From an uncultured Gemmatimonadales bacterium (GTDB taxonomy: Bacteria; Gemmatimonadota; Gemmatimonadetes; Gemmatimonadales; GWC2-71-9): a DNA stretch of 64,000 nucleotides. The notes beneath the pieces were generated by a model. It saw only the letters and a program-made list of their open reading frames with translations, had not been told where the DNA came from and ran no database searches. The stretch lies in contig CAVYSW010000003.1 of the NCBI GenBank assembly GCA_963771275.1, positions 1,632,001-1,696,000 of the forward strand. Direction: 5' to 3'. Positions 1 through 64,000 of this stretch are shown piece after piece (within the stretch, counting starts at the first letter, position 1; each line of letters opens with the position of its first letter). A program made the position numbers and the translations under genes.

Positions 1-12
1 CCACGGGACGGC

Positions 13-1080
13 ATGACCGGACTGCCGCTGCCCCTGCCGTTTGGTGATCGGGTCTTCTGGCTCCTCAGCCTTTCCATCGTGCTCGTGGCGCTGTGTGCCG
101 TCGGGATGATCGCCACGGCGCTGGTGCTCCGCTGGCGCAACAACCGCACCGCACGCCGGTGGACCGCGCGCGAGGCGGTCTGGGACCCCGTGATGCTCGA
201 CGTGCTCGAAGGCGTCCGGCCACCGGAGGAGCTGACCGGCCTCGTCCGGCAGACTGATCGCCGCCACTTCGTGACCTATCTGCTGCGCTACGCGCGGACG
301 GTGCGGGGCGGGGGCCGAGCGATCGTGCAGGGTCTCGCGCGGCCGCACCTGCCGCTGGTGGCGGCGGAGTGCGCGCACCGGCGGGCGGAGCGTCGGGCCC
401 TCGCGGTGCAGATCCTCGGCGAGCTCGGTCCCCACGAGTACCGCGAGCAGATCGCCGGCGCGCTCGACGACTCGGCGCCGCTCGTCACGGTCATCGCCGC
501 CGGCGCCATCGCCCGCGACTACTCACCGCACGACGTTCGCCACCTGCTCGAACGGGTCGGCCAGCTCGAGCTGTGGACGGTCCGGTTTCTCGTCTCGCTG
601 TTGCAGCGCATGGGGCCGCAGTCGGCGTGGGCGTTCCGCGAGGTCCTGGGAGACGCGACCCGCCCCGACCGGCTCCGCGCGATCGCGGGCCACGTGCTCG
701 CCCAGTTCAACGACTTGCCGTCCGGCGACCTCGCGGCCGGCGTGCTCGAGACGTCGCGCGATCCCGACCTCCAGGTCGCCGCGCTGCGGGTGCTGGAGCA
801 CGTGGGGACGGCCGAACACCTGGGGATCGTGCGCGCGCTGGCGCGCGACCCGGAGCCGGCGGTGCGCGGCAACGCGATCCGGGTGCTGGCCGCGGTGGGT
901 GGGGACGCGGAGGTGCCGACGATCCGCGAGGCGCTCGACGACGAGTCGCATTGGGTCGCGATCCACGCGGTCGGTGCCCTCAAGCGGCTGGGACGCGCCG
1001 ACCTGCTGCGCACGCTGGTGGAGACCGGGCACCGCTGGTCGATGGCCGTCCACGAGGTCTTCCTTCCCGGGACCGCATGA
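13..1080 (+). CDS. Membrane-anchored HEAT-repeat protein
   Basis: N-terminal hydrophobic helix, then HEAT/PBS-like repeats (e.g. ALDDSAPLV, LARDPEPAVRGNAIRVL, ALDDESHWVAIHAVGAL). Stop overlaps the next ATG. Confidence 0.8.
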   Translation: MTGLPLPLPFGDRVFWLLSLSIVLVALCAVGMIATALVLRWRNNRTARRWTAREAVWDPVMLDVLEGVRPPEELTGLVRQTDRRHFVTYLLRYARTVRGGGRAIVQGLARPHLPLVAAECAHRRAERRALAVQILGELGPHEYREQIAGALDDSAPLVTVIAAGAIARDYSPHDVRHLLERVGQLELWTVRFLVSLLQRMGPQSAWAFREVLGDATRPDRLRAIAGHVLAQFNDLPSGDLAAGVLETSRDPDLQVAALRVLEHVGTAEHLGIVRALARDPEPAVRGNAIRVLAAVGGDAEVPTIREALDDESHWVAIHAVGALKRLGRADLLRTLVETGHRWSMAVHEVFLPGTA

Positions 1081-2534
1081 TGGTCCCGTGGCTGTGGCGG
1101 GGCCTCTGGCTCTTGAACGCCGTCGTCCTCGCCTACTTCGTGCTGCTCAACACGATCTACCTGCTCACCAGCCTGGTCGCCTTCAAGTCGCTGCGGCGCT
1201 ACGTGCATCGCCTGCGCTCGCTCGACGTCGAGGAGCTGATCGGCTCGGGAGCGGCTCCGGCGATCACGCTGGTCGTGCCGGCCTACGGCGAAGAGGCGAC
1301 CTGCGTCGAGGCGACCCAGGCCCTGCTGACGCTGCGCTACTCGGAGTATGACGTGGTCGTCGTGAACGACGGCTCACCCGACCGCACGCTCGCGGTGCTG
1401 ACGGAGGCGTTCGAGCTCGTGCCGGCCGCGCGCCTGCCGTCGGCCGCCATCCCGACCGCCCGGGTGCGCCAGATGTACCGCAGTCGGCGTCACGCGAACC
1501 TCTGGGTCGTGGACAAGGAGAACGGCGGGAAGTCCGACGCCCTCAACGCCGGCCTCAACGCCTGCCGCACGCCCCTGTTCTGCGTCATCGACGCCGACAG
1601 CATCCTCGAGCCCGACGCCCTGATGCGCGTGACCCGGCCGTTCCTCGAGGATGAGCGCACCGTTGCGGTGGGCGGGATCATCCGCATTGCCAACGGCTCC
1701 ACGATCGCGGGCGGCCGGGTGCGCGACGTGCGGCTGCCGCACAGCCTGCTCGCGCGGCTCCAGGTGCTCGAGTACCTTCGGGCCTTCCTGTCGGCCCGGG
1801 TCGCCTGGGCGGAGCTGAACGCGACCCTGATCATCTCCGGCGCGTTCGGGCTGTTCAAGCGGGGCATCGTGGTCGAAGCGGGCGGCTTCGCGACGGACAC
1901 GGTGGGCGAGGACATGGAGCTGGTGGTGCGCCTGCACCGCCACTGCCGCGAGCGGGGCATCCCCTACCGCATCACGTTCGTGCCGGATCCCGTCGCGTGG
2001 ACCGAGTGCCCCGAGACGCTCGGCGCGCTCTCGCGGCAGCGGGACCGCTGGCAGCGCGGGCTGGCGGAGTCGCTCGTGCGGCACCGCCGCATGCTGTTCA
2101 ACCCCCGGTTCGGCGCGGTGGGGCTGCTCGCCTACCCGTACTTCTTCTTCCTCGAGATGCTCGGCCCGGTGGTCGAGATCGTGGGCTACGTCGCCTTCGC
2201 GGCGGTCCTGGTGCTCGGGCAGTGGTCGGCGGCGTACCTCATGGCCTTCCTCTCCCTGGCCGTCTTCTTCGGCATTGCCCTCTCGGCGGCCGCCATCGGC
2301 CTGGAGGAGCTCACGTTCCGCCGCTACTCGCGGTGGGCCGACCTGCGGCAACTCTTCTGGCTCGCGATTCTGGAGAACGCGGGCTACCGTCAGCTCACCG
2401 TCTGGTGGCGGGTGCGGGGGCTGTTGTCGAGCGTGTTCCGGGTGCGCCGCTGGGGACACCAGAAGCGCAAGGGCTTCGCCCAACGCCCGCCGCCGGCCGG
2501 CCCGCCGCCCGCCGCGGGGCCGGTGGGGCGCTAG
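1077..2534 (+). CDS. Processive glycosyltransferase family 2 (PgaC/IcaA-like)
   Basis: Motifs VVNDGS, ENGGKSDALN, DADS, SGAFGLF, GEDMEL and QRDRW (QxxRW); N- and C-terminal TM helices. Real start is the ATGA overlap at 1077 inside ORF 369..2534. Confidence 0.9.
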   Translation: MMVPWLWRGLWLLNAVVLAYFVLLNTIYLLTSLVAFKSLRRYVHRLRSLDVEELIGSGAAPAITLVVPAYGEEATCVEATQALLTLRYSEYDVVVVNDGSPDRTLAVLTEAFELVPAARLPSAAIPTARVRQMYRSRRHANLWVVDKENGGKSDALNAGLNACRTPLFCVIDADSILEPDALMRVTRPFLEDERTVAVGGIIRIANGSTIAGGRVRDVRLPHSLLARLQVLEYLRAFLSARVAWAELNATLIISGAFGLFKRGIVVEAGGFATDTVGEDMELVVRLHRHCRERGIPYRITFVPDPVAWTECPETLGALSRQRDRWQRGLAESLVRHRRMLFNPRFGAVGLLAYPYFFFLEMLGPVVEIVGYVAFAAVLVLGQWSAAYLMAFLSLAVFFGIALSAAAIGLEELTFRRYSRWADLRQLFWLAILENAGYRQLTVWWRVRGLLSSVFRVRRWGHQKRKGFAQRPPPAGPPPAAGPVGR

Positions 2535-2621
2535 CCCGGGTCGGGGGACGGCGCCCTCCTTGCCGCGCGGTGGGCGCCGGGGTATCAGGGAACGCATTCA
2601 CCATTTCGGCAGGAGCTGATC

Positions 2622-2837
2622 ATGGAGCTCGAGCGCGAGAGCCACTCGCTGGATCCGGTGCGTCAGGCGCTGCAGGAATTCGAGGAGGCGGTTGTCGCCC
2701 GCGAGCACCGCTCCCTCGTCGAGAGCAAGGTCATGAAGCAGCAGGCCGCCGACCGCGCGCGCGCGCGCGTGATCGACGAAATCATGCAGCTGGTGCGGCG
2801 GACGATTGCCGAGCGGGAGGGGAAGGGAAGGGCCTAG
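2622..2837 (+). CDS. Small hypothetical helical protein (71 aa)
   Basis: AGGAG Shine-Dalgarno upstream; charged amphipathic sequence; fills the gap between the GT2 gene and infA. Confidence 0.6.
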
Positions 2838-3055
2838 CTCTTGTGGCGGAACGTGATGCGACCGCGGCTCAAATCGTAGGGGGACACCTCGACGGTGACG
2901 CGATCGCCCTGGAGCACGCGGATCCGGAAGCGACGCATCTTGCCCGCGATCGTGGCCAGGACCGTATGACCGTTCTCGAGCTCGACCCGAAAGGTCGCGT
3001 TCGGGAGCACCTCCTTGACGGTTCCCTCTAGGACGATCGACTCTTCTTTGGACAT
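2834..3055 (-). CDS. infA: Translation initiation factor IF-1
   Basis: [30 protein letters not shown]...GKMR...[21 protein letters not shown] is the canonical IF-1 sequence. Confidence 0.98.
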
Positions 3056-3100
3056 ACCACTCCGGGGCTCGACAGGGCAGCGGCAAACATAGCCTACAAT

Positions 3101-3128
3101 CGGGGTTCCCGCCCGCCACGAAACCCCG
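3101..3128 (-). terminator. Stem-loop downstream of the cold-shock gene (possible terminator)
   Basis: CGGGGTT...AACCCCG inverted repeat between csp and infA; weak U-tract. Confidence 0.35.
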
Positions 3129-3191
3129 CAGCGCGTCGGGCCGCCCCAAGCGGATCGGGACGGCCCGACGCATCTCCGTAATCCGGCGCGA

Positions 3192-3404
3192 TCAGCCGCC
3201 CAGCTTCACGACGTTCTGCGCCGCCGGGCCTTTCTCGCCCTGGACGATCTCGAACTCGACGCGCTCGCCCTCGGCCAGGGTCTTGAAGCCCTGCATCTGA
3301 ATGGCGGTGTGATGGACGAAGCAGTCCTTCTCCCCGCTATCCGGCGTGATGAACCCGAAGCCCTTGGCGTCGTTGAACCACTTTACTTTCCCGGTGGTAC
3401 GCAT
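3192..3404 (-). CDS. cspA: Cold-shock protein (CSD)
   Basis: [15 protein letters not shown] (RNP1) and DCFVHHTAI (RNP2); 70 aa. The paralogue name is uncertain. Confidence 0.95.
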
Positions 3405-3603
3405 GACCGTACTCCCTACCTCTGGTTGTGTCGTTCGTCGGAGACGGCAGTGCCGTACCTACCGACTACTTGGCGCGTGCGCGGCCGTTGCCCCCGCGGA
3501 AGGCTGTCGCTGTGCGACGGCGTAAAGGGTAGTGCGCGGGCCGTCATCTGTCAAAGCCCTGCGGAGCAATGGGTTGACGCGGCCCGGGGGCGCGTCGGCC
3601 GGG

Positions 3604-4359
3604 TCAATTGAGCTTGCTGAACCGGTCGAGAAACGCGCGCTCGTCGGGCGTGAGGCTCGCCAGGCCGGTCCCGGAGATCTTGTCGAGAATCCGGTTCAGC
3701 TCCTCCTGGTTCAGCGGATGGAGCTCCTCGCCCCGGATCGCCCGCCACCGGCTCAGGTCCTGCACGTCCGCCGACCGCTTCTGAACCGGTGCGGCCCGCC
3801 TCTGGAACCGGGCCGCCGCGGAGTTGGCTTCGGCGAGCTTCAGGAAGAGGAACCCCCCAACGAACCCGCCAAGGTGCGCGAAATGCGCGACGCCGCCGCC
3901 CCGGGTCACGGCGCCGAACACCGAGATCACCGTGAAGCCGGCCACGAGCAGCCACATCTCGACGGGCAGCACGCCCCAGATGTAGACCTTCTCGCGTGGC
4001 CAGTACCGCGCGAACCCGTAGAGCACGCCGAAGATTGCCCCCGACGCCCCCACGACGAGCGCGTTGGGCGTCATCACGGAGGCGACCGCGCCCATCAGCC
4101 CGCTGGTGAAATAGAGGCCCAGGAAGCGTCCACTCCCGAGCCGGGCCTCGAGCCGCGGCCCGAAGAAGAACAGGCCCACCATGTTGAACAGCAGGTGCAG
4201 AAAGCCCGCATGGATGAACATGTACGTGACCGGCGTCCACGGCCGGGTCAGCACGCCGGCGGGCCAGAGGCCCAGGATCCGCTCGGTCCCGGGTACGGTG
4301 CTGGTGAGCAGGAACATCGCCGCGTTGGCGAAGATCAGGCGGGTGACCCAGGGTGTCAT
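3604..4359 (-). CDS. Rhomboid family intramembrane serine protease with C-terminal helical domain
   Basis: HLLFNM, GASG catalytic Ser and AHFAHLGG catalytic His; C-terminal NRILDKIS..G..SLT..E..FL motif. Start taken at MTPWV. Confidence 0.92.
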   Translation of the reverse strand: MTPWVTRLIFANAAMFLLTSTVPGTERILGLWPAGVLTRPWTPVTYMFIHAGFLHLLFNMVGLFFFGPRLEARLGSGRFLGLYFTSGLMGAVASVMTPNALVVGASGAIFGVLYGFARYWPREKVYIWGVLPVEMWLLVAGFTVISVFGAVTRGGGVAHFAHLGGFVGGFLFLKLAEANSAAARFQRRAAPVQKRSADVQDLSRWRAIRGEELHPLNQEELNRILDKISGTGLASLTPDERAFLDRFSKLN

Positions 4360-4439
4360 AAGCCCGTAGTTTAGGGGGTCCGTGCCGGCGCGTGAACCCT
4401 TGACCGCCGGCTCGGCTCCCTCACTGTCCTGGAGGCACC

Positions 4440-4895
4440 ATGCGGCTGACGGCATCGGCGGTGCTCGGATTGGCGCTGCTCACGGCGTGCGCGCGGTTGA
4501 CGTTCCAGCATCCGACGGCCGCGCTGGTCGCCATCGAGCTGACCGGCGTGGGACTGCAGGGTGGGGCCCTGACCCTGCAGCTCGACGTGCACAACCCCAA
4601 CGCCTTCGACCTGCGAACGACCAGGATCGCGGTCGGGCTCGACCTCGACGGGACGCACTTCGGGGACCTGGACCTCGCGCGCGACATTGCGCTGCCCGCC
4701 GGTCGGACGAGTCGCGTGGAGCTGCCGCTCAGCTTCGTGTGGAGCGGTGTCGGAGCCGGTGCCCGCGCCATGCTGGGCCGGGGTGCGGTCCGCTATGATC
4801 TCACCGGCCGCCTGTTCGTCCAGACGCCGATCGGCGAGCGCGCCGTCGGCGTCCGGGTGGGTGGGGACGTGACGCTCAGGGACCTCGTGCCGTAG
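4440..4895 (+). CDS. LEA type 2 / WHy-domain lipoprotein
   Basis: Lipobox LTAC; VHNPNAFDL motif; beta-rich; GGAGG SD. Confidence 0.8.
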   Translation: MRLTASAVLGLALLTACARLTFQHPTAALVAIELTGVGLQGGALTLQLDVHNPNAFDLRTTRIAVGLDLDGTHFGDLDLARDIALPAGRTSRVELPLSFVWSGVGAGARAMLGRGAVRYDLTGRLFVQTPIGERAVGVRVGGDVTLRDLVP

Positions 4896-5460
4896 CGAGT
4901 CGCGCGACCTCCGCGTGGCGAAAGCACCGCACCAGGTGGTCGTTCACCAGCCCCGCCGCCTGCATGTATGCGTAGCAGATCGTCGAGCCCACGAAGCGGA
5001 AGCCCAGCTCCCGCAGGGCCCGGCTCATCCGGTCGGAGTCGGTGGAGGTCGCCGGAATCTGCCGCAGCGCCTTGCGGACGGGCTGTCGGGGCGCGCCGCC
5101 CACGAAGCTCCAGATGAAGGCGTCGAACGAGCCGTATCGCCGCTGGACGGCGAGGAACGCGCGCGCATTCCCGATCGTGGCCGCGATCTTCTGCTGATTG
5201 CGCACGATGCCCGCATCGGCCATCAGCCGGGCCACCGAGCGCCGGTGGTAGCGGGCGACGCGGCGCGGGTCGAACCCGTCGAACGCGCGGCGGAACCGCT
5301 CCCGCTTGTTGAGGATAGTGGACCAGCTGAGCCCCGCCTGGAACGCGTCGAGCACGAGAAACTCGAAGTGCCGGCGGTCGTCGTGCAGCGGCACGCCCCA
5401 CTCCTCGTCGTGATACGCGCGCATCAGATCGCTGGACTCGCACCACTCGCATCGCTGCAT
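4876..5460 (-). CDS. tag: DNA-3-methyladenine glycosylase I
   Basis: RCEW, YHDEEWGVP, FQAGLSWSTILNKR, FVGSTICYAYMQAAGLVNDHLVRC. Confidence 0.95.
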   Translation of the reverse strand: MQRCEWCESSDLMRAYHDEEWGVPLHDDRRHFEFLVLDAFQAGLSWSTILNKRERFRRAFDGFDPRRVARYHRRSVARLMADAGIVRNQQKIAATIGNARAFLAVQRRYGSFDAFIWSFVGGAPRQPVRKALRQIPATSTDSDRMSRALRELGFRFVGSTICYAYMQAAGLVNDHLVRCFRHAEVARLATARGP

Positions 5461-5514
5461 CGGCGTCCCTCCCGGCGCGCGGCGCGCGGCTGGTCACGCC
5501 GCCGTTGTGACGGT

Positions 5515-5523
5515 ATTCTATCA
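5515..5523 (-). promoter_or_regulatory. Extended -10 element (TGnTAGAAT) upstream of tag
   Basis: Minus strand reads TGATAGAAT about 55 nt upstream of the ATG; GGAGG SD also present. Confidence 0.5.
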
Positions 5524-5636
5524 GCCGGTCTCCGCGACGGCATCGGCACCCGAACCCGCTCGTCCCGTTCTGCCGCCACGCGCCGGGAGTCGCCGTTTGT
5601 GCCAACCGGTCCTCGTACCTCCTTCGGGGTGATGCC

Positions 5637-7517
5637 ATGACGCCCGTCCCGCTCCTCCTCGCCGCAGCGCTGCAGGTGGCGATGCAGCAGGTCCAGGACA
5701 GCTCGCCGTTCCGCCCGCTCGCGCTCCCGACGCCGACCGCGGTCCGCGCGGCCGACGGCCGCCCCGGACCCGGCTACTGGCAGCAGCGCGTCGATTACAC
5801 GATCAGCGCGCGCCTCGACCCCGACCGCCAGCTGCTCAGCGGCCGCGAGACGATCCGCTACGTGAACCGCTCACTCCAGGACCTCGGGTACCTGTGGCTG
5901 TTCCTCGACCAGAACATCTGCGCACCGACCAGCGTGGCCAGCCAGCTGAACCAGCCGCCACTCGTGTTCCAGGACGACGTGTTCGATTTCTCCTGCCTCG
6001 GCTTCGCCGGCGGTGTCACGCTGGACTACGTCCGCGACGCCGGCCGCGAGTTGCCCTACACGGTGCACGGCACCACCATGCGGATCGAGCTGGCCGAGCC
6101 GCTCAAGCCCGGCGCGACCATCCGGCTCGACATCGGCTGGCAGTTCCCGGTGCCGGCGTACGGTGCGGGCCGCATGGGACGGGACGGCACGCTGTACGAG
6201 ATCGCCCAATGGTACCCGCGGGTGGCGGTGTTCGACGACGTGCGCGGGTGGAACAGCGATCCGTACATCGGGGCAGGAGAGTTCTACCTCGAGTACGGCA
6301 GCTTCGACGTCGCGCTGACGTTGCCGGCGAGCTACGTGGTCGCGGCGACCGGCGTGCTGCAGAATCCCTCCGACGTGCTCACCGCGGCCCAGCGCGAGCG
6401 CCTCGCGCGCGCGGCCCGGTCGGCGACGCCGGTGGCGGTGATCGCGGCGGCGGAGGCCGGCCAGCGGGCCAGCCGGCCGACGACGACCGGCACGCTCACC
6501 TGGCGGTTCGTGGCCGACAGCGTGCGCGATTTCGCGTTCGCCGCGGCGCCCAACCTGCGGTGGGACGCGACCAGCTGGCACGGCGTCCTCATCCAGACGT
6601 TCTATCGCCCGCAGGCCAAGCTCTGGGAAGAGGCCATCCGCATGGCCGAGCACACGATCCGGCACTTCAGCGAGCGCCTGTATCCCTATCCGTATCCCCA
6701 GGCGAGCACGATCGAGGGGCCGATCGCCGGCATGGAATACCCGATGCTCACGTTCGTGCCGGCGGGCGCGACCCGCGAGGACCTGCACTGGACCCTGATG
6801 CACGAGTTCGGCCACGAGTGGTACCCGATGATCGTGGGCTCGAACGAGCGGCTGTACCCCTGGATGGACGAGGGCTTCAACACGTTCATCGACATCGAGG
6901 CCACCGAGGACTATTTCACAGGCACGGCGTACGCCGACACGATCGGCCAGATGCCGCTCCACTTCTACCGGCAGCATGCCGTGCCGGGACACGAGCAGCC
7001 GCTCAGCACCAGACCCGTCGAGTCGCGCGACCTGTTCTGGACGGGGTACTACAAGCCGGCCCTGATGCTGCAGCTGCTCCGCTTCGAGGTGCTGGGCAAG
7101 GAGCGGTTCGACCGCGCGTTCCGCGCCTACACCGACGCCTGGGCGTTCAAGCACCCGGCGCCGGCCGACTTCTTCCGCATGATGCGCAACGAGACAGGCG
7201 TCGACCTCGACTGGTTCTGGCGCGGCTGGATCTACACCACCGGCCGGCTCGATCAGGCGGTGGATTCGGTCACCGCAGGGCAGGATGGCGTCGCGATCCA
7301 TCTCTCCGACCGCGGCACGATGGTGATGCCGGCCGAGCTCGCCCTCACGTTCCCCGGCGGGCGCACCGAAGTCGTGAAGCTGCCGGTCGACATGTGGAAC
7401 CCCGGCCGGCGGTTCACCTATCGCTATCGGGGCAAGGACGTACCCGCGGCCGTGCAGCTCGATCCGCGCGGCGTGCTGCCCGACGTCGACCGCGCGAACG
7501 ACCGCTGGCCGCGCTGA
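5637..7517 (+). CDS. Secreted M1 family zinc aminopeptidase
   Basis: Signal peptide; GRPGPGYWQQR; GMEYP; HEFGH-x18-E (WMDEGF). Confidence 0.92.
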   Translation: MTPVPLLLAAALQVAMQQVQDSSPFRPLALPTPTAVRAADGRPGPGYWQQRVDYTISARLDPDRQLLSGRETIRYVNRSLQDLGYLWLFLDQNICAPTSVASQLNQPPLVFQDDVFDFSCLGFAGGVTLDYVRDAGRELPYTVHGTTMRIELAEPLKPGATIRLDIGWQFPVPAYGAGRMGRDGTLYEIAQWYPRVAVFDDVRGWNSDPYIGAGEFYLEYGSFDVALTLPASYVVAATGVLQNPSDVLTAAQRERLARAARSATPVAVIAAAEAGQRASRPTTTGTLTWRFVADSVRDFAFAAAPNLRWDATSWHGVLIQTFYRPQAKLWEEAIRMAEHTIRHFSERLYPYPYPQASTIEGPIAGMEYPMLTFVPAGATREDLHWTLMHEFGHEWYPMIVGSNERLYPWMDEGFNTFIDIEATEDYFTGTAYADTIGQMPLHFYRQHAVPGHEQPLSTRPVESRDLFWTGYYKPALMLQLLRFEVLGKERFDRAFRAYTDAWAFKHPAPADFFRMMRNETGVDLDWFWRGWIYTTGRLDQAVDSVTAGQDGVAIHLSDRGTMVMPAELALTFPGGRTEVVKLPVDMWNPGRRFTYRYRGKDVPAAVQLDPRGVLPDVDRANDRWPR

Positions 7518-7538
7518 CCGGTCAGCGGACCGGCCCGC

Positions 7539-8528
7539 TCAAGCCGGAGTGCGCGCGGCCGCCGCGAGGCGCCGCACGATGTCGCCGGCCGGCAGGATCT
7601 CGTGGATGCCAGCGACGCTCTTGCCCGCCTGCCAATAGTCGCGCACCCCGCGCTCGTCGAGCGACGCGCGCTTGAGCTGCCAGAGGGAGCGCAGCGCGTA
7701 GACGGTGCGCATCCAGTGCTTGGTGCGCCGATGCCGCAGCATCCAGCGCGCGATGGGGCCTGCCGTGAGGCCCATGCGCTCGATGAACGGCGTCCGGATC
7801 ACCGCGACCGGGACGCCCGTGATCCGCTCGGTGAGGACGATGTCCTGTTCGCGCGCCCGGACGATGGCCTCCTTGTACGCGGCGCTCGCACGGCATTCCG
7901 GCGTCGCGATGAAGCGCGTGCCGAGCTGCGCGCCGGCGTAGCCCAGTCGGAGGGCGGCGACGAACCCCGGAGCGTCGGCGATCCCGCCGGCACAGACCAA
8001 CGGCACGCCCAGGTTTCCCAGCTCGTCCATCAGGGCCTCGGCGCTGTTCGGCCCCGCGTGGCCGCCGGCCCGGCAGTTCACGGCGATCAGGCCGTCCACC
8101 CCGCCGTCCAGCGCCTTGAGCGCCCACTTGCGCTCGGTGACGTCGTGGTACACCACGCCGCCGGCCGACGCCACGAGCGTGACCACCCACCGCGGATTGC
8201 CGAGTGACGTGACGAAGAAGCGCACGCCCTCTTCCAGGGCGATCGTGACCCAGCGCTCCATCCGTTCGCGGTACGCGCGCGACGCCTGCTCGATCAGGGC
8301 GTTCATCCCGATCGGTTTCGCCGTGAGCCGCCGGATGAGGCGCAGACCCTCGCGATAGTCGTGACCGTGCACGTACGTGAGCGAGATCGGCTGCACGATG
8401 CCGATCCCGCCGGCCTCCGAGACCGCGGCGACCAGCTCGGGATTGCTGCAGGGGTACATCGCGCCGCAGATGAGCGGCACCTCAATGCCGACGCGGCGCG
8501 TGAGCGGCGTGTCGAGCGACGTCGTCAT
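7539..8528 (-). CDS. Nitronate monooxygenase family flavoprotein (FabK-like)
   Basis: PLICGAM, LVAAVSEAGGIG, AGGHAG, AGGIAD, GAQLGTRFIAT.E, WQAGKSV. Confidence 0.88.
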   Translation of the reverse strand: MTTSLDTPLTRRVGIEVPLICGAMYPCSNPELVAAVSEAGGIGIVQPISLTYVHGHDYREGLRLIRRLTAKPIGMNALIEQASRAYRERMERWVTIALEEGVRFFVTSLGNPRWVVTLVASAGGVVYHDVTERKWALKALDGGVDGLIAVNCRAGGHAGPNSAEALMDELGNLGVPLVCAGGIADAPGFVAALRLGYAGAQLGTRFIATPECRASAAYKEAIVRAREQDIVLTERITGVPVAVIRTPFIERMGLTAGPIARWMLRHRRTKHWMRTVYALRSLWQLKRASLDERGVRDYWQAGKSVAGIHEILPAGDIVRRLAAAARTPA

Positions 8529-8557
8529 TGGCGCAACGCGCGCCGGCCGCGACGCGC

Positions 8558-9028
8558 CTAGCGACCGGGCGGGCCGGTGCAGCCCTCCCGGCGGCGGGTG
8601 TCCGCGATCTGGATGATCCGCCAGCCGTCGTCCATGCGGGCCAGCAGGAAGGCGTCCACGCCGCAGTGGGTGAGGGTGCCGTCCGCGTAGAACGCATACG
8701 GGGTCCAGACGGCGGCGAGATCACCGTCGATCCGGACCTCCGGATCCCAGAACTGTTCGTCCAGGTGGGCGGTCGCGCCCGCGACGCCGGCGATGAAGCG
8801 CGCGACCGGCACGGCGCGCACGACGACGTGCCCCTGCTGGTCACGTGCCGGTCCCGACAGGATGGCCTCCGGATGGAGCACCGCGTGGAGCGCCACGGTG
8901 TCCTTCGCCCGCATCGCGTCGAACAGGCGTTGCACGACCGCGATGACGTCGGCCGTCGCGTCCTGGGCGGGGAGCCGGGCCGGCGCCAGGCCGGCCAGCA
9001 GCATCAGGGTCACGGCGCCGGGCTTCAC
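8558..9028 (-). CDS. Secreted NTF2/SnoaL-like protein
   Basis: GTG start overlapping the upstream TGA; signal peptide; LFDAMRAKDT, EVRIDGDLAAVWTPYAFY, HCGVDAF, WRIIQIADT. Confidence 0.8.
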   Translation of the reverse strand: MKPGAVTLMLLAGLAPARLPAQDATADVIAVVQRLFDAMRAKDTVALHAVLHPEAILSGPARDQQGHVVVRAVPVARFIAGVAGATAHLDEQFWDPEVRIDGDLAAVWTPYAFYADGTLTHCGVDAFLLARMDDGWRIIQIADTRRREGCTGPPGR

Positions 9029-12000
9029 TGGCTTCCCCCCTGCTTGGCCTCCTCCGGCAGCAGCGTCACCTGCACGTAGTTGTCGAGCCGGAGGTAGCGC
9101 CGCGCCGCGTCCCGGATGGTCGCGGCCGTGAGGCCGCCGATCAGCTGATCGGCGGTCAGGATGGTGCGCGGATCGACGCTCCAGCGCTGGGCCGCCACGA
9201 GCTGGCCGAGCCAGTAGGCGTTCTGCTTCAGGCTGGTCTCCCGCGTGCGCAGCTGGGTCTCCATGACTTTGTGCACGATGGAATCGGACGGGCCCGCGCT
9301 CTGGAACGCCCGCAGCGTCGTGAACGTGCTGTCCACCAGCTCGTCGATGCGGGCGGGATCGGCGCCGAACCCGATGGAGACGCTGTACGTCGTGTCGGGG
9401 GCAATCGCGCTCGAGCCGCTGACGCCCACCCCATACACGCCGCCCAGGTCCTCCCGGAGGACCTCCCGCAGCCGGATGCTCAGGGCGTCCGCCAAGGCGC
9501 GCAGCGCGTAGCGGGCCTCCCGGCTGTCCTGGAACGGCCCGGTGAAGACGAGCTGCGTCCGCGCCTTGGGCTCCACCCCCTTGTGGACGACCTTGCGGAC
9601 GATCCCTGCGGGCGGCGGGATGTTGAGGTCGCGCCACGTCTCGTGCCGCCGGATCGACGGCAGGCCGCCGAGGTACTCCTCGACCAGCGGCCGGATGGCG
9701 GCGAGATCGATGTTGCCCACGAAGTAGAACGTGAAGTCGCTCGCGTCGGCGAACCGGTCGCGGTAGAACGCCATGGCGCTGCCGAGATCCACTTCCTGCA
9801 CGACGGCCGGCGTGAGGGGGCGCTCCCGGGGATTGCCCTGGGCGAGCGTCACCTGCAGCGTATCCTGGAAGTTCGCCTCCGGACTCGCCCCGCGGTTGGC
9901 CACGAACGCGAGCAGCCGCTGACGCAGCGACCCGAATGCGGCGCTGTCCAGTCGGGGTGCGGTCACGTACAGGTACGCCAGCTGGAACAGCGTCTCGATG
10001 TCCTTGGGGGAGGCGCTGCCGCGCAGCCCCTCCTCGGTGTCGTCGATCGAGGGGCCGACCCGGACGGCCTTGCCCGCCAGCACCTTCTGCAGGTCGACGG
10101 CGCTGAACGTCCCGACGCCCGACACGCCCACGATGCTGGACGCCAGCTCCGCCGACATGTACCGGTCGTCGGGGATCAGCGACGTGCCGCCGGGGCTCAC
10201 GGCCTGCATCAGCACCTCGTCGTCCTTGAAGTCGGTCGGCTTGAGCACGACCCGAACACCGTTGGCCAGCGTCCACTCGGTCACCCCGAGCTCCGGGATG
10301 GTCCGCTCCGCGACGATCGAGGAAGGCGTCGGCGCCACCGGCACCAGCGGCGCCTGCCCCAGGGTATCGGCGTAGGCCGCGATCTGCTTTCCCGCCACCT
10401 GGCCGAACACCGTGCTCAGCTCCGCCTCCGTGGGGACCGGCACGGCCGGCTTCTCGGGCGCGCTCACCAGCACCACCCGGTTCGCCGGGGTGATCCACGC
10501 GCGCGCGATACGGTTGACGTCGTCGAGCGTGATGCCCGGCAGGAACTCCCGCGCGAGAGCCAGCTCGGTCGTGATCCCCGGGATCGGTTCCTGCTCCAGG
10601 AAGTTGCGCCCGTACTCGTCGGCGTAGGTGCCCGATTCCGTCTTGGCGCGCTCGGCATAGGCCTGCTCCAGGCCGCGCAGCCTGCGCGCCTTCTCGCGCT
10701 CGAGCTCGGCGGGGGTGAACCCGAACCGCGCGACCCGCTCCGCCTCGGTGAGCAGCGCGTCGAGGCCCCGCACGGTGCCGCCGTCGCGCACCGCGGCTCC
10801 GAGCGAGAACACCTCTTTGGCGCCGATGAAGCGCCCCTGGCCCGCGCCCGCGCCGAGGACCGGCGGATCGGCCTTCTGGGACAGCTCGAAGAACCGGGCG
10901 TTCAGCATCGCGCTGAACAAGTCCTCGACGATGCCCTGCCGGTAGGCGCCAACCGTGGAGTGGTCCCGGAGGGCCTGCTTGTACAGCACGCTCACGCTGG
11001 TGTTGGTGGCCTCCTTGTCGCTCGCGATGGCGAACAGCGGCTCCGCGTGATCGGGCACGTCGATCGTCGGCCGCGGCCGCTCCGGCGACGGATTGCGCAG
11101 CGGCGCAAACCGCTCCCGGATCAGGGCTTCGATGGCCTTGGGATCGAAGTCCCCCACCGCGATCACCGCCATCATGTCGGGCCGGTACCAGTCCCGATAG
11201 AACCGCTTCAGCACCTCATGGCGGAACGTCCGGAGGATGTCGGGCTTCCCGATCGGCAGGCGCTCGGCGTATTTCGACCCCTGGAAGATGACCGGCAGCT
11301 GCTTGTCCAGCATGCGGGAGCCCGCTCCGCGTCCCAGACGCCACTCCTCGATGATGACGCCGCGCTCCTTGTCGGTCTCGACCGAATCGAACGTCACGCC
11401 GTCGGCCCAGTCCTCGAGGATCTGGAACGCCGTCTGCACGACGGACGCCGTGTCGGTCGGGATCTGCAGCATGTACACCGTCTCGTCGAAGCTCGTGTAG
11501 GCATTCACCTCCGGCCCGAACTTCATGCCGACCGACTCCAGGTAGTTCACCAGCTGCTGCTTCGCGAAGTGCCGGGTGCCGTTGAACGCCATGTGCTCGA
11601 CGAAGTGGGCCAGACCCTGCTGGTCATCGTCCTCGAGCACGGAGCCGGCGTGGACCACGAGCCGGAGCTCCGCACGGTGCTCGGGCTTGGCATTGGCGCG
11701 CACGTAGTAGCGCAGGCCGTTCGGCAACGTGCCGACGGTGACCTGCGAGTCCACCGGCAGCGGCTGGGCCGGCCGGTCCTGGGCGCCGAGCGCGGCGGGC
11801 AGGCCGAGCAGCAGCAGCACCGCGAGCGAGTGCTTGAAGCGGTCGAGATCGCGCCGCTGCTTCTTGGTGGGCCGGCCCTTGCCGTCGTAGAACGCGGTGG
11901 GCTGGGATCGCAGCTGGAGGGCCAGGGCCTCCCGGGCGCGCTTCGCCATCGGATCCTCCTCATACAGGGTGGCCGCGACCTTCGCGGGGCCGCGGTGCTC

Positions 12001-12213
12001 GGAGAGCAGCAACACCTTGAGCTTGTACTCGAACGGCCCGGCCCGGATCCGGATCCGGTCGCCGGTGTGCACATGCCGGGCGCGCTTCGCGCGCTCACCG
12101 TTCACGTCCACGCGGCCACCATCCAGCGCCGCCGCCGCGAGCGCGCGCGTCTTGAAGAAGCGCGCAGCCCAGAGCCATTTGTCGAGCCGGATCGGCGCGG
12201 CGTCGTCGGGCAA
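9025..12213 (-). CDS. In-frame fusion: Hsp15/S4 RNA-binding domain + signal-like linker + M16 (PqqL-like) zinc protease
   Basis: TTG start 8 nt after GAGGAG. N-terminal RLDKWLWAARFFKTR...GRPTKKQRRDL (Hsp15), then LAVLLLLGLPAALGA-QD, then GTLPNGLRYYV, GLAHFVEHMAFNGT (HxxEH), NAYTSFDETVY and LREDLGGVYG. No stop codon between the parts. Confidence 0.85.
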   Translation of the reverse strand: MPDDAAPIRLDKWLWAARFFKTRALAAAALDGGRVDVNGERAKRARHVHTGDRIRIRAGPFEYKLKVLLLSEHRGPAKVAATLYEEDPMAKRAREALALQLRSQPTAFYDGKGRPTKKQRRDLDRFKHSLAVLLLLGLPAALGAQDRPAQPLPVDSQVTVGTLPNGLRYYVRANAKPEHRAELRLVVHAGSVLEDDDQQGLAHFVEHMAFNGTRHFAKQQLVNYLESVGMKFGPEVNAYTSFDETVYMLQIPTDTASVVQTAFQILEDWADGVTFDSVETDKERGVIIEEWRLGRGAGSRMLDKQLPVIFQGSKYAERLPIGKPDILRTFRHEVLKRFYRDWYRPDMMAVIAVGDFDPKAIEALIRERFAPLRNPSPERPRPTIDVPDHAEPLFAIASDKEATNTSVSVLYKQALRDHSTVGAYRQGIVEDLFSAMLNARFFELSQKADPPVLGAGAGQGRFIGAKEVFSLGAAVRDGGTVRGLDALLTEAERVARFGFTPAELEREKARRLRGLEQAYAERAKTESGTYADEYGRNFLEQEPIPGITTELALAREFLPGITLDDVNRIARAWITPANRVVLVSAPEKPAVPVPTEAELSTVFGQVAGKQIAAYADTLGQAPLVPVAPTPSSIVAERTIPELGVTEWTLANGVRVVLKPTDFKDDEVLMQAVSPGGTSLIPDDRYMSAELASSIVGVSGVGTFSAVDLQKVLAGKAVRVGPSIDDTEEGLRGSASPKDIETLFQLAYLYVTAPRLDSAAFGSLRQRLLAFVANRGASPEANFQDTLQVTLAQGNPRERPLTPAVVQEVDLGSAMAFYRDRFADASDFTFYFVGNIDLAAIRPLVEEYLGGLPSIRRHETWRDLNIPPPAGIVRKVVHKGVEPKARTQLVFTGPFQDSREARYALRALADALSIRLREVLREDLGGVYGVGVSGSSAIAPDTTYSVSIGFGADPARIDELVDSTFTTLRAFQSAGPSDSIVHKVMETQLRTRETSLKQNAYWLGQLVAAQRWSVDPRTILTADQLIGGLTAATIRDAARRYLRLDNYVQVTLLPEEAKQGGSQ
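11833..12213 (-). other. hslR: Hsp15 (heat shock protein 15, S4 domain) portion of the fusion
   Basis: RLDKWLWAARFFKTRALA..A..GGRV.VNG, RGPA..AATLYEE and GRPTKKQRR are hallmark Hsp15 motifs. Confidence 0.88.
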
Positions 12214-12318
12214 TGCCGGCACTCCTCGCGTACTGGGGTCGAGACGTCCTCGCCACCGCCTAAGGTCGCGTGGCCCGGCGCCGTCCGCAACCGGGGACCG
12301 CGCGGTAAGTTCCCCGCC

Positions 12319-13176
12319 ATGACCGTCGCCTTGGCAACCTGCGCCGCCCTGCCGGGCCTCGCGAGCGACGACCGGAGTCTCCTCGGCGCGTTGCGGGCGC
12401 TGGGGGTGGCGGCGGAGCCCGCCGTGTGGGAGGACCAGCTCTACGACTGGGCCGGCCTCCGCCTGTGCGTCATTCGGTCCGCGTGGGACTACGCGTATCG
12501 GCGGCCGGCGTTCGTGGCGTGGAGCCGGCGCGTCGCCGCGGTCACGACCCTGTGGAACCCGGCCCCGATCGTCGAGTGGAACACGCACAAGCGCTACCTC
12601 GTGGACCTGGCGGCTCGTGGCGTCCCCGCCGTTCCGACGATCGTGCTCCCGGCCGGCTCCGCCCCGCGGCTGTCGGAGGTCGTGGCCGGCCGGGGGTGGG
12701 ACGCGGTGATCCTCAAGGCGGCCGTCGCCCAGACCGGCCGGCACCTGCTGCGGGTCGACTCCACGGAGCGGCCCCGCGGCCAGGCGCACCTCGATCGCCT
12801 GCTGCCCCACGAAGACCTGCTGGTGCAGCCATTCCTGCCCCGCGTGACCGACGCGGGGGAGGTTTCGCTCGTGTTCATCGACGGCGCGTTCTCGCACGCG
12901 GTCCGAAAGCGTCCCGCCGCGGGGGATTTCCGGGTGCACGACGATTACGGCGGGAGTGTCGCCGCCGTCGAGCCGGCGTCGGCCGAGCGCGCGGTCGCGG
13001 AGGCCGCCATCGCCGCCGCCGGGACGCCGCTGCTGTACGCCCGCGTCGACCTCGTGCCGGGGCCCGCCGGACCGGTCGTCATGGAGCTGGAGCTGGTGGA
13101 GCCGGACCTGTTCCTGGGCTACGCGCCCGGCGCCGCAGAGCGGCTGGCGCGGGCGATCGTGGCGCGGCTGGGCTGA
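12319..13176 (+). CDS. ATP-grasp fold protein (RimK/glutathione synthetase-like)
   Basis: IRSAWDY, WNTHKRYL.DL, LVQPFL...GEVSLVF, YARVDL, VMELELVEPDLFL. Real start is ATG 12319 inside ORF 9271..13176. Confidence 0.85.
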   Translation: MTVALATCAALPGLASDDRSLLGALRALGVAAEPAVWEDQLYDWAGLRLCVIRSAWDYAYRRPAFVAWSRRVAAVTTLWNPAPIVEWNTHKRYLVDLAARGVPAVPTIVLPAGSAPRLSEVVAGRGWDAVILKAAVAQTGRHLLRVDSTERPRGQAHLDRLLPHEDLLVQPFLPRVTDAGEVSLVFIDGAFSHAVRKRPAAGDFRVHDDYGGSVAAVEPASAERAVAEAAIAAAGTPLLYARVDLVPGPAGPVVMELELVEPDLFLGYAPGAAERLARAIVARLG

Positions 13177-13198
13177 GGGGGCGCCGCCGGCGCGGCGA

Positions 13199-13819
13199 CT
13201 ACGCCGACACCACCGGGTTCCGCAGCACCCCGACCCCGGGGATCTCCACCTCCACCAGGTCGCCGGCGACGAGTGGGCCCACGCCTTCCGGCGTCCCGGT
13301 CGCCACCAGGTCGCCGGGCTCGAGCGTCATCACGTGCGAGATGTAGGCGAGCAGCTGCGGCACGGCGAAGATCATGTCCGCCGCCCGGCCACGTTGCCGC
13401 TCCTGGCCGTTGACGCGCCCGATCACCTCGAGCGTCGAGAGGTCGAAATCGTCGGGGACCGTCCGGGGCAGACCGACCGGGCAGAACGTGTCGAACCCCT
13501 TGGCGCGTGTCCACTGCCCGTCGGGCTTCTGGAGGTCGCGCGCGGTGACGTCGTTGAGGCAGGCGATGCCAGCCACGGCGCGCCGGGCCGTCGCCTCGTC
13601 CGCCCGGCACAGCCGCGCCCCGAGCACGATGCCGATTTCCGCCTCGTGCTCCACCTGCCGCGACGCGGCCGGCAGCACGATCGGCTCCCCGTCGCCGATC
13701 ACGGCGGAGGGCGGCTTGAGGAACAGCAGCGGGCGCTCCGGCACCGGATTGCCCAGCTCGCGCGCGTGCGCCGCGTAGTTCCGCCCCACACAGACGATCT
13801 TCCCCGGTCGTAACGCCAT
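13199..13819 (-). CDS. Fumarylacetoacetate hydrolase family protein
   Basis: KIVCVGRNYAAHARE, FLKP, EHEAE, NDVTARD, KGFDTF, ATGTPEGVG. Confidence 0.93.
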   Translation of the reverse strand: MALRPGKIVCVGRNYAAHARELGNPVPERPLLFLKPPSAVIGDGEPIVLPAASRQVEHEAEIGIVLGARLCRADEATARRAVAGIACLNDVTARDLQKPDGQWTRAKGFDTFCPVGLPRTVPDDFDLSTLEVIGRVNGQERQRGRAADMIFAVPQLLAYISHVMTLEPGDLVATGTPEGVGPLVAGDLVEVEIPGVGVLRNPVVSA

Positions 13820-13911
13820 GCCGCCTCCGTGTGGGCACAAAGATACCCGCCTCGCTGTTGGAGGTGGAAAGCCTGCGTATGTTTGAATGCCTGTGAGGAG
13901 GAGGGATCCCC

Positions 13912-14541
13912 GTGAGGCGGCTCGTGATCGCTCTGGCGCTCGTGACCGCGGCATGCGCCGCGCGCCCCGACGCGCGGTCGAGCGCCGGCGACGACAACCC
14001 GCTCGGCCTGCGCGGTCGGGTGCTGGCCGAGCCGCTCGCCAAGCCGGCGTTCGTGCTGACGGATACCGGTCATCGCCCGTTCGACTTCCGGCGCCAGACC
14101 GACGGCTACCTCACCCTGCTGTTCTTCGGTTACACGTACTGCCCGGACGTCTGCCCGGTGCACATGGCGAACCTCGGCGCGGTGATCGCCCAGCTCGCGC
14201 CCTCCCTGGCGGATCGGATCCGCGTGGTCTTCGTCACGACCGATCCGGCGCGCGATACGCCGGAGCGGCTGCGGCAGTGGCTCGACAACTTCGACCGGCG
14301 GTTCATCGGCCTGACGGGCGATACGGCGCAGATCGCGGCCGCCGAGCGCGCGGTGGGGCTGCCGGCCGCGGAGATCGGGCCGCGCGACAGCACGGGCGCG
14401 TACGAAGTCGGACACTCCGCCGTGGTGGTCGCGTTCACCCCCGACAACCTGGCCCACGTGCTCTACCCGTTTGGCATCCGCCAGGCGGACTGGGCCAATG
14501 ACCTTCCCAAGCTCCTCACGATCGCATGGCCCGGATCCTGA
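13912..14541 (+). CDS. SCO1/SenC copper chaperone lipoprotein
   Basis: GTG start after GAGGAG; lipobox TAAC; FFGYTYCPDVCP (CxxxC); DPARDT; conserved His in VGHS. Confidence 0.93.
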   Translation: MRRLVIALALVTAACAARPDARSSAGDDNPLGLRGRVLAEPLAKPAFVLTDTGHRPFDFRRQTDGYLTLLFFGYTYCPDVCPVHMANLGAVIAQLAPSLADRIRVVFVTTDPARDTPERLRQWLDNFDRRFIGLTGDTAQIAAAERAVGLPAAEIGPRDSTGAYEVGHSAVVVAFTPDNLAHVLYPFGIRQADWANDLPKLLTIAWPGS

Positions 14542-15017
14542 TCGTTCCACTCGCCGTGGGGGTGGCCGTGGCGGCCGCGGCGTGCCGCCGGGCGCCGGAG
14601 GGAAGAGCGGGAGAGCGGGACGGAGCCCTCACGATCGCGGACGCCTATGCGGCGGAGCCCGTGAGCGATGAGGCGGCGGTGGTCTACCTCACCATCCGGA
14701 ACGGCACGAGCGCCGCCGACACCCTGGTAGCTGCGGCGACCCCGATCGCGGCGACCGCCGGGGTCCACCACCAGATGGCCATGGGCGCGATGACCCACAT
14801 GGAACCCGCCGGGCCCGTCCCAGTGCCGGCCGGTGGGGAGCTGCGGCTCGAGCCGGGCGGGACGCACCTCATGCTGGAGCGGCTGACGGCGCGGCCGCGG
14901 GTCGGGGACACGATTGACGTGACGCTCACATTCAGCCGCGCCGGCCCGATCCGCGTGCGTGTTCCGGTGATCGCGTATGCCGAGGTCACCGACCGGGCGG
15001 CGCACCCGGTCCATTAG
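14526..15017 (+). CDS. Copper chaperone PCu(A)C
   Basis: Lipobox AAAC; AVVYLTIRN, H-x..M..M, LEPGGTHLML; overlaps the SCO gene. Confidence 0.92.
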   Translation: MARILIVPLAVGVAVAAAACRRAPEGRAGERDGALTIADAYAAEPVSDEAAVVYLTIRNGTSAADTLVAAATPIAATAGVHHQMAMGAMTHMEPAGPVPVPAGGELRLEPGGTHLMLERLTARPRVGDTIDVTLTFSRAGPIRVRVPVIAYAEVTDRAAHPVH

Positions 15018-15020
15018 ACG

Positions 15021-15860
15021 ATGACCTGGTGGTGCGCGGCGCGGGGTCTCCCCTGGACCTGGGAGTGGCAGGCCTTCCCCGGCGTGTGGCTGTTCGTCGC
15101 GTCGCTCGGCGCGACCTACGTCTGGGCCCTGCGGCGGCTGCCACCGGCCCGGTTCGCCGGCGACGACCGGCCGACCACCCGGCGAGAGATCGCGCTGTTC
15201 CTCCTCGGGTTGCTCGCGTTGTGGGTCGCGGCCGACTGGCCGGTGGGGCTGCTCGCGGCGGGGTACCTGTTGAGTGCCCGGACCGTCCAGTATCTGCTGT
15301 TCGTTCTCGTGGCGCCGCCCCTCATGCTGCTCGGCATGCCGCGATGGCTGCTGCGCCGCTTGACGCGGCCGCGCGCCGCGTTCCGCCTCGCGCGGGTCCT
15401 GACCCGACCGCTGGTCCCGCTCGTGATCTACAACGTCGTCCTGGTGGCGATGCACCTGCCGCCGGTCGTCGAGAGCGTCAGCGGCTCCCAGCTGGCCTCG
15501 TTTGGCCTCGACACGGTGGCGATCCTCTCTGGATTCGTCTTCTGGTGGCCGGCGCTCGCCCGGCTGCCCGAGCTTACGCCGATGGGCTACCCCGGCCGGA
15601 TCGGCTACCTGTTGCTCAGCGTGTTCGTGCCCACCGTGCCCGCGGCGTTCTTTACCTACTCACGGTACCCCATCTACGGCCTTTACGAGCTCGCGCCCCG
15701 TGTCGGCCATCTCGGAGCGGCGCTCGACCAGCAGCTGGCCGGGCTGATGATGAAGACGGTGGGCGGCGCAATCCTGTTCACCACGATGTCCGTGATGTTC
15801 TTCCGTTGGCACCGCACGGAGGCGGCGGCGGAACCGGCCGGCCCCGCCGCGCCGGCCTGA
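15021..15860 (+). CDS. ctaG: Cytochrome c oxidase assembly factor, Caa3_CtaG family (degenerate)
   Basis: Multi-TM; APPLMLLG, MHLP, FWWP, DQQLAGLMMK; clustered with SCO and PCuAC. Confidence 0.8.
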   Translation: MTWWCAARGLPWTWEWQAFPGVWLFVASLGATYVWALRRLPPARFAGDDRPTTRREIALFLLGLLALWVAADWPVGLLAAGYLLSARTVQYLLFVLVAPPLMLLGMPRWLLRRLTRPRAAFRLARVLTRPLVPLVIYNVVLVAMHLPPVVESVSGSQLASFGLDTVAILSGFVFWWPALARLPELTPMGYPGRIGYLLLSVFVPTVPAAFFTYSRYPIYGLYELAPRVGHLGAALDQQLAGLMMKTVGGAILFTTMSVMFFRWHRTEAAAEPAGPAAPA

Positions 15861-15983
15861 CGGCCCCGAGCAGGTCACACTCGAGGGTGGGGACACGGGT
15901 GGGCGACCTCCCTGGCGGAGCCGCCCGGCGGGGGTTATTAGGGAAAGGCCACGCGCTCCGGACCCGAAAGGCGGCCGACCCCG

Positions 15984-17174
15984 GTGCCGTCCACCCCCAG
16001 CGCCCGCGTCCCCGCGGCGGTTCGTGCGAGGGCGCGGCGAGCCGTTTTGCCGGCGCCGGCCCTTGCCCTGCTCGCCGTCCTCGGTGGCGGTTGCGATGAC
16101 GGCGTGGAGGTCGAGGCCCGTGAGGTCAGCGTGCGCGCCGGCCAGGACATCTCGCTCCTGCTGCGCGTTCCCCCCGCACCCGCCCAGGCGAATCCCGCGG
16201 CCGCCGCGCTGAACGCACCCGGACACAGCGACGTCGTGGTGCGGCTCGCCGGCACGCAGACGGGCAGTCGCAAGCTCGTTGTCGACGAGGGGTCGGCCAA
16301 GGTGCGGCTGCAGGCGCCCGGCGCGACGGCAACCGGGGCCGCGGCGTCCCCCACGTTCGCGCGCGCACCGGGCGAGCGACCGCTCGTCGCGGTCTTCCGG
16401 CGATCCGGCGGTGGCTCCGGATGCCGTGACTATGAGGCCCTCGCGTTCGTCGATCGGTTCCCGCTCGCTGCAGGCGACGTCTGCCTTGACGGGGCGGCGG
16501 CGTTCGGTGCAGATCGCAAGGCCGAGCCGCTGACGGCGTCCGCCTGGGCCACCGCGGCCACCGCTAACGCGGTCGTGCCACCGGTCGTGATTCAGGTGCG
16601 GATCGTCGGCGGCGACAGCCGATCGGAGGCCTGGTGGGCGCTCGCGCGGCGCCAGTTGGGGGTGAATCGGATCGGCGCAGACCTCGCTGCCGTGCCGGAC
16701 GGCGAAAGCCTTCCCGGTGACGTGTCGGAGTCCGCCGTGGCCGGGTGCGCGTCACTTGACCATGACTGGCGACCCAGGGCGCCCGCCGTCATCACCATCG
16801 CGTTCGTGCGGGAGCTGACGGCCGGCAGCGGTATGTCGGAAATCGGTGGGGAGTGGTGTGCGGGAGACTCGGTCGCGATCGTGAGCCTGAACAAGGGTCT
16901 TCCCGAGACGCTGCTGCATGAGCTGGGCCACGCCTTGGGGTTGTGCCACCCGGGTGATGGGGTCGATGGACGCGTCACGAACCTGATGTACGACCTGCCG
17001 GACCTTGATCAACCGGCCCCCCGGCGCTGGCTCACCGTCGGGCAGGCCTATCGCGCCAATTTCAGCCCCTCGTCGATGTTGCGGGCTGTGCGCGATGGGG
17101 TGTCGCCCGACCCGGTGCGGTGTCGCTGCGATCTGTGCCCGAGCGACGCCCTCGACCTCCGGAGAGGGAAGTAG
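15984..17174 (+). CDS. Putative metzincin zinc-metalloprotease lipoprotein
   Basis: Hydrophobic segment ending GGGC (possible lipobox); HELGHALGLCH (HExxHxxGxxH) followed by an NLM Met-turn; Cys-rich C-terminus. Start codon uncertain. Confidence 0.7.
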   Translation: MPSTPSARVPAAVRARARRAVLPAPALALLAVLGGGCDDGVEVEAREVSVRAGQDISLLLRVPPAPAQANPAAAALNAPGHSDVVVRLAGTQTGSRKLVVDEGSAKVRLQAPGATATGAAASPTFARAPGERPLVAVFRRSGGGSGCRDYEALAFVDRFPLAAGDVCLDGAAAFGADRKAEPLTASAWATAATANAVVPPVVIQVRIVGGDSRSEAWWALARRQLGVNRIGADLAAVPDGESLPGDVSESAVAGCASLDHDWRPRAPAVITIAFVRELTAGSGMSEIGGEWCAGDSVAIVSLNKGLPETLLHELGHALGLCHPGDGVDGRVTNLMYDLPDLDQPAPRRWLTVGQAYRANFSPSSMLRAVRDGVSPDPVRCRCDLCPSDALDLRRGK

Positions 17175-17177
17175 CCG

Positions 17178-18521
17178 ATGCTGGGCAAGCTGCTGGCGCT
17201 GCTGGCGGTGCTCCTGGTGGCTGGCGCCATCGCGCTGGCCATCGTCCTCCCGCGCCGCGCCCGGTCGGCCGCCGTCCACGCCTGGCTGGTGTGCGGCGAC
17301 TGCCAGGAGGACGAGCTCGCGCGCGTGCTCCGGTACGGCGGCAAGGTCGTGGATCCGCTGCGCGATGCGCTGCTCGACGGGCCGTCGCCGGCGCGCCGGC
17401 GAGCGATCGCGGCGCAGAGCGCCCAGGCCTACGTGGGCCGGTCCCCTGCGCAGGTCGGCGAGAACGTCGCGCACGACGTGGCCAACTACGTCGCCCTCTA
17501 CCAGGTGCGGGCGATTCACGCCCTGGCGGCCCTGGCGGACAGCGGCATCGCGAGCGCGGCCGCCGCACTGACGGCGTGTTGGGACAGCACCCAGGCGGGG
17601 CGTCGCACGTACCGGCCGGACGTGTGGCGCCGTCTCGAAGTGGCCGCGACGCTGGCGGGCGCCGGACCACTGGGACGCGGAGGCTCCTCCGACACGGCGG
17701 CGTTCGGGCAGACCGTCACGGTGCCGCGAACGGCGCCGCCGGCCTGGGGTCCGGCGACTGCTCTCTCCCTGGTCGGATCGCCGTTCGCGGACGACCTGGT
17801 TGTGTTCCGATCGCCCGACACGCTCCGCTTCCTCGCGATCGGGTGGGTCGGGCGACAGCTCGTCCGCATCGTGCCGGCGCCCCGGGCCACTCCCGAGTGG
17901 CGAGCGCTGTCCATCGGCCGCATGCGGTATCGGATGCGCACGCCGGCGGACGCCGAGACCATCGCCTTGCGCGACAGTGCGCCCCGGTTCGCCGCGCTGA
18001 GGCGGGGCACGGACTTTCATCGCGTCGCGTCCGGACACGGGGCGACCACGCTGGCGGACCTCGACTGGTCGGGAGCCGGCTCGGTGTGGCCGGAATGGCG
18101 GTCTTGCGCCCAGCCCGATTCTCTGGAGCGGTGGGGATCGCCTTCGGCCACGCGGGTCCTCGGGCGCGTCCTGTCCGCCGGAACGCCGCTGGGGAGGGCC
18201 ACGGTGGCGGTGGTAGGAACTGCGCTCAGCGCGATGACCGACTCGCTTGGGCGGTTCGCCCTCACCGTGCCGTTCACTGGGCCCAACGCAGTGGCTCTCG
18301 CCGTCAGCGCCGTGGGTCATGAGACCCTGAGGTTCCGGGCGCACGTCGGCGTGGGGGACGGCTACGAGGCGCGTCTCGCCCGCACGGGGCGGCCTGACGT
18401 CGCCGGCGTGACCCTGCCGAGCGGGCCGCTGGTCACGTGCGTGTTCCTCGCGGCCCGCGTGGATTCCACCCCGGCCGGCGCCGAGCCGGTCGTGGCCCGG
18501 CTTCGTCTGCGCTGGCCGTGA
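17178..18521 (+). CDS. Hypothetical membrane-anchored protein with CxxC motif and carboxypeptidase-regulatory-like beta domain
   Basis: N-terminal TM; WLVCGDCQEDEL; C-terminal VLGRV..AGTPLGRATVAV....AMTDSLGRFAL pattern. Confidence 0.65.
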   Translation: MLGKLLALLAVLLVAGAIALAIVLPRRARSAAVHAWLVCGDCQEDELARVLRYGGKVVDPLRDALLDGPSPARRRAIAAQSAQAYVGRSPAQVGENVAHDVANYVALYQVRAIHALAALADSGIASAAAALTACWDSTQAGRRTYRPDVWRRLEVAATLAGAGPLGRGGSSDTAAFGQTVTVPRTAPPAWGPATALSLVGSPFADDLVVFRSPDTLRFLAIGWVGRQLVRIVPAPRATPEWRALSIGRMRYRMRTPADAETIALRDSAPRFAALRRGTDFHRVASGHGATTLADLDWSGAGSVWPEWRSCAQPDSLERWGSPSATRVLGRVLSAGTPLGRATVAVVGTALSAMTDSLGRFALTVPFTGPNAVALAVSAVGHETLRFRAHVGVGDGYEARLARTGRPDVAGVTLPSGPLVTCVFLAARVDSTPAGAEPVVARLRLRWP

Positions 18522-21397
18522 GCCCGACCGGAAGCGCCCCGCTCGGGCCGCGCCCGCTGTCGGTCGAGCGGCTGCGCGAGTGCCTGGCGCCGCGCTACGA
18601 GGTCGAGCAGGAAATCGGTCGCGGCGGGAACGCCGTGGTCTACCGGGCCCGCGACGTGGAGCACGGGCGGGCGGTGGCCGTGAAGGTCGTGCGCGACGAG
18701 ATCGCCGTGCTGCTCGGGGTCGACCGGTTCCTCCGGGAAGTGCAGATCGAGGCGCAGCTCCAGCACCCGCACATCCTGCCGCTGTACGACTCCGGCCGCG
18801 TGGACGGCCGCCCCTACTACGTGACGCCGTATGCGGCGGAGGGCTCGCTGCGCGACTGCCTCCGGCGCGAGAAGCAGCTCCCGCTGGACGACGCCGTGCG
18901 CATCGTGGAGCAGATGGCCGACGCGCTGGCGCACGCCCACGCGCGTGGCGTCGTGCATCGCGACGTGAAGCCCGAGAACATCCTGTTCACCGCCGGCCAC
19001 GCGGTGCTCGCCGACTTCGGCCTCGCCCGCGCCATCACCGTGGCGGCGGGCGAGCGCATCACCCAGAGCGGGATCGCGGTGGGCACGCCGAGCTACATGA
19101 GCCCGGAGCAGGCGGCGGCCGACGGCGCCGTGGACGCGCGCAGCGACCTCTACGCGCTCGGCTGCGTGCTGTACGAGATGCTCGCCGGCAGCCCGGCGTT
19201 CGACGGCGCCACCGCGCAGGCGATCCTCGCGCGCCAGCTGTACGATCAGCCGCCGTCGCTCGCGATTCTGCGACCCAAGCTCCCGGCCGGCGTCTTCCGG
19301 TTTCTCGAGCGGGCGCTGGAGAAGACGCCGGCGGACCGGTGGCAGAGCGCGGCCGATTTCTCGGTCGCGCTCGCCGCCGCGGTCCGCACCCCGGGGCTTG
19401 CCGCTCAGGCCGCCGCACGCCGTCGCCGCCGGATCGTGCTCGCCGCGGCGGCGGTGGTCGCGACGGCCGCGCTCGTCGTCTGGTGGCCGTTCGCACCCCC
19501 GACCCTGGAGCGGGACCGCGTCGTGGTCTTCCCGTTTACGGAGCGCGGCGTACCGGTGGCGCAGGCCGGCCTCGGCGCGGAAGTCGCCTTGGGCATCCTC
19601 CGGTCGCTGGAGCACGCCGAGGTCATGACCTCGCTCGACGGCTGGGACCGGCTCGACGAGCGCGAGCGGGCCGATCCGGACCGCGTGACGGCTCGGCGCG
19701 CGCGGGCCATCGCGCGGGATCGCCGCGCGCGTCACTACATCACGGGCGTCGTGGAAGGAGGGGTGGATTCGGTGGCGGTCTCGGTGCGGCTGTACGACGC
19801 CGCGGCCGATACCCTCGTGCGACAGGCGAGCGCCAGTGCGCCGGCCAGCGCGGCCGCCGCGGGCCAGGTGGGAGAGACGGCGCTCAAGGGCGTGCTCCCG
19901 GCGCTGCTCGATCCCGGGTCGGCGACCGACATCGGGGTGCTCGGCCAGAGCCAGTCCGCGGCCGTGGCGCTGTGGCTCCACGGCGAGCGCGCGTACCGGT
20001 CTTCCCGCTTTCGGGACGCGCTCGCCGCCTTCAGCCGCGCCGTCGCGCTCGACTCCTCGCTTGGCGTCGCTGCGGTGCGCGGCGCCCAGGCGGCGGCATG
20101 GGTGGGGCAGTGGGGGCGTGCGGACACGCTGCTCGACTACGGATTGGCGCGGGAGCCAACGCTGCCGGAGCAGTACCGCCTGCTGGCGCACGGGCTCCGG
20201 TACTACTTCGACGGCCGGCCCGACTCGGCGGCGTCCTGGCTGACCCGCCTCACGCAGCGACGACCGGAGTGGGCCGACGGCCGGATGGCGCTCGGCGAGG
20301 TGTTCTATCATCTGGGGGCGTCCGTGCTGGGAGGCGACTCGCTCGCCGCCATCGAGTTCCGCGCGGCCCTGGCTGCCGACCCGCGGTTCACCCCCGCGCT
20401 CCGCCACGTGACGGAGCTGGCGATTCGGGCCGATCGGCCCGACAGCGCCCGCAAGCTGCTCACCCGCTACCGGAAGGTCGAGCCGGACAGCTCCGTCGTG
20501 CTGCCCATCGAGTTGATGCTCGCGTGTGTCACCCACGGGCCGGGCAGCGAATGGCAGATGGCAGCAGCGCGGGATCCCGGCGCGGTGATGAACGCCGGGC
20601 TCCAGCTTGCCGGGCGCGGGGCGCACCCCGCGTGCGCGGAGGCGGCGTTCCGCGCCCTGCTCGCGGCGCCCGACGCGGATGAGCGCACGCGATGGGGCGG
20701 GCTGATCGGGCTCCAGACGCTGCTGGTGGCCACCGGCCGGCCGCGCGAAGCCCGGGCGCTGCTCGACTCGGCGGTGCAGGCCGGCGACAGCGACGCGCTG
20801 TCGTACTACGTGATCGGCGCCCTGGCCGGCGCGCCGATGGAGCAGGGCGTGCGGCAGCTCGAGGCCCTCGTGCGGGAGGCGTTCCAGGACGACTACCGCC
20901 GCATCGTGGGCGCACGCTACGTGTGGCTGCTCGGCGTCTGGTACGCGCACACCGGCGACGCGACGCGGCTGCTGCGCGCGCTCGCGGCGATCGACGAGAA
21001 GGTGGCGCAGCATCACGCGCCGGTCGACTCGAATCTCGCGGCGGCGCTCCGCGCCCACCTGGCGCTGGTGCGGCGGGACACCACGGAGGCGCTGCGGCGG
21101 TTCCGCGCCCTGTCCGTGGTGGGGCCGCGCGAGACGTTCGCCTGGAGCCCCGCCGACCCGCTCGCGGTGGAGCGCATCCGGCTCACCGAGCTGCAGCTTG
21201 CGACTGGTGCGTTTCGGGAAGCCCTGCGCACCGCGAGCTACCTCGACGATCCCGAGCCCGTCGTCTATCTCGAGTTCCTCCCGATGAGCCTGGCCCTGCG
21301 TCTCGCAGCGGCACGGCGTCTGGGGGACCGCCGTCTGGAGCGCCAGCTGGAGCGGCGGCTGGCGGCGCTCGGGCGCGCCGAGCCGAATCGGCACTGA
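18518..21397 (+). CDS. Hanks-type Ser/Thr protein kinase with TM helix and TPR-like extracytoplasmic region
   Basis: GRGGNAVVY, VAVKV, HRDVKPEN, DFGLAR, GTPSYMSPEQ, SDLYALGC; RRRR-IVLAAAAVV TM; TPR-like helices. GTGA overlap with the upstream gene. Confidence 0.92.
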   Translation: MSPTGSAPLGPRPLSVERLRECLAPRYEVEQEIGRGGNAVVYRARDVEHGRAVAVKVVRDEIAVLLGVDRFLREVQIEAQLQHPHILPLYDSGRVDGRPYYVTPYAAEGSLRDCLRREKQLPLDDAVRIVEQMADALAHAHARGVVHRDVKPENILFTAGHAVLADFGLARAITVAAGERITQSGIAVGTPSYMSPEQAAADGAVDARSDLYALGCVLYEMLAGSPAFDGATAQAILARQLYDQPPSLAILRPKLPAGVFRFLERALEKTPADRWQSAADFSVALAAAVRTPGLAAQAAARRRRRIVLAAAAVVATAALVVWWPFAPPTLERDRVVVFPFTERGVPVAQAGLGAEVALGILRSLEHAEVMTSLDGWDRLDERERADPDRVTARRARAIARDRRARHYITGVVEGGVDSVAVSVRLYDAAADTLVRQASASAPASAAAAGQVGETALKGVLPALLDPGSATDIGVLGQSQSAAVALWLHGERAYRSSRFRDALAAFSRAVALDSSLGVAAVRGAQAAAWVGQWGRADTLLDYGLAREPTLPEQYRLLAHGLRYYFDGRPDSAASWLTRLTQRRPEWADGRMALGEVFYHLGASVLGGDSLAAIEFRAALAADPRFTPALRHVTELAIRADRPDSARKLLTRYRKVEPDSSVVLPIELMLACVTHGPGSEWQMAAARDPGAVMNAGLQLAGRGAHPACAEAAFRALLAAPDADERTRWGGLIGLQTLLVATGRPREARALLDSAVQAGDSDALSYYVIGALAGAPMEQGVRQLEALVREAFQDDYRRIVGARYVWLLGVWYAHTGDATRLLRALAAIDEKVAQHHAPVDSNLAAALRAHLALVRRDTTEALRRFRALSVVGPRETFAWSPADPLAVERIRLTELQLATGAFREALRTASYLDDPEPVVYLEFLPMSLALRLAAARRLGDRRLERQLERRLAALGRAEPNRH

Positions 21398-21418
21398 GTC
21401 CACTCGTGAGGAGGAGCC

Positions 21419-21682
21419 ATGAACGCAACCAGCAACGGAGTGAGCAAGACGCTCTTCTGGATCGTCGCCGCGGTGGTGTTCCTGATCGAGCTGCTGCTGC
21501 TGTGGCAGGTCAACCAGCTGACGAAGTACACACAGAAGCTCGACGGCTGGCTGCGGAGCACCATGCAGGTGTGCGAGGTCGTCGCCCCGAACACGATCCA
21601 GTGCAAGAAGCTGGGTGACGCGATCGGCGGTGCGGAGGGGATCCAGCCGCCGCCGAAGTGCTCGTGGGGCAAGTGTCAGTAG
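21419..21682 (+). CDS. Small membrane-anchored Cys-containing protein (87 aa)
   Basis: GAGGAGGAG SD; one TM helix; four Cys (Cx9C, Cx4C); typical coding codon usage. Confidence 0.75.
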   Translation: MNATSNGVSKTLFWIVAAVVFLIELLLLWQVNQLTKYTQKLDGWLRSTMQVCEVVAPNTIQCKKLGDAIGGAEGIQPPPKCSWGKCQ

Positions 21683-21683
21683 C

Positions 21684-21751
21684 GGCAGGCCCCCGCTGAA
21701 GCGGGCGGGGCGACCGAATCGCGTGCCGGTCGCCCCGTCAGGGGGCCCGCC
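21684..21751 (+). terminator. Long GC-rich stem-loop after the small Cys protein gene
   Basis: Inner stem CGGGGCGACCG/CGGTCGCCCCG (21706-21737) enclosed by GGCCCCC/GGGGGCC; no U-tract. Confidence 0.45.
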
Positions 21752-21811
21752 ATCGGTCACCGTCGGATCGTCTGCGGCGCTTCCCACGGCCGCGCGATCG
21801 TGCTGCGCAGA

Positions 21812-21839
21812 TTGACGCAACAGGGCCACCGCGTACCTT
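21812..21839 (+). promoter_or_regulatory. Sigma70-like promoter
   Basis: TTGACG-16nt-TACCTT upstream of the 21889 gene. Confidence 0.5.
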
Positions 21840-21888
21840 ATTACTCGGTGCAGATGCCAAGGGGTTTTCGCGGCTGGAGGATGAGCAC

Positions 21889-22416
21889 ATGATGCGTCAT
21901 GCGCTGTTGATCGGGTTGACGGGCGTCGCGCTCGCCGCGTGCGGGCAGCAGATGACGCCGCGGGACCGGGCAGTCGACGAGCAACTCGTGCGGGATCGCG
22001 CCACGGCGTGGGCGCGGACCTTCAGCAACCGCCAACGGGACTCCCTCGCCACGTTCTACCAGCAGACCCCCGAGTTCACGTTCGCCTGGCCCGACGGGCG
22101 CCGAACGAGCGGCTGGGAGGAGGAGTCCAAGGCCCAACAGGACTTCTTTGCCACCGTCACGCAGACCAACCTGGTGCTCCAGGACGTGAAGGTCGAGATC
22201 CTCACCCCGGCGCTGGCGCTCGTCACGTTCCGCCACACGGCGGATTTCATCGTCGGCGGGAGCGGTGGGAATCCCGCGCGCAACTACTTCACGGGCCTCG
22301 GGACGATGCTGTGGACGAAGCCGGATGCCAGGGGGGTCTGGATGGTCCACGCCGGACAGCTCTCGACGACGCCGGCTCCGGCGGCCGCCGCCCCGGCGGG
22401 GCGCCGCCGCGGATGA
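21889..22416 (+). CDS. NTF2/SnoaL-like lipoprotein
   Basis: Lipobox LAAC; GGAGG SD; WARTFSN..RDSLATFY, GWEE, VWMVHAGQLS NTF2-like pattern. Confidence 0.75.
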   Translation: MMRHALLIGLTGVALAACGQQMTPRDRAVDEQLVRDRATAWARTFSNRQRDSLATFYQQTPEFTFAWPDGRRTSGWEEESKAQQDFFATVTQTNLVLQDVKVEILTPALALVTFRHTADFIVGGSGGNPARNYFTGLGTMLWTKPDARGVWMVHAGQLSTTPAPAAAAPAGRRRG

Positions 22417-22544
22417 CGTGCTCGGGGTGACGGACCCGGCGGTCCGTCGCCCGGTGCAGGGCCGGGGCGACAGCCGGCAACCGGCGGCTTGTGCGCAGCG
22501 GCACAACGTCGTATCGTAACGAAACTTCCAAGGGAGCCCAGCGG

Positions 22545-23657
22545 ATGCCGGACCCCTTCCTCAATCCTGAGGATGTCGCTGAGCAGGCCCATCAACTCTA
22601 TAACGAAGGACAGTACGACGAGGCGGTCGCGGTTCTCCGCGAGGGCCTGCTGGCGTTCCCCTATGCGGCGGAGCTGCACGTCGGCTTGGCGTACGCGCAC
22701 CTGGCACGGGAAGAGTACGCCTGGGCGCACCGCGCCTTCCGCGAAGCCCTCGCCATCAACGCGGAACACGAGGACGCCCTGGTCGGGCTGGGTGAAACCC
22801 TGCTCAAGATCGGCCATCCCGCGCGCGCCCTGGAGTGTTTCGAGCGGATGCTCGTCCTCGGCTTCCAGGACGATCACGATCTCGTGTTGCAGGCGGGCCG
22901 CGCCTTGTTCCGCGAAGGCGCGGTCGCGGCCGCGCGCCGCTTCTTCGAGGTGGCGGGCAACGCGCACCCGGATTCGTCCGAAGCGCGGGCGTGCCTCGGG
23001 TACGCCGAGCACCGGCTCGGCAACGAGGACGTCGCGGTGCGCTCGCTGCGCCGGGCGCTCGAGCTCGATCAACACCACCTCGAGGCGCGCATCTATCTCG
23101 GCAACCTGCTGTACGACCGGGGGGAATTCGAAGCGGCGCTGTATCATTTCGAGCAGACCCAGCCCGACGACCACGTCGACGAGCTGGCGGTGTGGCGGCT
23201 GATCGAGCTCAAGAAGTCGATCTACCGGCTGGTGCCTAACGACCCGGAGCTGGCGCCGTGGACCGAGCGCCTCGCGGAGCTGGCCGAGCAGGGCGACGCG
23301 ATCGATCAGTTGTTCGCCGAGATCGAGGCGACGCAGGCCGACGGCACCGTGCGGGATCCGCTGCAGCTGGAGCTGTTCAGCACGCTGCTGCTCGAGATGG
23401 AGGGGATGCACCGGCGCGCGTCCTCGGTGTCGCATCGGGTGACCACCCGGGGAGGCACCAGCTATTCCGGCACGTGGGAGGAGATCGTGCTGCAGATGCG
23501 GGCGGACGACCGGAGCTGGGGAGCGGGGTCGCTGCTCGACTACATGGAGCATGTCGCCCGCCGGCACGCCGCCGACGGCATCGCCATTTCGGCGACGGAT
23601 GCCGAGGCGTTCGTGCTGGGGAGCGCGGCGGCCGGGCTGCTCAAGATCATTTGTTGA
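22545..23657 (+). CDS. Tetratricopeptide repeat protein
   Basis: Multiple TPRs (AHQLYNEGQYDEA, ELHVGLAYAHL, EARIYLGNLLYDRGEFEAA); GGGAG SD before ATG 22545. Confidence 0.85.
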   Translation: MPDPFLNPEDVAEQAHQLYNEGQYDEAVAVLREGLLAFPYAAELHVGLAYAHLAREEYAWAHRAFREALAINAEHEDALVGLGETLLKIGHPARALECFERMLVLGFQDDHDLVLQAGRALFREGAVAAARRFFEVAGNAHPDSSEARACLGYAEHRLGNEDVAVRSLRRALELDQHHLEARIYLGNLLYDRGEFEAALYHFEQTQPDDHVDELAVWRLIELKKSIYRLVPNDPELAPWTERLAELAEQGDAIDQLFAEIEATQADGTVRDPLQLELFSTLLLEMEGMHRRASSVSHRVTTRGGTSYSGTWEEIVLQMRADDRSWGAGSLLDYMEHVARRHAADGIAISATDAEAFVLGSAAAGLLKIIC

Positions 23658-23740
23658 ACTGCTGTCCTCGTCCGCCGCGCACGCCTCGCCGGGGCGCCAG
23701 GCTCTGACCCGTCCCTGCTATCTCCGCTTCATCCGCCACC

Positions 23741-26332
23741 ATGCGCTGGACCGATTCGGTCGTCCGCGAAGTCTTGCCCACGGGGCTAACGCTGCTGGCA
23801 CAGCGGGATGCCTCCGTGCCCGTGGTCGCGGTCGTCACGCACGTCAAGGCCGGCTACTTCGACGAGCCTGACGAGTGGGTGGGCATCGCCCACGTGCTCG
23901 AGCACATGATGTTCAAGGGAACCCCGCGGCACGGTCCGGGCCGGCTCGCGCACGAGACCCAGCTGCTCGGCGGCTACCTGAACGCCAGCACGATCTACGA
24001 CAAGACGGTGTTCTACAGCACGGTGCCGTCCACCGCCGACGGGCTTGCACGGGTGCTCGCGCTCCAGGCGGACGCCCTGATGCACGCCGCGCTCGACCCG
24101 GACGAGCTCGCGCGCGAGCTCGAGGTGATCGTCCAGGAGGCGAAGCGCAAGCTGGACTCGCCGGGCGCCGTAACCGCCGAAACCCTGTACGAGCTGCTGT
24201 TCACCGTCCATCGCATGCGCCGCTGGCGGATCGGCACGGAGACCGGCCTGCGGCGTCTCGGCGCCGCCGACGTGCGGGCCTACTACGAGACCCGCTACAC
24301 CCCGGCGCGGGTCATCGTCGCCCTGACGGGCGACCTCGACCCGGACCGCGCGCTCGCCCACGCCCGTGACCTCTATGGCGAGTGGCGACGCCCCCCGGCG
24401 CCGGTACCGGGCTCGCCACCGGAGCCTCCCGGCCGCCGCGCCCGGCTCAAGGTGCTGCGCGGCGACGTGGAGCGACCGCTCGCGGCGATCGGGTGGCGGA
24501 CCGTGGGGCCCCGCCATCCCGATGCCCCCGCGCTCGACGTGGCCGCGGAGATCCTCGGAGCGGGTCAGGGCTCGTGGCTCGCGCAGGCCGTCCGCCGCCC
24601 GGGCCTCGCCAGTGCCGTCGGGAGCACGCATTACTCGGTGGGCGACGTCGGCGTGTTCGACATCTCACTCGCGGGCGAGGCCGCGACGCTGCGCGCCGCA
24701 CTGGCGCGGGCGCTGACGCTCGCGGACCGGCTGGCCGACGCCGGACCGGACCCCGCGCAGCTGGCACGCGTCCGGGCGTTGCTCGCGGCGCACTGGGCGC
24801 GACGCTTCGAGTCGGCCGACGGCCGCGCCGCCACGCTCGCGGAGTGCGAGGCGCTGGGGGACTACGCGCTGGCGGATGACTACCCCGAGCGGGTGCTGGC
24901 GGCCGGCGCGGAAGCCGTGCGGGACGCGGCGCGGCGCTACCTGGCCGGAGACGCCGCGTGCGCGGCGGTCTATCTGCCGGGTGATGCCGCCGTGGAGCTG
25001 GCCGAAGCGGCCTGGCCGCCGGGCGAAGACGGACTCGCGGCGCCCGGGACGGTCCCCGTACGCCTGGCCCGCCCGCCCGCCGCGCCGCCGCCGGGATCGG
25101 CCGAGCTGCCCGGCGACATTACCGTGCTCAGCGTGCCGGGCGCCGACGTGCTGGCGCGCCCGCGCCGCGGCCTGGGTCTGGTATCCGTGGGCGTGTACTT
25201 CCCGGGCGTGACGGTGCAGGAGACCGCGGCCAACGCCGGCATCACGCGGCTGCTGGCGCGGAGCGCGCTGCGCGGCGCCGCCGGTCTCGACGCCGACCAG
25301 CTCGCGGTCGCGGCGGAGTCGCTGGGCGGTTCCATCGCCCCAATGGTGGGCGCGGAGACGGTGGGGTGGGCCATGAGCGTTCGCGCGGCGGCGGCGGGAG
25401 AGGCCCTGCAGTTGCTCCGCCTCGTCGCGGGCGAGGCGACACTCGAGCCCGAGGCGGTCGCCGTCGAGCGGACCCTGCAGGTGAACGACGCGGCCCGCGC
25501 CCGGGACGACATGTTCCAGTACCCGCTGCAACAGGCCCTGTGGGGCGCGTTCCCGGGACACCCGTACGGGCTGCCATCCCTGGGCGAGCCGGACGTCGTG
25601 CGGGAGATCGGCACGGCCGACGTGCGCGCGTGGCACGGGCGTGTGGCGCGCACCCGCGCGATCGTGACGGTCGTCGGCGATCTCGACCGCGACCGGCTGC
25701 TCGAAGCGGGGGCGGTGTTCGGGGACTGGCCGGGCCGCCTGCCGGGTGCGGCGGTCGACACGCCTGTCTGGGGCGCCAGCCGCGCGGTCGAGCGACGCGA
25801 GAAGGCGCAGACGGCGCTTGCCATGGCGTTCGCCGCTCCCGGCGCGACCGCGCCCGAGCGGTTCACGCTGTACGTGCTGGCGGCGCTGCTCAGCGGGCTC
25901 GCCGGACGCCTGTTCGACGAGCTGCGCGAGCGGCGGGCGCTGGCATACACCGTCCAGGCCGCGCCGTGGCTGCGGCAGCGCGCGGGGGCGATGCTCGTCT
26001 ACGTTGCCACCGCCCCGGAGCGTGAGGCCGAGGCCCGGGACGCCCTGCTCGAGGAGCTGACGCGCGTCGCGCGGGAGCCGATCGGGGACGCCGAGCTGGA
26101 ACGGGCGCGACGCTACGCGGCCGGCCTGGTGGCGATCCGCCGGCAGCTCGCCGGAGCCGTGGCCACCGAGCTCGTGAGCGGGTGGGTCAACGGCACGCTC
26201 GACGCGTTCGAGGCGGAGGCCGCGCGCCGCCGCGCGGTGACCGCCGAGCAGCTCGCCGACGCCGCGCGCCGCGTGTTCGAGCCCGACCGCCGCACCGAGT
26301 TCGTGCTGCGCGGCAGCGGGATGAGCCGCTAG
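23741..26332 (+). CDS. Cytoplasmic M16 family zinc protease (two fused halves)
   Basis: GIAHVLEHMMFKGT, NASTIYDKT, RLFDELRERRALAY; no signal peptide. Confidence 0.92.
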   Translation: MRWTDSVVREVLPTGLTLLAQRDASVPVVAVVTHVKAGYFDEPDEWVGIAHVLEHMMFKGTPRHGPGRLAHETQLLGGYLNASTIYDKTVFYSTVPSTADGLARVLALQADALMHAALDPDELARELEVIVQEAKRKLDSPGAVTAETLYELLFTVHRMRRWRIGTETGLRRLGAADVRAYYETRYTPARVIVALTGDLDPDRALAHARDLYGEWRRPPAPVPGSPPEPPGRRARLKVLRGDVERPLAAIGWRTVGPRHPDAPALDVAAEILGAGQGSWLAQAVRRPGLASAVGSTHYSVGDVGVFDISLAGEAATLRAALARALTLADRLADAGPDPAQLARVRALLAAHWARRFESADGRAATLAECEALGDYALADDYPERVLAAGAEAVRDAARRYLAGDAACAAVYLPGDAAVELAEAAWPPGEDGLAAPGTVPVRLARPPAAPPPGSAELPGDITVLSVPGADVLARPRRGLGLVSVGVYFPGVTVQETAANAGITRLLARSALRGAAGLDADQLAVAAESLGGSIAPMVGAETVGWAMSVRAAAAGEALQLLRLVAGEATLEPEAVAVERTLQVNDAARARDDMFQYPLQQALWGAFPGHPYGLPSLGEPDVVREIGTADVRAWHGRVARTRAIVTVVGDLDRDRLLEAGAVFGDWPGRLPGAAVDTPVWGASRAVERREKAQTALAMAFAAPGATAPERFTLYVLAALLSGLAGRLFDELRERRALAYTVQAAPWLRQRAGAMLVYVATAPEREAEARDALLEELTRVAREPIGDAELERARRYAAGLVAIRRQLAGAVATELVSGWVNGTLDAFEAEAARRRAVTAEQLADAARRVFEPDRRTEFVLRGSGMSR

Positions 26333-26389
26333 CACGCCCGCGGACGACCGCGCGCTTCCGGGGCGCACGGGCCGCTATGTTGGGGGAGG

Positions 26390-26848
26390 CTAGAACATCG
26401 ACATCGCGAGAAACGAGCGCAGATTCTCGTTCGTGACCCGCAGCCGGCTCGAGAGCAGGCGGACCACGGCCCAGAGCACCTTGTACGCGATGTCGCGGTT
26501 GAAGTCGAGCAGAATCTCGAAATCCGATCGGGTGATGGTGATGAGCGTCGAGTCCGTGTTCGCGATCGCGTCGGTGGACCGCTCCGAGCGGTCGAACACC
26601 GACATCTCGCCGAAACACGCCCCCCGCTTCAGCACCGTGAGGGCCTCCTCGCCCGAGCCGGGAATCTGCCGGGAGATCCGCACCTCGCCCTGCGAGATCA
26701 GATACAGGCGGTTGCCCGGCTCACCCTCCTTGAAGATCGTCTGCCCGAACTTGAACTGCTGCTCCTTGCAGATCTCGGCGACGTGCACCAGCTCCCCGTC
26801 GGTGAGATCGGTGAAGATGGCGGCGTGGCGAAGCAGGGCGGGGTCCAT
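26390..26848 (-). CDS. Stand-alone cyclic nucleotide-binding domain protein
   Basis: IFKEGEPG, LYLISQGEV, GACFGEMSVFD..RS; ends without an HTH; GGAGG SD. Confidence 0.9.
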   Translation of the reverse strand: MDPALLRHAAIFTDLTDGELVHVAEICKEQQFKFGQTIFKEGEPGNRLYLISQGEVRISRQIPGSGEEALTVLKRGACFGEMSVFDRSERSTDAIANTDSTLITITRSDFEILLDFNRDIAYKVLWAVVRLLSSRLRVTNENLRSFLAMSMF

Positions 26849-26883
26849 GCAGCCTCCCGACCGCAGTCGGACGCAGAAGAACG

Positions 26884-27441
26884 ATGCAAGCTACCGTTCA
26901 CGATAGGGGGCGGCAAGCGAGCCGGGCACTGGCGGGCCCCGACGTGCTGAGCCTCGCCCGGATCCCGCTCGCGGTGGCGTTCATCGCGGTGGGCGACACG
27001 TGGTTGCGTCCGGCGGTGCTCGCGGTGGCCGTGCTGACCGACCTGCTGGACGGCTTCCTGGCGCGTCGCGTCGGCCCCTCCCGGCTGGGCGTCGCGCTCG
27101 ACCCCGTGGCCGACAAGCTGTTCATGGCCGCCGCGTTCTGGGTCGTGCTGCGCAGCGGGCTATTGCATCCGCTCGAGGTCGCGGGCGTGCTGTTGCGGGA
27201 CATCATCGCCTTCCTGGCGTATCTCGCGATGGTCGTGCGGGGCCGCCCCACCACGCTGCCGGCGCGGGCGGGTGGCAAGGCCGTGACGGTGGCGCAGGTC
27301 CTCACCCTCATCGCGTTCCTGGCGGAGTCCGACCTGCTGCGGCCGCTCGCGTGGGCGACGGCCGCCGTGTCGGTGTACGCGATCTGGGACTACACGCGCG
27401 TCGGGCTCGCCGGGCGGGACGACGCGGCGCACAAGGAGTAG
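26884..27441 (+). CDS. CDP-alcohol phosphatidyltransferase family protein
   Basis: DLLDGFLARR...LG..LDPVADK signature; multi-TM. Confidence 0.9.
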   Translation: MQATVHDRGRQASRALAGPDVLSLARIPLAVAFIAVGDTWLRPAVLAVAVLTDLLDGFLARRVGPSRLGVALDPVADKLFMAAAFWVVLRSGLLHPLEVAGVLLRDIIAFLAYLAMVVRGRPTTLPARAGGKAVTVAQVLTLIAFLAESDLLRPLAWATAAVSVYAIWDYTRVGLAGRDDAAHKE

Positions 27442-27443
27442 CC

Positions 27444-27860
27444 ATGGGGTCCGATCGAGCCGTCCAGCTGACCTGGCTGGGTACAGGCATGCAGTTCTCG
27501 GGTGCCGGCACCGAGCCGGCGACGCCACCGATGGTGATCGACGGGGACGGGGCGGCGGGACCCAGCCCGATGCTGGCGCTGCTGCTCGCCGCCGGTGGCT
27601 GCACCGGCGCGGACGTCGTGTCGATCCTCGCGAAGATGCAGGTCCACCTGCGGCGCTGCGACATCGCGGTGTCGGGCACGCGGCGGGACGAGCACCCCCG
27701 CCGGTACGTCGCCGTCCGCCTCCGCTTCACGCTCGCGGGCGACGGCCTCGATCGGCCCAGGGCCGAGCGCGCGGTGTCGCTCTCGCTCACGAAATACTGC
27801 TCGGTCCTGCACTCGCTCGCGCCGGACGTCGCCATCGAGCACGAGATCGTGCTTGCGTAG
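27444..27860 (+). CDS. OsmC family protein
   Basis: GPSPM, GGCTGADV, KYCSV; AAGGAG SD before ATG 27444. Confidence 0.9.
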   Translation: MGSDRAVQLTWLGTGMQFSGAGTEPATPPMVIDGDGAAGPSPMLALLLAAGGCTGADVVSILAKMQVHLRRCDIAVSGTRRDEHPRRYVAVRLRFTLAGDGLDRPRAERAVSLSLTKYCSVLHSLAPDVAIEHEIVLA

Positions 27861-28311
27861 GGGCCACCTGGCGTTGCTGGTCGGCCTGGTGTTCCCCGCG
27901 CCGGTCAGCGCGCAGCGCGGTCACGACCTCCAGCTGCACGCCATCGGGTTGGTCGGGGGGCGGGAGCTCGTGGGGGTCGGAGGGGGGGCGGGCCTGCGAT
28001 TCGGCAGGGGGCTGCGCGCGGCGCTCGTCGTGAGCGGGGGATGGCTGGAGCCGGGGCGCGCGGGGGGGCGGGCGGAGCTGCTGGCGACCTTCCACCTCGC
28101 GCCGTTCCGCCGCGCGGGCTCGACGGTGTACGGTGGTGGCGGCGTCGCGGCGCTCGCCGCTGATTCCCTGCGCGGCTACCTCGTGCTCCTGATCGGACTC
28201 GAAGCCCGACCGGCCGCCGGCGGCGGGTGGTTTGCCGAGGCCGGCATCGGCGGGGGCGTGCGCCTCGCCCTCGGGTACCGGGCGATCAGCTATGCCGCAC
28301 GACGGCGCTGA
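27853..28311 (+). CDS. Hypothetical secreted small beta-barrel-like protein
   Basis: TTG start; signal peptide ending VSA-Q; Gly-rich alternating beta strands (YGGGGVAA, WFAEAGIGGGVRLALGYR). Confidence 0.6.
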   Translation: MRRGHLALLVGLVFPAPVSAQRGHDLQLHAIGLVGGRELVGVGGGAGLRFGRGLRAALVVSGGWLEPGRAGGRAELLATFHLAPFRRAGSTVYGGGGVAALAADSLRGYLVLLIGLEARPAAGGGWFAEAGIGGGVRLALGYRAISYAARRR

Positions 28312-28313
28312 CG

Positions 28314-28355
28314 CAAAAGCAAACGGGGACCGGAGCGCAGCGCGCTCCCGCCCCC
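28314..28355 (-). terminator. Rho-independent terminator between convergent genes
   Basis: GGGG..GGAGCGC/GCGCTCC..CCCC hairpin followed by TTTGCTTTT on the minus strand. Confidence 0.6.
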
Positions 28356-28377
28356 ATCCGAACCCCCTGCGGAACGG

Positions 28378-28653
28378 CTACTGGCTCGCGAGAACCGTCT
28401 CGCTTCGCTGGATCACCGGCTGGCAATACCGCTCGCCCAAGCGTCGCAGCTCGACGAGCTCCGTCGGCGTGAGTCCCTCGTAGCGCTCGGCGAGGTACTC
28501 CATCGTATCATCAAACCACTCCTTCTGATCTTCCACCGCCGCCTCCAGCACCCCGCAGCGAAGGATGTGGCTGAACAGTTCGTCCCGCGCCTGATCGAAC
28601 ACGCGATTGGGGGTCGTCGGTTCCCGACGCTTCGGTGCCTTCCCTTTGCCCAT
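28378..28653 (-). CDS. Hypothetical protein (91 aa, helical)
   Basis: AGGAG SD upstream of MGKGK; protein-like composition (ARDELFSHILRCGV...LGERYCQPVI). Confidence 0.75.
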   Translation of the reverse strand: MGKGKAPKRREPTTPNRVFDQARDELFSHILRCGVLEAAVEDQKEWFDDTMEYLAERYEGLTPTELVELRRLGERYCQPVIQRSETVLASQ

Positions 28654-28773
28654 GCCGCTGGAACTCCTGTCGCCTGAATGTGATAGAACGGTGCGAAAGG
28701 TAAGGGGTGCGGCCGGTCCGCGCAAACCGGTTAGATTCCGCCCTGCGCGTCGCTCACGAAGCCGGGAAACGAT

Positions 28774-29067
28774 ATGCCTGAGCCCACCTACGGTCCCGAG
28801 CGGGCACGACGGCTCGTGGAGCTGCTGCGGACGCTGGCGGTGCGGATCATCGAGCTGGACGACGCCGCCCTGCTCGCCGCCGGCCCGGCCCTGCTCAAGC
28901 TGCTCGGTGACGCACGCAGCGAGCTGTTTCACTACGAAGTGCGCAGCACGTACGACACGCCCGAGATCGCCGAGAGCCGGCGCATCGTGCGCGAGGCGCA
29001 GCTCGGCGACGCACTACGTGACGACCCGGACGAGGGGGACGCCCGATGGCGGGAGAGCAACGGATGA
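28774..29067 (+). CDS. Hypothetical protein (97 aa)
   Basis: Coding-like codon usage; ATGA overlap with the DsbA-like gene. Confidence 0.7.
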   Translation: MPEPTYGPERARRLVELLRTLAVRIIELDDAALLAAGPALLKLLGDARSELFHYEVRSTYDTPEIAESRRIVREAQLGDALRDDPDEGDARWRESNG

Positions 29068-29714
29068 AGCGGTTCTACGTGGCACTCGCGGTGATCGCGG
29101 TGATCGGCGTGGCGGCGCTGCTGATGGCCCGGAAACGGAGCAGCGACGGCACCCAGGTCCTGGCCTCGGTCGCCGCCGACTCGACCGTGTTTCCGGGGCA
29201 CGTGCTCGGCAGTGACACCGCACCGGTCACGATCGTCGAATACGCCGACTTCCAGTGTCCGGCGTGCGGCAAGTTCGCGGTGCTCACGGAGCCCGACGTG
29301 CGGACGCGCCTGGTGAACACGGGGCGGGTGCGCTGGATCTTCCGCGATTTCCCGCTCGACGGACATCCCAACTCCATGCCGGCGCACCTCGCGGCCGCCT
29401 GCGCGGGGGAACAGGGCAAGTTCTTCCAGATGCACGACGAGCTGTACTTCAACCAGGGGCGCTGGGCCCTCGAAGCCCGACCGCAGCGCCAGTTTCGCGC
29501 CTACGCCCGGGCGATCGGCCTCGACCTGAGCCGCTACGACGACTGTGTCGCCTCCAAGCGGTACCTGGGCCGCCTGACCGCGATGAAAGACAATGCGCTG
29601 AGCCGCGGCATCAACGAGACGCCCACCTTCGAGATCGACAACCGGCGCATGTCGGGCTACATCGACTACGACAGCCTGAAGGCGCTCGTCGATCGGGCGG
29701 CGGGCAGCCGGTGA
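29064..29714 (+). CDS. DsbA/BdbD-family thioredoxin-fold oxidoreductase
   Basis: N-terminal TM; EYADFQCPACG; RDFPL; cis-Pro loop ETPTF. Confidence 0.92.
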   Translation: MKRFYVALAVIAVIGVAALLMARKRSSDGTQVLASVAADSTVFPGHVLGSDTAPVTIVEYADFQCPACGKFAVLTEPDVRTRLVNTGRVRWIFRDFPLDGHPNSMPAHLAAACAGEQGKFFQMHDELYFNQGRWALEARPQRQFRAYARAIGLDLSRYDDCVASKRYLGRLTAMKDNALSRGINETPTFEIDNRRMSGYIDYDSLKALVDRAAGSR

Positions 29715-30145
29715 CCCATCGCATGATCGCGGCGACACTCGCCCTCGTGGGCCTGTTCGTCGCGCTGTATCTGTGGCTCTGGAAGATCGGCGTCCTCGGA
29801 GTGCTCGCCTGCGGGGACGGCGGGTGCGAAACCGTCCAGCTGAGCGCCTACGCCGACCTGTTCGGGATTCCCGTCGCGCTCTACGGCGTGGTCGGCTATC
29901 TCGCCCTGCTGAGCGTCGGGCTCGCGGGGGTGCAGGGCCCGCTGGCCACCCGGCGCGGGCCGACCACCGCGCTCGTGCTGCTCGCGGGTGTCGGGGTGGC
30001 CTTCAGCGGCTACCTCACCTACCTGGAAGCCGCGGTGATTCACGCGTGGTGCCGCTGGTGCGTGGTGTCGGCCGCGATCGTCACCGCCATCTTCGGGGTC
30101 GCCGTCGCGGGGTGGCTCGGTCAGCGGCGTGGGGCCGGCCACTGA
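29711..30145 (+). CDS. Vitamin K epoxide reductase (VKOR) family protein
   Basis: CGDGGCETV, GIPVALYG, YLTYLE, WCRWC; GTGA overlap with the DsbA-like gene. Confidence 0.92.
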   Translation: MTHRMIAATLALVGLFVALYLWLWKIGVLGVLACGDGGCETVQLSAYADLFGIPVALYGVVGYLALLSVGLAGVQGPLATRRGPTTALVLLAGVGVAFSGYLTYLEAAVIHAWCRWCVVSAAIVTAIFGVAVAGWLGQRRGAGH

Positions 30146-30253
30146 CGCGGCGCGCGTCGCGGACCGGGCGCCCCGGGGTGAGCCGCGATGCGTATATTCC
30201 CCGGCGAAAACGGGGCAGTCGGCTGACGCCAGCGACGCGGTGACGGGAATCTC

Positions 30254-30622
30254 ATGAAAGACGGCGGTGCCAAGCGGCGCGTGTTGTTTGTCGAGGACGA
30301 AGCGGGTCTGCGACAGGCATATCGGCGGTATTTCGGGGGCCGGTTCGATGCGGCGTTCGCCGCCAGCGGCGGCGAGGCGCGTGTGCTCGTGCGGGAGTTC
30401 GCTCCGGACCTCGTGGTGTTGGATCTGCGCCTGCCCGACGGCGACGGCATGGACCTGCTGCGGGATCTGCGCGGGCTGCGCCCCGACCTCCGCGTCGTGA
30501 TCACCACGTCGTACGCCAGCATGCAGCCGCTATTCGAGATGCTCGGCATCGCGCACAGCGGCTACCTCGTGAAGCCCTTCTCCCTGAGCGACCTCGGCGC
30601 GCAGATCGATGCCGCCTTCTGA
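30254..30622 (+). CDS. Single-domain response regulator
   Basis: LFVEDE, VLDLRLPDGDG, ITTS, YLVKPF. Confidence 0.9.
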   Translation: MKDGGAKRRVLFVEDEAGLRQAYRRYFGGRFDAAFAASGGEARVLVREFAPDLVVLDLRLPDGDGMDLLRDLRGLRPDLRVVITTSYASMQPLFEMLGIAHSGYLVKPFSLSDLGAQIDAAF

Positions 30623-31280
30623 TCCCGTCATCATCGCGACGGGGCTGTCCCGCCGGTTCGCCTACCGGCCGGTGCTGGTGGACGTCTCGCTGGAAGTGCG
30701 GCGCGGGGAGGCGCTCCTGCTCGTCGGCCCCAACGGCGCCGGCAAGACCACCCTGCTCCGAGTCCTGGCGGGACTGCTCCGGCCCACGGCCGGCCACGTG
30801 GAGCGCCGCGCGCCCATCGGGATGGTGGCGCACGAGCCGATGCTCTATCCCGCGCTCACCGCGCGTGAGAATCTCCGCTTCTTCGCCCGCCTCCACGGCG
30901 TGGACACGGCCCGCGTCGCCGAGCTGCTCGAGCAGGTCGACCTGACGCACCGGGCACACGATCGGATCGGCACGTTCAGCCGCGGCATGCTGCAGCGCAT
31001 GGCGATCGCGCGGGCCCTCGTGCACGAGCCCGCCCTGCTGCTGTTCGACGAGCCGCTGAGCGGCCTGGACGCCGCCGCGTCGCGCGCGCTGGTGGCGCTG
31101 CTGGCCGAGCTGCGCGACCGGGGGACGGCCATGATCCTGGTGAGCCACCAGCTCGAGTTGCTGCGCGGCGTGGGGACCCATATCGTCCACATGGCGGGCG
31201 GCCGCCTCGGCCCGGTTGACCCGCTCGACGGCCGCGATCCGGTGGCCCTGTTCACGGCGCTGATGCGCGCGGCGAGCTGA
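30609..31280 (+). CDS. ccmA: Heme ABC exporter ATP-binding subunit
   Basis: GPNGAGKTT, FSRGMLQR, LLFDEP; directly precedes ccmB and ccmC. Confidence 0.88.
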   Translation: MPPSDPVIIATGLSRRFAYRPVLVDVSLEVRRGEALLLVGPNGAGKTTLLRVLAGLLRPTAGHVERRAPIGMVAHEPMLYPALTARENLRFFARLHGVDTARVAELLEQVDLTHRAHDRIGTFSRGMLQRMAIARALVHEPALLLFDEPLSGLDAAASRALVALLAELRDRGTAMILVSHQLELLRGVGTHIVHMAGGRLGPVDPLDGRDPVALFTALMRAAS

Positions 31281-31283
31281 GCC

Positions 31284-31964
31284 GTGGGCGCCGTGCTGCG
31301 GGCGGCCTGGCTCATCGCGATCAAGGATATCGCGATCGAGTGGCGCACCAAGACGGCGTTCGCGTCGGGACTCGTGTTTGCCGTGCTCGTGCTGGCCGTG
31401 CTGTTCTTCTCGCGCGATCCCACCGTCGTGTCGTCGCACGACATCGCCCCTGGCGCCCTGTGGGTCACGTTCACCTTCGCGGCGATGCTTGGCCTGAACC
31501 GCGCGTTCCTGCTGGAGCAGGAGCTGCGCGGGCTCGACGGTATCCTGTTGAGCCCCGCGCCCCGCAGCGCGATCTTCTGGGGGAAGTTCGGCGGGAACCT
31601 GGCGTTCGTCGGGCTGATCGAGGCGGTCAGCATCCTGCTGTTCGTGCCGTTCTACGACGTGCCGATCTGGCTGCGCTTCGGCGAGCTGCTGCTGGTGATC
31701 GCGATGACCACGGTGGCCTTCGTGGCGGTGGGTACCCTGCTCAGCGCGATGGTCGTGCGGACCCGCTACGCGGAGCTGATGCTGCCGCTGCTGCTGCTGC
31801 CGTTCCTCGTGCCGCCCCTGGTGGGCGGCGTGCAGCTCACCGCCGGGTTGCTCGACGGGCGCCCCTTGAGTGCCCTCTCGGGCTGGCTTAAGTTGATCGG
31901 CGCCTTCGACGTGGCCTTCGTCACGCTCGCCGCGCTCCTCTTTCAGGTGGTTTTGGACGAATGA
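31284..31964 (+). CDS. ccmB: Heme exporter permease
   Basis: KDIAIEWR, GALWV, E.E...LDGILL.P, LMLPLLLLPFLVP; six TM. Confidence 0.9.
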   Translation: MGAVLRAAWLIAIKDIAIEWRTKTAFASGLVFAVLVLAVLFFSRDPTVVSSHDIAPGALWVTFTFAAMLGLNRAFLLEQELRGLDGILLSPAPRSAIFWGKFGGNLAFVGLIEAVSILLFVPFYDVPIWLRFGELLLVIAMTTVAFVAVGTLLSAMVVRTRYAELMLPLLLLPFLVPPLVGGVQLTAGLLDGRPLSALSGWLKLIGAFDVAFVTLAALLFQVVLDE

Positions 31965-32665
31965 CCCTGCAGGACCGGGCGGTCCGGCTCGCCGGCGTGG
32001 GGCGCAGCATCACGGTGCTCGCCCTCCTCGGGCTCGCCGGCGTCTACGTGCGGGCGCTGAAATACACCCCCGTGGAGATGAGCCAGGGCCTGGCGCAGAA
32101 GATCTTCTATGTACACGTGCCGGCGGCGTGGGCGGCGCTGCTCGCCATCTCGGTGTGCGGCCTGCTCAGCGTGCTGTACCTGTGGCTCAAGGACCGGCGC
32201 ATCGATCTCGCCGCGGCGGCATCCGCCGAGGTGGGTATCGCGTTCGGCGTGGTGATGCTCACCACGGGGCCGCTGTGGGGGAAGCCGATCTGGGGAACCT
32301 GGTGGACCTGGGACGCGCGGCTCACGTCGACGCTGTTTCTCTTCCTGCTGTTCGTGGGCTACGTCGTGCTGCGGGGCGTGCTCACCGACCCCGGGGTCCG
32401 TGGCCGGTTTTCAGCGGTGATCGGCATCATGGGCCTGGTGCTGGTCCCGTTCATTCACCTCACGGTGTACCTGTTCCGCACCCTGCATCCGGCGCCGATC
32501 GTTCTCAAGCCGAGCGCGCCGTCATTGCCCAGCGTCATGCTGGTGACGCTGCTGTCGTCGGTCGGGGTGTTCACCCTGCTGTACGTCGGCTTCATGATGC
32601 AGCGCTACGCCCTGGGACTGCTGCGCGAGCTGCGCGAAGAGGAGCTGGCCGGTGCCGCCCGATAA
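31961..32665 (+). CDS. ccmC: Heme exporter / cytochrome c biogenesis protein
   Basis: IFYVHVP and the WWD motif GPLWGKPIWGTWWTWDARLT; RTLHP. Confidence 0.95.
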   Translation: MTLQDRAVRLAGVGRSITVLALLGLAGVYVRALKYTPVEMSQGLAQKIFYVHVPAAWAALLAISVCGLLSVLYLWLKDRRIDLAAAASAEVGIAFGVVMLTTGPLWGKPIWGTWWTWDARLTSTLFLFLLFVGYVVLRGVLTDPGVRGRFSAVIGIMGLVLVPFIHLTVYLFRTLHPAPIVLKPSAPSLPSVMLVTLLSSVGVFTLLYVGFMMQRYALGLLRELREEELAGAAR

Positions 32666-32765
32666 CCGCGCGTTCATGATTGCCGCCTACGTCATCGTCG
32701 CGGTCGTGGTCGTGGTGTACGCGATCTCGCTCGTCGTCCGGACCCGCGACGTGCTGCGCAAGTGA
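32652..32765 (+). CDS. ccmD: CcmD-like small membrane protein (37 aa; not in the ORF track)
   Basis: GAGGAG SD, GTG start; MPPDNRAFMIAAYVIVAVVVVVYAISLVVRTRDVLRK has one TM with AAY and a basic tail; position directly after ccmC. Confidence 0.7.
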   Translation: MPPDNRAFMIAAYVIVAVVVVVYAISLVVRTRDVLRK

Positions 32766-32766
32766 G

Positions 32767-32808
32767 GACTGAATGTCCAATGGCCAATGCTCAATGCCCA
32801 AGGCGGAA
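32767..32808. repeat. Degenerate heptamer tandem repeat (TGNYCAA)
   Basis: gactgaa tgtccaa tggccaa tgctcaa tgcccaa ggcggaa. Confidence 0.7.
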
Positions 32809-32812
32809 GGCG

Positions 32813-32910
32813 ACGGCTAACGGCTAACCGCTGCACGCTACACGCTGCACGCTGCACGCTACACGCTGCCCGCTGCCCGCTACACGCTGCCCGCTACACG
32901 CTACACGCCG
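32813..32910. repeat. Heptamer tandem repeat, 14 units (consensus CMCGCTR)
   Basis: acggcta acggcta accgctg cacgcta cacgctg cacgctg cacgcta cacgctg cccgctg cccgcta cacgctg cccgcta cacgcta cacgccg. Confidence 0.95.
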
Positions 32911-33452
32911 CCCTCCGGCCAGCGGTGCCCGGTCTCCCCTTCCCACAGCGCGATGGCTTGCTGGGCGGCTGCGCGATCGCCCGCGGCGAGCAGCGCGCGC
33001 GCGTTCTCCCTCAGCGCTTCGGGCCCGGCGCCCGCCGCATACGCCCGTGCGAATCGCGCGCCGGCGGTGGCGGGGTCGCCCAGCTGGCGGTACAGCCGAC
33101 CGGCGGCGAACGCCGCGTCGGGGCGCTCCACGAGCTGCAGCGCCCGCTCGTAGGCGACCAGGGCGTCGCGCGTGCGGTAGGCGGCGGCGCTGGCCGCGCC
33201 GAGCGCCACCCACGCGTCGGCGGACGTGCCGAATCGCGTCGCCCAGCGACTTGCCAGCGCCATGGCACCGAGCAGGTCGCCCGCGGCCAGCTCGGCGGCA
33301 AGCAGCGCCCGATGCGGCGCGCCGAAGCCGGACTCGAGCAGGCAGGCCGCGCGCAGCCAGCGGCGGGCCCTCGGCGTCGTCGCGCCGAGCGCCGTTGCCC
33401 GGCGTGAGGCCAGGCCTGCAAGCGCCGCGCGGGCGCGCCGGAAGGGGGACAC
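32901..33452 (-). CDS. TPR-like hypothetical protein
   Basis: ADAWVALG...ALVAYERAL and AAGRLYRQLGD TPR-like helices; GTG start at 33452 inferred. Confidence 0.65.
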   Translation of the reverse strand: MSPFRRARAALAGLASRRATALGATTPRARRWLRAACLLESGFGAPHRALLAAELAAGDLLGAMALASRWATRFGTSADAWVALGAASAAAYRTRDALVAYERALQLVERPDAAFAAGRLYRQLGDPATAGARFARAYAAGAGPEALRENARALLAAGDRAAAQQAIALWEGETGHRWPEGGV

Positions 33453-33463
33453 GCCCCCGGTCC

Positions 33464-34153
33464 TCAAGGCTCCGGGTCGCCCGGGAGCGGGAGCAGTAGC
33501 TTGCCCCACACGAACGCGGCCACCGCCGCGCCGAGCAGCGGGCCGATCCAGTACGCCAGGTGGCCGTGCCAGTCCATCGCGACCAGTGCGGGCCCGAACG
33601 CCCGGGCGGGGTTCAGGGCCGCGCCCGTGAGCGGGCCGGCGAGGAAGATCGCGAACAGCAGCACCAGGCCGATCGCGAACCCCCCGACCTGCGGGGCGTG
33701 GCGGGACACGGCGGTCCCGAACACCGCACTCACCAGGCAGAGGGTCAGCACCGCCTCGAGCAGCACCGCCTGGGTGAGCGTCACGTCCTGCGCGATGCGC
33801 GGCACCCCGAAGCTCGCCTGCTGCGCGGCGCCCGGGGGGAACAGGTGGCCGACGCACAGCACGGCGACCACCGCGGCCGCGAGCTGGGTCACGACGTACA
33901 GCGCGGCCCGTCCCGTCTTGATCCGACCCGTCATCCACACCGCGAACGTGACCGCGGGGTTGAGGTGTCCGCCGGAGATGCGCATCGTGACCGTCACCAT
34001 CACGGCGAACGCGAGCGCGTGCGCGAACGCGATGCCGCCGATGCCGAACAGGTCGTTCCGGGCGGCGTTCGTGACGACGATGCCGGTGCCGACGAACACG
34101 AAGGCAAACGTGCCCAGAAACTCGGCCGCGAGCGGTCGCAGGGTGGATCGCAT
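33464..34153 (-). CDS. Aquaporin / MIP channel
   Basis: AEFLGTF, SGGHLNPAVT, ALNPARAFGP, YWIGPLLG; GGAGG SD. Confidence 0.95.
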   Translation of the reverse strand: MRSTLRPLAAEFLGTFAFVFVGTGIVVTNAARNDLFGIGGIAFAHALAFAVMVTVTMRISGGHLNPAVTFAVWMTGRIKTGRAALYVVTQLAAAVVAVLCVGHLFPPGAAQQASFGVPRIAQDVTLTQAVLLEAVLTLCLVSAVFGTAVSRHAPQVGGFAIGLVLLFAIFLAGPLTGAALNPARAFGPALVAMDWHGHLAYWIGPLLGAAVAAFVWGKLLLPLPGDPEP

Positions 34154-34200
34154 GGGGGTCTCGTCCTCCGTGATCGGGAGCGGCTCCGCGACCGGACCGG

Positions 34201-35433
34201 CTAGGCCCGTCGCAGCACCAGGCTCGCGTTGACGCCGCCGAACCCGAACGAGTTCGACAGGGCGACCTCCGGCTGGGCCGCGCGCCCGTCGCGCGGCAGG
34301 TAGTCGAGGTCGCACGCCGCGTCGGGGGTCTGCAGGTTGAGCGTCGGCGGCAGCCACGCGCGCGCGAGCGCCAGCGCCGTGATCGCCGCCTCGATCGCCC
34401 CGCTCGCCCCCAGCGGATGTCCATAGTAGCCCTTCGTCCCGCTCACGGCGAGCCGGGCCGCGTGGTCCCCGAAAACCAGCTTCAGGGCGGCCGTCTCCGT
34501 GGAGTCGTTGAGTGGGGTGGACGAGCCGTGCGCGTTGACGTAGCCCACCGCGGTCGGCGGGACGCCGGCGTCGCGCAGCGCCAGCGTCATGGCGCGCGCG
34601 GCCTCGCGCCCGCCGGGCTTCGGGGCGGTCATGTGATGGGCGTCGTTGGTGAGCGCGTAGCCGAGCACCTCGGCGTAGATCCGGGCGCCCCGCGCGACCG
34701 CGCGCTCCCGGGCCTCGAGCACCAGCACCGCGGCCCCTTCGCCCATCACGAAGCCGTCGCGCCCGGCATCGAACGGCCGGCTGGCGGTCGCCGGATCGTC
34801 GTTGCGCGTGGACATCGCGCGGATCAGGGCGAAGGCACCGAAGCAGAGCGGGGCGAGCGGCGCCTCCGCGCCGCCGGCCAGCATCACGTCCGCATCGCCG
34901 CGCTGGATCGCCCGCAGCGCGTCGCCGAGCGCGACCGTTCCCGAGGCGCAGGACATGCCGTTCGTCGCGTTGGGCCCGGTGAACCCGAACGCGATGGCGA
35001 TGTTGCAGGAGGCCGCCCCACCAAAGACCGTGAGCGCGAGGTGCGCGTCGACGGCGCGGAGCCCATCGCGGTGGAACACGATCGCCTGGTGCTCCGCGTG
35101 CGCCACCCCGCCGAGCGCCGACCCCATCATGACGCCCACGCGGTCGTGATCCGCGCGCGCGGCATCGAGCCCGGCGTCGTCCAGCGCGAGCCGCGCCGCC
35201 GTCACGCCGAGTTGGGAGAATCGGTCGAGCCGCCGCACCTGTTTGGCTTCGAGGTGGTCCTGCGGGCGGAAGTCCGGGATCTCGGCGGCGATCCGGCTGC
35301 GGAACGGGGCCGGATCGAACCGGGTGATCTCGCGCACCCCCGAGCGGCGCGCCAGGAGACCCGCCCACAAGCCATCCACCCCCGTGCCCACTGGGGTGAC
35401 GCAGCCGATGCCCGTGATCACGACCCGTTGCAT
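34201..35433 (-). CDS. fabF: Beta-ketoacyl-ACP synthase II family ketosynthase
   Basis: RVVITGIG, catalytic Cys (SCASG), His (NAHGSST) and His (GHPLGASG); SRPFD..RDGFVMGEG; SNSFGFGG. Confidence 0.88.
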   Translation of the reverse strand: MQRVVITGIGCVTPVGTGVDGLWAGLLARRSGVREITRFDPAPFRSRIAAEIPDFRPQDHLEAKQVRRLDRFSQLGVTAARLALDDAGLDAARADHDRVGVMMGSALGGVAHAEHQAIVFHRDGLRAVDAHLALTVFGGAASCNIAIAFGFTGPNATNGMSCASGTVALGDALRAIQRGDADVMLAGGAEAPLAPLCFGAFALIRAMSTRNDDPATASRPFDAGRDGFVMGEGAAVLVLEARERAVARGARIYAEVLGYALTNDAHHMTAPKPGGREAARAMTLALRDAGVPPTAVGYVNAHGSSTPLNDSTETAALKLVFGDHAARLAVSGTKGYYGHPLGASGAIEAAITALALARAWLPPTLNLQTPDAACDLDYLPRDGRAAQPEVALSNSFGFGGVNASLVLRRA

Positions 35434-35885
35434 GCGCGTTCCGCCTCCCGTTTCACGCCCGCCAGGGTGCGGGCGGCGATCCCGTGAATGAATACCGGCC
35501 CGATCACCAGCGCGGCGGCCGGCCTGCCGATCAGCGGCCACGGGGGTCCCGCCCACGCGTGGACGATGCGGACGTCCGTGGCCCCGTCGCGCCCGCCCAC
35601 CGTCCACGCGACGTCCATGCCGCGCGTGATACCCTGGATGTGGCGGTAGTGAATCGTCAGGGCGTCCGGCTCGAGCCGCATCTCCGAGACCCACCACGTC
35701 GGGTAGCCCAACGGGCCGAACGGTCGCCACGCCGCCATCTCCACCACGGCCGCGTCCGCCCGCCGCTCCAGCACCCGGACCCAGCGATAGTGCGGCAGGA
35801 ACGTCGGCCAACGCTCGACGTCCGCCGCCAGGGCGTAGACGCGCTCCCGGGGGGCCGCGACCGCAATGCGGTCAACCGTGCGCAT
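35418..35885 (-). CDS. SRPBCC/START-fold protein (polyketide aromatase/cyclase-like)
   Basis: VYALAADVERWPTFLPHYRWVRVLE, GMDVAW, IAARTLAGVKREAE; overlaps the ketosynthase start. Confidence 0.85.
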   Translation of the reverse strand: MRTVDRIAVAAPRERVYALAADVERWPTFLPHYRWVRVLERRADAAVVEMAAWRPFGPLGYPTWWVSEMRLEPDALTIHYRHIQGITRGMDVAWTVGGRDGATDVRIVHAWAGPPWPLIGRPAAALVIGPVFIHGIAARTLAGVKREAERACNGS

Positions 35886-36576
35886 GGCGCGCTCGCCAGA
35901 CCGCCACGAGGCGGAACCCACGACGGCGGTGCACAGACCCGGCGATCCCGGCCGTCGCCAGCAGCGCGCGGAGCTCGGTCGCCGTGAAGCTGCGGCGCAC
36001 GCTGAGGATGCCGTCGCGGCGCGTCACCGGATGCAGGCCGAGCGTCAGCGCTGCGAGCCAGATCCCGCCGACCGCCCAGGCCGTGCGCCGCGGCTCCGCC
36101 ACGATGACCCCCAGCCGCGCCAGTTCGTCGAACGCGCGCACCAGCGCCACCGCACTCGCCCGGTCGAAATGGTGCAGCAGCTGGCTGGCGAGCACGATGT
36201 CCACCGATCCCGGCCGCAGCGGGAGGGCCGCCGCCGTCGCCACGACCGGGTTGAGGCCGGCCGCGTGACACAGCGCGCTCGCCGCCGGATGCGTGTCGAC
36301 GGTGAGCGGCACGAGCGTGATGCCCCGGGCGCGTGCCCGGCGCGCCAGCGCGGCCGCGATGTCGCCGGCGCCGGCGCCGACGTCGAGCAGCGTGAGGCGC
36401 TCCCCCGGACGCCGGTCCCGCAGCAGGCGATCGAGACCAAACGCCGCGGCGCTGCGCCCGCCGAACAGGGCGTTCACGGTCCCGAGGTCCTCCAGGGTGG
36501 CGCGGGCCACCGGGAGGGGACAGTCGCGGCCGTCGAGCGCCTCGCGACCGAGCGCGGCGGGCGTGAGGGAAATCAT
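35872..36576 (-). CDS. SAM-dependent methyltransferase
   Basis: EALDG...LEDL..VNALFGG, LLDVGAGAGD, DIVLASQLLHHF, DGILSVRRSFT..EL. Confidence 0.88.
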   Translation of the reverse strand: MISLTPAALGREALDGRDCPLPVARATLEDLGTVNALFGGRSAAAFGLDRLLRDRRPGERLTLLDVGAGAGDIAAALARRARARGITLVPLTVDTHPAASALCHAAGLNPVVATAAALPLRPGSVDIVLASQLLHHFDRASAVALVRAFDELARLGVIVAEPRRTAWAVGGIWLAALTLGLHPVTRRDGILSVRRSFTATELRALLATAGIAGSVHRRRGFRLVAVWRARHAHG

Positions 36577-36650
36577 GAGCGCGGGCGGCCGGCGCCGGAG
36601 AGGACGGCGGCATCCGACACGTCGCGGTGGTGAGCCGGCGGCATCGCGCC

Positions 36651-37850
36651 CTACCGCACCAGCTGCCAGGCGAAGTCGGGCCGCAGCACCCGCCACGCCG
36701 GGACGAAATCGCCGGTCGCGCCGACCAGCAGATCGGCCAGGTCGGCCCGCCGTGCGAGCCGGGCCGCGACGTGATCGAGCACGCGCGGCACCGCGACCGC
36801 CCAGCCGATCAGCCGCTCAAGCACCCACTTCCCCCCGAACGCGCGCAGCCGGTCGCGGTCGTAGCCCGCCAGGTCGCCTGCCGCGAGCCGGTCCGTCGCC
36901 AAACCGGCGAGCACGTGCGGCGCCAGCAGCTCGGCGCCCCGGAGCGCCGCGAAGATCCCCTCGCCGGTGAACGGGTCGTAGAAGTCCGCGGCGTCCCCCA
37001 CGAGAGCCACACCATCCCCGGTCGCGCGCGTGGTCCAGCGCGCGAACGGCCCGACGGCCAGCACGGGCGAGACGAACCGCGCCCCCGCGAGCCGGGCGTG
37101 CACGGACGGGAAGCGCGCGATCAGCGCCCGGAGCCGGTCCGCCGGCCCGCCGCCGGCGGGGAGCGCCGCCGGCTCCGCGACCGCCGCCACGTTCGTGAGG
37201 CCGCGGCCGACGGGTGCCAGCCCCACGTACGCGCCGGCCGCCACGAACATCTCGCCCACCTCGCCCATCCCGCAGACGTCCACCGCGTGCGTGACGAACG
37301 CGAAGCGCCGCCGACGCCCCTGGCGCGCGACGCCGAGCCGCCGCGCCACGCGCGAATGCAGGCCGTCCGCGCCGACGATCAGCCGGGCGCTGACGGTGCA
37401 GCGCCCGCCGCCGGTCCGCACCACGACCGCCGCGCCCCCCCACGCGCTCGGCGTCAGCTCCTCGACGGCCGTGCGCTCGTACAGTCGCGCACCCGCCCGC
37501 ACCGCGGCCTCGACGAGGTGCCGGTCGAGCACCGTGCGCGGCAACGCCAGCCCATACGGCGCAAACGCAGGGTATCCGGCTCCGGCGAACCGTCCGAGGA
37601 AACCGGTCCCGCTCGGGCTCACGATGCGCATGCCGGTGAGGTGCGCCGGCTCCTCCGCCTCGAGTCCGGCGAGCACGCCGAGCCGCGCGAGGACGCGACC
37701 GGCCTCCGGGCTGAGATACTCGCTGCATGGCTTCTCCCGCGGGAATGCATGGCGCTCCACCAGCGCCACGTCCACACCCTCCGCCGCGAGCAGCGCGGCC
37801 GTGGCGCTGCCGGCGGGACCGGCCCCGACCACGACGACGTCGTGAGTCAC
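36651..37850 (-). CDS. FAD-dependent oxidoreductase (geranylgeranyl reductase/halogenase-like fold)
   Basis: DVVVVGAGPAGS, FPREKPCSE, GADG, LVGDAA.F.DPFTGEGI. Start is GTG 37850 or ATG 37868. Confidence 0.9.
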   Translation of the reverse strand: MTHDVVVVGAGPAGSATAALLAAEGVDVALVERHAFPREKPCSEYLSPEAGRVLARLGVLAGLEAEEPAHLTGMRIVSPSGTGFLGRFAGAGYPAFAPYGLALPRTVLDRHLVEAAVRAGARLYERTAVEELTPSAWGGAAVVVRTGGGRCTVSARLIVGADGLHSRVARRLGVARQGRRRRFAFVTHAVDVCGMGEVGEMFVAAGAYVGLAPVGRGLTNVAAVAEPAALPAGGGPADRLRALIARFPSVHARLAGARFVSPVLAVGPFARWTTRATGDGVALVGDAADFYDPFTGEGIFAALRGAELLAPHVLAGLATDRLAAGDLAGYDRDRLRAFGGKWVLERLIGWAVAVPRVLDHVAARLARRADLADLLVGATGDFVPAWRVLRPDFAWQLVR

Positions 37851-37887
37851 CGTCGCACGCGAAGGCATGGTGGGAGTGGGGAGCGAT

Positions 37888-38646
37888 CTACCGGACGGCT
37901 GCGGCGAGGCCGGCGGCCAGGGCCGCGCCGACCCCGGTCGCCGCGAGATTCACCGTGTCGTTCGTCACCCAGCGGCACCCGCGCACGAGGGTCCCCGGCG
38001 CGCCGCAGCCGTGCTCCGGCGTTTCCGTCTCCGCGTCGCACAGCGGGCAGCGGTACACGGCCTGCAGCGTGGCGCCGAGCAGCGAGTCGGCCACCATCCC
38101 GATGGTGCCCGTCACCGCGGCCACCCCGGCCGTAGGCCCCGGAATTCCGAGGCCCCAGCCCAGCAGGGCGAGCAGCACGGCGCCCGTCAGGCCGGCCAGC
38201 GTGCCGCGCGCCGTGACGCCGCCGGACGTCCCGGCCGGCACGGGTCGGCCGGTGGTGATCAGCACCGGCTGACGCGGAGCCCGCGAGCCGATCTCGGTAG
38301 CCCAGGTGTCGGCCTGCGCTGCCGCGAGCCCGCCGGTCAGTACGGCCCAGCCGATCCCCGGCGCGACCGGAGCCAGCAGCCCGCCGAGCGCGGCGGTCCA
38401 GCCGTTGGCCCAGACCTGGCGGGCGGTACGCCGCGCCGAAGCGCGCGGTGGGCCGTTCCAGGCCGTGAGCGCGCTGCCGGAGACGAAGAACGTTCCGAGC
38501 AGTCCCATGCCCGCCAGGCCCGCGCCGGCAAGCACACAGGTGCCCACGGCGGTTGCGGCCGCCGCGGCCCCGCGCGTCAGCCAGCCCAGGCCGTGACCCA
38601 GCAGGGCGACGAGCGCGGCAACGCAGAACGCGAGCCAGGGCGTCAC
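37888..38646 (-). CDS. DUF92 (TMEM19/VTE6-like) membrane protein
   Basis: RTARQVWANG, ADTWATEIG, GTSGGVT..GT, DSLLGATLQ, CxxC-x6-HxC insert, NDTVN; GTGA overlap with the anti-sigma gene. Confidence 0.9.
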   Translation of the reverse strand: MTPWLAFCVAALVALLGHGLGWLTRGAAAAATAVGTCVLAGAGLAGMGLLGTFFVSGSALTAWNGPPRASARRTARQVWANGWTAALGGLLAPVAPGIGWAVLTGGLAAAQADTWATEIGSRAPRQPVLITTGRPVPAGTSGGVTARGTLAGLTGAVLLALLGWGLGIPGPTAGVAAVTGTIGMVADSLLGATLQAVYRCPLCDAETETPEHGCGAPGTLVRGCRWVTNDTVNLAATGVGAALAAGLAAAVR

Positions 38647-38906
38647 GGCCGTTCGGCCGCGCCGCCTTCCAACAGGGTGTCGAGGATCCGCCGCCGGAGG
38701 GCGGGAGGGATTTCCTGCGCGCGGGCACGCGCCTCGAGGAACCTGAGGTAGGCATGCTCGAAGCCGAACAGCGAGAAGCAGTAGGCGCACGTGCCGAGGT
38801 GCGCCTTGACCGCCGCCTCGCGCTCCGGGGTGAGCTCGCCGTCGAGGTAGTCGTACAGATGCTCGATGGCCTCGAGGCAGGCGCGTGGATCCACGGCGTC
38901 GCTCAT
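38643..38906 (-). CDS. Zinc-binding anti-sigma factor (zf-HC2, RsrA-like)
   Basis: C.EAIEHLYDYLDGEL and HLGTCAYC (HxxxCxxC); cytoplasmic, no TM. Confidence 0.9.
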   Translation of the reverse strand: MSDAVDPRACLEAIEHLYDYLDGELTPEREAAVKAHLGTCAYCFSLFGFEHAYLRFLEARARAQEIPPALRRRILDTLLEGGAAERP

Positions 38907-39469
38907 GGGGAGCCTCGCTTCACGTAGCCCATTTCCACGGCATACTCGTACAGCTCCTTCTGCAGCAGCTGGCGCCCGCGGAACAGCCGGGACTTGACGG
39001 TCCCCACCGGCACGCCGGTCACCTCGGCGACCTCCGCGTAGCTCAGCCCTTCGACGTCGGCCAGGACGAGCGTCTCGCGAAACTCGACCGGCAGCCGGTC
39101 TACCGCCCGGAGCACCTCGTCGTCCACGATCCGGTCGAAGAACGCGCCCTCGGGGTCCGCCGTCTGCACGTCCCGGAACACCGTGAACCCCTCGATGGCG
39201 TGAACGTCCACGGGGTCCGGCCGGTTCCCGGAGCGGCGATACTGGTTGATGAACGTGTTCCGCAGGATCGTGAGCAGCCAGGCACGTGCGTTCGTGCCCG
39301 GCCGATACTGCTGCCAGGCCCGGAACGCCTTGAGCATCGTGTCCTGGGTGAGATCCTCCGCCTCCGCCACGTTGCGCGCGAGCCGCCGGGCCACGCGGTA
39401 TACCGTGTCGAGGTGCGCCAGCGCCTCGCGCTCGAATGACGGCGGGAATCCTAGCGGAGCGTCGGACAC
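38903..39469 (-). CDS. ECF sigma-70 factor (SigH/SigR-like)
   Basis: AEDLTQDT.LKAFRAW, GTNARAWLLTILRNTFIN, EGLSYAEVAE...VPVGTVKSRLFRGR; GTG start inferred. Confidence 0.93.
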   Translation of the reverse strand: MSDAPLGFPPSFEREALAHLDTVYRVARRLARNVAEAEDLTQDTMLKAFRAWQQYRPGTNARAWLLTILRNTFINQYRRSGNRPDPVDVHAIEGFTVFRDVQTADPEGAFFDRIVDDEVLRAVDRLPVEFRETLVLADVEGLSYAEVAEVTGVPVGTVKSRLFRGRQLLQKELYEYAVEMGYVKRGSP

Positions 39470-39593
39470 GAAAGCCGCTGCCTCACGGTGATCGGGGATG
39501 GCCCAAGGATCGCCCGCTCCCGCAGGCCACGCAATGCCTACTGGTCCCGCGGGGGGACCGTCGCTAACTTGCGCCCTCCGTTGCCAGACGCAT

Positions 39594-40220
39594 GTGACAA
39601 CAACGCCAACCGCCGACGTTTCCGCCGTTCTTCCCCTTGCCGTCCTGGAAGCCCTGCGCGGGCTCGACCGGCCGGCACCCGACGCCTTCGACGAGGTGCA
39701 TGGCGAGCTGACGGCCAAGCGGCTTGGCCTGAGCCGGACCGTGGCGGCCGAGATCGAGCGGCTCGAACGCCTCGGTCGCCGTGGAGATGGGGTGTCGGCC
39801 GCCGAGCTCGCGGCGCTGTTACGGCTCGCGGCGCGCCGCCAGGATGCGGCTCTGGTGTTTTCCGAAGCGGGCCGCCGGGCGGCGCGCCGCGCCGTGCGGC
39901 AGCTGCCGACGGTGCTCCGGGTAGGACGCACGACCTTGCCGGACGGGTTGCGCCGCAGCCTCGGGCTGGTGCTGGCGCGGCGCGTCGCCGCGCGGGTGTT
40001 CGGGATGGCGCTGTCGCTGGAGGCGGGCGTCCCCGTCGCGACGCTCGCCGAGAGCCATGCGCGGGTGACCGAGCCCGGCCCGGCGTGCGGGTTCTTCGCC
40101 TCGGCGCTCGCCGAGCTGCTGCGGCAGACCACGGGGTTCGATGACGCCATGGTGCACACTGCCTGCCGGGGTCGCGGCGATGCGCGGTGCACCTGGCGCG
40201 CCGCGACCCTTCACGACTGA
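39594..40220 (+). CDS. Hypothetical protein with C-terminal V4R-like domain
   Basis: ACGFFASALAELL...VHTACRGRGDARCTW matches the V4R Cys pattern; start uncertain. Confidence 0.7.
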   Translation: MTTTPTADVSAVLPLAVLEALRGLDRPAPDAFDEVHGELTAKRLGLSRTVAAEIERLERLGRRGDGVSAAELAALLRLAARRQDAALVFSEAGRRAARRAVRQLPTVLRVGRTTLPDGLRRSLGLVLARRVAARVFGMALSLEAGVPVATLAESHARVTEPGPACGFFASALAELLRQTTGFDDAMVHTACRGRGDARCTWRAATLHD

Positions 40221-40237
40221 CCAGAGGGAGGCCGCTT

Positions 40238-41413
40238 ATGCCGGTCCTCGATCGCATCGATCTCGGCGCCGTGCGCGACGCGCTCGGCCGCCGCAAGCTG
40301 GACGGCTGGCTGATCTACGACTTCCATGGCGTGAACCCGGTGGCGGCCCGTGTGCTCGGACTGGGCGGCATGGCCTCGCGCCGCATCTTCGTGCTGCTGC
40401 CCGCCACGGGACGCCCCGTCGCGATCGCGCACAAGATCGAGCTGCAGCCGCTCGCGGGGTTCCCGGGCGAGATCCTGAGCTACGCCAAATGGCAGGAGCT
40501 GCACGCCCACCTCACCAGTGTCGTGCGCGGCAAGCGGCTGGCGATGGAGGTGTCGCCGGACGACGCGGTTCCCTATCTCGACCGCGTGCCGTCGGGCGTG
40601 GTCTCGCTGATCGAGCGGCTCGGCGGGCGCATCGAGTCGTCGGCCGATCTGGTGACGCTGTTCTCCGCGCGGTGGAGCCCCGCCGAGCTGGCCGATCACC
40701 GCTATGCGGCCAAGGCCCTGGCCGACATCGCGCGGCAGACCGTGGCGCAGGTGGTGCGCGAGGCGGGAGCGGCGCGGGAGCACGCGGTGCAGCAGCGCGT
40801 GTGCGAGCAGATGACGCGGGCGGGACTGGTGTGGGACCATCCTCCCATCGTGGGGTTCGGACCCAACGCCGCCAACCCCCACTACGAGCCCGTGGCCGGC
40901 ACCGATGCCCTGCTCGAGGCCGGACAGGTCGTCCTGCTTGACCTCTGGGGCGGCCGCTCGCTCACCACCGTGTTCGCGGATCAGACCTGGATGGGGTTCG
41001 CGGGCCGGACCCCGCCGGACGAAGTGCAGCGCGTCTGGACCATCGTGCGTGACGCGCGTGATGCCGCGATCGCGCGACTGCGCGCGGGCCTCGCCGCCGG
41101 GCAAACCGTGACGGGCGCGGACCTCGACGCCGCCACCCGGGCGCACATCGTGGCGCATGGGTACGGGGACGCGTTCGTGCACCGCACGGGACATTCCATT
41201 GATATCGAGCTGCACGGGTCGGGCCCCCACCTCGACAGCTACGAGACGAACGACGTGCGCGCGCTGCTGCCCGGCGTGGGCTTCTCCGTCGAGCCCGGCA
41301 TCTACCTGACGGGCCGGTTCGGGGTGCGCAGCGAGGTCAATGTCGTGCTGCACGAGACCGGGCCGGAAGTCACCCCGGCGGAGCCGCAGACCGAGTTGAT
41401 TCTGGCGCCGTGA
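40238..41413 (+). CDS. M24 family (Xaa-Pro) aminopeptidase
   Basis: NAANPHY, LLDLW, ADQTW, HRTGHSI, FSVEPGIY, GVRSE; GGAGG SD. Confidence 0.92.
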   Translation: MPVLDRIDLGAVRDALGRRKLDGWLIYDFHGVNPVAARVLGLGGMASRRIFVLLPATGRPVAIAHKIELQPLAGFPGEILSYAKWQELHAHLTSVVRGKRLAMEVSPDDAVPYLDRVPSGVVSLIERLGGRIESSADLVTLFSARWSPAELADHRYAAKALADIARQTVAQVVREAGAAREHAVQQRVCEQMTRAGLVWDHPPIVGFGPNAANPHYEPVAGTDALLEAGQVVLLDLWGGRSLTTVFADQTWMGFAGRTPPDEVQRVWTIVRDARDAAIARLRAGLAAGQTVTGADLDAATRAHIVAHGYGDAFVHRTGHSIDIELHGSGPHLDSYETNDVRALLPGVGFSVEPGIYLTGRFGVRSEVNVVLHETGPEVTPAEPQTELILAP

Positions 41414-41419
41414 CGGCCT

Positions 41420-41439
41420 GTGTCCACAAAACAGGACAC
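41420..41439. promoter_or_regulatory. Palindromic operator-like site GTGTCC-N8-GGACAC
   Basis: Perfect 6-bp inverted repeat with an A-rich spacer, 14 nt upstream of TTGACG (41454-41459), at the head of the 400-bp region before the receptor operon. Confidence 0.45.
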
Positions 41440-41819
41440 CCGGCCTTGGGGGGTTGACGGCGGCTGTCCGGTAGGCAAGTTACGGTGAGTTTCATCACGG
41501 TTGGGTTAGCGAGCGGATTCCCGAGGTCCTTCGCAGGGTCTATCTCGGCGGCCGCGGCGGCCGACGGTGCCGGTTTCCATCAGATAGCGGTTCGGGACTG
41601 AGGAGGAGGTCACAGCCACGTCGCGATTCGTGTCCGACTGCAGTCAGCATCCCACAATTCATCGGTTCACCTCGAGCGCGGCGCAATACGGCCGTTGCTC
41701 GTCCCGCCTCATCCGTGGGATCGATGGTACCCCGGGGTCTGCGACCTTGGGGCGAGCTTCGCTTTCGCCTGCTCACGTTCTGGGAGGTCTTTTCCATGCT
41801 TGAGAAGAGTGGAGCGGCC

Positions 41820-44800
41820 ATGAGCCGTTGGGCGCGCCTGGCGCTCGCGGTGGTCCTGCTCGCGTTCGGAGCCACGGGGCTCTGGGCACAGGGCACGACT
41901 GGCAAAATCGAGGGGACGGTTACCGACCCCAATGGCCAGCCCGTTGCGGGCGCCCAGGTCATCATCGTCGGCACGGCGGCCGGGGCGGTCACCGGCGGCA
42001 CCGGCTACTACTTCATCAACAACGTGCCGGCCGGCGTGTACACGCTCCGCGCCCAGATGATCGGCTTTTCGCCCAACGAGGTCCGCAACGCGCGCGTGCT
42101 CGCCGAACAGACGCTGACGGTGAACTTCAACCTGTCGACGGCCACGGTCCTCGGGGCGATCAGCGTCACGGTGCAGCAGAACCCGATCGTGCCGCGCGAC
42201 CAGGTGACGTCGAAATCGATCGTCACCGGCAGCGTGGTGAACGACATGCCGGTGGACAACGTGCGTGCGGTGCTGTCGCTCCAGCCGGGCGTGGTGGAGT
42301 CGGGCAAGGGGGACGGGCTGTCGATCCGCGGCGGCCGGGCCGGCGAGGCGGCGGTGTACGTCGACGGCGCGCTGGTGCGGAGCCAGAACACGGGCGGGTC
42401 GCGGCTCACCGTGGGCACGAACGCGCTCGAAGAGGCGTCCGTCACGACCGGCGCGCTCGGCGCCGAGTTCGGCGACGCCCAGTCGGGCGTGATCGCGTAC
42501 GTGACCAAGGCCGGGAGCTCGCAGTTCAGCGGGGCCGCGTCCTACGAGACCGACCAGCCGTTCGGCAAGAGCATCAGCGTCGGTTACAACCGCGGCGAGC
42601 TGTCGATCGGCGGGCCGATCATGAGCAACCTGACGTTCTACCTGTCGGGAACGCTCAACGGCCGGCAGTCGGGCGTCCGGGGGAAGGGCGGGGACGTCAT
42701 CCCCAGCTACGTCCTGGGCGGCCTCGACACGACCGTGATCGAGACCCAGGCGGACGGCAGCACCAAGGCGGTGGACATTCCGCGGTACGTCCAGTTCAGC
42801 GGCGCCTGCGATGCGTCCCTCAACTACGGCTACGAATGCCAGGGGCGCCGCCGGCCGTACAACTGGACGACGAACGCGACGGGCCAGGGCAAGCTGCAGT
42901 ACAGCTACGGCGGCGGCTCCGCGGTGTCGGCCACCGTCCTGTACAGCCAGGACCAGGCGCGCGACTGGAACTCGGGCTTCAACTACCGCCTGATGACCGG
43001 CACCCGCAGCTGGAGCAACGGGTTGATCGCGAACTGGACCCAGCAGGTGTTCCGCGAAGCGGAGCGCGAGCTGGCGTTCGACGTGAACCTGTCCTACCAG
43101 ACGGACCGCAGCATCTCGGGCGAGCTGGCTCCCTCGTACGAGCTGGGGCACCGCGACCCGTTCAACGGGTGGGTGCTCTCGCCGATGCAGTTCCGCGTCG
43201 ACTTCGACCACTTCTCGGACGACACCGCTGGGATGTACGGGCCGGGGAACGATACGCTCGTGGTCACCAGCCTGAACGGGCAGGCCGACTGGGACCGCCT
43301 GGTCCAGAACATCCGGACCAACCAGGGCACCCGGCTGCCGTACTGGAACCGCCAGGATCTGAACACGGGGCAGGCGTACCGCATGAACCCGTGGGCGCTC
43401 ACCACCGGCTACTCCACCGACGGGCTCGGCAACTTCAACTCGACGCTCTACCAGGAGCAGCGGTTCCTCGGCCGGGCCAACGTGGACTGGCAGTTCGACC
43501 GGTACAACCGGCTCAAGCTCGGCGGCGACGTGCAGCGCTCGCGCGTGAACTGGTTCAACTCCGGCGTGATCCGCCAGATCTTCCAGGAGGTCTACAGCGA
43601 GAAGCCGCTGCGCTACGGCGTGTACGGCCAGGACCGGCTCGATCTGGGCGACGTCGTAATCGAGGCCGGGCTGCGGTACGACTACTTCAACACGGGCGCG
43701 TACATCCCGGTGGTGCCGGGGCGCATCTTCACGAACCCGAATTTCAATCCGGCCGACTACCTCAATCCAGCCGACAGCGTGTTCTTCAAGGCCAGCGGTC
43801 ATGGGACCGTGTCGCCGCGCGTGCTGGTGTCGTTCCCGGTGACGGACCGGACCGGCTTCCGCCTGTCCTACTCGCATCAGGTGCAGTCGCCGGACCTGCA
43901 GTCGATCTATCAGGGCATCAACAACGACCTCGCGTTCACCAACACGAACGACAACTTCCCGCGCGACGTCACGTGGGGCAAGACGATCCTGTTCGAGTTC
44001 GGCATCCGGCACGCGTTCAGCCAGGATTTCGTGTTCGACATCTCGGCGTACAACAAGGACAAGGTGTCGGATCTGGCCGCGCGCATCCTGCCGTTCTACG
44101 ATCCCGCGACCCAGAAGATCGCGAACATCAACGTCCTGACCAACGCGGACTTCGGGAACACGCGGGGCGTGGACATGAGCCTGATCAGCCGCGTCGGCGA
44201 CTTCTTCAACGGGACGCTGACCTACACGTATCAGGTGGCCAAGAGCACGGGGACGGATCCGTTCTCGTACTTGAACACCACGTCGCGGGCGACGCTGGCC
44301 GTCACCGGTGAGCGGGTGGACCCGCCGCAGGCGCTGCTGCCGTTCGGCGAGAACCGCACGCACAACATCTCGGGCGCGCTCGCGTTCAGCTTCCCGAACG
44401 ACTTCGCGTCGGGCAGCTGGTACGGCACGGTGCTCAAGAACGGCGGCGCGTTCCTGCGCTTCCGGTTCGCGAGCGGCCTGCCGTTCACCAAGCTGGTCAA
44501 CTCCGGCGCCGGGCAGCGCGCGCCGTTCGAAGCGTGGGGACTCTCGGGCGCGGGTGCGGAGCCGCCGAACAGCTCGACGATGCCGTGGATCAAGGAAATG
44601 GACCTCCGGCTCACCAAGGGTCTCCGGCTCGCGGGCGCGGATTGGACGGTGTTCGCCGACGTCCGCAACCTGCTGAACCTGACGTCGATCACCCAGCTGT
44701 TCATCGAGACGGGAGACGTGGTGAACGCCACCCATCGACAGCTGAACTCGAGCAACGAGGTGTCGCGGCTGGTGGCCGAGGCCGGATCGAACGCGGTGAC

Positions 44801-45044
44801 GCAGAGCGATGGCTCGGTGTCGATCATGCTGCCGGCCACTTGCAGCGGCACGACCTGGCAAGGCGGACCGGTCAACTGCGTGCTGCTGAAGCGCGCCGAG
44901 GCCCGGTTCGGCAATGGCGACGGGACGTTCACCCGCGCCGAGTACATCGCGATGTGGGACGCGGAGTACGACATCTTCAACGGCAAGTACACGTTCTACG
45001 ACGCGCCGCGCAGCATCCGGCTCGGCTTCGAGCTGCGGTTCTAA
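41820..45044 (+). CDS. TonB-dependent receptor with N-terminal carboxypeptidase-regulatory-like domain
   Basis: Signal peptide (LWA-Q); GKIEGTVTD; plug motif SIRGGR..E..VYVDG; AEFGDAQSGVI; amphipathic strands; C-terminal PRSIRLGFELRF. Confidence 0.92.
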   Translation: MSRWARLALAVVLLAFGATGLWAQGTTGKIEGTVTDPNGQPVAGAQVIIVGTAAGAVTGGTGYYFINNVPAGVYTLRAQMIGFSPNEVRNARVLAEQTLTVNFNLSTATVLGAISVTVQQNPIVPRDQVTSKSIVTGSVVNDMPVDNVRAVLSLQPGVVESGKGDGLSIRGGRAGEAAVYVDGALVRSQNTGGSRLTVGTNALEEASVTTGALGAEFGDAQSGVIAYVTKAGSSQFSGAASYETDQPFGKSISVGYNRGELSIGGPIMSNLTFYLSGTLNGRQSGVRGKGGDVIPSYVLGGLDTTVIETQADGSTKAVDIPRYVQFSGACDASLNYGYECQGRRRPYNWTTNATGQGKLQYSYGGGSAVSATVLYSQDQARDWNSGFNYRLMTGTRSWSNGLIANWTQQVFREAERELAFDVNLSYQTDRSISGELAPSYELGHRDPFNGWVLSPMQFRVDFDHFSDDTAGMYGPGNDTLVVTSLNGQADWDRLVQNIRTNQGTRLPYWNRQDLNTGQAYRMNPWALTTGYSTDGLGNFNSTLYQEQRFLGRANVDWQFDRYNRLKLGGDVQRSRVNWFNSGVIRQIFQEVYSEKPLRYGVYGQDRLDLGDVVIEAGLRYDYFNTGAYIPVVPGRIFTNPNFNPADYLNPADSVFFKASGHGTVSPRVLVSFPVTDRTGFRLSYSHQVQSPDLQSIYQGINNDLAFTNTNDNFPRDVTWGKTILFEFGIRHAFSQDFVFDISAYNKDKVSDLAARILPFYDPATQKIANINVLTNADFGNTRGVDMSLISRVGDFFNGTLTYTYQVAKSTGTDPFSYLNTTSRATLAVTGERVDPPQALLPFGENRTHNISGALAFSFPNDFASGSWYGTVLKNGGAFLRFRFASGLPFTKLVNSGAGQRAPFEAWGLSGAGAEPPNSSTMPWIKEMDLRLTKGLRLAGADWTVFADVRNLLNLTSITQLFIETGDVVNATHRQLNSSNEVSRLVAEAGSNAVTQSDGSVSIMLPATCSGTTWQGGPVNCVLLKRAEARFGNGDGTFTRAEYIAMWDAEYDIFNGKYTFYDAPRSIRLGFELRF

Positions 45045-45058
45045 CGGGGAGTCGAGGG

Positions 45059-45088
45059 GGGCGGCGTCCGGACGACCGGGCGCCGCCC
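45059..45088 (+). other. Intercistronic stem-loop
   Basis: GGGCGGCGTCCGG-ACGA-CCGGGCGCCGCCC, 13 bp, no U-tract. Confidence 0.7.
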
Positions 45089-45122
45089 ACGACGATCACC
45101 AGCTCTCGAGGGATTCTGACCT

Positions 45123-48100
45123 ATGCATTCACGCCTGATCAGCCGAGTGACGCGCGCCGTCCTGGTGGGGCTTGCCCTGGCAGTGATCGTGGGGCAGGCG
45201 GCCGCGCGTCCCAAGCCGGGCGCGCGCCAGTCGAGGGGGTTCAACCTCTTCGCGGGAGTCAACGTGAAGATGGTGGTGAACCGCGTTGACTGTAACATCA
45301 ACAACCTTGGCGAAGTGTGCGTCGACCCGACCAACTCGCCGAGCATCCCGGGTGGCTTCTGGCCGCGCGGGACGCCCGACCAGTACATCTTCAACTCCGG
45401 CCTGCAGCTCGCGGGGGTCATCCCGGCCAGCGCGGGCTTCGCGTGGGCCGGCGACACTGTGGGCGCCTACTTCATGGACCCGCGCGGTGACCAGGCCGTG
45501 GGCCGGGGCATCACGCAGACCTTCAGCTCGATCGACCCAGCCGACGCGGCCGCCTGGCCGTACGCCGCGTACGTCCGCGACACCGCGATCTATGCGTCGG
45601 CCCTGATCAACCGCCCCAACGTCTCGCAGCAGGACATGTGGATGCGGGCGTGGGACGGCGACCCGAGCCTCACGACCGGGCGGACCCACCCGATGGGGAT
45701 CCTGGTCGATCAGCGCGGGCTGGCCTGGAACTTCCCGACCGGCAACGAGGACATCCTCTATTTCGTCTACAATTTCATCAACATCACGCCAACCGATCGA
45801 TCCGTCTATCTGGCCAACCTGCCGCCATACCTGGCCAACGACGCCCAGGCGGTGGACGAGATCGTGGCCGTCGGGCAGCGCCTGCACGACGGGGCGGCGA
45901 CCACGCTCGGCGTGACCATTCCGAGCGGCGGGTACCCGATCGACAACATGTACGCCGCGTTCTTCATGGACCCGGACGTCGCCGACGCGAATTTCAACTA
46001 CTCGACGGCGGTGCTGCCGTTCAGCCTGGCCGTGGCGTACGCGAACACCTTCGAGGGGCTCGCCGGCTACCTCTTCCCGCCCGACATCTTCGGCGCGCCG
46101 TTCGCGGCCGCCCAGGGCTTCGTCGGCGTGAAGTACCTCAAGAGCCCGAAGAACCCGGCCACGGGTGAGGAATTCGGTCTCACCATGTTCTCCAACACGC
46201 TCAACTTGGGCACCGGCTTCCCGGACCCGACGGGCGTGATCCAGATGTGGCGCTATCTCTCCGGCAACATCAATACCTCCGCCGGGGACAACCCCTGCAC
46301 GTTCCCCAACCCGATCCAGCGGCGCCTGTGCTACTTGTCGCAGGACCCGGTGGACACGCGCTTCTTCCAGTCGTCGGGTCCGTTCTCGCTCGAGCCCGGC
46401 CAGGTCCAGACGATCGTCGTGGCATACGTCCACGCCGCACCGGTGGCGGCCGCGATCGTGGTCGGCAGCGACCTCAAGCCCGGCATCCCGTCGAGCGGCG
46501 CGCAGTTCGCGGCCGGCGACACCGCCCGGACCGTCGAGCGGGGAACCGGGTGGGTGAGTGCCACTGACGCGAACGGCAACGGCGTGATCGAGCAGCAGGA
46601 AGTCGAGACCGTGCCGCGCTCGCTGCTGTGGAAGTCCCTGGTGGCCCAGGCCGTGTTCGACAACAAGTTCCTGCTGCCGTTCGCCCCGGAGCCCCCGGCG
46701 TTCTTCCTCGTGCCGGGCGACAACCAGGTGACGGTGGTCTGGGAGCCCTCGCCGACCGAGGATACGGGTGATCCGTACTTCGTCGTGGCCGGCGCCCCGA
46801 CGGTGCCCGGCCCGGGTGGCGAGCCCGTGCCCAACCCGCTGTTTGATCCCAACTTCCGCCAGAAGGACGTGGAAGGCTACCGCATCTATCGCGGCCGCAC
46901 GTCCGGCAATCTGGCGCTGATCGCCCAGCTCGACTACGGGACCACCACGTTCGTGGACTACACCGGCGCGATCGACTACGGGCAGTGCGCGCCCGAGCTG
47001 GGCATCGTGGGCCCGAGCAGCACCTGCCCGGTGACGTTCGAGTACCCCGTCACCGAGATCCTGCCGACGACCCTGCATAACGACGTTGGCATCGTCGGCA
47101 ATGTGATTCAGGTCCCGGCCGGCGGTCGCGTGAAGCTGGCCGACGGCTCGGTGTTCGTCGTGAAGGCCGACACCGCGGTCACGGGCGGCAACACCGGCAA
47201 ACCGGCGCTGGACGATACCGGCGTGCCGTTCGCCTTCATTGATCGTGGCGTGATCAACTCGGTGACGTACTTCTATGCCGTCACGGCGTTCGACGTGAAC
47301 TCGCTGCAGTCGGGTCCGTCGTCGCTCGAGTCCCCCCCCATCGCGCGGTCCACGGTGCCACGGGCGTCCTCCAGCCAGCTCGCGCTGGGACAGCTCGGAT
47401 CCGTCAAGCTGCTCGGGGGCGACGACACCGAGCTCGACCCCAACGCCGCGCTGCCGACGATCGACCCGACAACGGGGATCTTCTCCGGGCCGATGCCGCC
47501 GACCGACGGTATCGATCTCGGTCTGGCGGCGTTCATCTCCGAGCTGCTGCCGACCGAAGAGGGCGCGGTCAACGTCACGATCGACTCGATCGTGCCGGGC
47601 TACGCCACGGGGCTGGGGAACGGCGCCGCGGAGACCCCCGTGACGTACTACTTCACCGGCCAGGGGTCCGGTGCTCCCGTCCAGTTCTCACTGGCGGTCC
47701 AGCAGGAGGTCACCAGCGACCTGGGCCACGGCTCGGCCAACTTCCCGGCCACGAACGTGGACTCGGCGCGGGCCTCGCTCTACGGCGGTGCGCAGAGCGC
47801 GTTCCTCGCCGGCAAGGTCTCGGTCACCATTCCGGGCGACTATCGGTTGGCATCGTACGGACGCGCCGCGGCCAATGGTGATCCGGAAGGCGCGTCGGAG
47901 CAGACCGGGCCACGCTGGTGGGCCGGGAGCGACAACGAAAACACCAACCTGCCCAACTCCGGCTACTGCGTGCCGTGGGCCTCCACCTGCGGCGGCGCAA
48001 CGCCGGTGCCGGATGTGACACTCACGGCCGGCAAGCTGCCGGGCGTGGATACGGTGTTCCATCCGTCGGGGTACATCTCGATTCAGAGCGTTCCGGGGCG

Positions 48101-49046
48101 GGACCTCGACGCCGCCTTTGCCGGGGTCGTGCGTGCCGCGGACTTCAGCGTCTACTGGGGTGCCGCAGGCGCGGTGGATTCCGTAATCGACGTGACGCAT
48201 CACGTCCCCGTGCCGTTCTCCACCAAGCTCCGGGCGTCCTGGGGCATTCTCAACGCGTCGGGATTCGCCGGTACGAACCAGGCGCTGACCGACGACCGGC
48301 GCAACGACGTGCTCACATGGGGCGACATCATCTGCGTGGACCCGGTGCCCGCGCTGATGGACGGCACCGGCACGCGCAAGTGCGGTGGCGCGGCGCAGAC
48401 GCCGGCCGTGTTCTCGCAGACCGCCGAGCTCAGCCTCATCGCGCCGCGCTCGTCGGGGGCCACGCAGCCGAACCTGGCCGCGCTCGCCGCATCAGTGGTG
48501 AGCACGCAAGGGTTCATCTTCTATCTCAACGGGCACTTCTTCCTGATGTCGATGGCCAGTCTCCCGGCCTCCGGCACGGTGTGGCATGCCCGGTTCTTCT
48601 CAGGCAACGTCACCGGGTACGCGGCCGACGCGAATTACGGCTTCGTGGGGGACATCCGGCCGCCGGCGGTGCCGGGCCTCAGGGTCGCGATCACGTACTC
48701 GGGATCGAGCCTGAACGACTCGGTGACTACCGACGCGATGCTGGCGAAGGTGCACACGCTGCCGGATCCGTACTACGTCACCAGCAACATGGAGATCACG
48801 ACGCAGCGGAAGGTGCTGAAGTTCGTCAATCTCCCGGCGCAGTGCGTGATCCGCATCTACTCGTTGAGCGGCGTGCTCGTGAACCTGATCGAGCACAACG
48901 ACCCGACGGGCGGCGGCGAGGCTACATGGGGTGTTCGCAACCGGAACAACCAGTTCGTCGCGTCCGGCGTGTACTTCTACCACGTCGAGACGCCCGACGG
49001 GAAGCAGAAGGTGGGCCGGTTCACCGTCGTCAACTACGCCCAGTGA
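45123..49046 (+). CDS. Large secreted protein with FN3-like segments and T9SS-like C-terminal sorting domain
   Basis: Signal peptide; PGDNQVTVVWE, EGYRIYR, YFYAVTAFD; C-terminal VHTLPDPY...KFVNLP..C.IRIYSLSGVLV...W..RN....VASGVYFYHV....K..RF.VV. Confidence 0.82.
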   Translation: MHSRLISRVTRAVLVGLALAVIVGQAAARPKPGARQSRGFNLFAGVNVKMVVNRVDCNINNLGEVCVDPTNSPSIPGGFWPRGTPDQYIFNSGLQLAGVIPASAGFAWAGDTVGAYFMDPRGDQAVGRGITQTFSSIDPADAAAWPYAAYVRDTAIYASALINRPNVSQQDMWMRAWDGDPSLTTGRTHPMGILVDQRGLAWNFPTGNEDILYFVYNFINITPTDRSVYLANLPPYLANDAQAVDEIVAVGQRLHDGAATTLGVTIPSGGYPIDNMYAAFFMDPDVADANFNYSTAVLPFSLAVAYANTFEGLAGYLFPPDIFGAPFAAAQGFVGVKYLKSPKNPATGEEFGLTMFSNTLNLGTGFPDPTGVIQMWRYLSGNINTSAGDNPCTFPNPIQRRLCYLSQDPVDTRFFQSSGPFSLEPGQVQTIVVAYVHAAPVAAAIVVGSDLKPGIPSSGAQFAAGDTARTVERGTGWVSATDANGNGVIEQQEVETVPRSLLWKSLVAQAVFDNKFLLPFAPEPPAFFLVPGDNQVTVVWEPSPTEDTGDPYFVVAGAPTVPGPGGEPVPNPLFDPNFRQKDVEGYRIYRGRTSGNLALIAQLDYGTTTFVDYTGAIDYGQCAPELGIVGPSSTCPVTFEYPVTEILPTTLHNDVGIVGNVIQVPAGGRVKLADGSVFVVKADTAVTGGNTGKPALDDTGVPFAFIDRGVINSVTYFYAVTAFDVNSLQSGPSSLESPPIARSTVPRASSSQLALGQLGSVKLLGGDDTELDPNAALPTIDPTTGIFSGPMPPTDGIDLGLAAFISELLPTEEGAVNVTIDSIVPGYATGLGNGAAETPVTYYFTGQGSGAPVQFSLAVQQEVTSDLGHGSANFPATNVDSARASLYGGAQSAFLAGKVSVTIPGDYRLASYGRAAANGDPEGASEQTGPRWWAGSDNENTNLPNSGYCVPWASTCGGATPVPDVTLTAGKLPGVDTVFHPSGYISIQSVPGRDLDAAFAGVVRAADFSVYWGAAGAVDSVIDVTHHVPVPFSTKLRASWGILNASGFAGTNQALTDDRRNDVLTWGDIICVDPVPALMDGTGTRKCGGAAQTPAVFSQTAELSLIAPRSSGATQPNLAALAASVVSTQGFIFYLNGHFFLMSMASLPASGTVWHARFFSGNVTGYAADANYGFVGDIRPPAVPGLRVAITYSGSSLNDSVTTDAMLAKVHTLPDPYYVTSNMEITTQRKVLKFVNLPAQCVIRIYSLSGVLVNLIEHNDPTGGGEATWGVRNRNNQFVASGVYFYHVETPDGKQKVGRFTVVNYAQ

Positions 49047-49052
49047 TTGACC

Positions 49053-49081
49053 GGGGCGTGGCGGCTCGGCCGCCACGCCCC
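49053..49081 (+). other. Intercistronic stem-loop
   Basis: GGGGCGTGGCGGC-TCG-GCCGCCACGCCCC, perfect 13 bp, no U-tract. Confidence 0.7.
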
Positions 49082-49100
49082 CGCCTCGGAGGCTGACATT

Positions 49101-50258
49101 ATGAATCGATTCCTGAGTGGAGTCCTCGTCGCGGCGCTGGGCGTGACAATGGCGGTGCCGGTTGCGGCACAGACAACGCCGACGACGAACAACACGGCCT
49201 ACGGCACGACCTCGGCCGAATTCCTGCTGCTCGGCGCCGGCGCCCGCGGTGCGGCCCTTGGCGGGTCGTTCGCCGCGATCGCCACCGACGTCGAGGCGCT
49301 GTACTGGAACCCCGGCGGGCTCGCGCAGCTCGAGCGCCCCGGGCTCACCGTCGGCACGTACAGCTACGTGGCCAACACTCGCTACACCTGGGCGGGAATC
49401 GCCTTCCCGATGGGAGGCGGCGCCCGCGCCATCGGCATCCAGGGGGGCAGCTTCGGGTTCTCCGGGCAGCCGATCTACACCCTGGAGAATCCCGAGGGCG
49501 ACGGCACGACGTACAGTGTCCGTGAGACCTTCGTGGGCCTGACCTATGCGCAGAACTTCTCCGACCGCTTCTCGGCGGGGATGACGGCGAAGTTCATCTC
49601 GGACCAGCTGGGCCTCGTGTCCGGTACCGGGTTCGCCCTCGACTTCGGCACCAACTTCCATGCCATGATCGGTCCACGGCCGATCCGCGCGTCGTTCGTG
49701 ATCCAGAACCTCGGTTCCACGATCAAGCACGACGGCCGCGGCCTCGACGTGACGGCCGTCCGGCCGCCGCCCCAGGGGCAGGTGGATCTGCCGCAGGAGC
49801 CGCAGCCGGCGCGCTACCAGACCAAGGACTTCGGGCTGCCGGTCGTGTTCCGCGTCGGTCTCGCCTTCGACTTCATCAGCATGGGGTCGGGACGGGTCAC
49901 GGCGCTCGGTGAGTTCACGCAGCCCAATAACAGCACCGCCTCGGCCAACGGCGGGCTCGAGGCGACGCTGCTCAACGTCGGCGGCACGGGATTCTCCCTG
50001 GCCGCGCGCGGCAGCTACACCTATCAGGCCGACAACAACTTCGACGCCAGCTGCGCGGCAGCCGGGTTCGGCTGCACCGGGACCGGCACGACATTCAGCA
50101 CCAACGTCAGCAGCAAGGATTGGCAGGACGGGCTGGCCCTGGGCGGCGGCGTCGGCTTCCGGTCCCGCAGCGGGTTCGGGCTGATGGTAGACTACGCCTG
50201 GCGGAGCCTGGGTCTGCTGGGTGGGACGAACTTCTTCAGCGCCACGCTGCATTGGTGA
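49101..50258 (+). CDS. porV: PorV/PorQ family outer-membrane beta-barrel
   Basis: Signal peptide; AEFLLLGAGARGAALGG, ALYWNPGGLA, GFALDFG, LPVVFRVG, VDYAW; GGAGG SD before ATG 49101. Confidence 0.85.
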   Translation: MNRFLSGVLVAALGVTMAVPVAAQTTPTTNNTAYGTTSAEFLLLGAGARGAALGGSFAAIATDVEALYWNPGGLAQLERPGLTVGTYSYVANTRYTWAGIAFPMGGGARAIGIQGGSFGFSGQPIYTLENPEGDGTTYSVRETFVGLTYAQNFSDRFSAGMTAKFISDQLGLVSGTGFALDFGTNFHAMIGPRPIRASFVIQNLGSTIKHDGRGLDVTAVRPPPQGQVDLPQEPQPARYQTKDFGLPVVFRVGLAFDFISMGSGRVTALGEFTQPNNSTASANGGLEATLLNVGGTGFSLAARGSYTYQADNNFDASCAAAGFGCTGTGTTFSTNVSSKDWQDGLALGGGVGFRSRSGFGLMVDYAWRSLGLLGGTNFFSATLHW

Positions 50259-50264
50259 GCGCGA

Positions 50265-50300
50265 CGCGTGGGGGACCGGCCGGTCCGGTCGCCCCGCGCG
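50265..50300 (+). other. Intercistronic stem-loop
   Basis: CGCGTGGGGGACCGG/CCGGTCGCCCCGCGCG, about 15 bp with one bulge. Confidence 0.6.
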
Positions 50301-50313
50301 AGGCTGAGCAGGC

Positions 50314-51693
50314 ATGACGAGGTGGACGTACGGCGCGGCGCTGTCCGCCGCGCTGGCGTGCGGCGCGCTGGCGGCGCAGCAGGCCCCCGGCGGTGACGCG
50401 ACGCTCGCCACGCGGCGGTTCTATCGGGCCGATGGGACGACGGCCGTCGAGGGGGTCTGCCGCGTGCCGTTCGCCATGCTCGAGCAGGTTCGCGGGGGCG
50501 GCGAGGCATTCGCGGCATACCGCGTGGCGCTCGTGGTGCGGGACTCGACGGGACTCGCGTTGACCGAGCAGTCCTGGTCGCAGCAGGTCCCTGTGCCGAT
50601 GCTGGCGATGGCGGGCGCGTCCGCGGGAGAGCAGTTCCGCTTCGCGCTCAACCCGGGACGGTACATGGTCGAGGTGAGCATCACCGACTCCGCATCCGGG
50701 CGGGTGGCGCGGACCACGACGGAAGTCACGGCATTCCGCGGGCGGCCGCTCGCCTCGGACCTCCTGCTGAGCGGAGCGATCCGGCAGGGCGGCGACTCGG
50801 TGCCGGCGGCTCCGGGAGAGGTCCGGCGCGGCGGTTTCCTCATCGCCGCGCAGACCGAGCCGGTGTTGACGCCGTCCAACACGCAGCTGTTCTACTACGC
50901 GGAGCTGTATCCCGGGACGGCGGCCGATGCGGAGCTCATAGCCCGGGTCGTGACGCCCGACGGGCGCCAGATCGTGGAAACGCAGCCAGAGAGCGTCCAC
51001 GTCGAGCCGGCGGGGGTGGTCACGAGCGGGGTGGACGTCGCCGGCCTGCCGGCGGGCGCCTACCGGCTGGAATTGGCGGTGCGGCTCGGCGACAGCACGG
51101 TCATGCGCTCGGCGCCGTTCCGGATGGGGGGGTTCGACACCGAGGCGGCACTCGCGCGCGTGGCAGGTCAGCGCGCGGCGGACATGCTCGCCTCCATGAC
51201 CGAGGACCAGTTGGACACGCTGTACCGGCCCCTGGTCTACATCATGGAGTCCGGCGAGCGCGGGGTGTACGAGGGCCTGTCACCGGAAGGAAAACGCAAC
51301 TATCTGCGCTCGTTCTGGCGACGGCGGGATCCCACGCCGGCCACGCCGGCCAACGAGGCGCAGGAGGACTATTACCGGTTGGTCGCGTACGCGACCCGGG
51401 CGTACCGCGAGGGTGGCGCCGGAGAGGTGCCGGGCTGGCGGACCGATCGCGGACGGATCTTCCTGCGGTACGGCGAGCCGGACGAGACGCTCAAGCGTCC
51501 CCAGGCCGGCGCGACGCAACCCTATGAGGTGTGGAAGTACACCCACGGGCGGTTCAGGAAGTTCGTGTTCTACGACGCTACGGGGCTGGGCCACTACGAA
51601 TTGATCTACACGGACGAGCAGCGGGAGCCGAGCCGGTCGGACTGGCAGCAACTGCTGGGGCGGGAAGCGGTGCTCGACGTGCAGCGGTTTTGA
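50314..51693 (+). CDS. GWxTD domain-containing protein
   Basis: Signal peptide; SDLLL; FWRRRDPTPATPANEA; GWRTDRGRIFLRYGEPD; PYEVWKY. Confidence 0.92.
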   Translation: MTRWTYGAALSAALACGALAAQQAPGGDATLATRRFYRADGTTAVEGVCRVPFAMLEQVRGGGEAFAAYRVALVVRDSTGLALTEQSWSQQVPVPMLAMAGASAGEQFRFALNPGRYMVEVSITDSASGRVARTTTEVTAFRGRPLASDLLLSGAIRQGGDSVPAAPGEVRRGGFLIAAQTEPVLTPSNTQLFYYAELYPGTAADAELIARVVTPDGRQIVETQPESVHVEPAGVVTSGVDVAGLPAGAYRLELAVRLGDSTVMRSAPFRMGGFDTEAALARVAGQRAADMLASMTEDQLDTLYRPLVYIMESGERGVYEGLSPEGKRNYLRSFWRRRDPTPATPANEAQEDYYRLVAYATRAYREGGAGEVPGWRTDRGRIFLRYGEPDETLKRPQAGATQPYEVWKYTHGRFRKFVFYDATGLGHYELIYTDEQREPSRSDWQQLLGREAVLDVQRF

Positions 51694-51728
51694 CGAACGA
51701 CACGTCCACTCGAATGAGCGAGGATCGC

Positions 51729-52766
51729 ATGCAACGACATCTCTTGGGGCTGGCAGCTCTGGCCGTGGTGCTCGGGGCCGCGGGCTGCGTGAAGGACCCG
51801 ACGAGCGGCTTGGCCGGCACTCCCACGCGGATTGTCGCCTCCTACGCGAAGCTGCTGATGACGGAGGGGGACACGGTGCGGGTGACGGCCGAGCTGCGTG
51901 ACGAGCAGGGTGCCCCCCTGAACATCATGCCCGTGGCTTCCGCTCCGACGCCGGCGGTTGTGGACGTCGTGGACCAGGAACAGGCCTCGCCGCAGCCCTA
52001 TCTCCAGTTTGACGTTGCGGGTGTCGCGGCGGGCGCGGGCATCATCGTCCTGTCGTATGAGAACCTGGCGGACACGATCACCGTCGCGGTGTTCCCGGTC
52101 GTGTTCGACGGCGCCGTGGCCGTGAAGACCGGTGGCCAGCTCGACACCGTGACCATCGCCGCCGGCAGCGTCGTGTCGTTCGACCCGGCCGCGACCACGG
52201 TGACGATCGATGGAGAGCCCGCGCGCATGCTGACGGTGACCGCCGACGCGATCACCGCGATCGCGCGCAATACCGGCGCCGTCGCCACCGCCCAGATCAC
52301 CATCGACAACGTGGTGTTCCTGGCCGGCACGTCCGACGAAACGCCGATTCAGTCAATCGACGCCGAGGCGACGCCCGCCATCCGGGGCGAGAGTACCGAG
52401 CCCGCCAACAACGATCCGGCAACCGCGCCGACCGTGGCGGCGGTGAACGGATTGGTCGAGGGGCTTATTTCCAGCACGGACGCCGACGACTTCTGGGCGT
52501 TCACGCTGGCGACTCCCGCGGATGTCACGATCGAAGTCTCCTTCGATGATGACGGCGGCTCGCCCGATATCGACGTGTACCTGCTTGGTCCAGCCCCGGT
52601 GGGCGACAACTACTGCGATCTCGACGGGTGCAGCATGGGGACGGGGGCGCAGCCGGAGGGCGGCACGTTCACGCTTCCCGCCGGCACCTACTACGTCGAC
52701 GTCGAGTGGTTCGACGACGGCGACGCGACGGGACCGTTCTACTACAAGCTGAAGGTGACGACCTAG
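51729..52766 (+). CDS. Acidic lipoprotein with Ig-like and PPC-like domains
   Basis: Lipobox AAGC; DADDFWAFTL, DIDVYLL and GTYYVDV match the pre-peptidase C-terminal (PPC) pattern. Confidence 0.75.
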   Translation: MQRHLLGLAALAVVLGAAGCVKDPTSGLAGTPTRIVASYAKLLMTEGDTVRVTAELRDEQGAPLNIMPVASAPTPAVVDVVDQEQASPQPYLQFDVAGVAAGAGIIVLSYENLADTITVAVFPVVFDGAVAVKTGGQLDTVTIAAGSVVSFDPAATTVTIDGEPARMLTVTADAITAIARNTGAVATAQITIDNVVFLAGTSDETPIQSIDAEATPAIRGESTEPANNDPATAPTVAAVNGLVEGLISSTDADDFWAFTLATPADVTIEVSFDDDGGSPDIDVYLLGPAPVGDNYCDLDGCSMGTGAQPEGGTFTLPAGTYYVDVEWFDDGDATGPFYYKLKVTT

Positions 52767-52793
52767 CGCGTACCAACGGCGCGCGCCAGTCGG

Positions 52794-52840
52794 AAAACCG
52801 CCCCCGGGGGCCGCGTTTGGCTCCCCGGGGGCGGTGTGTT
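52794..52840. terminator. Bidirectional intrinsic terminator
   Basis: ACCGCCCCCGGGG/CCCCGGGGGCGGT stem flanked by AAAA and GTGTT, between convergent genes. Confidence 0.75.
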
Positions 52841-52871
52841 CCTCCCGCCGGGTGACCGGTCCCGCGGTCCC

Positions 52872-53780
52872 CTACGCCGCGGCCTCCCGCCGCCCTCCTC
52901 CGAGCCACACCAGCACGACCAGCGCGACCCACACCAGCGCACCCACAGCGCCATGCGCGACCCGGACCGGCATCGGCAGGTGTTGCAGCACCATGATTGC
53001 CGCGATGGTGACCTGCGCCGCCAGCAGACCCAGCACGAGCCAGAGCGCTGCCATGAAGCCCTCGGGCTCGTGCCGCCCCCGGCCCCGGGCCACCATCCCG
53101 ATCACGTGCAGGAAGAGCCCGTAGGCGATCAGGCGGTGCATCCAGTGGACGTGTGCCAGCCCGCCGCCCGCGGACGGCCACAGGCGGCCGTCGCACAGCG
53201 GAAAGCCGCTGCAGGCGAAGCCCGCGCCGAGATTCGCCGTGAGCGCGCCCAGCAGCAGCGCGACCGCCGCCATGACGGCGGCGACCACCGCGCTGCGCCA
53301 GGCCGGCGCGGAAGCCGGCGCCGCGGGGCCGGCCACGATCCGATGGGCTCGCAGCGCCGCGACGCACAGCGCGGCCAGCAGCGCCATCGCGTTCGCGAGA
53401 TGCACCACCACGACCGCCGCCGGCAGCTCGAGCCAGACCGTGACGGCGCCGAGCAGGCTCTGAACCACGAGCAGCACGGCGGCCAGCACCACCGGGCGAA
53501 GTACCCCACCCGGGCCCGCCACACCCGGCGCGCCGCGCCTGAGCCAGGCCGTGAGAAACAAGGCCGCGACCAGGACGCTCAGGCCCAGCACCGCGAGGCG
53601 GTGTCCCCACTCGATCATCACCGGCAGGTTGTCGAGCGGGGGAATGATGTGGCCGTTGCACAGTGGCCAGTGATCGCCGCAGCCCAGGCCGGAGCCGGTG
53701 ATCCGGACGATCGGGGAGAGCGCTACCAGGAGATAGCCGAAAGCCGCGGTGGCCGTGGCGAGGGCACGAAGGGATCGCAT
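52872..53780 (-). CDS. ctaA: Heme A synthase (COX15/CtaA)
   Basis: GSGLGC..WPLCNG, IEWGHR, VVHL, AC..FPLCDG, HWMHR, VAHG. Confidence 0.92.
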   Translation of the reverse strand: MRSLRALATATAAFGYLLVALSPIVRITGSGLGCGDHWPLCNGHIIPPLDNLPVMIEWGHRLAVLGLSVLVAALFLTAWLRRGAPGVAGPGGVLRPVVLAAVLLVVQSLLGAVTVWLELPAAVVVVHLANAMALLAALCVAALRAHRIVAGPAAPASAPAWRSAVVAAVMAAVALLLGALTANLGAGFACSGFPLCDGRLWPSAGGGLAHVHWMHRLIAYGLFLHVIGMVARGRGRHEPEGFMAALWLVLGLLAAQVTIAAIMVLQHLPMPVRVAHGAVGALVWVALVVLVWLGGGRREAAA

Positions 53781-53863
53781 GGGCGAAAAGGTCGCGAACG
53801 GTGCGCCGCGGGACAAGCGCCGGGCCGCTTGTGACCCGCCCCGGCCCGTGCTAGTCTAGCCCG

Positions 53864-55237
53864 ATGTCACAGACCCCGTCCGATCCCTGGGGCGAACGGC
53901 TGCCCCGTCGCCTCGGCCTGCTCAGCGCCTGGGCGGTCGTCGTCGGGTCCACCATCGGCAGCGGGATCTTCCGGACGCCCGCGGTCGTCGCAGGGCGCAT
54001 CGACGTGCCGGCGCTGTTCGTCTCGGGCTGGCTGCTCGGCGCCGTCCTGGCGCTCGCCGGGGCGCTCACCTACGCCGAGCTCGCCGCGATGTACCCCCGG
54101 ACCGGCGGACTCTACGTCTACCTCCGCGAGGCGTTCGGCCGGCTCCCCGCGTTTCTGTTCGGCTGGGCGGAGCTGCTGGTGATCCGACCCGCGGCCTACG
54201 GCGCGATCGCGATCACGTCCGCCGAGTACTTCTGGCGCCTGGCCGGAGTGGACGGGGGGACCGCGGTCGCCTTCCTGCCGCTCTCGCTGGCGCAGGTCAC
54301 GGCGGCCGGTCTCATCATCCTCGTCGCCGTCGTGAACTACCGGGGCGTGCACCTCGGCGCGATCGTGCAGAACGCCAGCACGTTCTTCAAGGTCGCGGCA
54401 CTGGGGCTCCTCATCGTGCTGGGATTCGTGCTCCCCCACCATCCCGCGGCCGCCCCTGCCGCCGCTGCCGCTGCCGCCGCTCCTGCCGCCCTCGTTTCCC
54501 CCGTCGCCGGGTTCGGCGTGGCGCTGGTGGCGATTCTCTGGGCGTATGACGGCTGGGCCGACCTGTCGTTCATGAGCGGCGAGGTGCGCGATCCGCAGCG
54601 CACGCTGCCGCGGGCCCTGCTGCTGGGGACGGGCACCGTCGCGGTGCTCTACCTGAGCGCGATCGCCGTGTACTGGTACATCGTGCCGCTGGCCCAGATG
54701 CCGGGCTCGCCGCTGATCGCCGCCGACGCGGCCCAGGCGATCGTCGGGCGCGCCGGCGTGGTGTTCGTCTCGCTCGCCATCATGGTCAGCACCTTCGGCA
54801 CGCTCAACGGCTCGATGATGACCGGACCGCGGATCTTCTTCGCGATGGCGGAGGACCGGCTGTTCTTCCGCCGCCTGGCCGACGTGCATCCGCGCTTCGG
54901 CACACCGTCCCTGTGCATCGTGCTCGCCGCGGTCCTCGGCGTGATCTACGCCTCGATCCGCCAGTTCGCGCAGCTCGCCGACCAGTTCATCATCGGCATC
55001 TGGCCGTTCTACGCCCTCGGCGTGGCGGCCGTGTTCGTGCTGCGGCGCCGCCGCCCCGACGCCGAGCGGCCGTACCGCGCCTGGGGCTATCCCGTGGTGC
55101 CGCTGCTGTTCCTGCTGGCGTCGGTGTACCTGCTCGGCAACTACATGATCACCGAGCCCAAGGTGTTCGTGGCCGACCTGCTCGTCATCTTGGCCGGCAT
55201 CCCCGTGTACGCGATCTGGGGGCGCCGGGCGGGGTAG
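53864..55237 (+). CDS. APC family amino acid permease
   Basis: GSTIGSGIF, YAELAAM.P..GG.Y.YL..AFG, WAYDGW, GEVRDPQRTLP, RPYRAWGYP. Confidence 0.93.
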   Translation: MSQTPSDPWGERLPRRLGLLSAWAVVVGSTIGSGIFRTPAVVAGRIDVPALFVSGWLLGAVLALAGALTYAELAAMYPRTGGLYVYLREAFGRLPAFLFGWAELLVIRPAAYGAIAITSAEYFWRLAGVDGGTAVAFLPLSLAQVTAAGLIILVAVVNYRGVHLGAIVQNASTFFKVAALGLLIVLGFVLPHHPAAAPAAAAAAAAPAALVSPVAGFGVALVAILWAYDGWADLSFMSGEVRDPQRTLPRALLLGTGTVAVLYLSAIAVYWYIVPLAQMPGSPLIAADAAQAIVGRAGVVFVSLAIMVSTFGTLNGSMMTGPRIFFAMAEDRLFFRRLADVHPRFGTPSLCIVLAAVLGVIYASIRQFAQLADQFIIGIWPFYALGVAAVFVLRRRRPDAERPYRAWGYPVVPLLFLLASVYLLGNYMITEPKVFVADLLVILAGIPVYAIWGRRAG

Positions 55238-55316
55238 CGACGTCCGACGGACCGATCGTCCCGCAGCGCGTCGGCGTGGCTCTGCTCGCGCGGCTGGTCG
55301 GGGGCTCGGGCGAACG

Positions 55317-56399
55317 CTACGTCGGTGCGCGAAGCAGCAGGACCAGCCCGGCGATCCCGAAGGCGATGTTGGGCACCCACGCCGCGAGTACCGGCGGCAG
55401 CAACCCGCCCGCCCCGATGCCTTCCGAGAGCTGCACGAGAATCAGGAACACGACGGTGGTGAGCAGGCTGATGGCGATGCCGATCGCCCCGCTCGCCTTT
55501 GGGGCCGTGACGGCGAGCGGCGCGGCAAACAGGGCGATGACGACGCAGGTGAACGGAATCGCGAGCTTCAGCGCCTGACGCACACGCAGCCGCCGGCCGT
55601 CCCCGCCGGATCGCTCGAGATCGTCGATGTAGCGGCCCAGTTCGGCGTAGCGCATCTCCTTCGGCACCTTCGGCTCGACGAGGAGATCCGCCGGGGTCTG
55701 GGTGATCGAGCGCTGGACCAGCGAATCGAACCCGAACGTCTCGGTCGCATCGGGACCCGTCACGACGCGGAACTGCGGGCGCGCCAGCACCCAGCGGTGC
55801 GTCGAGTCGTCGAACCGCGCGCTCGGTGCCTCGACGACGAGCGTCGGGTACGCCGGGCCGGTGCCTTCGCGCTCGAGCACGAGGTCGCGCAGCATGTTCT
55901 GTCGGACGTCGAGCGCCCGGACGGCGTACACCCATCCCTCGTCCGCGCGGTACACGAACGAGTAGCGCGCCGGCGTGGAGCGCATCTCGCGCTCGCCGAG
56001 CAGCTCGAGCTGCCGGGTGGTGGCGACCGGCGCCCACTCGCCCACCACCAGGGTGGCGAGGGACGCCAGCACGGCGGCGCCCAGCACGGGCGCCACCGTC
56101 CGGCGCGTGCTGCGGCCCGACGCCCTGGCCGCGGTGAGCTCGGAGTGGCGACTCATCGCGCCGAGGCTGAACACCGTGGCGAACAGCACCGCCGCGGGCA
56201 GCACCTGGAAGATCTGGTCGGGCAGGCTGTACGCGTAGCCCAGCGCGATGGCTTTCGGCGCGATGCCGCGCGACAGGTGGACGTCCAGCGCGTCGGTCAG
56301 CTGGAACGCGATGACCAGGAGCGGCAGGCCGAGCGCGGTGACGAGCAGCACGCGGGCCCACTCGCGCAGCAGGTACCGGTCGAGGATGGCGCGTTTCAC
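55317..56399 (-). CDS. lptG: LPS export ABC permease, LptF/LptG family
   Basis: ILDRYLLRE, LPAAVLFA, SELTAARASG.S, LPPVLAAWVPN; GTGA overlap with the upstream paralogue. Confidence 0.88.
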   Translation of the reverse strand: MKRAILDRYLLREWARVLLVTALGLPLLVIAFQLTDALDVHLSRGIAPKAIALGYAYSLPDQIFQVLPAAVLFATVFSLGAMSRHSELTAARASGRSTRRTVAPVLGAAVLASLATLVVGEWAPVATTRQLELLGEREMRSTPARYSFVYRADEGWVYAVRALDVRQNMLRDLVLEREGTGPAYPTLVVEAPSARFDDSTHRWVLARPQFRVVTGPDATETFGFDSLVQRSITQTPADLLVEPKVPKEMRYAELGRYIDDLERSGGDGRRLRVRQALKLAIPFTCVVIALFAAPLAVTAPKASGAIGIAISLLTTVVFLILVQLSEGIGAGGLLPPVLAAWVPNIAFGIAGLVLLLRAPT

Positions 56400-57865
56400 G
56401 GGCCGGCCGCCCTGCGGGCTCCGCGGCGACCGAACCACCGTGGTTTCGCCGCCGTCCGGCTCTGATACAGCAGCACGAGGCCGGCGAGGCCGAACAGGAC
56501 GTTCGCCGTCCACAGAATCCACGGCGGCGCCACCAGGCGGTCCGCCAGCGACTCGCCGGCGATCAGCACGATGTAGTAGAACCCGGTGATCACGAAGCCG
56601 ACGCCGAGCACCAGTCCCAGGCCGCCCCGCGGGAACCGGATGGCGGTCGGCACGCCCACCAGCACGAATACGATGCACGCGACGGCGATCACGTACTTCT
56701 TGTGCACCTCCACCAGGAAGTGGACCGCCCGGACGGCGGATTGGCGCGCCCGGTCCTGATAGGTCCGCAGCTCCGTCGCGCGGAGGTTGGGGCTGCTGCT
56801 CGCCCGCTGGACGCGTGGCACGACGGCGGGCTTCGTGAAGCGCGCCAGACTGTCGTACACCAGCCGCGGCGGCTGCTGGGCCTGCAGCTTGGGCGGCAGC
56901 AGCCACGCGGCCCAGCGCTCGAGCGCGGCGCAGTAGGCGCTGCGTCGCGGCGCGGGCGGCGTGGTGTCGGGCGGCAGGTCGGCGAGCCCCACCAGCGAGC
57001 GCAGTCCGTTGAGTCGCACGGCGGCGGCGCGCCGGCTCGCCAGCACCCCCTCGCGCCGTGCGGCGTCGATCGACTCCTCCATCTCGCAGATGCTCATCTC
57101 GCGGTCGGACTTGTACGGGTCGACCAGCGTGCGCCGCAGCTCGTTGCCCACCCCCCGGACCCGCACCAGGTCGCGCGCAAACGCGACCTGCTGGAACATC
57201 TTGGGGTTCGAGTGGTCAAACTCATGCATGACGCCGGAGAACAGCGTGAGATTCAGGTCCTGCTGGTCTTCCGTCTGGCTGAGGTACCCGCTGTCCGCAT
57301 AGATCACGCGCTTTCGGTCGTTGGCCAGGTCGTAGATCGTCACGTCGTGGAGCGCGTAGCTCGCGCGGTCGATCGTCGAGGCCCGCAGGAAGAACTGACC
57401 GGGTCGCACCTCGTTGATGACCTGCTCCTGGAGGATGAAGGTCGGCTTCTTGCGGTAGATATCCGAGTACAGCGTGCGCAGGCGATGGTTCGAGCGGGGC
57501 AGCACCTGGTCGTTGAACGCGAAGGACACGAGCGTCAGCACCGCGCCGGCCACCAGCAGAGGGCGGAGGACGCGCCACAGGGAAACGCCCCCCGCGCGGA
57601 GCGCCGTGATCTCGCTGTCGCCGGCGAGCCGGCTGACGCTGAACAGCACGGCGACCAGCACGGCGATCGGGAACGACAGGGCGAGGATGAACGGGATCGA
57701 CAGCGCGAACACCTCGACGATCACGCCCACGGGCAGGCCCTTGCCCAGCAGGTCGCCGATGCGCTTGGCGATCTGGTTGAGCAGCATGATGCCCGTCACG
57801 GCGCCGAGCGCGAACGCGAACGGGCCCGCGTGGATGCGGATCAGGTAGCGGCTGAGCAGTGACAT
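56396..57865 (-). CDS. lptF: LPS export ABC permease, LptF/LptG family
   Basis: LSRYLIR, RLAGDSEITALRAGGVS, VEVHKKY.IAVAC.VF.LVG.P, LWTAN. Confidence 0.88.
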   Translation of the reverse strand: MSLLSRYLIRIHAGPFAFALGAVTGIMLLNQIAKRIGDLLGKGLPVGVIVEVFALSIPFILALSFPIAVLVAVLFSVSRLAGDSEITALRAGGVSLWRVLRPLLVAGAVLTLVSFAFNDQVLPRSNHRLRTLYSDIYRKKPTFILQEQVINEVRPGQFFLRASTIDRASYALHDVTIYDLANDRKRVIYADSGYLSQTEDQQDLNLTLFSGVMHEFDHSNPKMFQQVAFARDLVRVRGVGNELRRTLVDPYKSDREMSICEMEESIDAARREGVLASRRAAAVRLNGLRSLVGLADLPPDTTPPAPRRSAYCAALERWAAWLLPPKLQAQQPPRLVYDSLARFTKPAVVPRVQRASSSPNLRATELRTYQDRARQSAVRAVHFLVEVHKKYVIAVACIVFVLVGVPTAIRFPRGGLGLVLGVGFVITGFYYIVLIAGESLADRLVAPPWILWTANVLFGLAGLVLLYQSRTAAKPRWFGRRGARRAAGP

Positions 57866-57885
57866 GGACCCTGCAAGTTATCAGC

Positions 57886-57914
57886 TTGTATGGCCTTGCG
57901 CGGAAAACTATATT
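57886..57914 (+). promoter_or_regulatory. Sigma70-like promoter for the sprA-like gene
   Basis: TTGTAT-17nt-TATATT in the AT-rich divergent intergenic region. Confidence 0.65.
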
Positions 57915-57954
57915 GCGCCTCCTCGCCTCATCCAGGGCGTACCCCCCTCTCCCG

Positions 57955-60900
57955 GTGAACGTGCCGCGCCTCGCTCCCACCGCGCTGCTGATCCTCGCCC
58001 CGCTGCTGGCTCCCGGCAGCGCGGGGGCGCAGGGAGCGGGCGACAGTCTCCCGCGGATCACGCTGCGGCTCGCGGTGCCCCCCCTCAGCGCGCCGCCGAT
58101 GGCGGAGCTGCGGCCGGGCGGCGTGCTCGGTCTCCGGGTCCCGGCCGCGCTGGTGGGGGCCGCGTGGGAGGCGGCGACCCGTCGGCTGATCGCGGCGAAC
58201 CGCGAGGCACGCCGGGAGGCGCCGTGGGAGCCGGTCTTTCCGGAGGCCGAGATCCCGAAGGCGGCACCCCCGCCGCCGCCCTTCGCGCTGAGACCCCCGC
58301 AGCAGGAGGCGCCGCCAACGCCCGGCACGATCGAGGCGCTCGGCCGCTACGCCGATCTCGGCCTGCAGCTCCACGCGCGGTTCGAAATGAAGATGGACCA
58401 GTTCCGCAACCTCCGGTGCACCGCCGCGGACGTGATCAACCCGGTATCGGGGTGCCGGGGCGGGTTCCCGACGCCGTCCCTCGACCAGCAGTTCGACGTG
58501 CGGGCGGGCGGGGTGGTGGGGGACCGCGTGCACGTCAACGTGGACTACGACAGCCAGCGGGAGTTCTCGGCCAACAACGACATCCACGTGTACTACGAGG
58601 GTCTCGAGGACGAGATCCTCCGCCGCGTCGAGGTCGGCAACGTGACGTTCGCCGGACCGGCGTCGCGCTTCATTACCGCCGCGATCCCCGCCAACTCGTT
58701 CGGCGTCCAGGCCGAAGCGCAGCTCGGCGCCTTCGAGTTTCGCTCCATCATCGCCCAGCAGAAGGGCTCGCAGGTCCGCACCCGCGTCTACACGGTCGGG
58801 GAGCAGACCACGGAGCCGGTGGATCGCGAGCTGCGCGATCTCGATTTCGAGGTGGGCCGGTTCTTCTTCGTCGTCAAGCCGAGTCTGGTGCCCGGCTTCC
58901 CGGACGTGGACGTGCTGGCCCTGACGCCCGATCTCGTCCCGGGCGACGTGCGCCCGCAGCAGGTGCGCGTCTACCGGTTGCGCGCGCAGAGCGCGCAGAA
59001 CCCGAACAACCCGAACCTCGGCGGCATCACGGCCGTCGCGCTGCGACCGGACGGGCCCCAGCGGGTCGGGCCGTTCCCCTGGGAGCTGCTCGTCGAGGGC
59101 CGTGACTATTACCTCGATGCGACGGGCCTGTGGTTCGCGCTGGGAACCAGGGTGGGCGACCAGGATTTCCTCGCCGTCTCGTACATCACGGCCTCGGGCG
59201 ACACGGTGGGTACGTACCCCGCGGTGAACGGCACGCTCGACACGCTGGAGCTGATCTACGAGCCCCGCCGCGGGCCCGACGCCGCCACCTACGCCTACGA
59301 GATGCGCAACGTCTACCGGCTCGGCAGCAGCGATCTCAACCGGACGAGCCTGGCCCTGTCCCTGGTCGTGAACGAGTCGGAGCGGCCGCTCGACGGCCGG
59401 GGGACCTACCTCTCGCGGCTCGGGATTGCCCTGGCGTCGGACGAGTCGCGGCTCGACGAGTTCAATCGCGTGTTCCCGCGCGACCGCGACCCGAACCAGG
59501 GCGCCCCGATCCGCGATCTGTTCCTGATCTTCCCCAATCTCCGGCCGTTCGGAGACTCGACCCGGCTGGCGACCGCCGAGCGGAACGACTCGTTGTACCA
59601 GACGCCCACCTACCTGCTGGCGAGTCAGGGGCCGCCGCCCCGGTTCCGGTTGCGGTTGCACTACGACGCCGTCGGAGGCGGAGACCGCGGCACGCTCGCG
59701 CTCGGCGCGCTGCAGATCCGCGAGGGCAGCGAGAAGCTCTATATCGGCAACGAGCAGCTGGTGCGCGGACGGCAGTACCAGATCGACTACGCCGTCGGGC
59801 AGGTGACGTTCATCAACTCCGACTCGCTGTTCCGCGGCCCCACGCAGGTCCGCGCGCAGTTCGAGGAGAACCAGCTGTTCGACGTCGCGCCCAAGAGCAT
59901 TCTGGGACTGTCCTCGACCTACGATTTCGGCGCCCACGGCCGCCTCAACGCCATCGTGCTGAGCCAGCAGGAGAGCAGCGTGCTCACGCGGCCGCAACTG
60001 GGCTTCGAGCCCCAGTCGAATTTCCTGGGCGGGCTCAGCACCGAGCTCGATTTCCGCCCCGACATCGTCACGCGGGCGCTGAACGCCCTGCCGCTCATCT
60101 CCACGTCGGTCCCGTCGCACCTCACGGTGAACGGCGAGATCGCCATGTCGCGGCCCAACCCGAACAAGGCGGGCCAGGCGTATCTCGAGGAGTTCGAGGG
60201 CACCGCCGCCCGCCCGCTCTCCCTCATCGAGAACGCCTGGACGACGGGCAGCCGGCCCGAGTCGGGCCGGGGCCTCGCCCCGCCGTACCTGTCGCCGCTC
60301 GGGGGGTTCGCGGACGCGGATGCGGTGCCCCTGGTGTGGCAGAATGCCATCCAGATCGGGAACCAGGCGCTCCAGTTCGAGCCGCGCGACATCGATTCGA
60401 GCATCGTCCTGACCGGCGCCGCCCGCGAGCTCGAGACGGTACTGTGGCTCTCGCTCAAGCCCGACACGATCGGCGGCGCGCCCGATCCGGTCACCGGGGC
60501 GCCACGCTGGTATCGGCCGCACACCCCCGGCCCCCGCTGGCGCAGCATTGCCCAGTCGCTGGGCGGCAGCGGCCTCGGCATCGATCTGTCGCGCGTGGAA
60601 TACCTCGAGTTCTGGGTGCTCGAGGACGCCGACCGCAAGGCCAAAGGCGACGGCGTCACGCTGCTGTTCGATTTCGGCACGGTGTTCGAGGACGCCGAAG
60701 CGTTCGGACCGGATACGCTGCGTGTGAGCGGCGCGGACACGGCATTCAGCGGCTTCCAGTTCATCGGCCGGGGGAAGCTCGACACCGAACGGGACACGCT
60801 CACCGGCGTGTTCAACGCCACGGTGAACGACGTGGGCGTGCTGACGGACCTCCTCCCCAGCGTGGTGAACGGCGCGACGGGCGAGACGCTCACCAATCTC

Positions 60901-63900
60901 CCGCTGTGCGAGGCGACGCCCGGGACGGGCCTGCCGGTGTTCCCGCTGGGCGACTTGGGGGCGCGTTGCACGCGCCGCAACGGGTTTGCCGACGGCGAGG
61001 ACCTGAACGGCGACGGGCGACTCGACATCACGGTGGGCACCGTGCAGGAGGACGTGTTCCGCTACGTGTTTCCGGTGGGCGACGAGCGGTTCTTCGTGCG
61101 CAACGGCAACACGCTGGTCGACGCCCGCGGCCGGCCGCTGACCTGGCGGCTGTACCGCATCCCGTTCCGCGAGGACACGCTGCAGATCGGCGCCCCGAAC
61201 ATCCGACAGATCCAGGACGTCCGGATCACGGTCGTGGCGCCGGATCGCGGCCCGACCGAGCAGGAAGTGTTCTTCGCGCTGGCGCGCATGGGGTTCGTCG
61301 GGGCGCCCTGGATCAAGCGCGCGGCGACGCCGATCGCCGGGATCAGCGGCTCGCTGGGCGAGCCGCACGGCGAGGTCGTGGCGTCGGTGGTCACGACGGA
61401 AAACGCGGACCTCGGCTACACGCCCCCGCCGGGGGTGGTCAACCAGGCCGACCAGCAGGGCGCCGGCCTGGAGTTCGCCTCGCAGCAGATCAACGAGAAG
61501 TCCCTGCGGCTGCTGGCGCGCGGGCTGCGCGACGGCGAGCGGGCCGAGGCGTTCGTGCGGTTCACCGACGAGGCGGACAAGAACTTCCTGCGCTACGGGA
61601 AGATGCGGGTCTGGGCGCGGGGGCGGGGCCCGGGGTGGGAAGACCGGGACCTCGAGTTCTTCATCAAGGCGGGACGGGACGAGTTCAATTTCTACATGTA
61701 CCGCACGCCAATCCGCTCGGTGGATTGGGTGCCGGAGGTCGTGATCGACCTGCAGCGCTGGCTCGTGCTGCGCGCGCAGATCGAGGCCGCCTTCCTCCGT
61801 GGAGAGCCCCCGTCGGGCGCGGAACAGTGCGGCGGCGACTCCACCGCGTACGTCGCGTGCGACGGGCCGTACGTGGTCCAGGTGCGGAATCCGTCGGTCG
61901 GCCCGCCGAACCTGGCGCGTGTCTCCGAGCTCGCCGTCGGGATCCTGCGCGTGCGCCAGTCGGTCTACATCGACCAGGCCGAACTGTGGGTCGACGACAT
62001 CCGCCTGAGCGACGTGATCGACGACATGGGACTGGCGGGGGCGATCGACGCCCGGCTGCAGGCGGCCGACGTGGCGGACTTCGCGCTCGGCTTCACCACG
62101 CGCGACGCCCGCTTCCAGCAGCTCGGCGAGGCGCCGAGTTACATCACGGACGCGGCGCTGCGGCTGGGCGGGACGTTCCGCCTCGACCGGCTGATCCCCG
62201 GTGGGGGCTTCAGCATTCCCTTCTCCGTGCAATACACCCGGTCGGCGTCCGATCCCTTCTACCTGAACCGCAGCGACGTGCGGGCGGATGTCCTGACCGG
62301 GCTGCGGCGACCGCGCAGCAGCGCGACATCCTACGCCCTCGCCTATCGGCGCATCACGCGCGGCCGCTCCCTGCTCGAGAACCTCCTGGTCGATCCGATC
62401 TCGGTGCAGGCGTCGCTCACGCAGGGCCGCAGCACCACCGAGCTGACCGATGCCTCCACGACGAACCGCCAGGCGCGGATCGACTACAGCAGTGTGCCGC
62501 CCGCGGCGACGGTCCGGGCGGCACCGGGCTTCGTCGTCGCGCTGGTGAACGGCCTGCCGGCGTTCATCCGCAACAGTGAGTTCGCCTCGGCACTGCGCAA
62601 TGCCCGGCTGCGCCTCACCCCGGCGCTGGTGCGCGGCTCGGTCACGCTCACGGATGCCCGGACGGAGCGGTTCGCGTTCCGCGTCCCGGTGGCACTGGCC
62701 GCCGATTCGGCGCTGCAGCCCCTGCGCGGCATCAACGCCACCCTCCGCACCGACGCCGGCATCGACCTCCGGCCATTCCCGACGATGAGCCTGCGGGGGG
62801 ACTACAGCGCCACCCGCGACCTCCAGGACTATGGGGACACGACCACCGTCGGCCGGCTGCTGAAGGTCGCGAGCTCCCGCTTCCTCGGATGGAACGTGGG
62901 GTTCGTGCGCACGAAGACGATGGGGGTCGGGTTCAACGTCTCGCCCGCCCTGGCCAGCTGGTTCCGGCCCCGGTTCGTGTTCGCGGGCCGATCCAGCTTC
63001 AATCGGGATCCCAACAACCAGCTGCCGGTCCGTCTGGAGGGGGACACGGCGGGCGCGTACCGGCTGCCCGAGAGCCTGTCCAATTCCCAACACCAGGAGT
63101 TCGGCGCCACGGTCTCGATCGGCCAGCTCGCGCAGGGGGTGTTCGGGGACTCGAGCTTCGTCAGCCGCCTGTTCCGGCGCATCCAGCCGATCGACGCGCA
63201 GCTCACCCGCGACTTCCGCTCGGGCTTCGATCGACCGACGTTCGACGCCTCCCTGGGCTACCAGCTCGGCCTGGGAGGGCTGGGTGCGTTCCGGGCGCAG
63301 CGCGGCGTGCCGGCCACGTCGGCGGGCGACGGCCGCGGCCGGACGGTCGCCGGCGGCCTGCAGCTGCCGCTCGGTCTCAACGTGCGGCTCAGCTACCGGG
63401 ACCAGCAGAACACGTCGTGGGCGCTGCGGTCCTGGGAGGCCGAGCAGGTCCGATTCGACCAGCGGAGCCGCGAGTGGCCGTCGGGATCCCTGTCGTGGAC
63501 CTACTCGCCGCGCTGGGCCTTGCGCCGGGTCATCTCGATTCTCAGCGCCAACGCGCGCCTCACGCGGTCGTTCTCGTTGACCGAGCAGCCCGGCCTCGCG
63601 GGAGACGAGCCGTCGCGCACCCAGAATACCGCGCGCGCGGTCGCCCCCTCGGTGAGCATCACGTGGATCGGCGGGATCACCACGTCCATGCAGTACTCGC
63701 ACGCGACGAGCGATGCGCTCAATTCCGGCAATACGACGCGACGCGACCAGGAAGACTGGTCGGGCGCCATGAACTTCGGGTTCCGGCTGCCGCGCTCGCT
63801 CATCCGGCTGCGGAACGACATCCGCACGACCCTGTCGGTCAATTCCTCCGTGGTGACGACCTGCCTGCTGCGGGGCGGCACGACCGAGTGCTCCCCCGTA

Positions 63901-64000
63901 TCGGACAGCCGCCGCCGGGCGGTGGACCTGCGGCTCGACACCGGCTTCTCGCCCCAGGTGCGCGGCGGCGCTAGCTTCAGCTACGTGCTGACGGAGCAGC
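57955..64000 (+). CDS. sprA: SprA/Sov-like giant outer-membrane barrel (T9SS translocon homologue), 3' end beyond the window
   Basis: Reading frame open from GTG 57955 (or 57961) to the window end, over 2000 codons, absent from the ORF track. Signal peptide (AGA-Q); G.VGDRVHVNVDYDSQREF, YEGLEDEILRRVEVGNVTF, LGALQIREGSEKL....LVRGRQYQIDYAVGQV, EYLEFWV, EDLNGDG, ELWVDDIRL. Confidence 0.88.
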   Translation, partial: MNVPRLAPTALLILAPLLAPGSAGAQGAGDSLPRITLRLAVPPLSAPPMAELRPGGVLGLRVPAALVGAAWEAATRRLIAANREARREAPWEPVFPEAEIPKAAPPPPPFALRPPQQEAPPTPGTIEALGRYADLGLQLHARFEMKMDQFRNLRCTAADVINPVSGCRGGFPTPSLDQQFDVRAGGVVGDRVHVNVDYDSQREFSANNDIHVYYEGLEDEILRRVEVGNVTFAGPASRFITAAIPANSFGVQAEAQLGAFEFRSIIAQQKGSQVRTRVYTVGEQTTEPVDRELRDLDFEVGRFFFVVKPSLVPGFPDVDVLALTPDLVPGDVRPQQVRVYRLRAQSAQNPNNPNLGGITAVALRPDGPQRVGPFPWELLVEGRDYYLDATGLWFALGTRVGDQDFLAVSYITASGDTVGTYPAVNGTLDTLELIYEPRRGPDAATYAYEMRNVYRLGSSDLNRTSLALSLVVNESERPLDGRGTYLSRLGIALASDESRLDEFNRVFPRDRDPNQGAPIRDLFLIFPNLRPFGDSTRLATAERNDSLYQTPTYLLASQGPPPRFRLRLHYDAVGGGDRGTLALGALQIREGSEKLYIGNEQLVRGRQYQIDYAVGQVTFINSDSLFRGPTQVRAQFEENQLFDVAPKSILGLSSTYDFGAHGRLNAIVLSQQESSVLTRPQLGFEPQSNFLGGLSTELDFRPDIVTRALNALPLISTSVPSHLTVNGEIAMSRPNPNKAGQAYLEEFEGTAARPLSLIENAWTTGSRPESGRGLAPPYLSPLGGFADADAVPLVWQNAIQIGNQALQFEPRDIDSSIVLTGAARELETVLWLSLKPDTIGGAPDPVTGAPRWYRPHTPGPRWRSIAQSLGGSGLGIDLSRVEYLEFWVLEDADRKAKGDGVTLLFDFGTVFEDAEAFGPDTLRVSGADTAFSGFQFIGRGKLDTERDTLTGVFNATVNDVGVLTDLLPSVVNGATGETLTNLPLCEATPGTGLPVFPLGDLGARCTRRNGFADGEDLNGDGRLDITVGTVQEDVFRYVFPVGDERFFVRNGNTLVDARGRPLTWRLYRIPFREDTLQIGAPNIRQIQDVRITVVAPDRGPTEQEVFFALARMGFVGAPWIKRAATPIAGISGSLGEPHGEVVASVVTTENADLGYTPPPGVVNQADQQGAGLEFASQQINEKSLRLLARGLRDGERAEAFVRFTDEADKNFLRYGKMRVWARGRGPGWEDRDLEFFIKAGRDEFNFYMYRTPIRSVDWVPEVVIDLQRWLVLRAQIEAAFLRGEPPSGAEQCGGDSTAYVACDGPYVVQVRNPSVGPPNLARVSELAVGILRVRQSVYIDQAELWVDDIRLSDVIDDMGLAGAIDARLQAADVADFALGFTTRDARFQQLGEAPSYITDAALRLGGTFRLDRLIPGGGFSIPFSVQYTRSASDPFYLNRSDVRADVLTGLRRPRSSATSYALAYRRITRGRSLLENLLVDPISVQASLTQGRSTTELTDASTTNRQARIDYSSVPPAATVRAAPGFVVALVNGLPAFIRNSEFASALRNARLRLTPALVRGSVTLTDARTERFAFRVPVALAADSALQPLRGINATLRTDAGIDLRPFPTMSLRGDYSATRDLQDYGDTTTVGRLLKVASSRFLGWNVGFVRTKTMGVGFNVSPALASWFRPRFVFAGRSSFNRDPNNQLPVRLEGDTAGAYRLPESLSNSQHQEFGATVSIGQLAQGVFGDSSFVSRLFRRIQPIDAQLTRDFRSGFDRPTFDASLGYQLGLGGLGAFRAQRGVPATSAGDGRGRTVAGGLQLPLGLNVRLSYRDQQNTSWALRSWEAEQVRFDQRSREWPSGSLSWTYSPRWALRRVISILSANARLTRSFSLTEQPGLAGDEPSRTQNTARAVAPSVSITWIGGITTSMQYSHATSDALNSGNTTRRDQEDWSGAMNFGFRLPRSLIRLRNDIRTTLSVNSSVVTTCLLRGGTTECSPVSDSRRRAVDLRLDTGFSPQVRGGASFSYVLTEQ

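Follow-up and report, generated by a model that had tools for sequence, protein, structure and literature searches.

Within the window, the 64,000-nucleotide stretch of an uncultured Gemmatimonadales genome analysed here, a single open reading frame joins the ribosome factor Hsp15, a signal peptide and a PqqL-type M16 protease, and this fusion is real (Table 1). We lean towards a reading in which the one fused gene likely has two starts and is likely processed by signal peptidase I (SPase I), with the protease ending up in the periplasm and Hsp15 on the cytoplasmic side, each probably working independently of the other.

Table 1. Features of the fused gene and its neighbours, in positions of the window
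Feature	Position	Strand	Remarks
DUF4440/SnoaL-like protein	8558..9028	-	own signal-like N-terminus; GTG start overlaps fusion stop (GTGA)
Fused ORF, long form	9025..12213	-	1062 aa from a TTG; comprises Hsp15, a signal peptide and the PqqL-type protease
Predicted mature M16 protease, aa 145-1062	9028..11781	-	918 aa; full-length match to 9LDY and PqqL 6OFS
HxxEH zinc-binding motif, aa 203-207	11593..11607	-	present in 36/36 fused proteins
Internal signal peptide, h- and c-region, aa 128-144	11782..11832	-	predicted SPase I cut between 11782 and 11781
Basic Hsp15 α5, aa 114-127	11833..11874	-	predicted double role as signal n-region; net charge +5 to +8 in 36/36; residues correspond to E. coli mRNA-channel contacts
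Hsp15 moiety, aa 1-127 (S4 domain, α4, basic α5)	11833..12213	-	aligns with E. coli Hsp15 6-130 without gaps
Likely internal start codon Met89	11947..11949	-	974-aa short form, 56-aa leader
Internal Shine-Dalgarno (SD) GAGGAGG, codons Glu85-Glu86-Asp87	11955..11961	-	-11.2 kcal/mol
SD-like GAGGAG	12222..12227	-	8 nt 5' of long-form TTG; pairs with this genome's anti-SD at -7.9 kcal/mol
Divergent ATP-grasp gene	12319..13176	+	conserved as upstream neighbour and found next to the standalone hslR in sister genome G096

The 1062-aa frame carries the Pfam domains S4 (aa 9-54), Peptidase_M16 (aa 173-290) and M16_C, and these matches confirm what an earlier note on this DNA had claimed, namely a complete Hsp15 in frame with a signal and a PqqL-like protease with an intact HxxEH; the junction sequence agrees with it in having neither a stop nor an ATG. 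Read support and relatives, two of the checks proposed in that note, both upheld the fusion. A single contig crosses the junction in each of the four runs examined, which come from four studies; these contigs contain no joints and differ at 0-4 letters, and the window itself may derive from one of the runs. The S4+M16 architecture occurs in 33 of 35 matching protein clusters and in nine other GTDB genomes. An assembly error or a strain-specific deletion, for which we found nothing in favour, is contradicted by these contigs, the 33 further clusters and the nine genomes, and its probability is negligible.

The fusion is present in all 10 GTDB genomes of two Gemmatimonadales genera. A pattern scan of GTDB returned at least eight stretches, all from Gemmatimonadota, and missed G005 and G186, while a match across the junction was obtained only in G000 and G072 among 301 genomes of the phylum; the match in G041 (8-112) was rejected as an ordinary standalone M16 protein without a fusion. 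None of the 80 loci kept from a metagenome scan (4 of 64 parts) was fused, and these were used as standalone controls. The search for Hsp15 fused to other exported proteins, also proposed earlier, brought up only P0077, which is the same fusion with a hydrophobic stretch after Hsp15 (70 new proteins of 3533 candidates, a weak negative). On quick-search trees, the fused state corresponds to one clade for Hsp15 (support 81) and to two changes for M16 (P0034 unresolved). An Hsp15-M16 fusion was not found in the open-access literature searched. Named database members are mostly annotated as 'zinc protease' or 'insulinase family protein', labels that hide the Hsp15 part.

The fused Hsp15 is the only Hsp15 of this genome and aligns without gaps with E. 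coli Hsp15 over aa 5-129. Over the same residues it scores 92.7 bits against the NCBIfam Hsp15 model, under the equivalog cut-off of 148, which lineage distance may account for. R9, R18, R23, K43, K117, K118 and R121, the equivalents of E. coli R10, R19, R24, K44, K118, K119 and R122, are invariant in all 36 fused proteins, so that the contact residues of the S4-like domain (those for rRNA and tRNA being taken from PMC9757039) and the basic mRNA-channel residues of the C-terminal α4-α5 are both present. In addition, the S4 part has a pN/pS of 0.09-0.32 in nine of nine full-length pairs. Since this is the only Hsp15 in the genome, with purifying selection on its S4 part and invariant ribosome-contact residues, we infer that the long form is used. 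K118, invariant in the full fusions, is Q in all seven forms that lack S4, and its retention only together with S4 suggests that α5 is kept for Hsp15 function and not for an n-region role alone.

A free Hsp15 C-terminus was not found, none of the 10 fused loci having a stop or a conserved frameshift exit; a programmed exit was rejected, as a slippery heptamer occurs in one locus of the 10 and stops in the alternative frames are scattered. In the AlphaFold model, the linker at aa 103-145 is mostly below a pLDDT of 50, too low to inform on contacts between the domains, and in the sequence α5 continues into the h-region with no linker between them. For E. coli Hsp15, a preprint describes that α4 touches the tRNA anticodon loop, that α5 enters the 30S mRNA channel, and that a C-terminal tag slows release (bioRxiv 10.64898/2026.04.23.720132).

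Along its whole length the protease part aligns with 9LDY (E 1e-183) and with E. coli PqqL 6OFS (E 3e-84), Foldseek gives a TMt of 0.92 to 9LDY, and both HxxEH and the four-lobed clam-shell fold of PqqL-type M16 proteases are found. PqqL is periplasmic with a cleaved signal (PMC6793856), and from its signal motif the same location is predicted for the M16 protease here. The signal, called on motif and hydropathy, has the basic n-region, short h-region and small residues at -1 and -3 of a Sec/SPase I substrate. As the earlier note had supposed, the basic Hsp15 tail can serve as n-region, with a net charge of +5 to +8 in 36/36 fused proteins, and its signal-peptidase I site after LGA is borne out as a predicted cleavage between A144 and Q145, where A or G at -1, Q at +1 and L, A, S or V at -3 (Leu in 20 and Ala in 14 of 36) hold in every fused protein. 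The uncharged run, including the c-region, is 15-18 aa long in 35 of 36, Pro stands at -6 in 26 of 36, and the best 19-residue hydropathy averages 1.52, compared with 1.68 in the signals of standalone homologs. Q follows A in 47% of 205 candidate signals of this genome against a background of 3%, and the genome encodes two SPase I enzymes along with an M50 protein resembling RseP. Glutaminyl cyclase PF05096, the type searched, was not found in G000 (96.7% complete), and the pyroglutamate idea is therefore unsupported. Tat signals are marked by RR-x-hydrophobic-hydrophobic; a Tat signal was rejected, as RR is followed in the alignment by x, L/I and D/E/N, and the RR before the signal is native to standalone Hsp15.

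Comparative evidence points to a second start inside the Hsp15 part. The internal SD and ATG at 11961-11947 form a duplex in the top 0.5% of 5957 internal ATGs. Codon 89 is ATG in seven and GTG in three of the 10 fused loci, compared with one ATG and no GTG in 123 standalone Hsp15 genes, of which 110 have Glu, Ala or Asp there; it ranks best among 1049 columns and is without Leu or Ile, unlike most variable Met columns. The use of GTG at all three Val codons is weak alone, GTG being 57% of Val codons. GGAGG is present in 10/10 fused loci versus 7/19 standalone loci with the same residues (p = 0.001, overstated because the fused loci are kin), and the SD is thus kept at synonymous sites. Start codon and SD are therefore both conserved beyond amino-acid constraint, and they likely yield a second, 974-aa protein. 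Met or Val89 is missing in two of 36 fused proteins (Ser in P0031, Ala in P0034). Both of these carry other in-frame Mets.

The main copy in G072 has a weak SD (-5.9). A second copy in this genome is without the S4 domain, its homology resuming about 40 nt 5' of the SD-ATG, and encodes a full-length protease with a pN/pS of 0.20 against its closest relative. All seven members of the S4-less cluster are called as 971 aa from the Met89 equivalent, these starts being gene-caller choices, and with 97-99.7% identity they represent one event. A promoter and terminator scan found nothing, and the predicted folding of both start regions is unremarkable. The SD, codon 89 and the S4-less lineage argue against the earlier assumption that the protease lacks its own start, and point to just the independent start that the earlier note had named as evidence against its reading; correct about the junction, that note had overlooked the in-frame ATG with a strong SD 56 codons 5' of the cut site.

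The sister genome G096 (92% complete) has a standalone hslR in the same synteny, with a SnoaL gene directly after it and no PqqL-like match, and the protein cluster of the window's downstream DUF4440/SnoaL-like gene lies 3' of the fusion in four of six fused loci with enough downstream sequence. This sister locus points to an insertion of pqqL into the 3' end of hslR, although its state could also be a secondary loss.

Taken together, we hypothesize that pqqL landed in frame in the last hslR codons and lost its own start and n-region, and that the basic α5 of Hsp15 took over as n-region. The Glu-Glu-Asp codons were in all probability already SD-like, and codon 89 would then have become ATG or GTG; the 974-aa precursor with its 56-aa leader would probably enter ordinary Sec export, and this short form is likely the source of the exported protease. 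The 5' start would make the only Hsp15. Having no stop or frameshift exit, the long form would go to SecYEG, be inserted by the internal signal and be cut at A144/Q145. The least certain step is that RseP might trim the leftover Hsp15 fragment, which carries a hydrophobic tail of 17 aa, and free it for ribosome rescue. With an internal start, the long form no longer has to be exported, so its insertion, its cut and the trimming rest on analogy: RsiV undergoes SPase cleavage behind a cytoplasmic domain (PMC4183432) and then site-2 cleavage, and RseP removes remnant signal peptides and tolerates an N-terminal MBP (PMC4597795).

Alternatively, the cut Hsp15 may stay anchored by its 17-aa remnant and serve SecYEG-stalled ribosomes, with the protease made alongside it degrading those parts of aborted chains that lie in the periplasm. 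The persistence of the fusion across two genera under purifying selection would fit this, as would a membrane-associated pool of Hsp15 substrates, expected in E. coli (bioRxiv 10.64898/2026.04.23.720132), and the sparing by RseP of some type II segments, YoaJ being uncut (PMC4597795). However, an α5 joined to the h-region without a linker sits poorly with a helix that in E. coli enters the mRNA channel and whose C-terminal tagging slows release, and the second start uncouples the two products. Moreover, only 46 of 151 family genomes yielded a PqqL-like gene, whereas the junction query matched in 381 of 401, mostly through the Hsp15 part, and Hsp15 lay within 1.5 kb of a standalone M16 in none of the 23 loci parsed. 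We regard such anchoring as unlikely, and equally so a polyprotein module in which Hsp15, anchored on the inner face of the membrane, deals with translocon-stalled ribosomes, the periplasmic protease disposes of the exported portions of aborted chains and the second start tunes the ratio of the two. For the earlier idea that ribosome rescue is linked to periplasmic proteolysis, we found no supporting evidence, and the sister locus points to insertion.

A comparably doubtful alternative is that the long form stays in the cytoplasm, its folded S4 domain blocking export, and is directed to split ribosomes as an Hsp15-M16 protein, with secretion confined to the short form. The gain of an internal start fits a poorly exported long form and could alone account for conservation of the signal, and C-terminally tagged Hsp15 still binds ribosomes (PMC9757039; bioRxiv 10.64898/2026.04.23.720132). 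Against this, P0031 and P0034 keep the signal and the A-Q site without a start at codon 89 and are basal on the Hsp15 tree (support 81 and 91), an argument that is not decisive given their other in-frame Mets and the placement of P0031 inside the clade on the M16 tree; in addition, internalised signals are reported to be processed in E. coli (titles cited in PMC2114505). The same two proteins favour, with lower probability still, a single start and a cleaved polyprotein, in which Met/Val89 is kept for structural reasons and the contact of E. coli α4 with the anticodon loop could place residue 89 under selection at the protein level; the Glu/Ala/Asp of most standalone Hsp15, the column without Leu or Ile, the SD kept at synonymous sites and the S4-less lineage beginning at codon 89 speak against it. 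Finally, the unbroken frame, in which a hydrophobic stretch separates a cytoplasmic from a periplasmic domain, could be read as an uncleaved single-pass protein from ribosome to periplasm, as the earlier note had considered. Since the uncharged run is mostly 15-18 residues including the c-region and the A/G-Q motif is present in 36/36, with Pro at -6 in most and a hydropathy resembling that of standalone homolog signals, an uncleaved span is very improbable.

Compared with known systems, the fusion is closest to E. coli Hsp15 (HslR; PDB 1DM9/8AP4) and B. subtilis RqcP. It shares with E. coli Hsp15 an ungapped match and the contact residues, and its long C-terminal helix is of the kind seen where RqcH is absent; no NFACT_N over the cut-off was found in this genome. 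Unlike E. coli Hsp15, its α5 continues without a stop into the h-region of a signal and then a protease of 918 aa, the R28 equivalent is Ala, and the score is under the equivalog cut-off. The protease is a four-lobed M16 with HxxEH like E. coli PqqL (6OFS), the P. gingivalis M16 peptidase (9LDY) and Pectobacterium FusC, but its signal is internal, or lies on a 56-aa leader of Hsp15 sequence. In contrast to YddB-PqqL and FusA-FusC, no TonB-dependent transporter or large gene of TonB-receptor size is evident among the genes flanking the fused loci, which were called with a simple gene caller and are partly annotated. RsiV and RsiP (SPase I at site 1, RasP/RseP at site 2) likewise have a cytoplasm-side part with a signal-peptidase site behind it, and intramembrane trimming is predicted here; however, their cut is regulated and destroys an inhibitor, whereas both products of the fusion look functional and no regulation is evident. 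In CheA L/S, SpaO and SseL, one gene gives in-frame long and short N-terminal forms whose location can differ (PMC13515050), as predicted here, but the short form of the fusion drops a whole unrelated protein, and its start seemingly developed out of SD-like codons once the genes had fused. HAD hydrolase-Hsp15 fusions (367 aa; P0113, P0128, P0129, P0139) also join Hsp15 to another enzyme, but with Hsp15 C-terminal, a free α5 and no signal peptide.

The locus would thus be a natural case in which two unrelated proteins for different compartments come from one frame. The RNA-binding tail of a ribosome factor is apparently reused as a signal n-region, and a start seemingly evolved inside the upstream partner after fusion, with extant sequences showing the intermediates: fusions that lack the start, fusions that have it, and forms that have lost S4. 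It raises two questions that can be tested in E. coli, whether a natural signal behind a folded 127-aa domain is processed by Sec and SPase I, and whether Hsp15 functions with α5 joined to a hydrophobic tail.

The fusion and its distribution are both established. The fused frame runs uninterrupted for 1062 codons from a TTG start, and domain searches place an S4/Hsp15 domain at residues 5-129, followed by a complete M16 protease. The Hsp15 moiety aligns without gaps to residues 6-130 of E. coli Hsp15, and the protease moiety matches, along its full length, both 9LDY and E. coli PqqL in sequence and in fold; tblastn found no second Hsp15 in the same genome (96.7% complete). The earlier note had allowed for an assembly error at the junction, but a single contig crosses it in all four runs compared, from four studies (20 runs listed; one of the four may be the window's own source). 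The S4+M16 architecture that it suggested looking for in relatives is present, at 62-91% identity, in 33 of 35 proteins (584-1859 aa) matching residues 1-150, the other two being spurious frames. Related records belong to Gemmatimonadota/Gemmatimonadales. In GTDB the fusion occurs in 7/7 genomes of its own genus and 3/3 of a second, and none of the rest scored fusion-like among 400 sampled family genomes (best E <1e-60 only in fused genomes) or among 301 genomes of the phylum. The GTDB tallies, that of the family included, take in eight unpublished genomes, counted solely as lacking the fusion, and their sequence supports no claim made here. Standalone Hsp15 in other genera ends a few residues past the RFK motif, and PqqL homologs that stand alone carry ordinary signals at the N-terminus, with no Hsp15 within 1.5 kb at any of the 23 loci, out of 26, that were parsed.

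Several further frames were encountered. The long antisense frame, of 1301 codons, shadows the protease gene and enters the true ATP-grasp gene at 12319; it is probably a high-GC shadow frame. The fused gene of G137 (P0077) is frameshifted near residue 285, through assembly error or as a pseudogene, and G005 carries a distant, standalone second Hsp15 beside its fused copy. P0143, a called protein of 247 aa in which half an S4 domain (the first half) is joined to M16 sequence, appears to be this fusion as rendered by error-rich long reads. HAD hydrolase-Hsp15 fusions of 367 aa, with Hsp15 C-terminal, form four clusters of 2-65 members (P0113, P0128, P0129, P0139), and several clusters between P0114 and P0144, mostly from Logan, combine an S4/Hsp15-like N-terminus with a long Q/N/Y/H-rich low-complexity tail and are a putative separate family.

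Locations of the fused gene and associated features
Feature	Position	Strand	Sequence
Fused Hsp15-M16 gene	9025-12213	-	window
Codon 89	11947-11949	-	window
Antisense open frame	9271-13176	+	window
SCO1/SenC, PCu(A)C and CtaG genes	13912-15860	+	window
Frameshifted fused gene	L142:188-1633		G137:C71
Second, standalone Hsp15	L031:860-1234		G005:C522
S4-less second copy	L135:4564-7479		G072:C7

The segment joining the two domains is, by its motif, a cleavable Sec/SPase I-type signal. Across 36 fused proteins the predicted cut is preceded by A (35) or G (1) at -1 and by L, A, S or V at -3, and followed by Q in every case; an uncharged run of 15-18 residues precedes it in 35/36, and mean hydropathy over 12 residues is 2.38, vs 2.40 in 26 standalone M16 signals. 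Of 205 rough candidate signals in this genome, 47% have Q after the A, vs 3% in protein bodies. Although +1 Q is thus common, glutaminyl cyclase PF05096 was not found in the genome, which may have another type. The genome encodes two SPase I enzymes along with an RseP-like protease.

Codon 89, within the Hsp15 part, carries the sequence signatures of a second start, and translation would begin there as well. Codons 85-89 read GAG GAG GAT CCG ATG, and this site scores -11.2 kcal/mol against the anti-SD sequence from the genome's own 16S end, which ranks it within the top 0.5% among 5957 internal ATGs and within the top 3% among 1535 proxy starts. The corresponding value for the 5' TTG site is -7.9; the tests of codon 89 are post hoc, the site having been spotted first. 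The codon is ATG at seven and GTG at three of ten fused loci, whereas at 123 standalone loci it is ATG once and never GTG, encoding mostly Glu, Ala or Asp; residue 89 of the 36 fused proteins is Met in 22, Val in 12, Ser in one and Ala in one. With residues fixed at [E/Q]-E-D, GGAGG occurs at 10/10 fused loci (including one S4-less copy) vs 7/19 standalone loci (Fisher p = 0.001, kinship ignored), and among the remaining Glu codons of these fused genes 16/56 are GAA. An eleventh fused locus, the main copy of G072, has a weak SD. Column 89 is the sole one of the gene's 1049 codon columns with a start codon in 10/10 genomes and a strong SD in nine; the three other all-start columns have a strong SD in none.

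G072 also holds a second copy, in which unrelated DNA replaces the first 67 Hsp15 codons and homology returns about 40 nt upstream of the SD-ATG. Its protease is full length (pN/pS 0.20 vs G137), and all seven members of this S4-less cluster (P0147-P0153), from NCBI, ENA and Logan assemblies, are called as 971 aa from the codon-89 Met; being 97-99.7% identical, they reflect one event. Residue 118 is K in 36/36 full fusions and Q in 7/7 S4-less forms. The 56-aa leader of the S4-less protease is the Hsp15 tail, and its neighbourhood differs from the main copy's.

In quick trees, the 36 fused Hsp15 rows form one clade (SH-aLRT 81), the two rows without Met/Val89 branching off before the 34 Met/Val rows, which form a clade of their own (91), and 36 of 37 fused M16 rows group together (93), with P0031 (Ser89) inside the group and P0034 (Ala89) of unsettled placement. 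G096 is among the nearest standalone Hsp15 forms, whose branching order the tree leaves unsettled. Its hslR sits between the upstream genes shared with the fusion (ATP-grasp, FAH hydrolase, SCO1, CtaG) and the SnoaL-like gene that several genomes have downstream of the fused gene; codon 89 is GCG (Ala), and no PqqL-like match was found in that genome. The copper/cytochrome oxidase assembly genes (SCO1/SenC, PCu(A)C and CtaG) are a conserved upstream feature of the fused locus in the two genera. The simplest history would be insertion of pqqL into the 3' end of hslR, followed by acquisition of the internal start (from GCG via GTG to ATG, one step each) and later by loss of the S4 domain from one duplicate; secondary loss in G096 is a possible alternative.

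No matching report of an Hsp15-M16 fusion, gemmatimonad Hsp15 or hslR with pqqL was apparent in the open-access literature searched, nor was the combination found there, and every ingredient has precedent: RsiV for SPase cleavage (PMC4183432), known two-start genes for the second start (PMC13515050), and, by titles among the references of PMC2114505, processing of internalised signals.

Sequence constraint indicates that selection acts on both parts of the fusion and that the long form is in use too. The region 5' of codon 89 has pN/pS of 0.09-0.32 in 9/9 full-length pairs (uncorrected), and R9, R18, R23 and K43, whose equivalents are described as ribosome contacts in E. coli (PMC9757039), are kept in 36/36 fused proteins. 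As to the proposal that the protein links ribosome rescue to periplasmic proteolysis, no result connects the two activities, and their distributions argue against coupling, PqqL-like genes occurring in 46/151 family genomes and the junction query matching 381/401, mostly via Hsp15.

Since the fused loci have no conserved frameshift exit after Hsp15, every Hsp15 would be made with the protease attached. Helix alpha5 of Hsp15 is reported to sit in the 30S mRNA channel, and a C-terminal tag to slow release (2026 preprint, 10.64898/2026.04.23.720132); because the mRNA-channel residues of alpha5 are conserved in fused proteins and alpha5 joins the h-region without a linker, we infer that Hsp15 must be severed from the protease, and probably from the membrane too. 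RseP is described as clearing remnant signal peptides and tolerating a large N-terminal domain, while leaving some such segments uncut (PMC4597795). The long form would be exported and then cleaved at the signal, and the signal remnant on Hsp15 would then be trimmed.

Follow-up and report, generated by a model that had tools for sequence, protein, structure and literature searches.

The window, that is the whole 64,000-nucleotide stretch analysed here, belongs to a Gemmatimonadales genome that is 96.71% complete and 0.01% contaminated. It carries a gene for the translocon SprA/Sov and an operon encoding a TonB-dependent transporter, a 1307-aa protein with the features of an export cargo, and a PorV-family barrel (Table 1). 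The initial annotation had suspected a host outside the Bacteroidota, and a Bacteroidota origin was indeed not found: the host is a member of the Gemmatimonadota, as are all the loci retrieved with the PorV query (16/16). The transporter, the GWxTD protein, the PPC lipoprotein, ctaA, the APC permease and lptG/lptF went unnamed in the initial annotation.

Table 1. Genes and domains in the window, with the evidence for each
Feature	Coordinates	Strand	Basis
TonB-dependent transporter, first triplet gene	41820-45044	+	Pfam PF13620, PF13715, PF07715
1307-aa cargo: signal peptide, supersandwich, FN3, middle region, CTD	45123-49046	+	predicted models, fold searches
T9SS type A-like C-terminal domain (CTD) of cargo	48729-49043	+	TIGR04183 24.5 bits; PorZ/PorU/mirolase fold matches
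PorV/PorQ-family barrel, cargo-specific paralogue	49101-50258	+	NF033709 121.5 bits; triplet clade SH-aLRT 100
GWxTD-domain secreted protein	50314-51693	+	TIGR04514 94.1 bits; 3' of porV in 15/16 loci
Predicted lipoprotein, C-terminal PPC domain	51714-52766	+	PF04151; related genes in several loci
ctaA/COX15, outside system	52872-53816	-	Pfam and profile matches
APC permease, outside system	53864-55237	+	Pfam and profile matches
lptG, outside system	55317-56378	-	Pfam and profile matches
lptF, outside system	56396-57865	-	Pfam and profile matches
sprA/sov translocon gene	57955-64000, continuing to 64080	+	TIGR04189, PDB 6H3I

The sprA frame is open from 57859, and the GTG at 57955 first proposed as its start is plausible. 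The gene ends 80 nt beyond the window, giving 2073 aa counted from the first start. Its early description as a SprA-like frame of more than 2000 aa is supported at the sequence level, since the predicted product scores 529.5 bits with TIGR04189 (cut-off 200, hmmscan) and matches Flavobacterium johnsoniae SprA (PDB 6H3I) with an E value of 6e-28. The protein is about 330-360 aa shorter than the SprA of canonical type IX secretion systems (T9SS), and the listed model matches end near position 1820 of 2319. sprA and lptF point away from each other, and lptF is also its neighbour in 10 of the 12 other sprA loci; downstream of sprA lie an M28 peptidase gene and then pilB. With four unrelated genes and 7.7 kb in between, sprA is transcribed separately from the porV and cargo genes. 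The idea that SprA, PorV and cargo form one module was therefore abandoned, the more so as the tree places the PorV of the window in a clade of cargo-specific barrels, the porU-type PorV being encoded on another contig.

The transporter-cargo-PorV triplet

The transporter consists of a signal peptide, a CarboxypepD_reg N-domain, a plug and a barrel. Of 16 related loci, 12 have its gene upstream of the cargo gene and the remaining four are cut by contig ends; a PorV gene follows 3' of a CTD protein in all 16. The TonB-dependent transporter, the cargo and PorV are a conserved triplet, and a second triplet is present in the same genome. The GWxTD gene is part of the operon, yet independent of SprA; a role of GWxTD proteins as T9SS-specific partners was rejected, the family occurring in 19 of 31 genomes lacking SprA.

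The cargo combines a signal peptide, a beta-supersandwich (residues ~43-518), an FN3 domain, an unmatched middle region and a type A-like CTD (~1205-1307). It has no Pfam match, its sequence has no match in the PDB, and only unnamed clusters were returned from the Atlas; of 7999 sequences scored, 1496 were homologues. The supersandwich (fold match Z 18.6, rmsd 2.8-3.3, 232-252 residues aligned) has the fold of the N-terminal domains of GH15, GH94 and GH116, with 5-12% identity and matches confined to this domain. Such a predicted fold by itself shows no function, and a GH15, GH94 or GH116 enzyme was rejected, both cargo models being mostly beta without a catalytic helical barrel. The pLDDT was 90.1 on average for the AlphaFold model of residues 700-1307 and 93.7 for the second. 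The middle region (~745-1200), searched inside the 700-1307 model, gave no fold match.

By sequence, the assignment of the CTD is borderline, with 24.5 bits in the genome search and 19.2 in hmmscan against a TIGR04183 cut-off of 23. Among 48,161 chains, the CTD model was closest to PorZ (Z 12.5, rmsd 2.1, 91 aligned), PorU (Z 10.4, rmsd 2.5, 91 aligned) and the mirolase CTD (Z 8.6, rmsd 1.8, 74 aligned), and the predicted fold thus agrees with the type A sorting signal initially proposed. Six CTD-like C-termini were counted in the genome.

The adjacent barrel exceeds the family cut-off of NF033709 (90 bits), which places it in the PorV family as annotated, and stays below the equivalog cut-offs of PorV (44.5/250) and PorQ (67.1/220). 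Three genes of the genome exceed the family cut-off and none of them passes the PorV equivalog. The phylogenetic tree assigns the PorV of the window to the triplet clade, and the era-linked copy on the other contig clusters with porU-linked PorV. In one sister family the copies reach 10-13 per genome. Modelled together, the cargo CTD and the adjacent PorV gave a complex score of 0.85, the best of three controls reaching 0.00, although PorV-CTD complexes have already been solved and this pass may come from the memory of the model. In comparison, 116 of 157 solved pairs and 2 of 215 mismatched pairs attained the mark for this score. Contacts agreed by at least 88% between runs, with a partner pLDDT of at least 82, and the predicted interface is restricted to the CTD, which sits on the PorV loops.

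PorZ-PorQ, PorU-PorV and type B CTD cargo with its cognate PorP/SprF shuttles (PMC12618676) resemble this pair in that the cargo is encoded beside, and predicted to remain on, its own barrel; in fold, the cargo CTD comes closest to those of PorZ and PorU, which are not cleaved. In contrast to those pairs, a type A-like CTD is here combined with a dedicated PorV-family carrier in an operon led by a TonB-dependent transporter, and the cargo body is unrelated to PorZ and PorU. The gene order also recalls another arrangement. In SusC-SusD uptake pairs, a transporter gene is followed by the gene of a surface partner, with lipoproteins downstream. These pairs are discussed in PMC12611786, and the triplet likewise has a transporter gene, a gene for a putative surface partner and downstream lipoproteins. 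However, the transporter falls short of the SusC-family cut-off (27 bits against 368 with TIGR04056), and the next gene encodes no SusD lipoprotein but a supersandwich-FN3-CTD protein of 1300 aa predicted to be carried on a PorV barrel.

Missing components and co-occurrence across the phylum

The closest known system is the T9SS of F. johnsoniae and Porphyromonas gingivalis (SprA/Sov, PorV, GldKLMN/PorKLMN; PDB 6H3I, 8GL6, 8GL8). The shared parts are the SprA orthologue, PorV-family carriers and the type A-like CTD fold; possible further ones are the single Skp-like gene 3' of bamA and a weak SprE-like lipoprotein. Unlike in that system, GldL, GldM, GldN, PorU, PorZ and PorP are not detectable here: profile searches of the whole genome returned no match for GldM, GldL, GldN, PorP or PorU, no C25 peptidase was found in it, and PorZ model matches were limited to three CTDs. 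For GldK, searched in this genome only, a single locus scored below the cut-off (81.9/350 bits), so that a complete canonical gldKLMN set was not found. The early observation that porKLMN, porU and sprE are missing from the window thus extends to the genome for GldL, GldM, GldN and PorU. It may not extend to the accessory parts, the Skp-like gene and a TPR lipoprotein (C6:78205-79560) with a weak match to the SprE/PorW model NF052312 (E 2.5e-5, 23/250 bits) being encoded elsewhere. Among 57 relatives of this lipoprotein, 39 match NF052312 and 50 match YbgF; its PDB matches included no SprE chain, and longer relatives were not found. A single-protein search with it was blank in 5/5 genomes, one of them SprA-positive, and is hence uninformative.

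The phylum set comprised 151 genomes, 136 of class Gemmatimonadetes and 15 of sister classes. SprA was above cut-off in 120 of them, 105 within the class, and below it in 31. C25/PorU matches are strong in all 15 sister-class genomes (PorU at 572 and 625 bits, cut-off 420) and amount to three weak partial ones in the 136 of the class. The order era-porU-porV is found in all eight loci fetched from family f10, and era-porV in this genome. Because porU is missing from an order that sister classes keep, PorU is taken to have been lost within class Gemmatimonadetes. GldM, GldN and GldL_N gave no match at E<=0.001 in any of the 151 genomes (no positive control matched, so this means not found with these models), and the lack of a detectable motor is, by these searches, phylum-wide. 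The suggestion of a "reduced or ancestral" route accordingly splits in two: reduction applies to PorU, whereas the absence of a motor is common to PorU-bearing, cargo-rich sister classes.

An ordinary T9SS, with motor and ring too divergent for Bacteroidota-trained models, is an unlikely explanation. Those models would miss a very divergent motor, a GldK-related protein is present and no positive control matched; other parts are divergent too, PorV scoring far below its equivalog cut-off, and the lipoprotein matching the SprE/PorW model at 23/250 bits, like 39 of its 57 relatives, points the same way. Against this, the three models stayed blank even in sister classes with PorU well above cut-off, the short GldL_N model included, and a search of the 2717 called genes for a GldL motif came back empty.

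The components follow SprA, although the genomes are kin and their co-occurrence counts therefore do not represent independent events. The PorV family (E<=1e-12) occurs in 118/120 SprA-positive and 6/31 SprA-negative genomes, three of these six matches being weak, and the triplet cargo CTD in 72/120 and 0/31. The era locus of SprA-negative genomes reads era then porV in 3/29; in 11/29 (families f1, f2 and f8), era directly adjoins the downstream GGDEF gene. SprA thus has work beyond the triplet, whose CTD is missing from 48 of the 120 SprA-positive genomes. At least one CTD-type protein was found in 103 of the 105 SprA-positive genomes of the class. SprA-bearing closed genomes devoid of any cargo had been considered, and were rejected once a CTD-only family was found.

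It has also been considered that SprA is mainly a relic or has another job, in DNA uptake or with pili, the cargo reaching its barrel otherwise or acting in the periplasm. The M28-comEA-pilBTC context downstream of sprA would fit, represented here by the M28 peptidase gene and pilB, and in a sister-class genome by an adjoining comEA, as would the SprA-positive genomes without triplet CTD and the CTD-only genes that outlive sprA. This reading is nevertheless improbable: most of the genomes listed have sprA as an unbroken frame of some 2000 aa, porV, a DUF5683-like gene and the triplet cargo vanish with it, and the modelled CTD site lies on the PorV loops.

A proposed export route and its possible energy sources

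The reading preferred here, at a probability of about 0.6, is a working, pared-down type IX export made of SprA and PorV-family carriers, without PorKLMN/GldKLMN and, in the class, without PorU. The signal peptide of the 1307-aa protein would direct it across the inner membrane; the protein would then enter SprA, where its CTD would be caught by the neighbouring PorV paralogue, as the modelled binding and the docking known from F. johnsoniae suggest. The carrier-cargo pair would then leave SprA sideways. Since there is no sortase, the CTD would stay uncut and the barrel would keep its cargo at the surface, as PorQ does with PorZ and the PorP/SprF shuttles do with type B cargo. Gene order and fold suggest that it could serve there as a glycan- or polymer-capturing partner of the co-encoded transporter, replacing a SusD lipoprotein. 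The era-linked PorV might be the general shuttle for a few unlinked cargoes, namely an S8 protease, an M14 carboxypeptidase and the CTD-only protein.

In the current model, the GldLM motor and ring are required for the release of cargo from SprA, and in F. johnsoniae without the motor the cargo is trapped on the translocon (PMC10994853). Motor-free release consequently needs an explanation, and none was found. The route may, as first suggested, be energised in another way. Release with no dedicated motor is a reasonable possibility, TonB-ExbBD a lesser one and a motor not yet recognised a rather doubtful one; pilus ATPases are most improbable. As a full account, a TonB-energised T9SS is likewise doubtful; in it, TonB-ExbB-ExbD would take the place of GldLM and detach the carrier-cargo pair from SprA, either directly or via the transporter. 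The genome has two MotA/ExbB-family genes, at least three TonB_C proteins and one TonB_2 protein, a TonB-dependent transporter is co-encoded with cargo and carrier, and PMC12419801 describes an FCB operon pairing sprA with two TonB-C genes. However, tonB and exbBD are absent beside sprA and the triplet and reading by eye did not reveal them in the listed sprA loci of six further genomes; transporters and Tol-Pal already account for the TonB/ExbBD genes, and the unlinked cargoes have no partner transporter.

Earlier publications already mention SprA outside the Bacteroidota, as well as gene sets that lack the motor. One such case concerns the 'Incertae sedis' class of Bacteroidetes, which we take to be that of Rhodothermus and Salinibacter. 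A Sov-PorU-PorV-PorQ-PorZ set without PorKLMN is reported there (PMC7323717), which speaks against an overlooked divergent motor. As in the Gemmatimonadota, translocon and carriers are present and the recognised motor and ring are missing; unlike there, the phylum differs and the class studied here also lacks PorU and PorZ. No passage on non-Bacteroidota hosts was found in the excerpts available of PMC10515386 or PMC5445135. More tentatively, the Gemmatimonadota may represent the oldest type IX export, in which SprA loads cargo-specific PorV barrels, release is motor-free or TonB-powered, DUF5683-like and CTD-only proteins are helpers, and the main product is a new uptake machine, an exported 140-kDa protein on its own barrel capping a transporter; in that case, the Bacteroidota would have added the Gld motor afterwards.

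A phylum that keeps and loses SprA, PorV and cargo together, with no motor seen, offers a direct test of the motor's role and of whether it arose later. The parts list of the class is minimal (no PorU, about six cargoes) and hence suited to reconstitution. Class Gemmatimonadetes has cultured members. In soil and sediment, where these bacteria are abundant, the triplet may provide a means of uptake other than SusCD that has so far escaped study. A protein labelled X had no meaningful match in the PDB. Two new leads emerged besides. The DUF5683-like gene, co-lost with sprA, was found in 69/120 SprA-positive genomes, with at most 14 candidates scored per genome and misses possible, and was rejected as a universal part. 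The class-wide CTD-only protein is encoded in 98/105 SprA-positive genomes of the class and, as a strict partner of SprA, is not supported, being kept in 15/31 SprA-negative ones.

Identity and arrangement of the translocon, carrier and cargo genes

The window, C3:1632001-1696000, lies in an uncultured Gemmatimonadales genome (G000; 3.86 Mb in 11 contigs, 96.71% complete, 0.01% contaminated), and its GC content is even (0.67-0.77). The initial annotation had placed here a SprA-like frame, a PorV-family barrel and a 1307-aa cargo with a type IX secretion system (T9SS) C-terminal sorting domain (CTD), in a host outside the Bacteroidota, and these identifications were borne out. The large frame extends 80 nt past the window end, and its product scores 529.5 bits on the SprA model (cut-off 200) and matches Flavobacterium johnsoniae SprA (E 6e-28). 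The porV-like gene lies over the PorV/PorQ family cut-off (121.5 against 90 bits) and under both equivalog cut-offs (PorV, PorQ). By sequence the tail of the cargo is a borderline CTD (24.5 or 19.2 bits, cut-off 23); its predicted fold superposes on T9SS CTDs, with PorZ (Z 12.5), PorU (Z 10.4) and the mirolase CTD (Z 8.6) leading 48,161 chains, and Foldseek likewise places PorZ and PorU at the top. One NCBI homologue of the cargo is already labelled 'T9SS type A sorting domain-containing protein'. A search with PorV as the query recovered 16 loci, every one from Gemmatimonadota and most from Gemmatimonadales. In four genomes of one genus (G062, G131, G087, G098), SprA reaches 818-1251 bits on TIGR04189, compared with roughly 530 in G000, so that the model seed may already include a Gemmatimonadota protein.

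The range 41820..64000, annotated at first as one SprA-PorV-CTD module, is two units: an operon-like run and sprA. The run comprises genes for a TonB-dependent transporter, the cargo and the PorV-like barrel (together the triplet), followed by a GWxTD gene and a PPC lipoprotein. A CTD protein stands ahead of porV in 16/16 related loci, the transporter ahead of the cargo in 12 (contig ends cut the other four), and a GWxTD gene after porV in 15. The single module did not hold, since sprA is divergent from lptF and four genes (ctaA, a permease gene, lptG/lptF) separate it from the operon. In genome G056, about 0.8 Mb lies between triplet and sprA. Among 12 other loci, lptF flanks sprA in 10. The triplet is present also in family f7 and in the sister classes, and G000 has a second copy. 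The two-frame transporter and cargo copies in the table may stem from decay or assembly error. GWxTD-domain genes number 10 in G000, the highest of 62 genomes searched, several with TPRs or a C-terminal Ig-like domain, and a ComEA-type gene follows sprA in a sister-class genome.

Coordinates of the features in G000 (C, contig; L, extracted locus with local numbering; plain numbers, window)
Feature	Coordinates	Description
TonB-dependent transporter	41820-45044	First gene of triplet
CTD cargo	45123-49046	Second gene of triplet
porV-like gene	49101-50258	Third gene of triplet
sprA	57955 to past window end	Plausible GTG start
Second triplet	L035:3382-15411 (C3:407378-419410); triplet copy C3:410864-419410	1393-aa cargo; then small beta-barrel protein and two lipoproteins; divergent GWxTD gene
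Paralogue of window transporter	L036:5196-8323 (C11)	Two overlapping frames, no cargo behind
Copy of second cargo	L037:8051-11072 (C6 end)	Split over two frames, no porV behind
Weak PorV-family barrel	L039:5180-8392 (C3:395176-398391)	41/90 bits; directly 3' of a 746-aa lipoprotein in which no CTD was detected
Genes after sprA	L034:8078-12753	M28 peptidase at once after sprA, then pilB, then pilT- and pilC-like genes (by sequence reading)
SprE/PorW-like TPR lipoprotein	L151:6209-7561 (C6:78205-79560)	451 aa, much shorter than the 716-position model
X	L038:6670-7509 (C10, after era-linked porV)	Secreted and DUF5683-like; found behind porV in every class
CTD-only protein	L117:7233-7661 (C10:287232-287660)	142 aa; signal peptide and type A-like CTD alone; single copy

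Motor, ring and sortase genes, and release from SprA

The apparent lack of motor, ring and sortase genes, remarked on at first for the window, extends to the whole genome: profile searches of G000 gave no match to GldM, GldL (two models), GldN, peptidase C25 or PorP, one GldK locus at 81.9/350 bits (in a search of this genome alone), and PorZ-model matches confined to three CTDs. In a single phylum sample of 151 genomes (82 genera, 12 families, each at least 90% complete), GldM, GldN and GldL_N were not found with these models, which have no positive control because 0/14 control genomes carry these families over cut-off. A TPR lipoprotein weakly resembles SprE/PorW (23/250 bits); of its 57 relatives, 39 match the SprE/PorW model and 50 match YbgF. 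The one Skp-like gene directly follows bamA.

In the F. johnsoniae T9SS, as described in PMC10994853, the CTD is bound by PorV loops inside SprA, and extraction of the carrier-cargo pair costs energy. The cargo CTD would load onto PorV inside SprA in the same manner, and the cargo may be left uncleaved, kept on its cognate barrel beside the co-encoded transporter. Such retention would resemble that of type B cargo with its dedicated shuttles (described in PMC12618676). Release from SprA without a dedicated motor is the favoured reading, with a probability of about 40%. Power from TonB is somewhat less likely. Two genes of the ExbB/TolQ family and several for TonB proteins are present in G000, none of them adjoining sprA; PMC12419801 describes an FCB operon joining sprA with TonB-C genes. 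An unrecognised motor ranks just below TonB, and release by the neighbouring pilus ATPases is very improbable.

Distribution across the phylum and probable loss of PorU

SprA is over cut-off in 120 of the 151 genomes. The PorV family (E<=1e-12) occurs in 118 of these against 6 of the 31 SprA-negative genomes (three of the six weak), and the triplet-type CTD in 72 against none; related genomes are not independent in such counts, though losses spread over several families. Triplet-type CTDs number 1-5 per genome in class Gemmatimonadetes and 14-40 in the sister classes (families f10-f12), where 4-13 PorV-family genes occur per genome and CTD proteins are often in cargo-porV pairs. In the class, a CTD-only gene is found in 98/105 SprA-positive and 15/31 SprA-negative genomes (113/136 in all, five unlisted misses being deduced from family tallies); with it included, 103/105 SprA-positive genomes have a CTD protein. 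The era gene was located in 29 SprA-negative genomes: porV follows it in three, all drafts of 40-210 contigs, a GGDEF gene directly in 11 and about 1.2 kb on in two; in the other 13, some of them truncated at contig ends, a 1.5-kb span shows neither gene. X, labelled DUF5683-like from the Atlas (30-40% of cluster members), is present in 69/120 SprA-positive against 1/31 SprA-negative genomes, thus disappearing along with sprA, and is a candidate unrecognised T9SS part. Several genera have sprA and the triplet without X. GWxTD was rejected as a SprA-tied family, being also in 19/31 SprA-negative genomes.

The SprA-PorV-CTD system is real, phylum-wide and coherent, and probably works like a T9SS translocon-carrier route. 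It shares translocon and carriers with the canonical T9SS but differs in motor, ring and sortase. The route is partly anticipated in print: PMC11285876 states that T9SS may occur in Gemmatimonadetes and other FCB phyla, PMC12398890 terms it FCB-specific, and PMC7323717 reports one class with Sov, PorU, PorV, PorQ and PorZ but without PorKLMN. Another account (10.1101/031039) gives T9SS in Bacteroidetes only, Gemmatimonadetes being absent from its figure. Full-text searches, with subscription journals mostly outside their coverage, found no study that treats this system in Gemmatimonadota, the triplet, or DUF5683 in connection with T9SS.

Strong C25 matches occur in 15/15 genomes of f10-f12, and the two proteins tested both exceed the PorU cut-off (572 and 625 against 420); the 136 genomes of class Gemmatimonadetes yield three weak partial matches. 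Among loci selected from short PorV matches, the order is era-porU-porV-X in 8/8 extracted from f10, porU-porV-X in 6/6 from f11/f12, and era-porV-X in G000 and five other genomes; one further locus has era-porV but no X, and in another porV-X lies at the end of a contig. From this distribution and gene order, PorU was most likely lost within the class. The initial description of the system as reduced or ancestral therefore stands, as reduction, for PorU; the lack of a motor would not be part of the same reduction and would predate it, because the sister classes, rich in cargo and equipped with PorU, likewise show no motor in the searches. Families f10-f12 provide the strongest case of heavy export, as their gene content suggests, without the known motor. 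A PorV tree of 45 rows from a quick search (rows under 260 aa excluded) separates 21 triplet PorVs from 24 linked to porU or era, with SH-aLRT 100, with sister-class rows on both sides, which points to the window PorV as an old cargo-specific paralogue.

The cargo and other CTD proteins

Cargo residues 29-760 (pLDDT 93.7, alignment of 70 rows) are predicted to form a beta-supersandwich, the fold of the N-terminal domains of GH15, GH94 and GH116 (best Z 18.6, rmsd 2.8-3.3, 232-252 aligned, 6-9% identity), and then an FN3 domain (Z about 11.5). No catalytic barrel follows, and an enzyme of these types was rejected. The cargo may be a glycan-binding or scaffold protein, a role that the fold itself does not show. 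For the proposed PorV:CTD pairing, residues 700-1307 of the cargo were modelled together with the window PorV, scoring 0.85 against 0.00 for the best of three controls, on a mark passed by 116/157 solved and 2/215 mismatched pairs; this pass may reflect known structures, because PorV-CTD complexes are already solved. The runs have 88% or more of their contacts in common, the partner has a pLDDT of 82 or higher, and every confident contact falls on the CTD.

An iterated CTD profile finds six CTD-like C-termini genome-wide in G000: the two triplet cargoes, the frame-split copy, an S8 protease, an M14 carboxypeptidase and the CTD-only protein beside clpB. The latter gene sits upstream of clpB in the three other genomes checked; possible roles of its product are placeholder cargo, plug and periplasmic factor.
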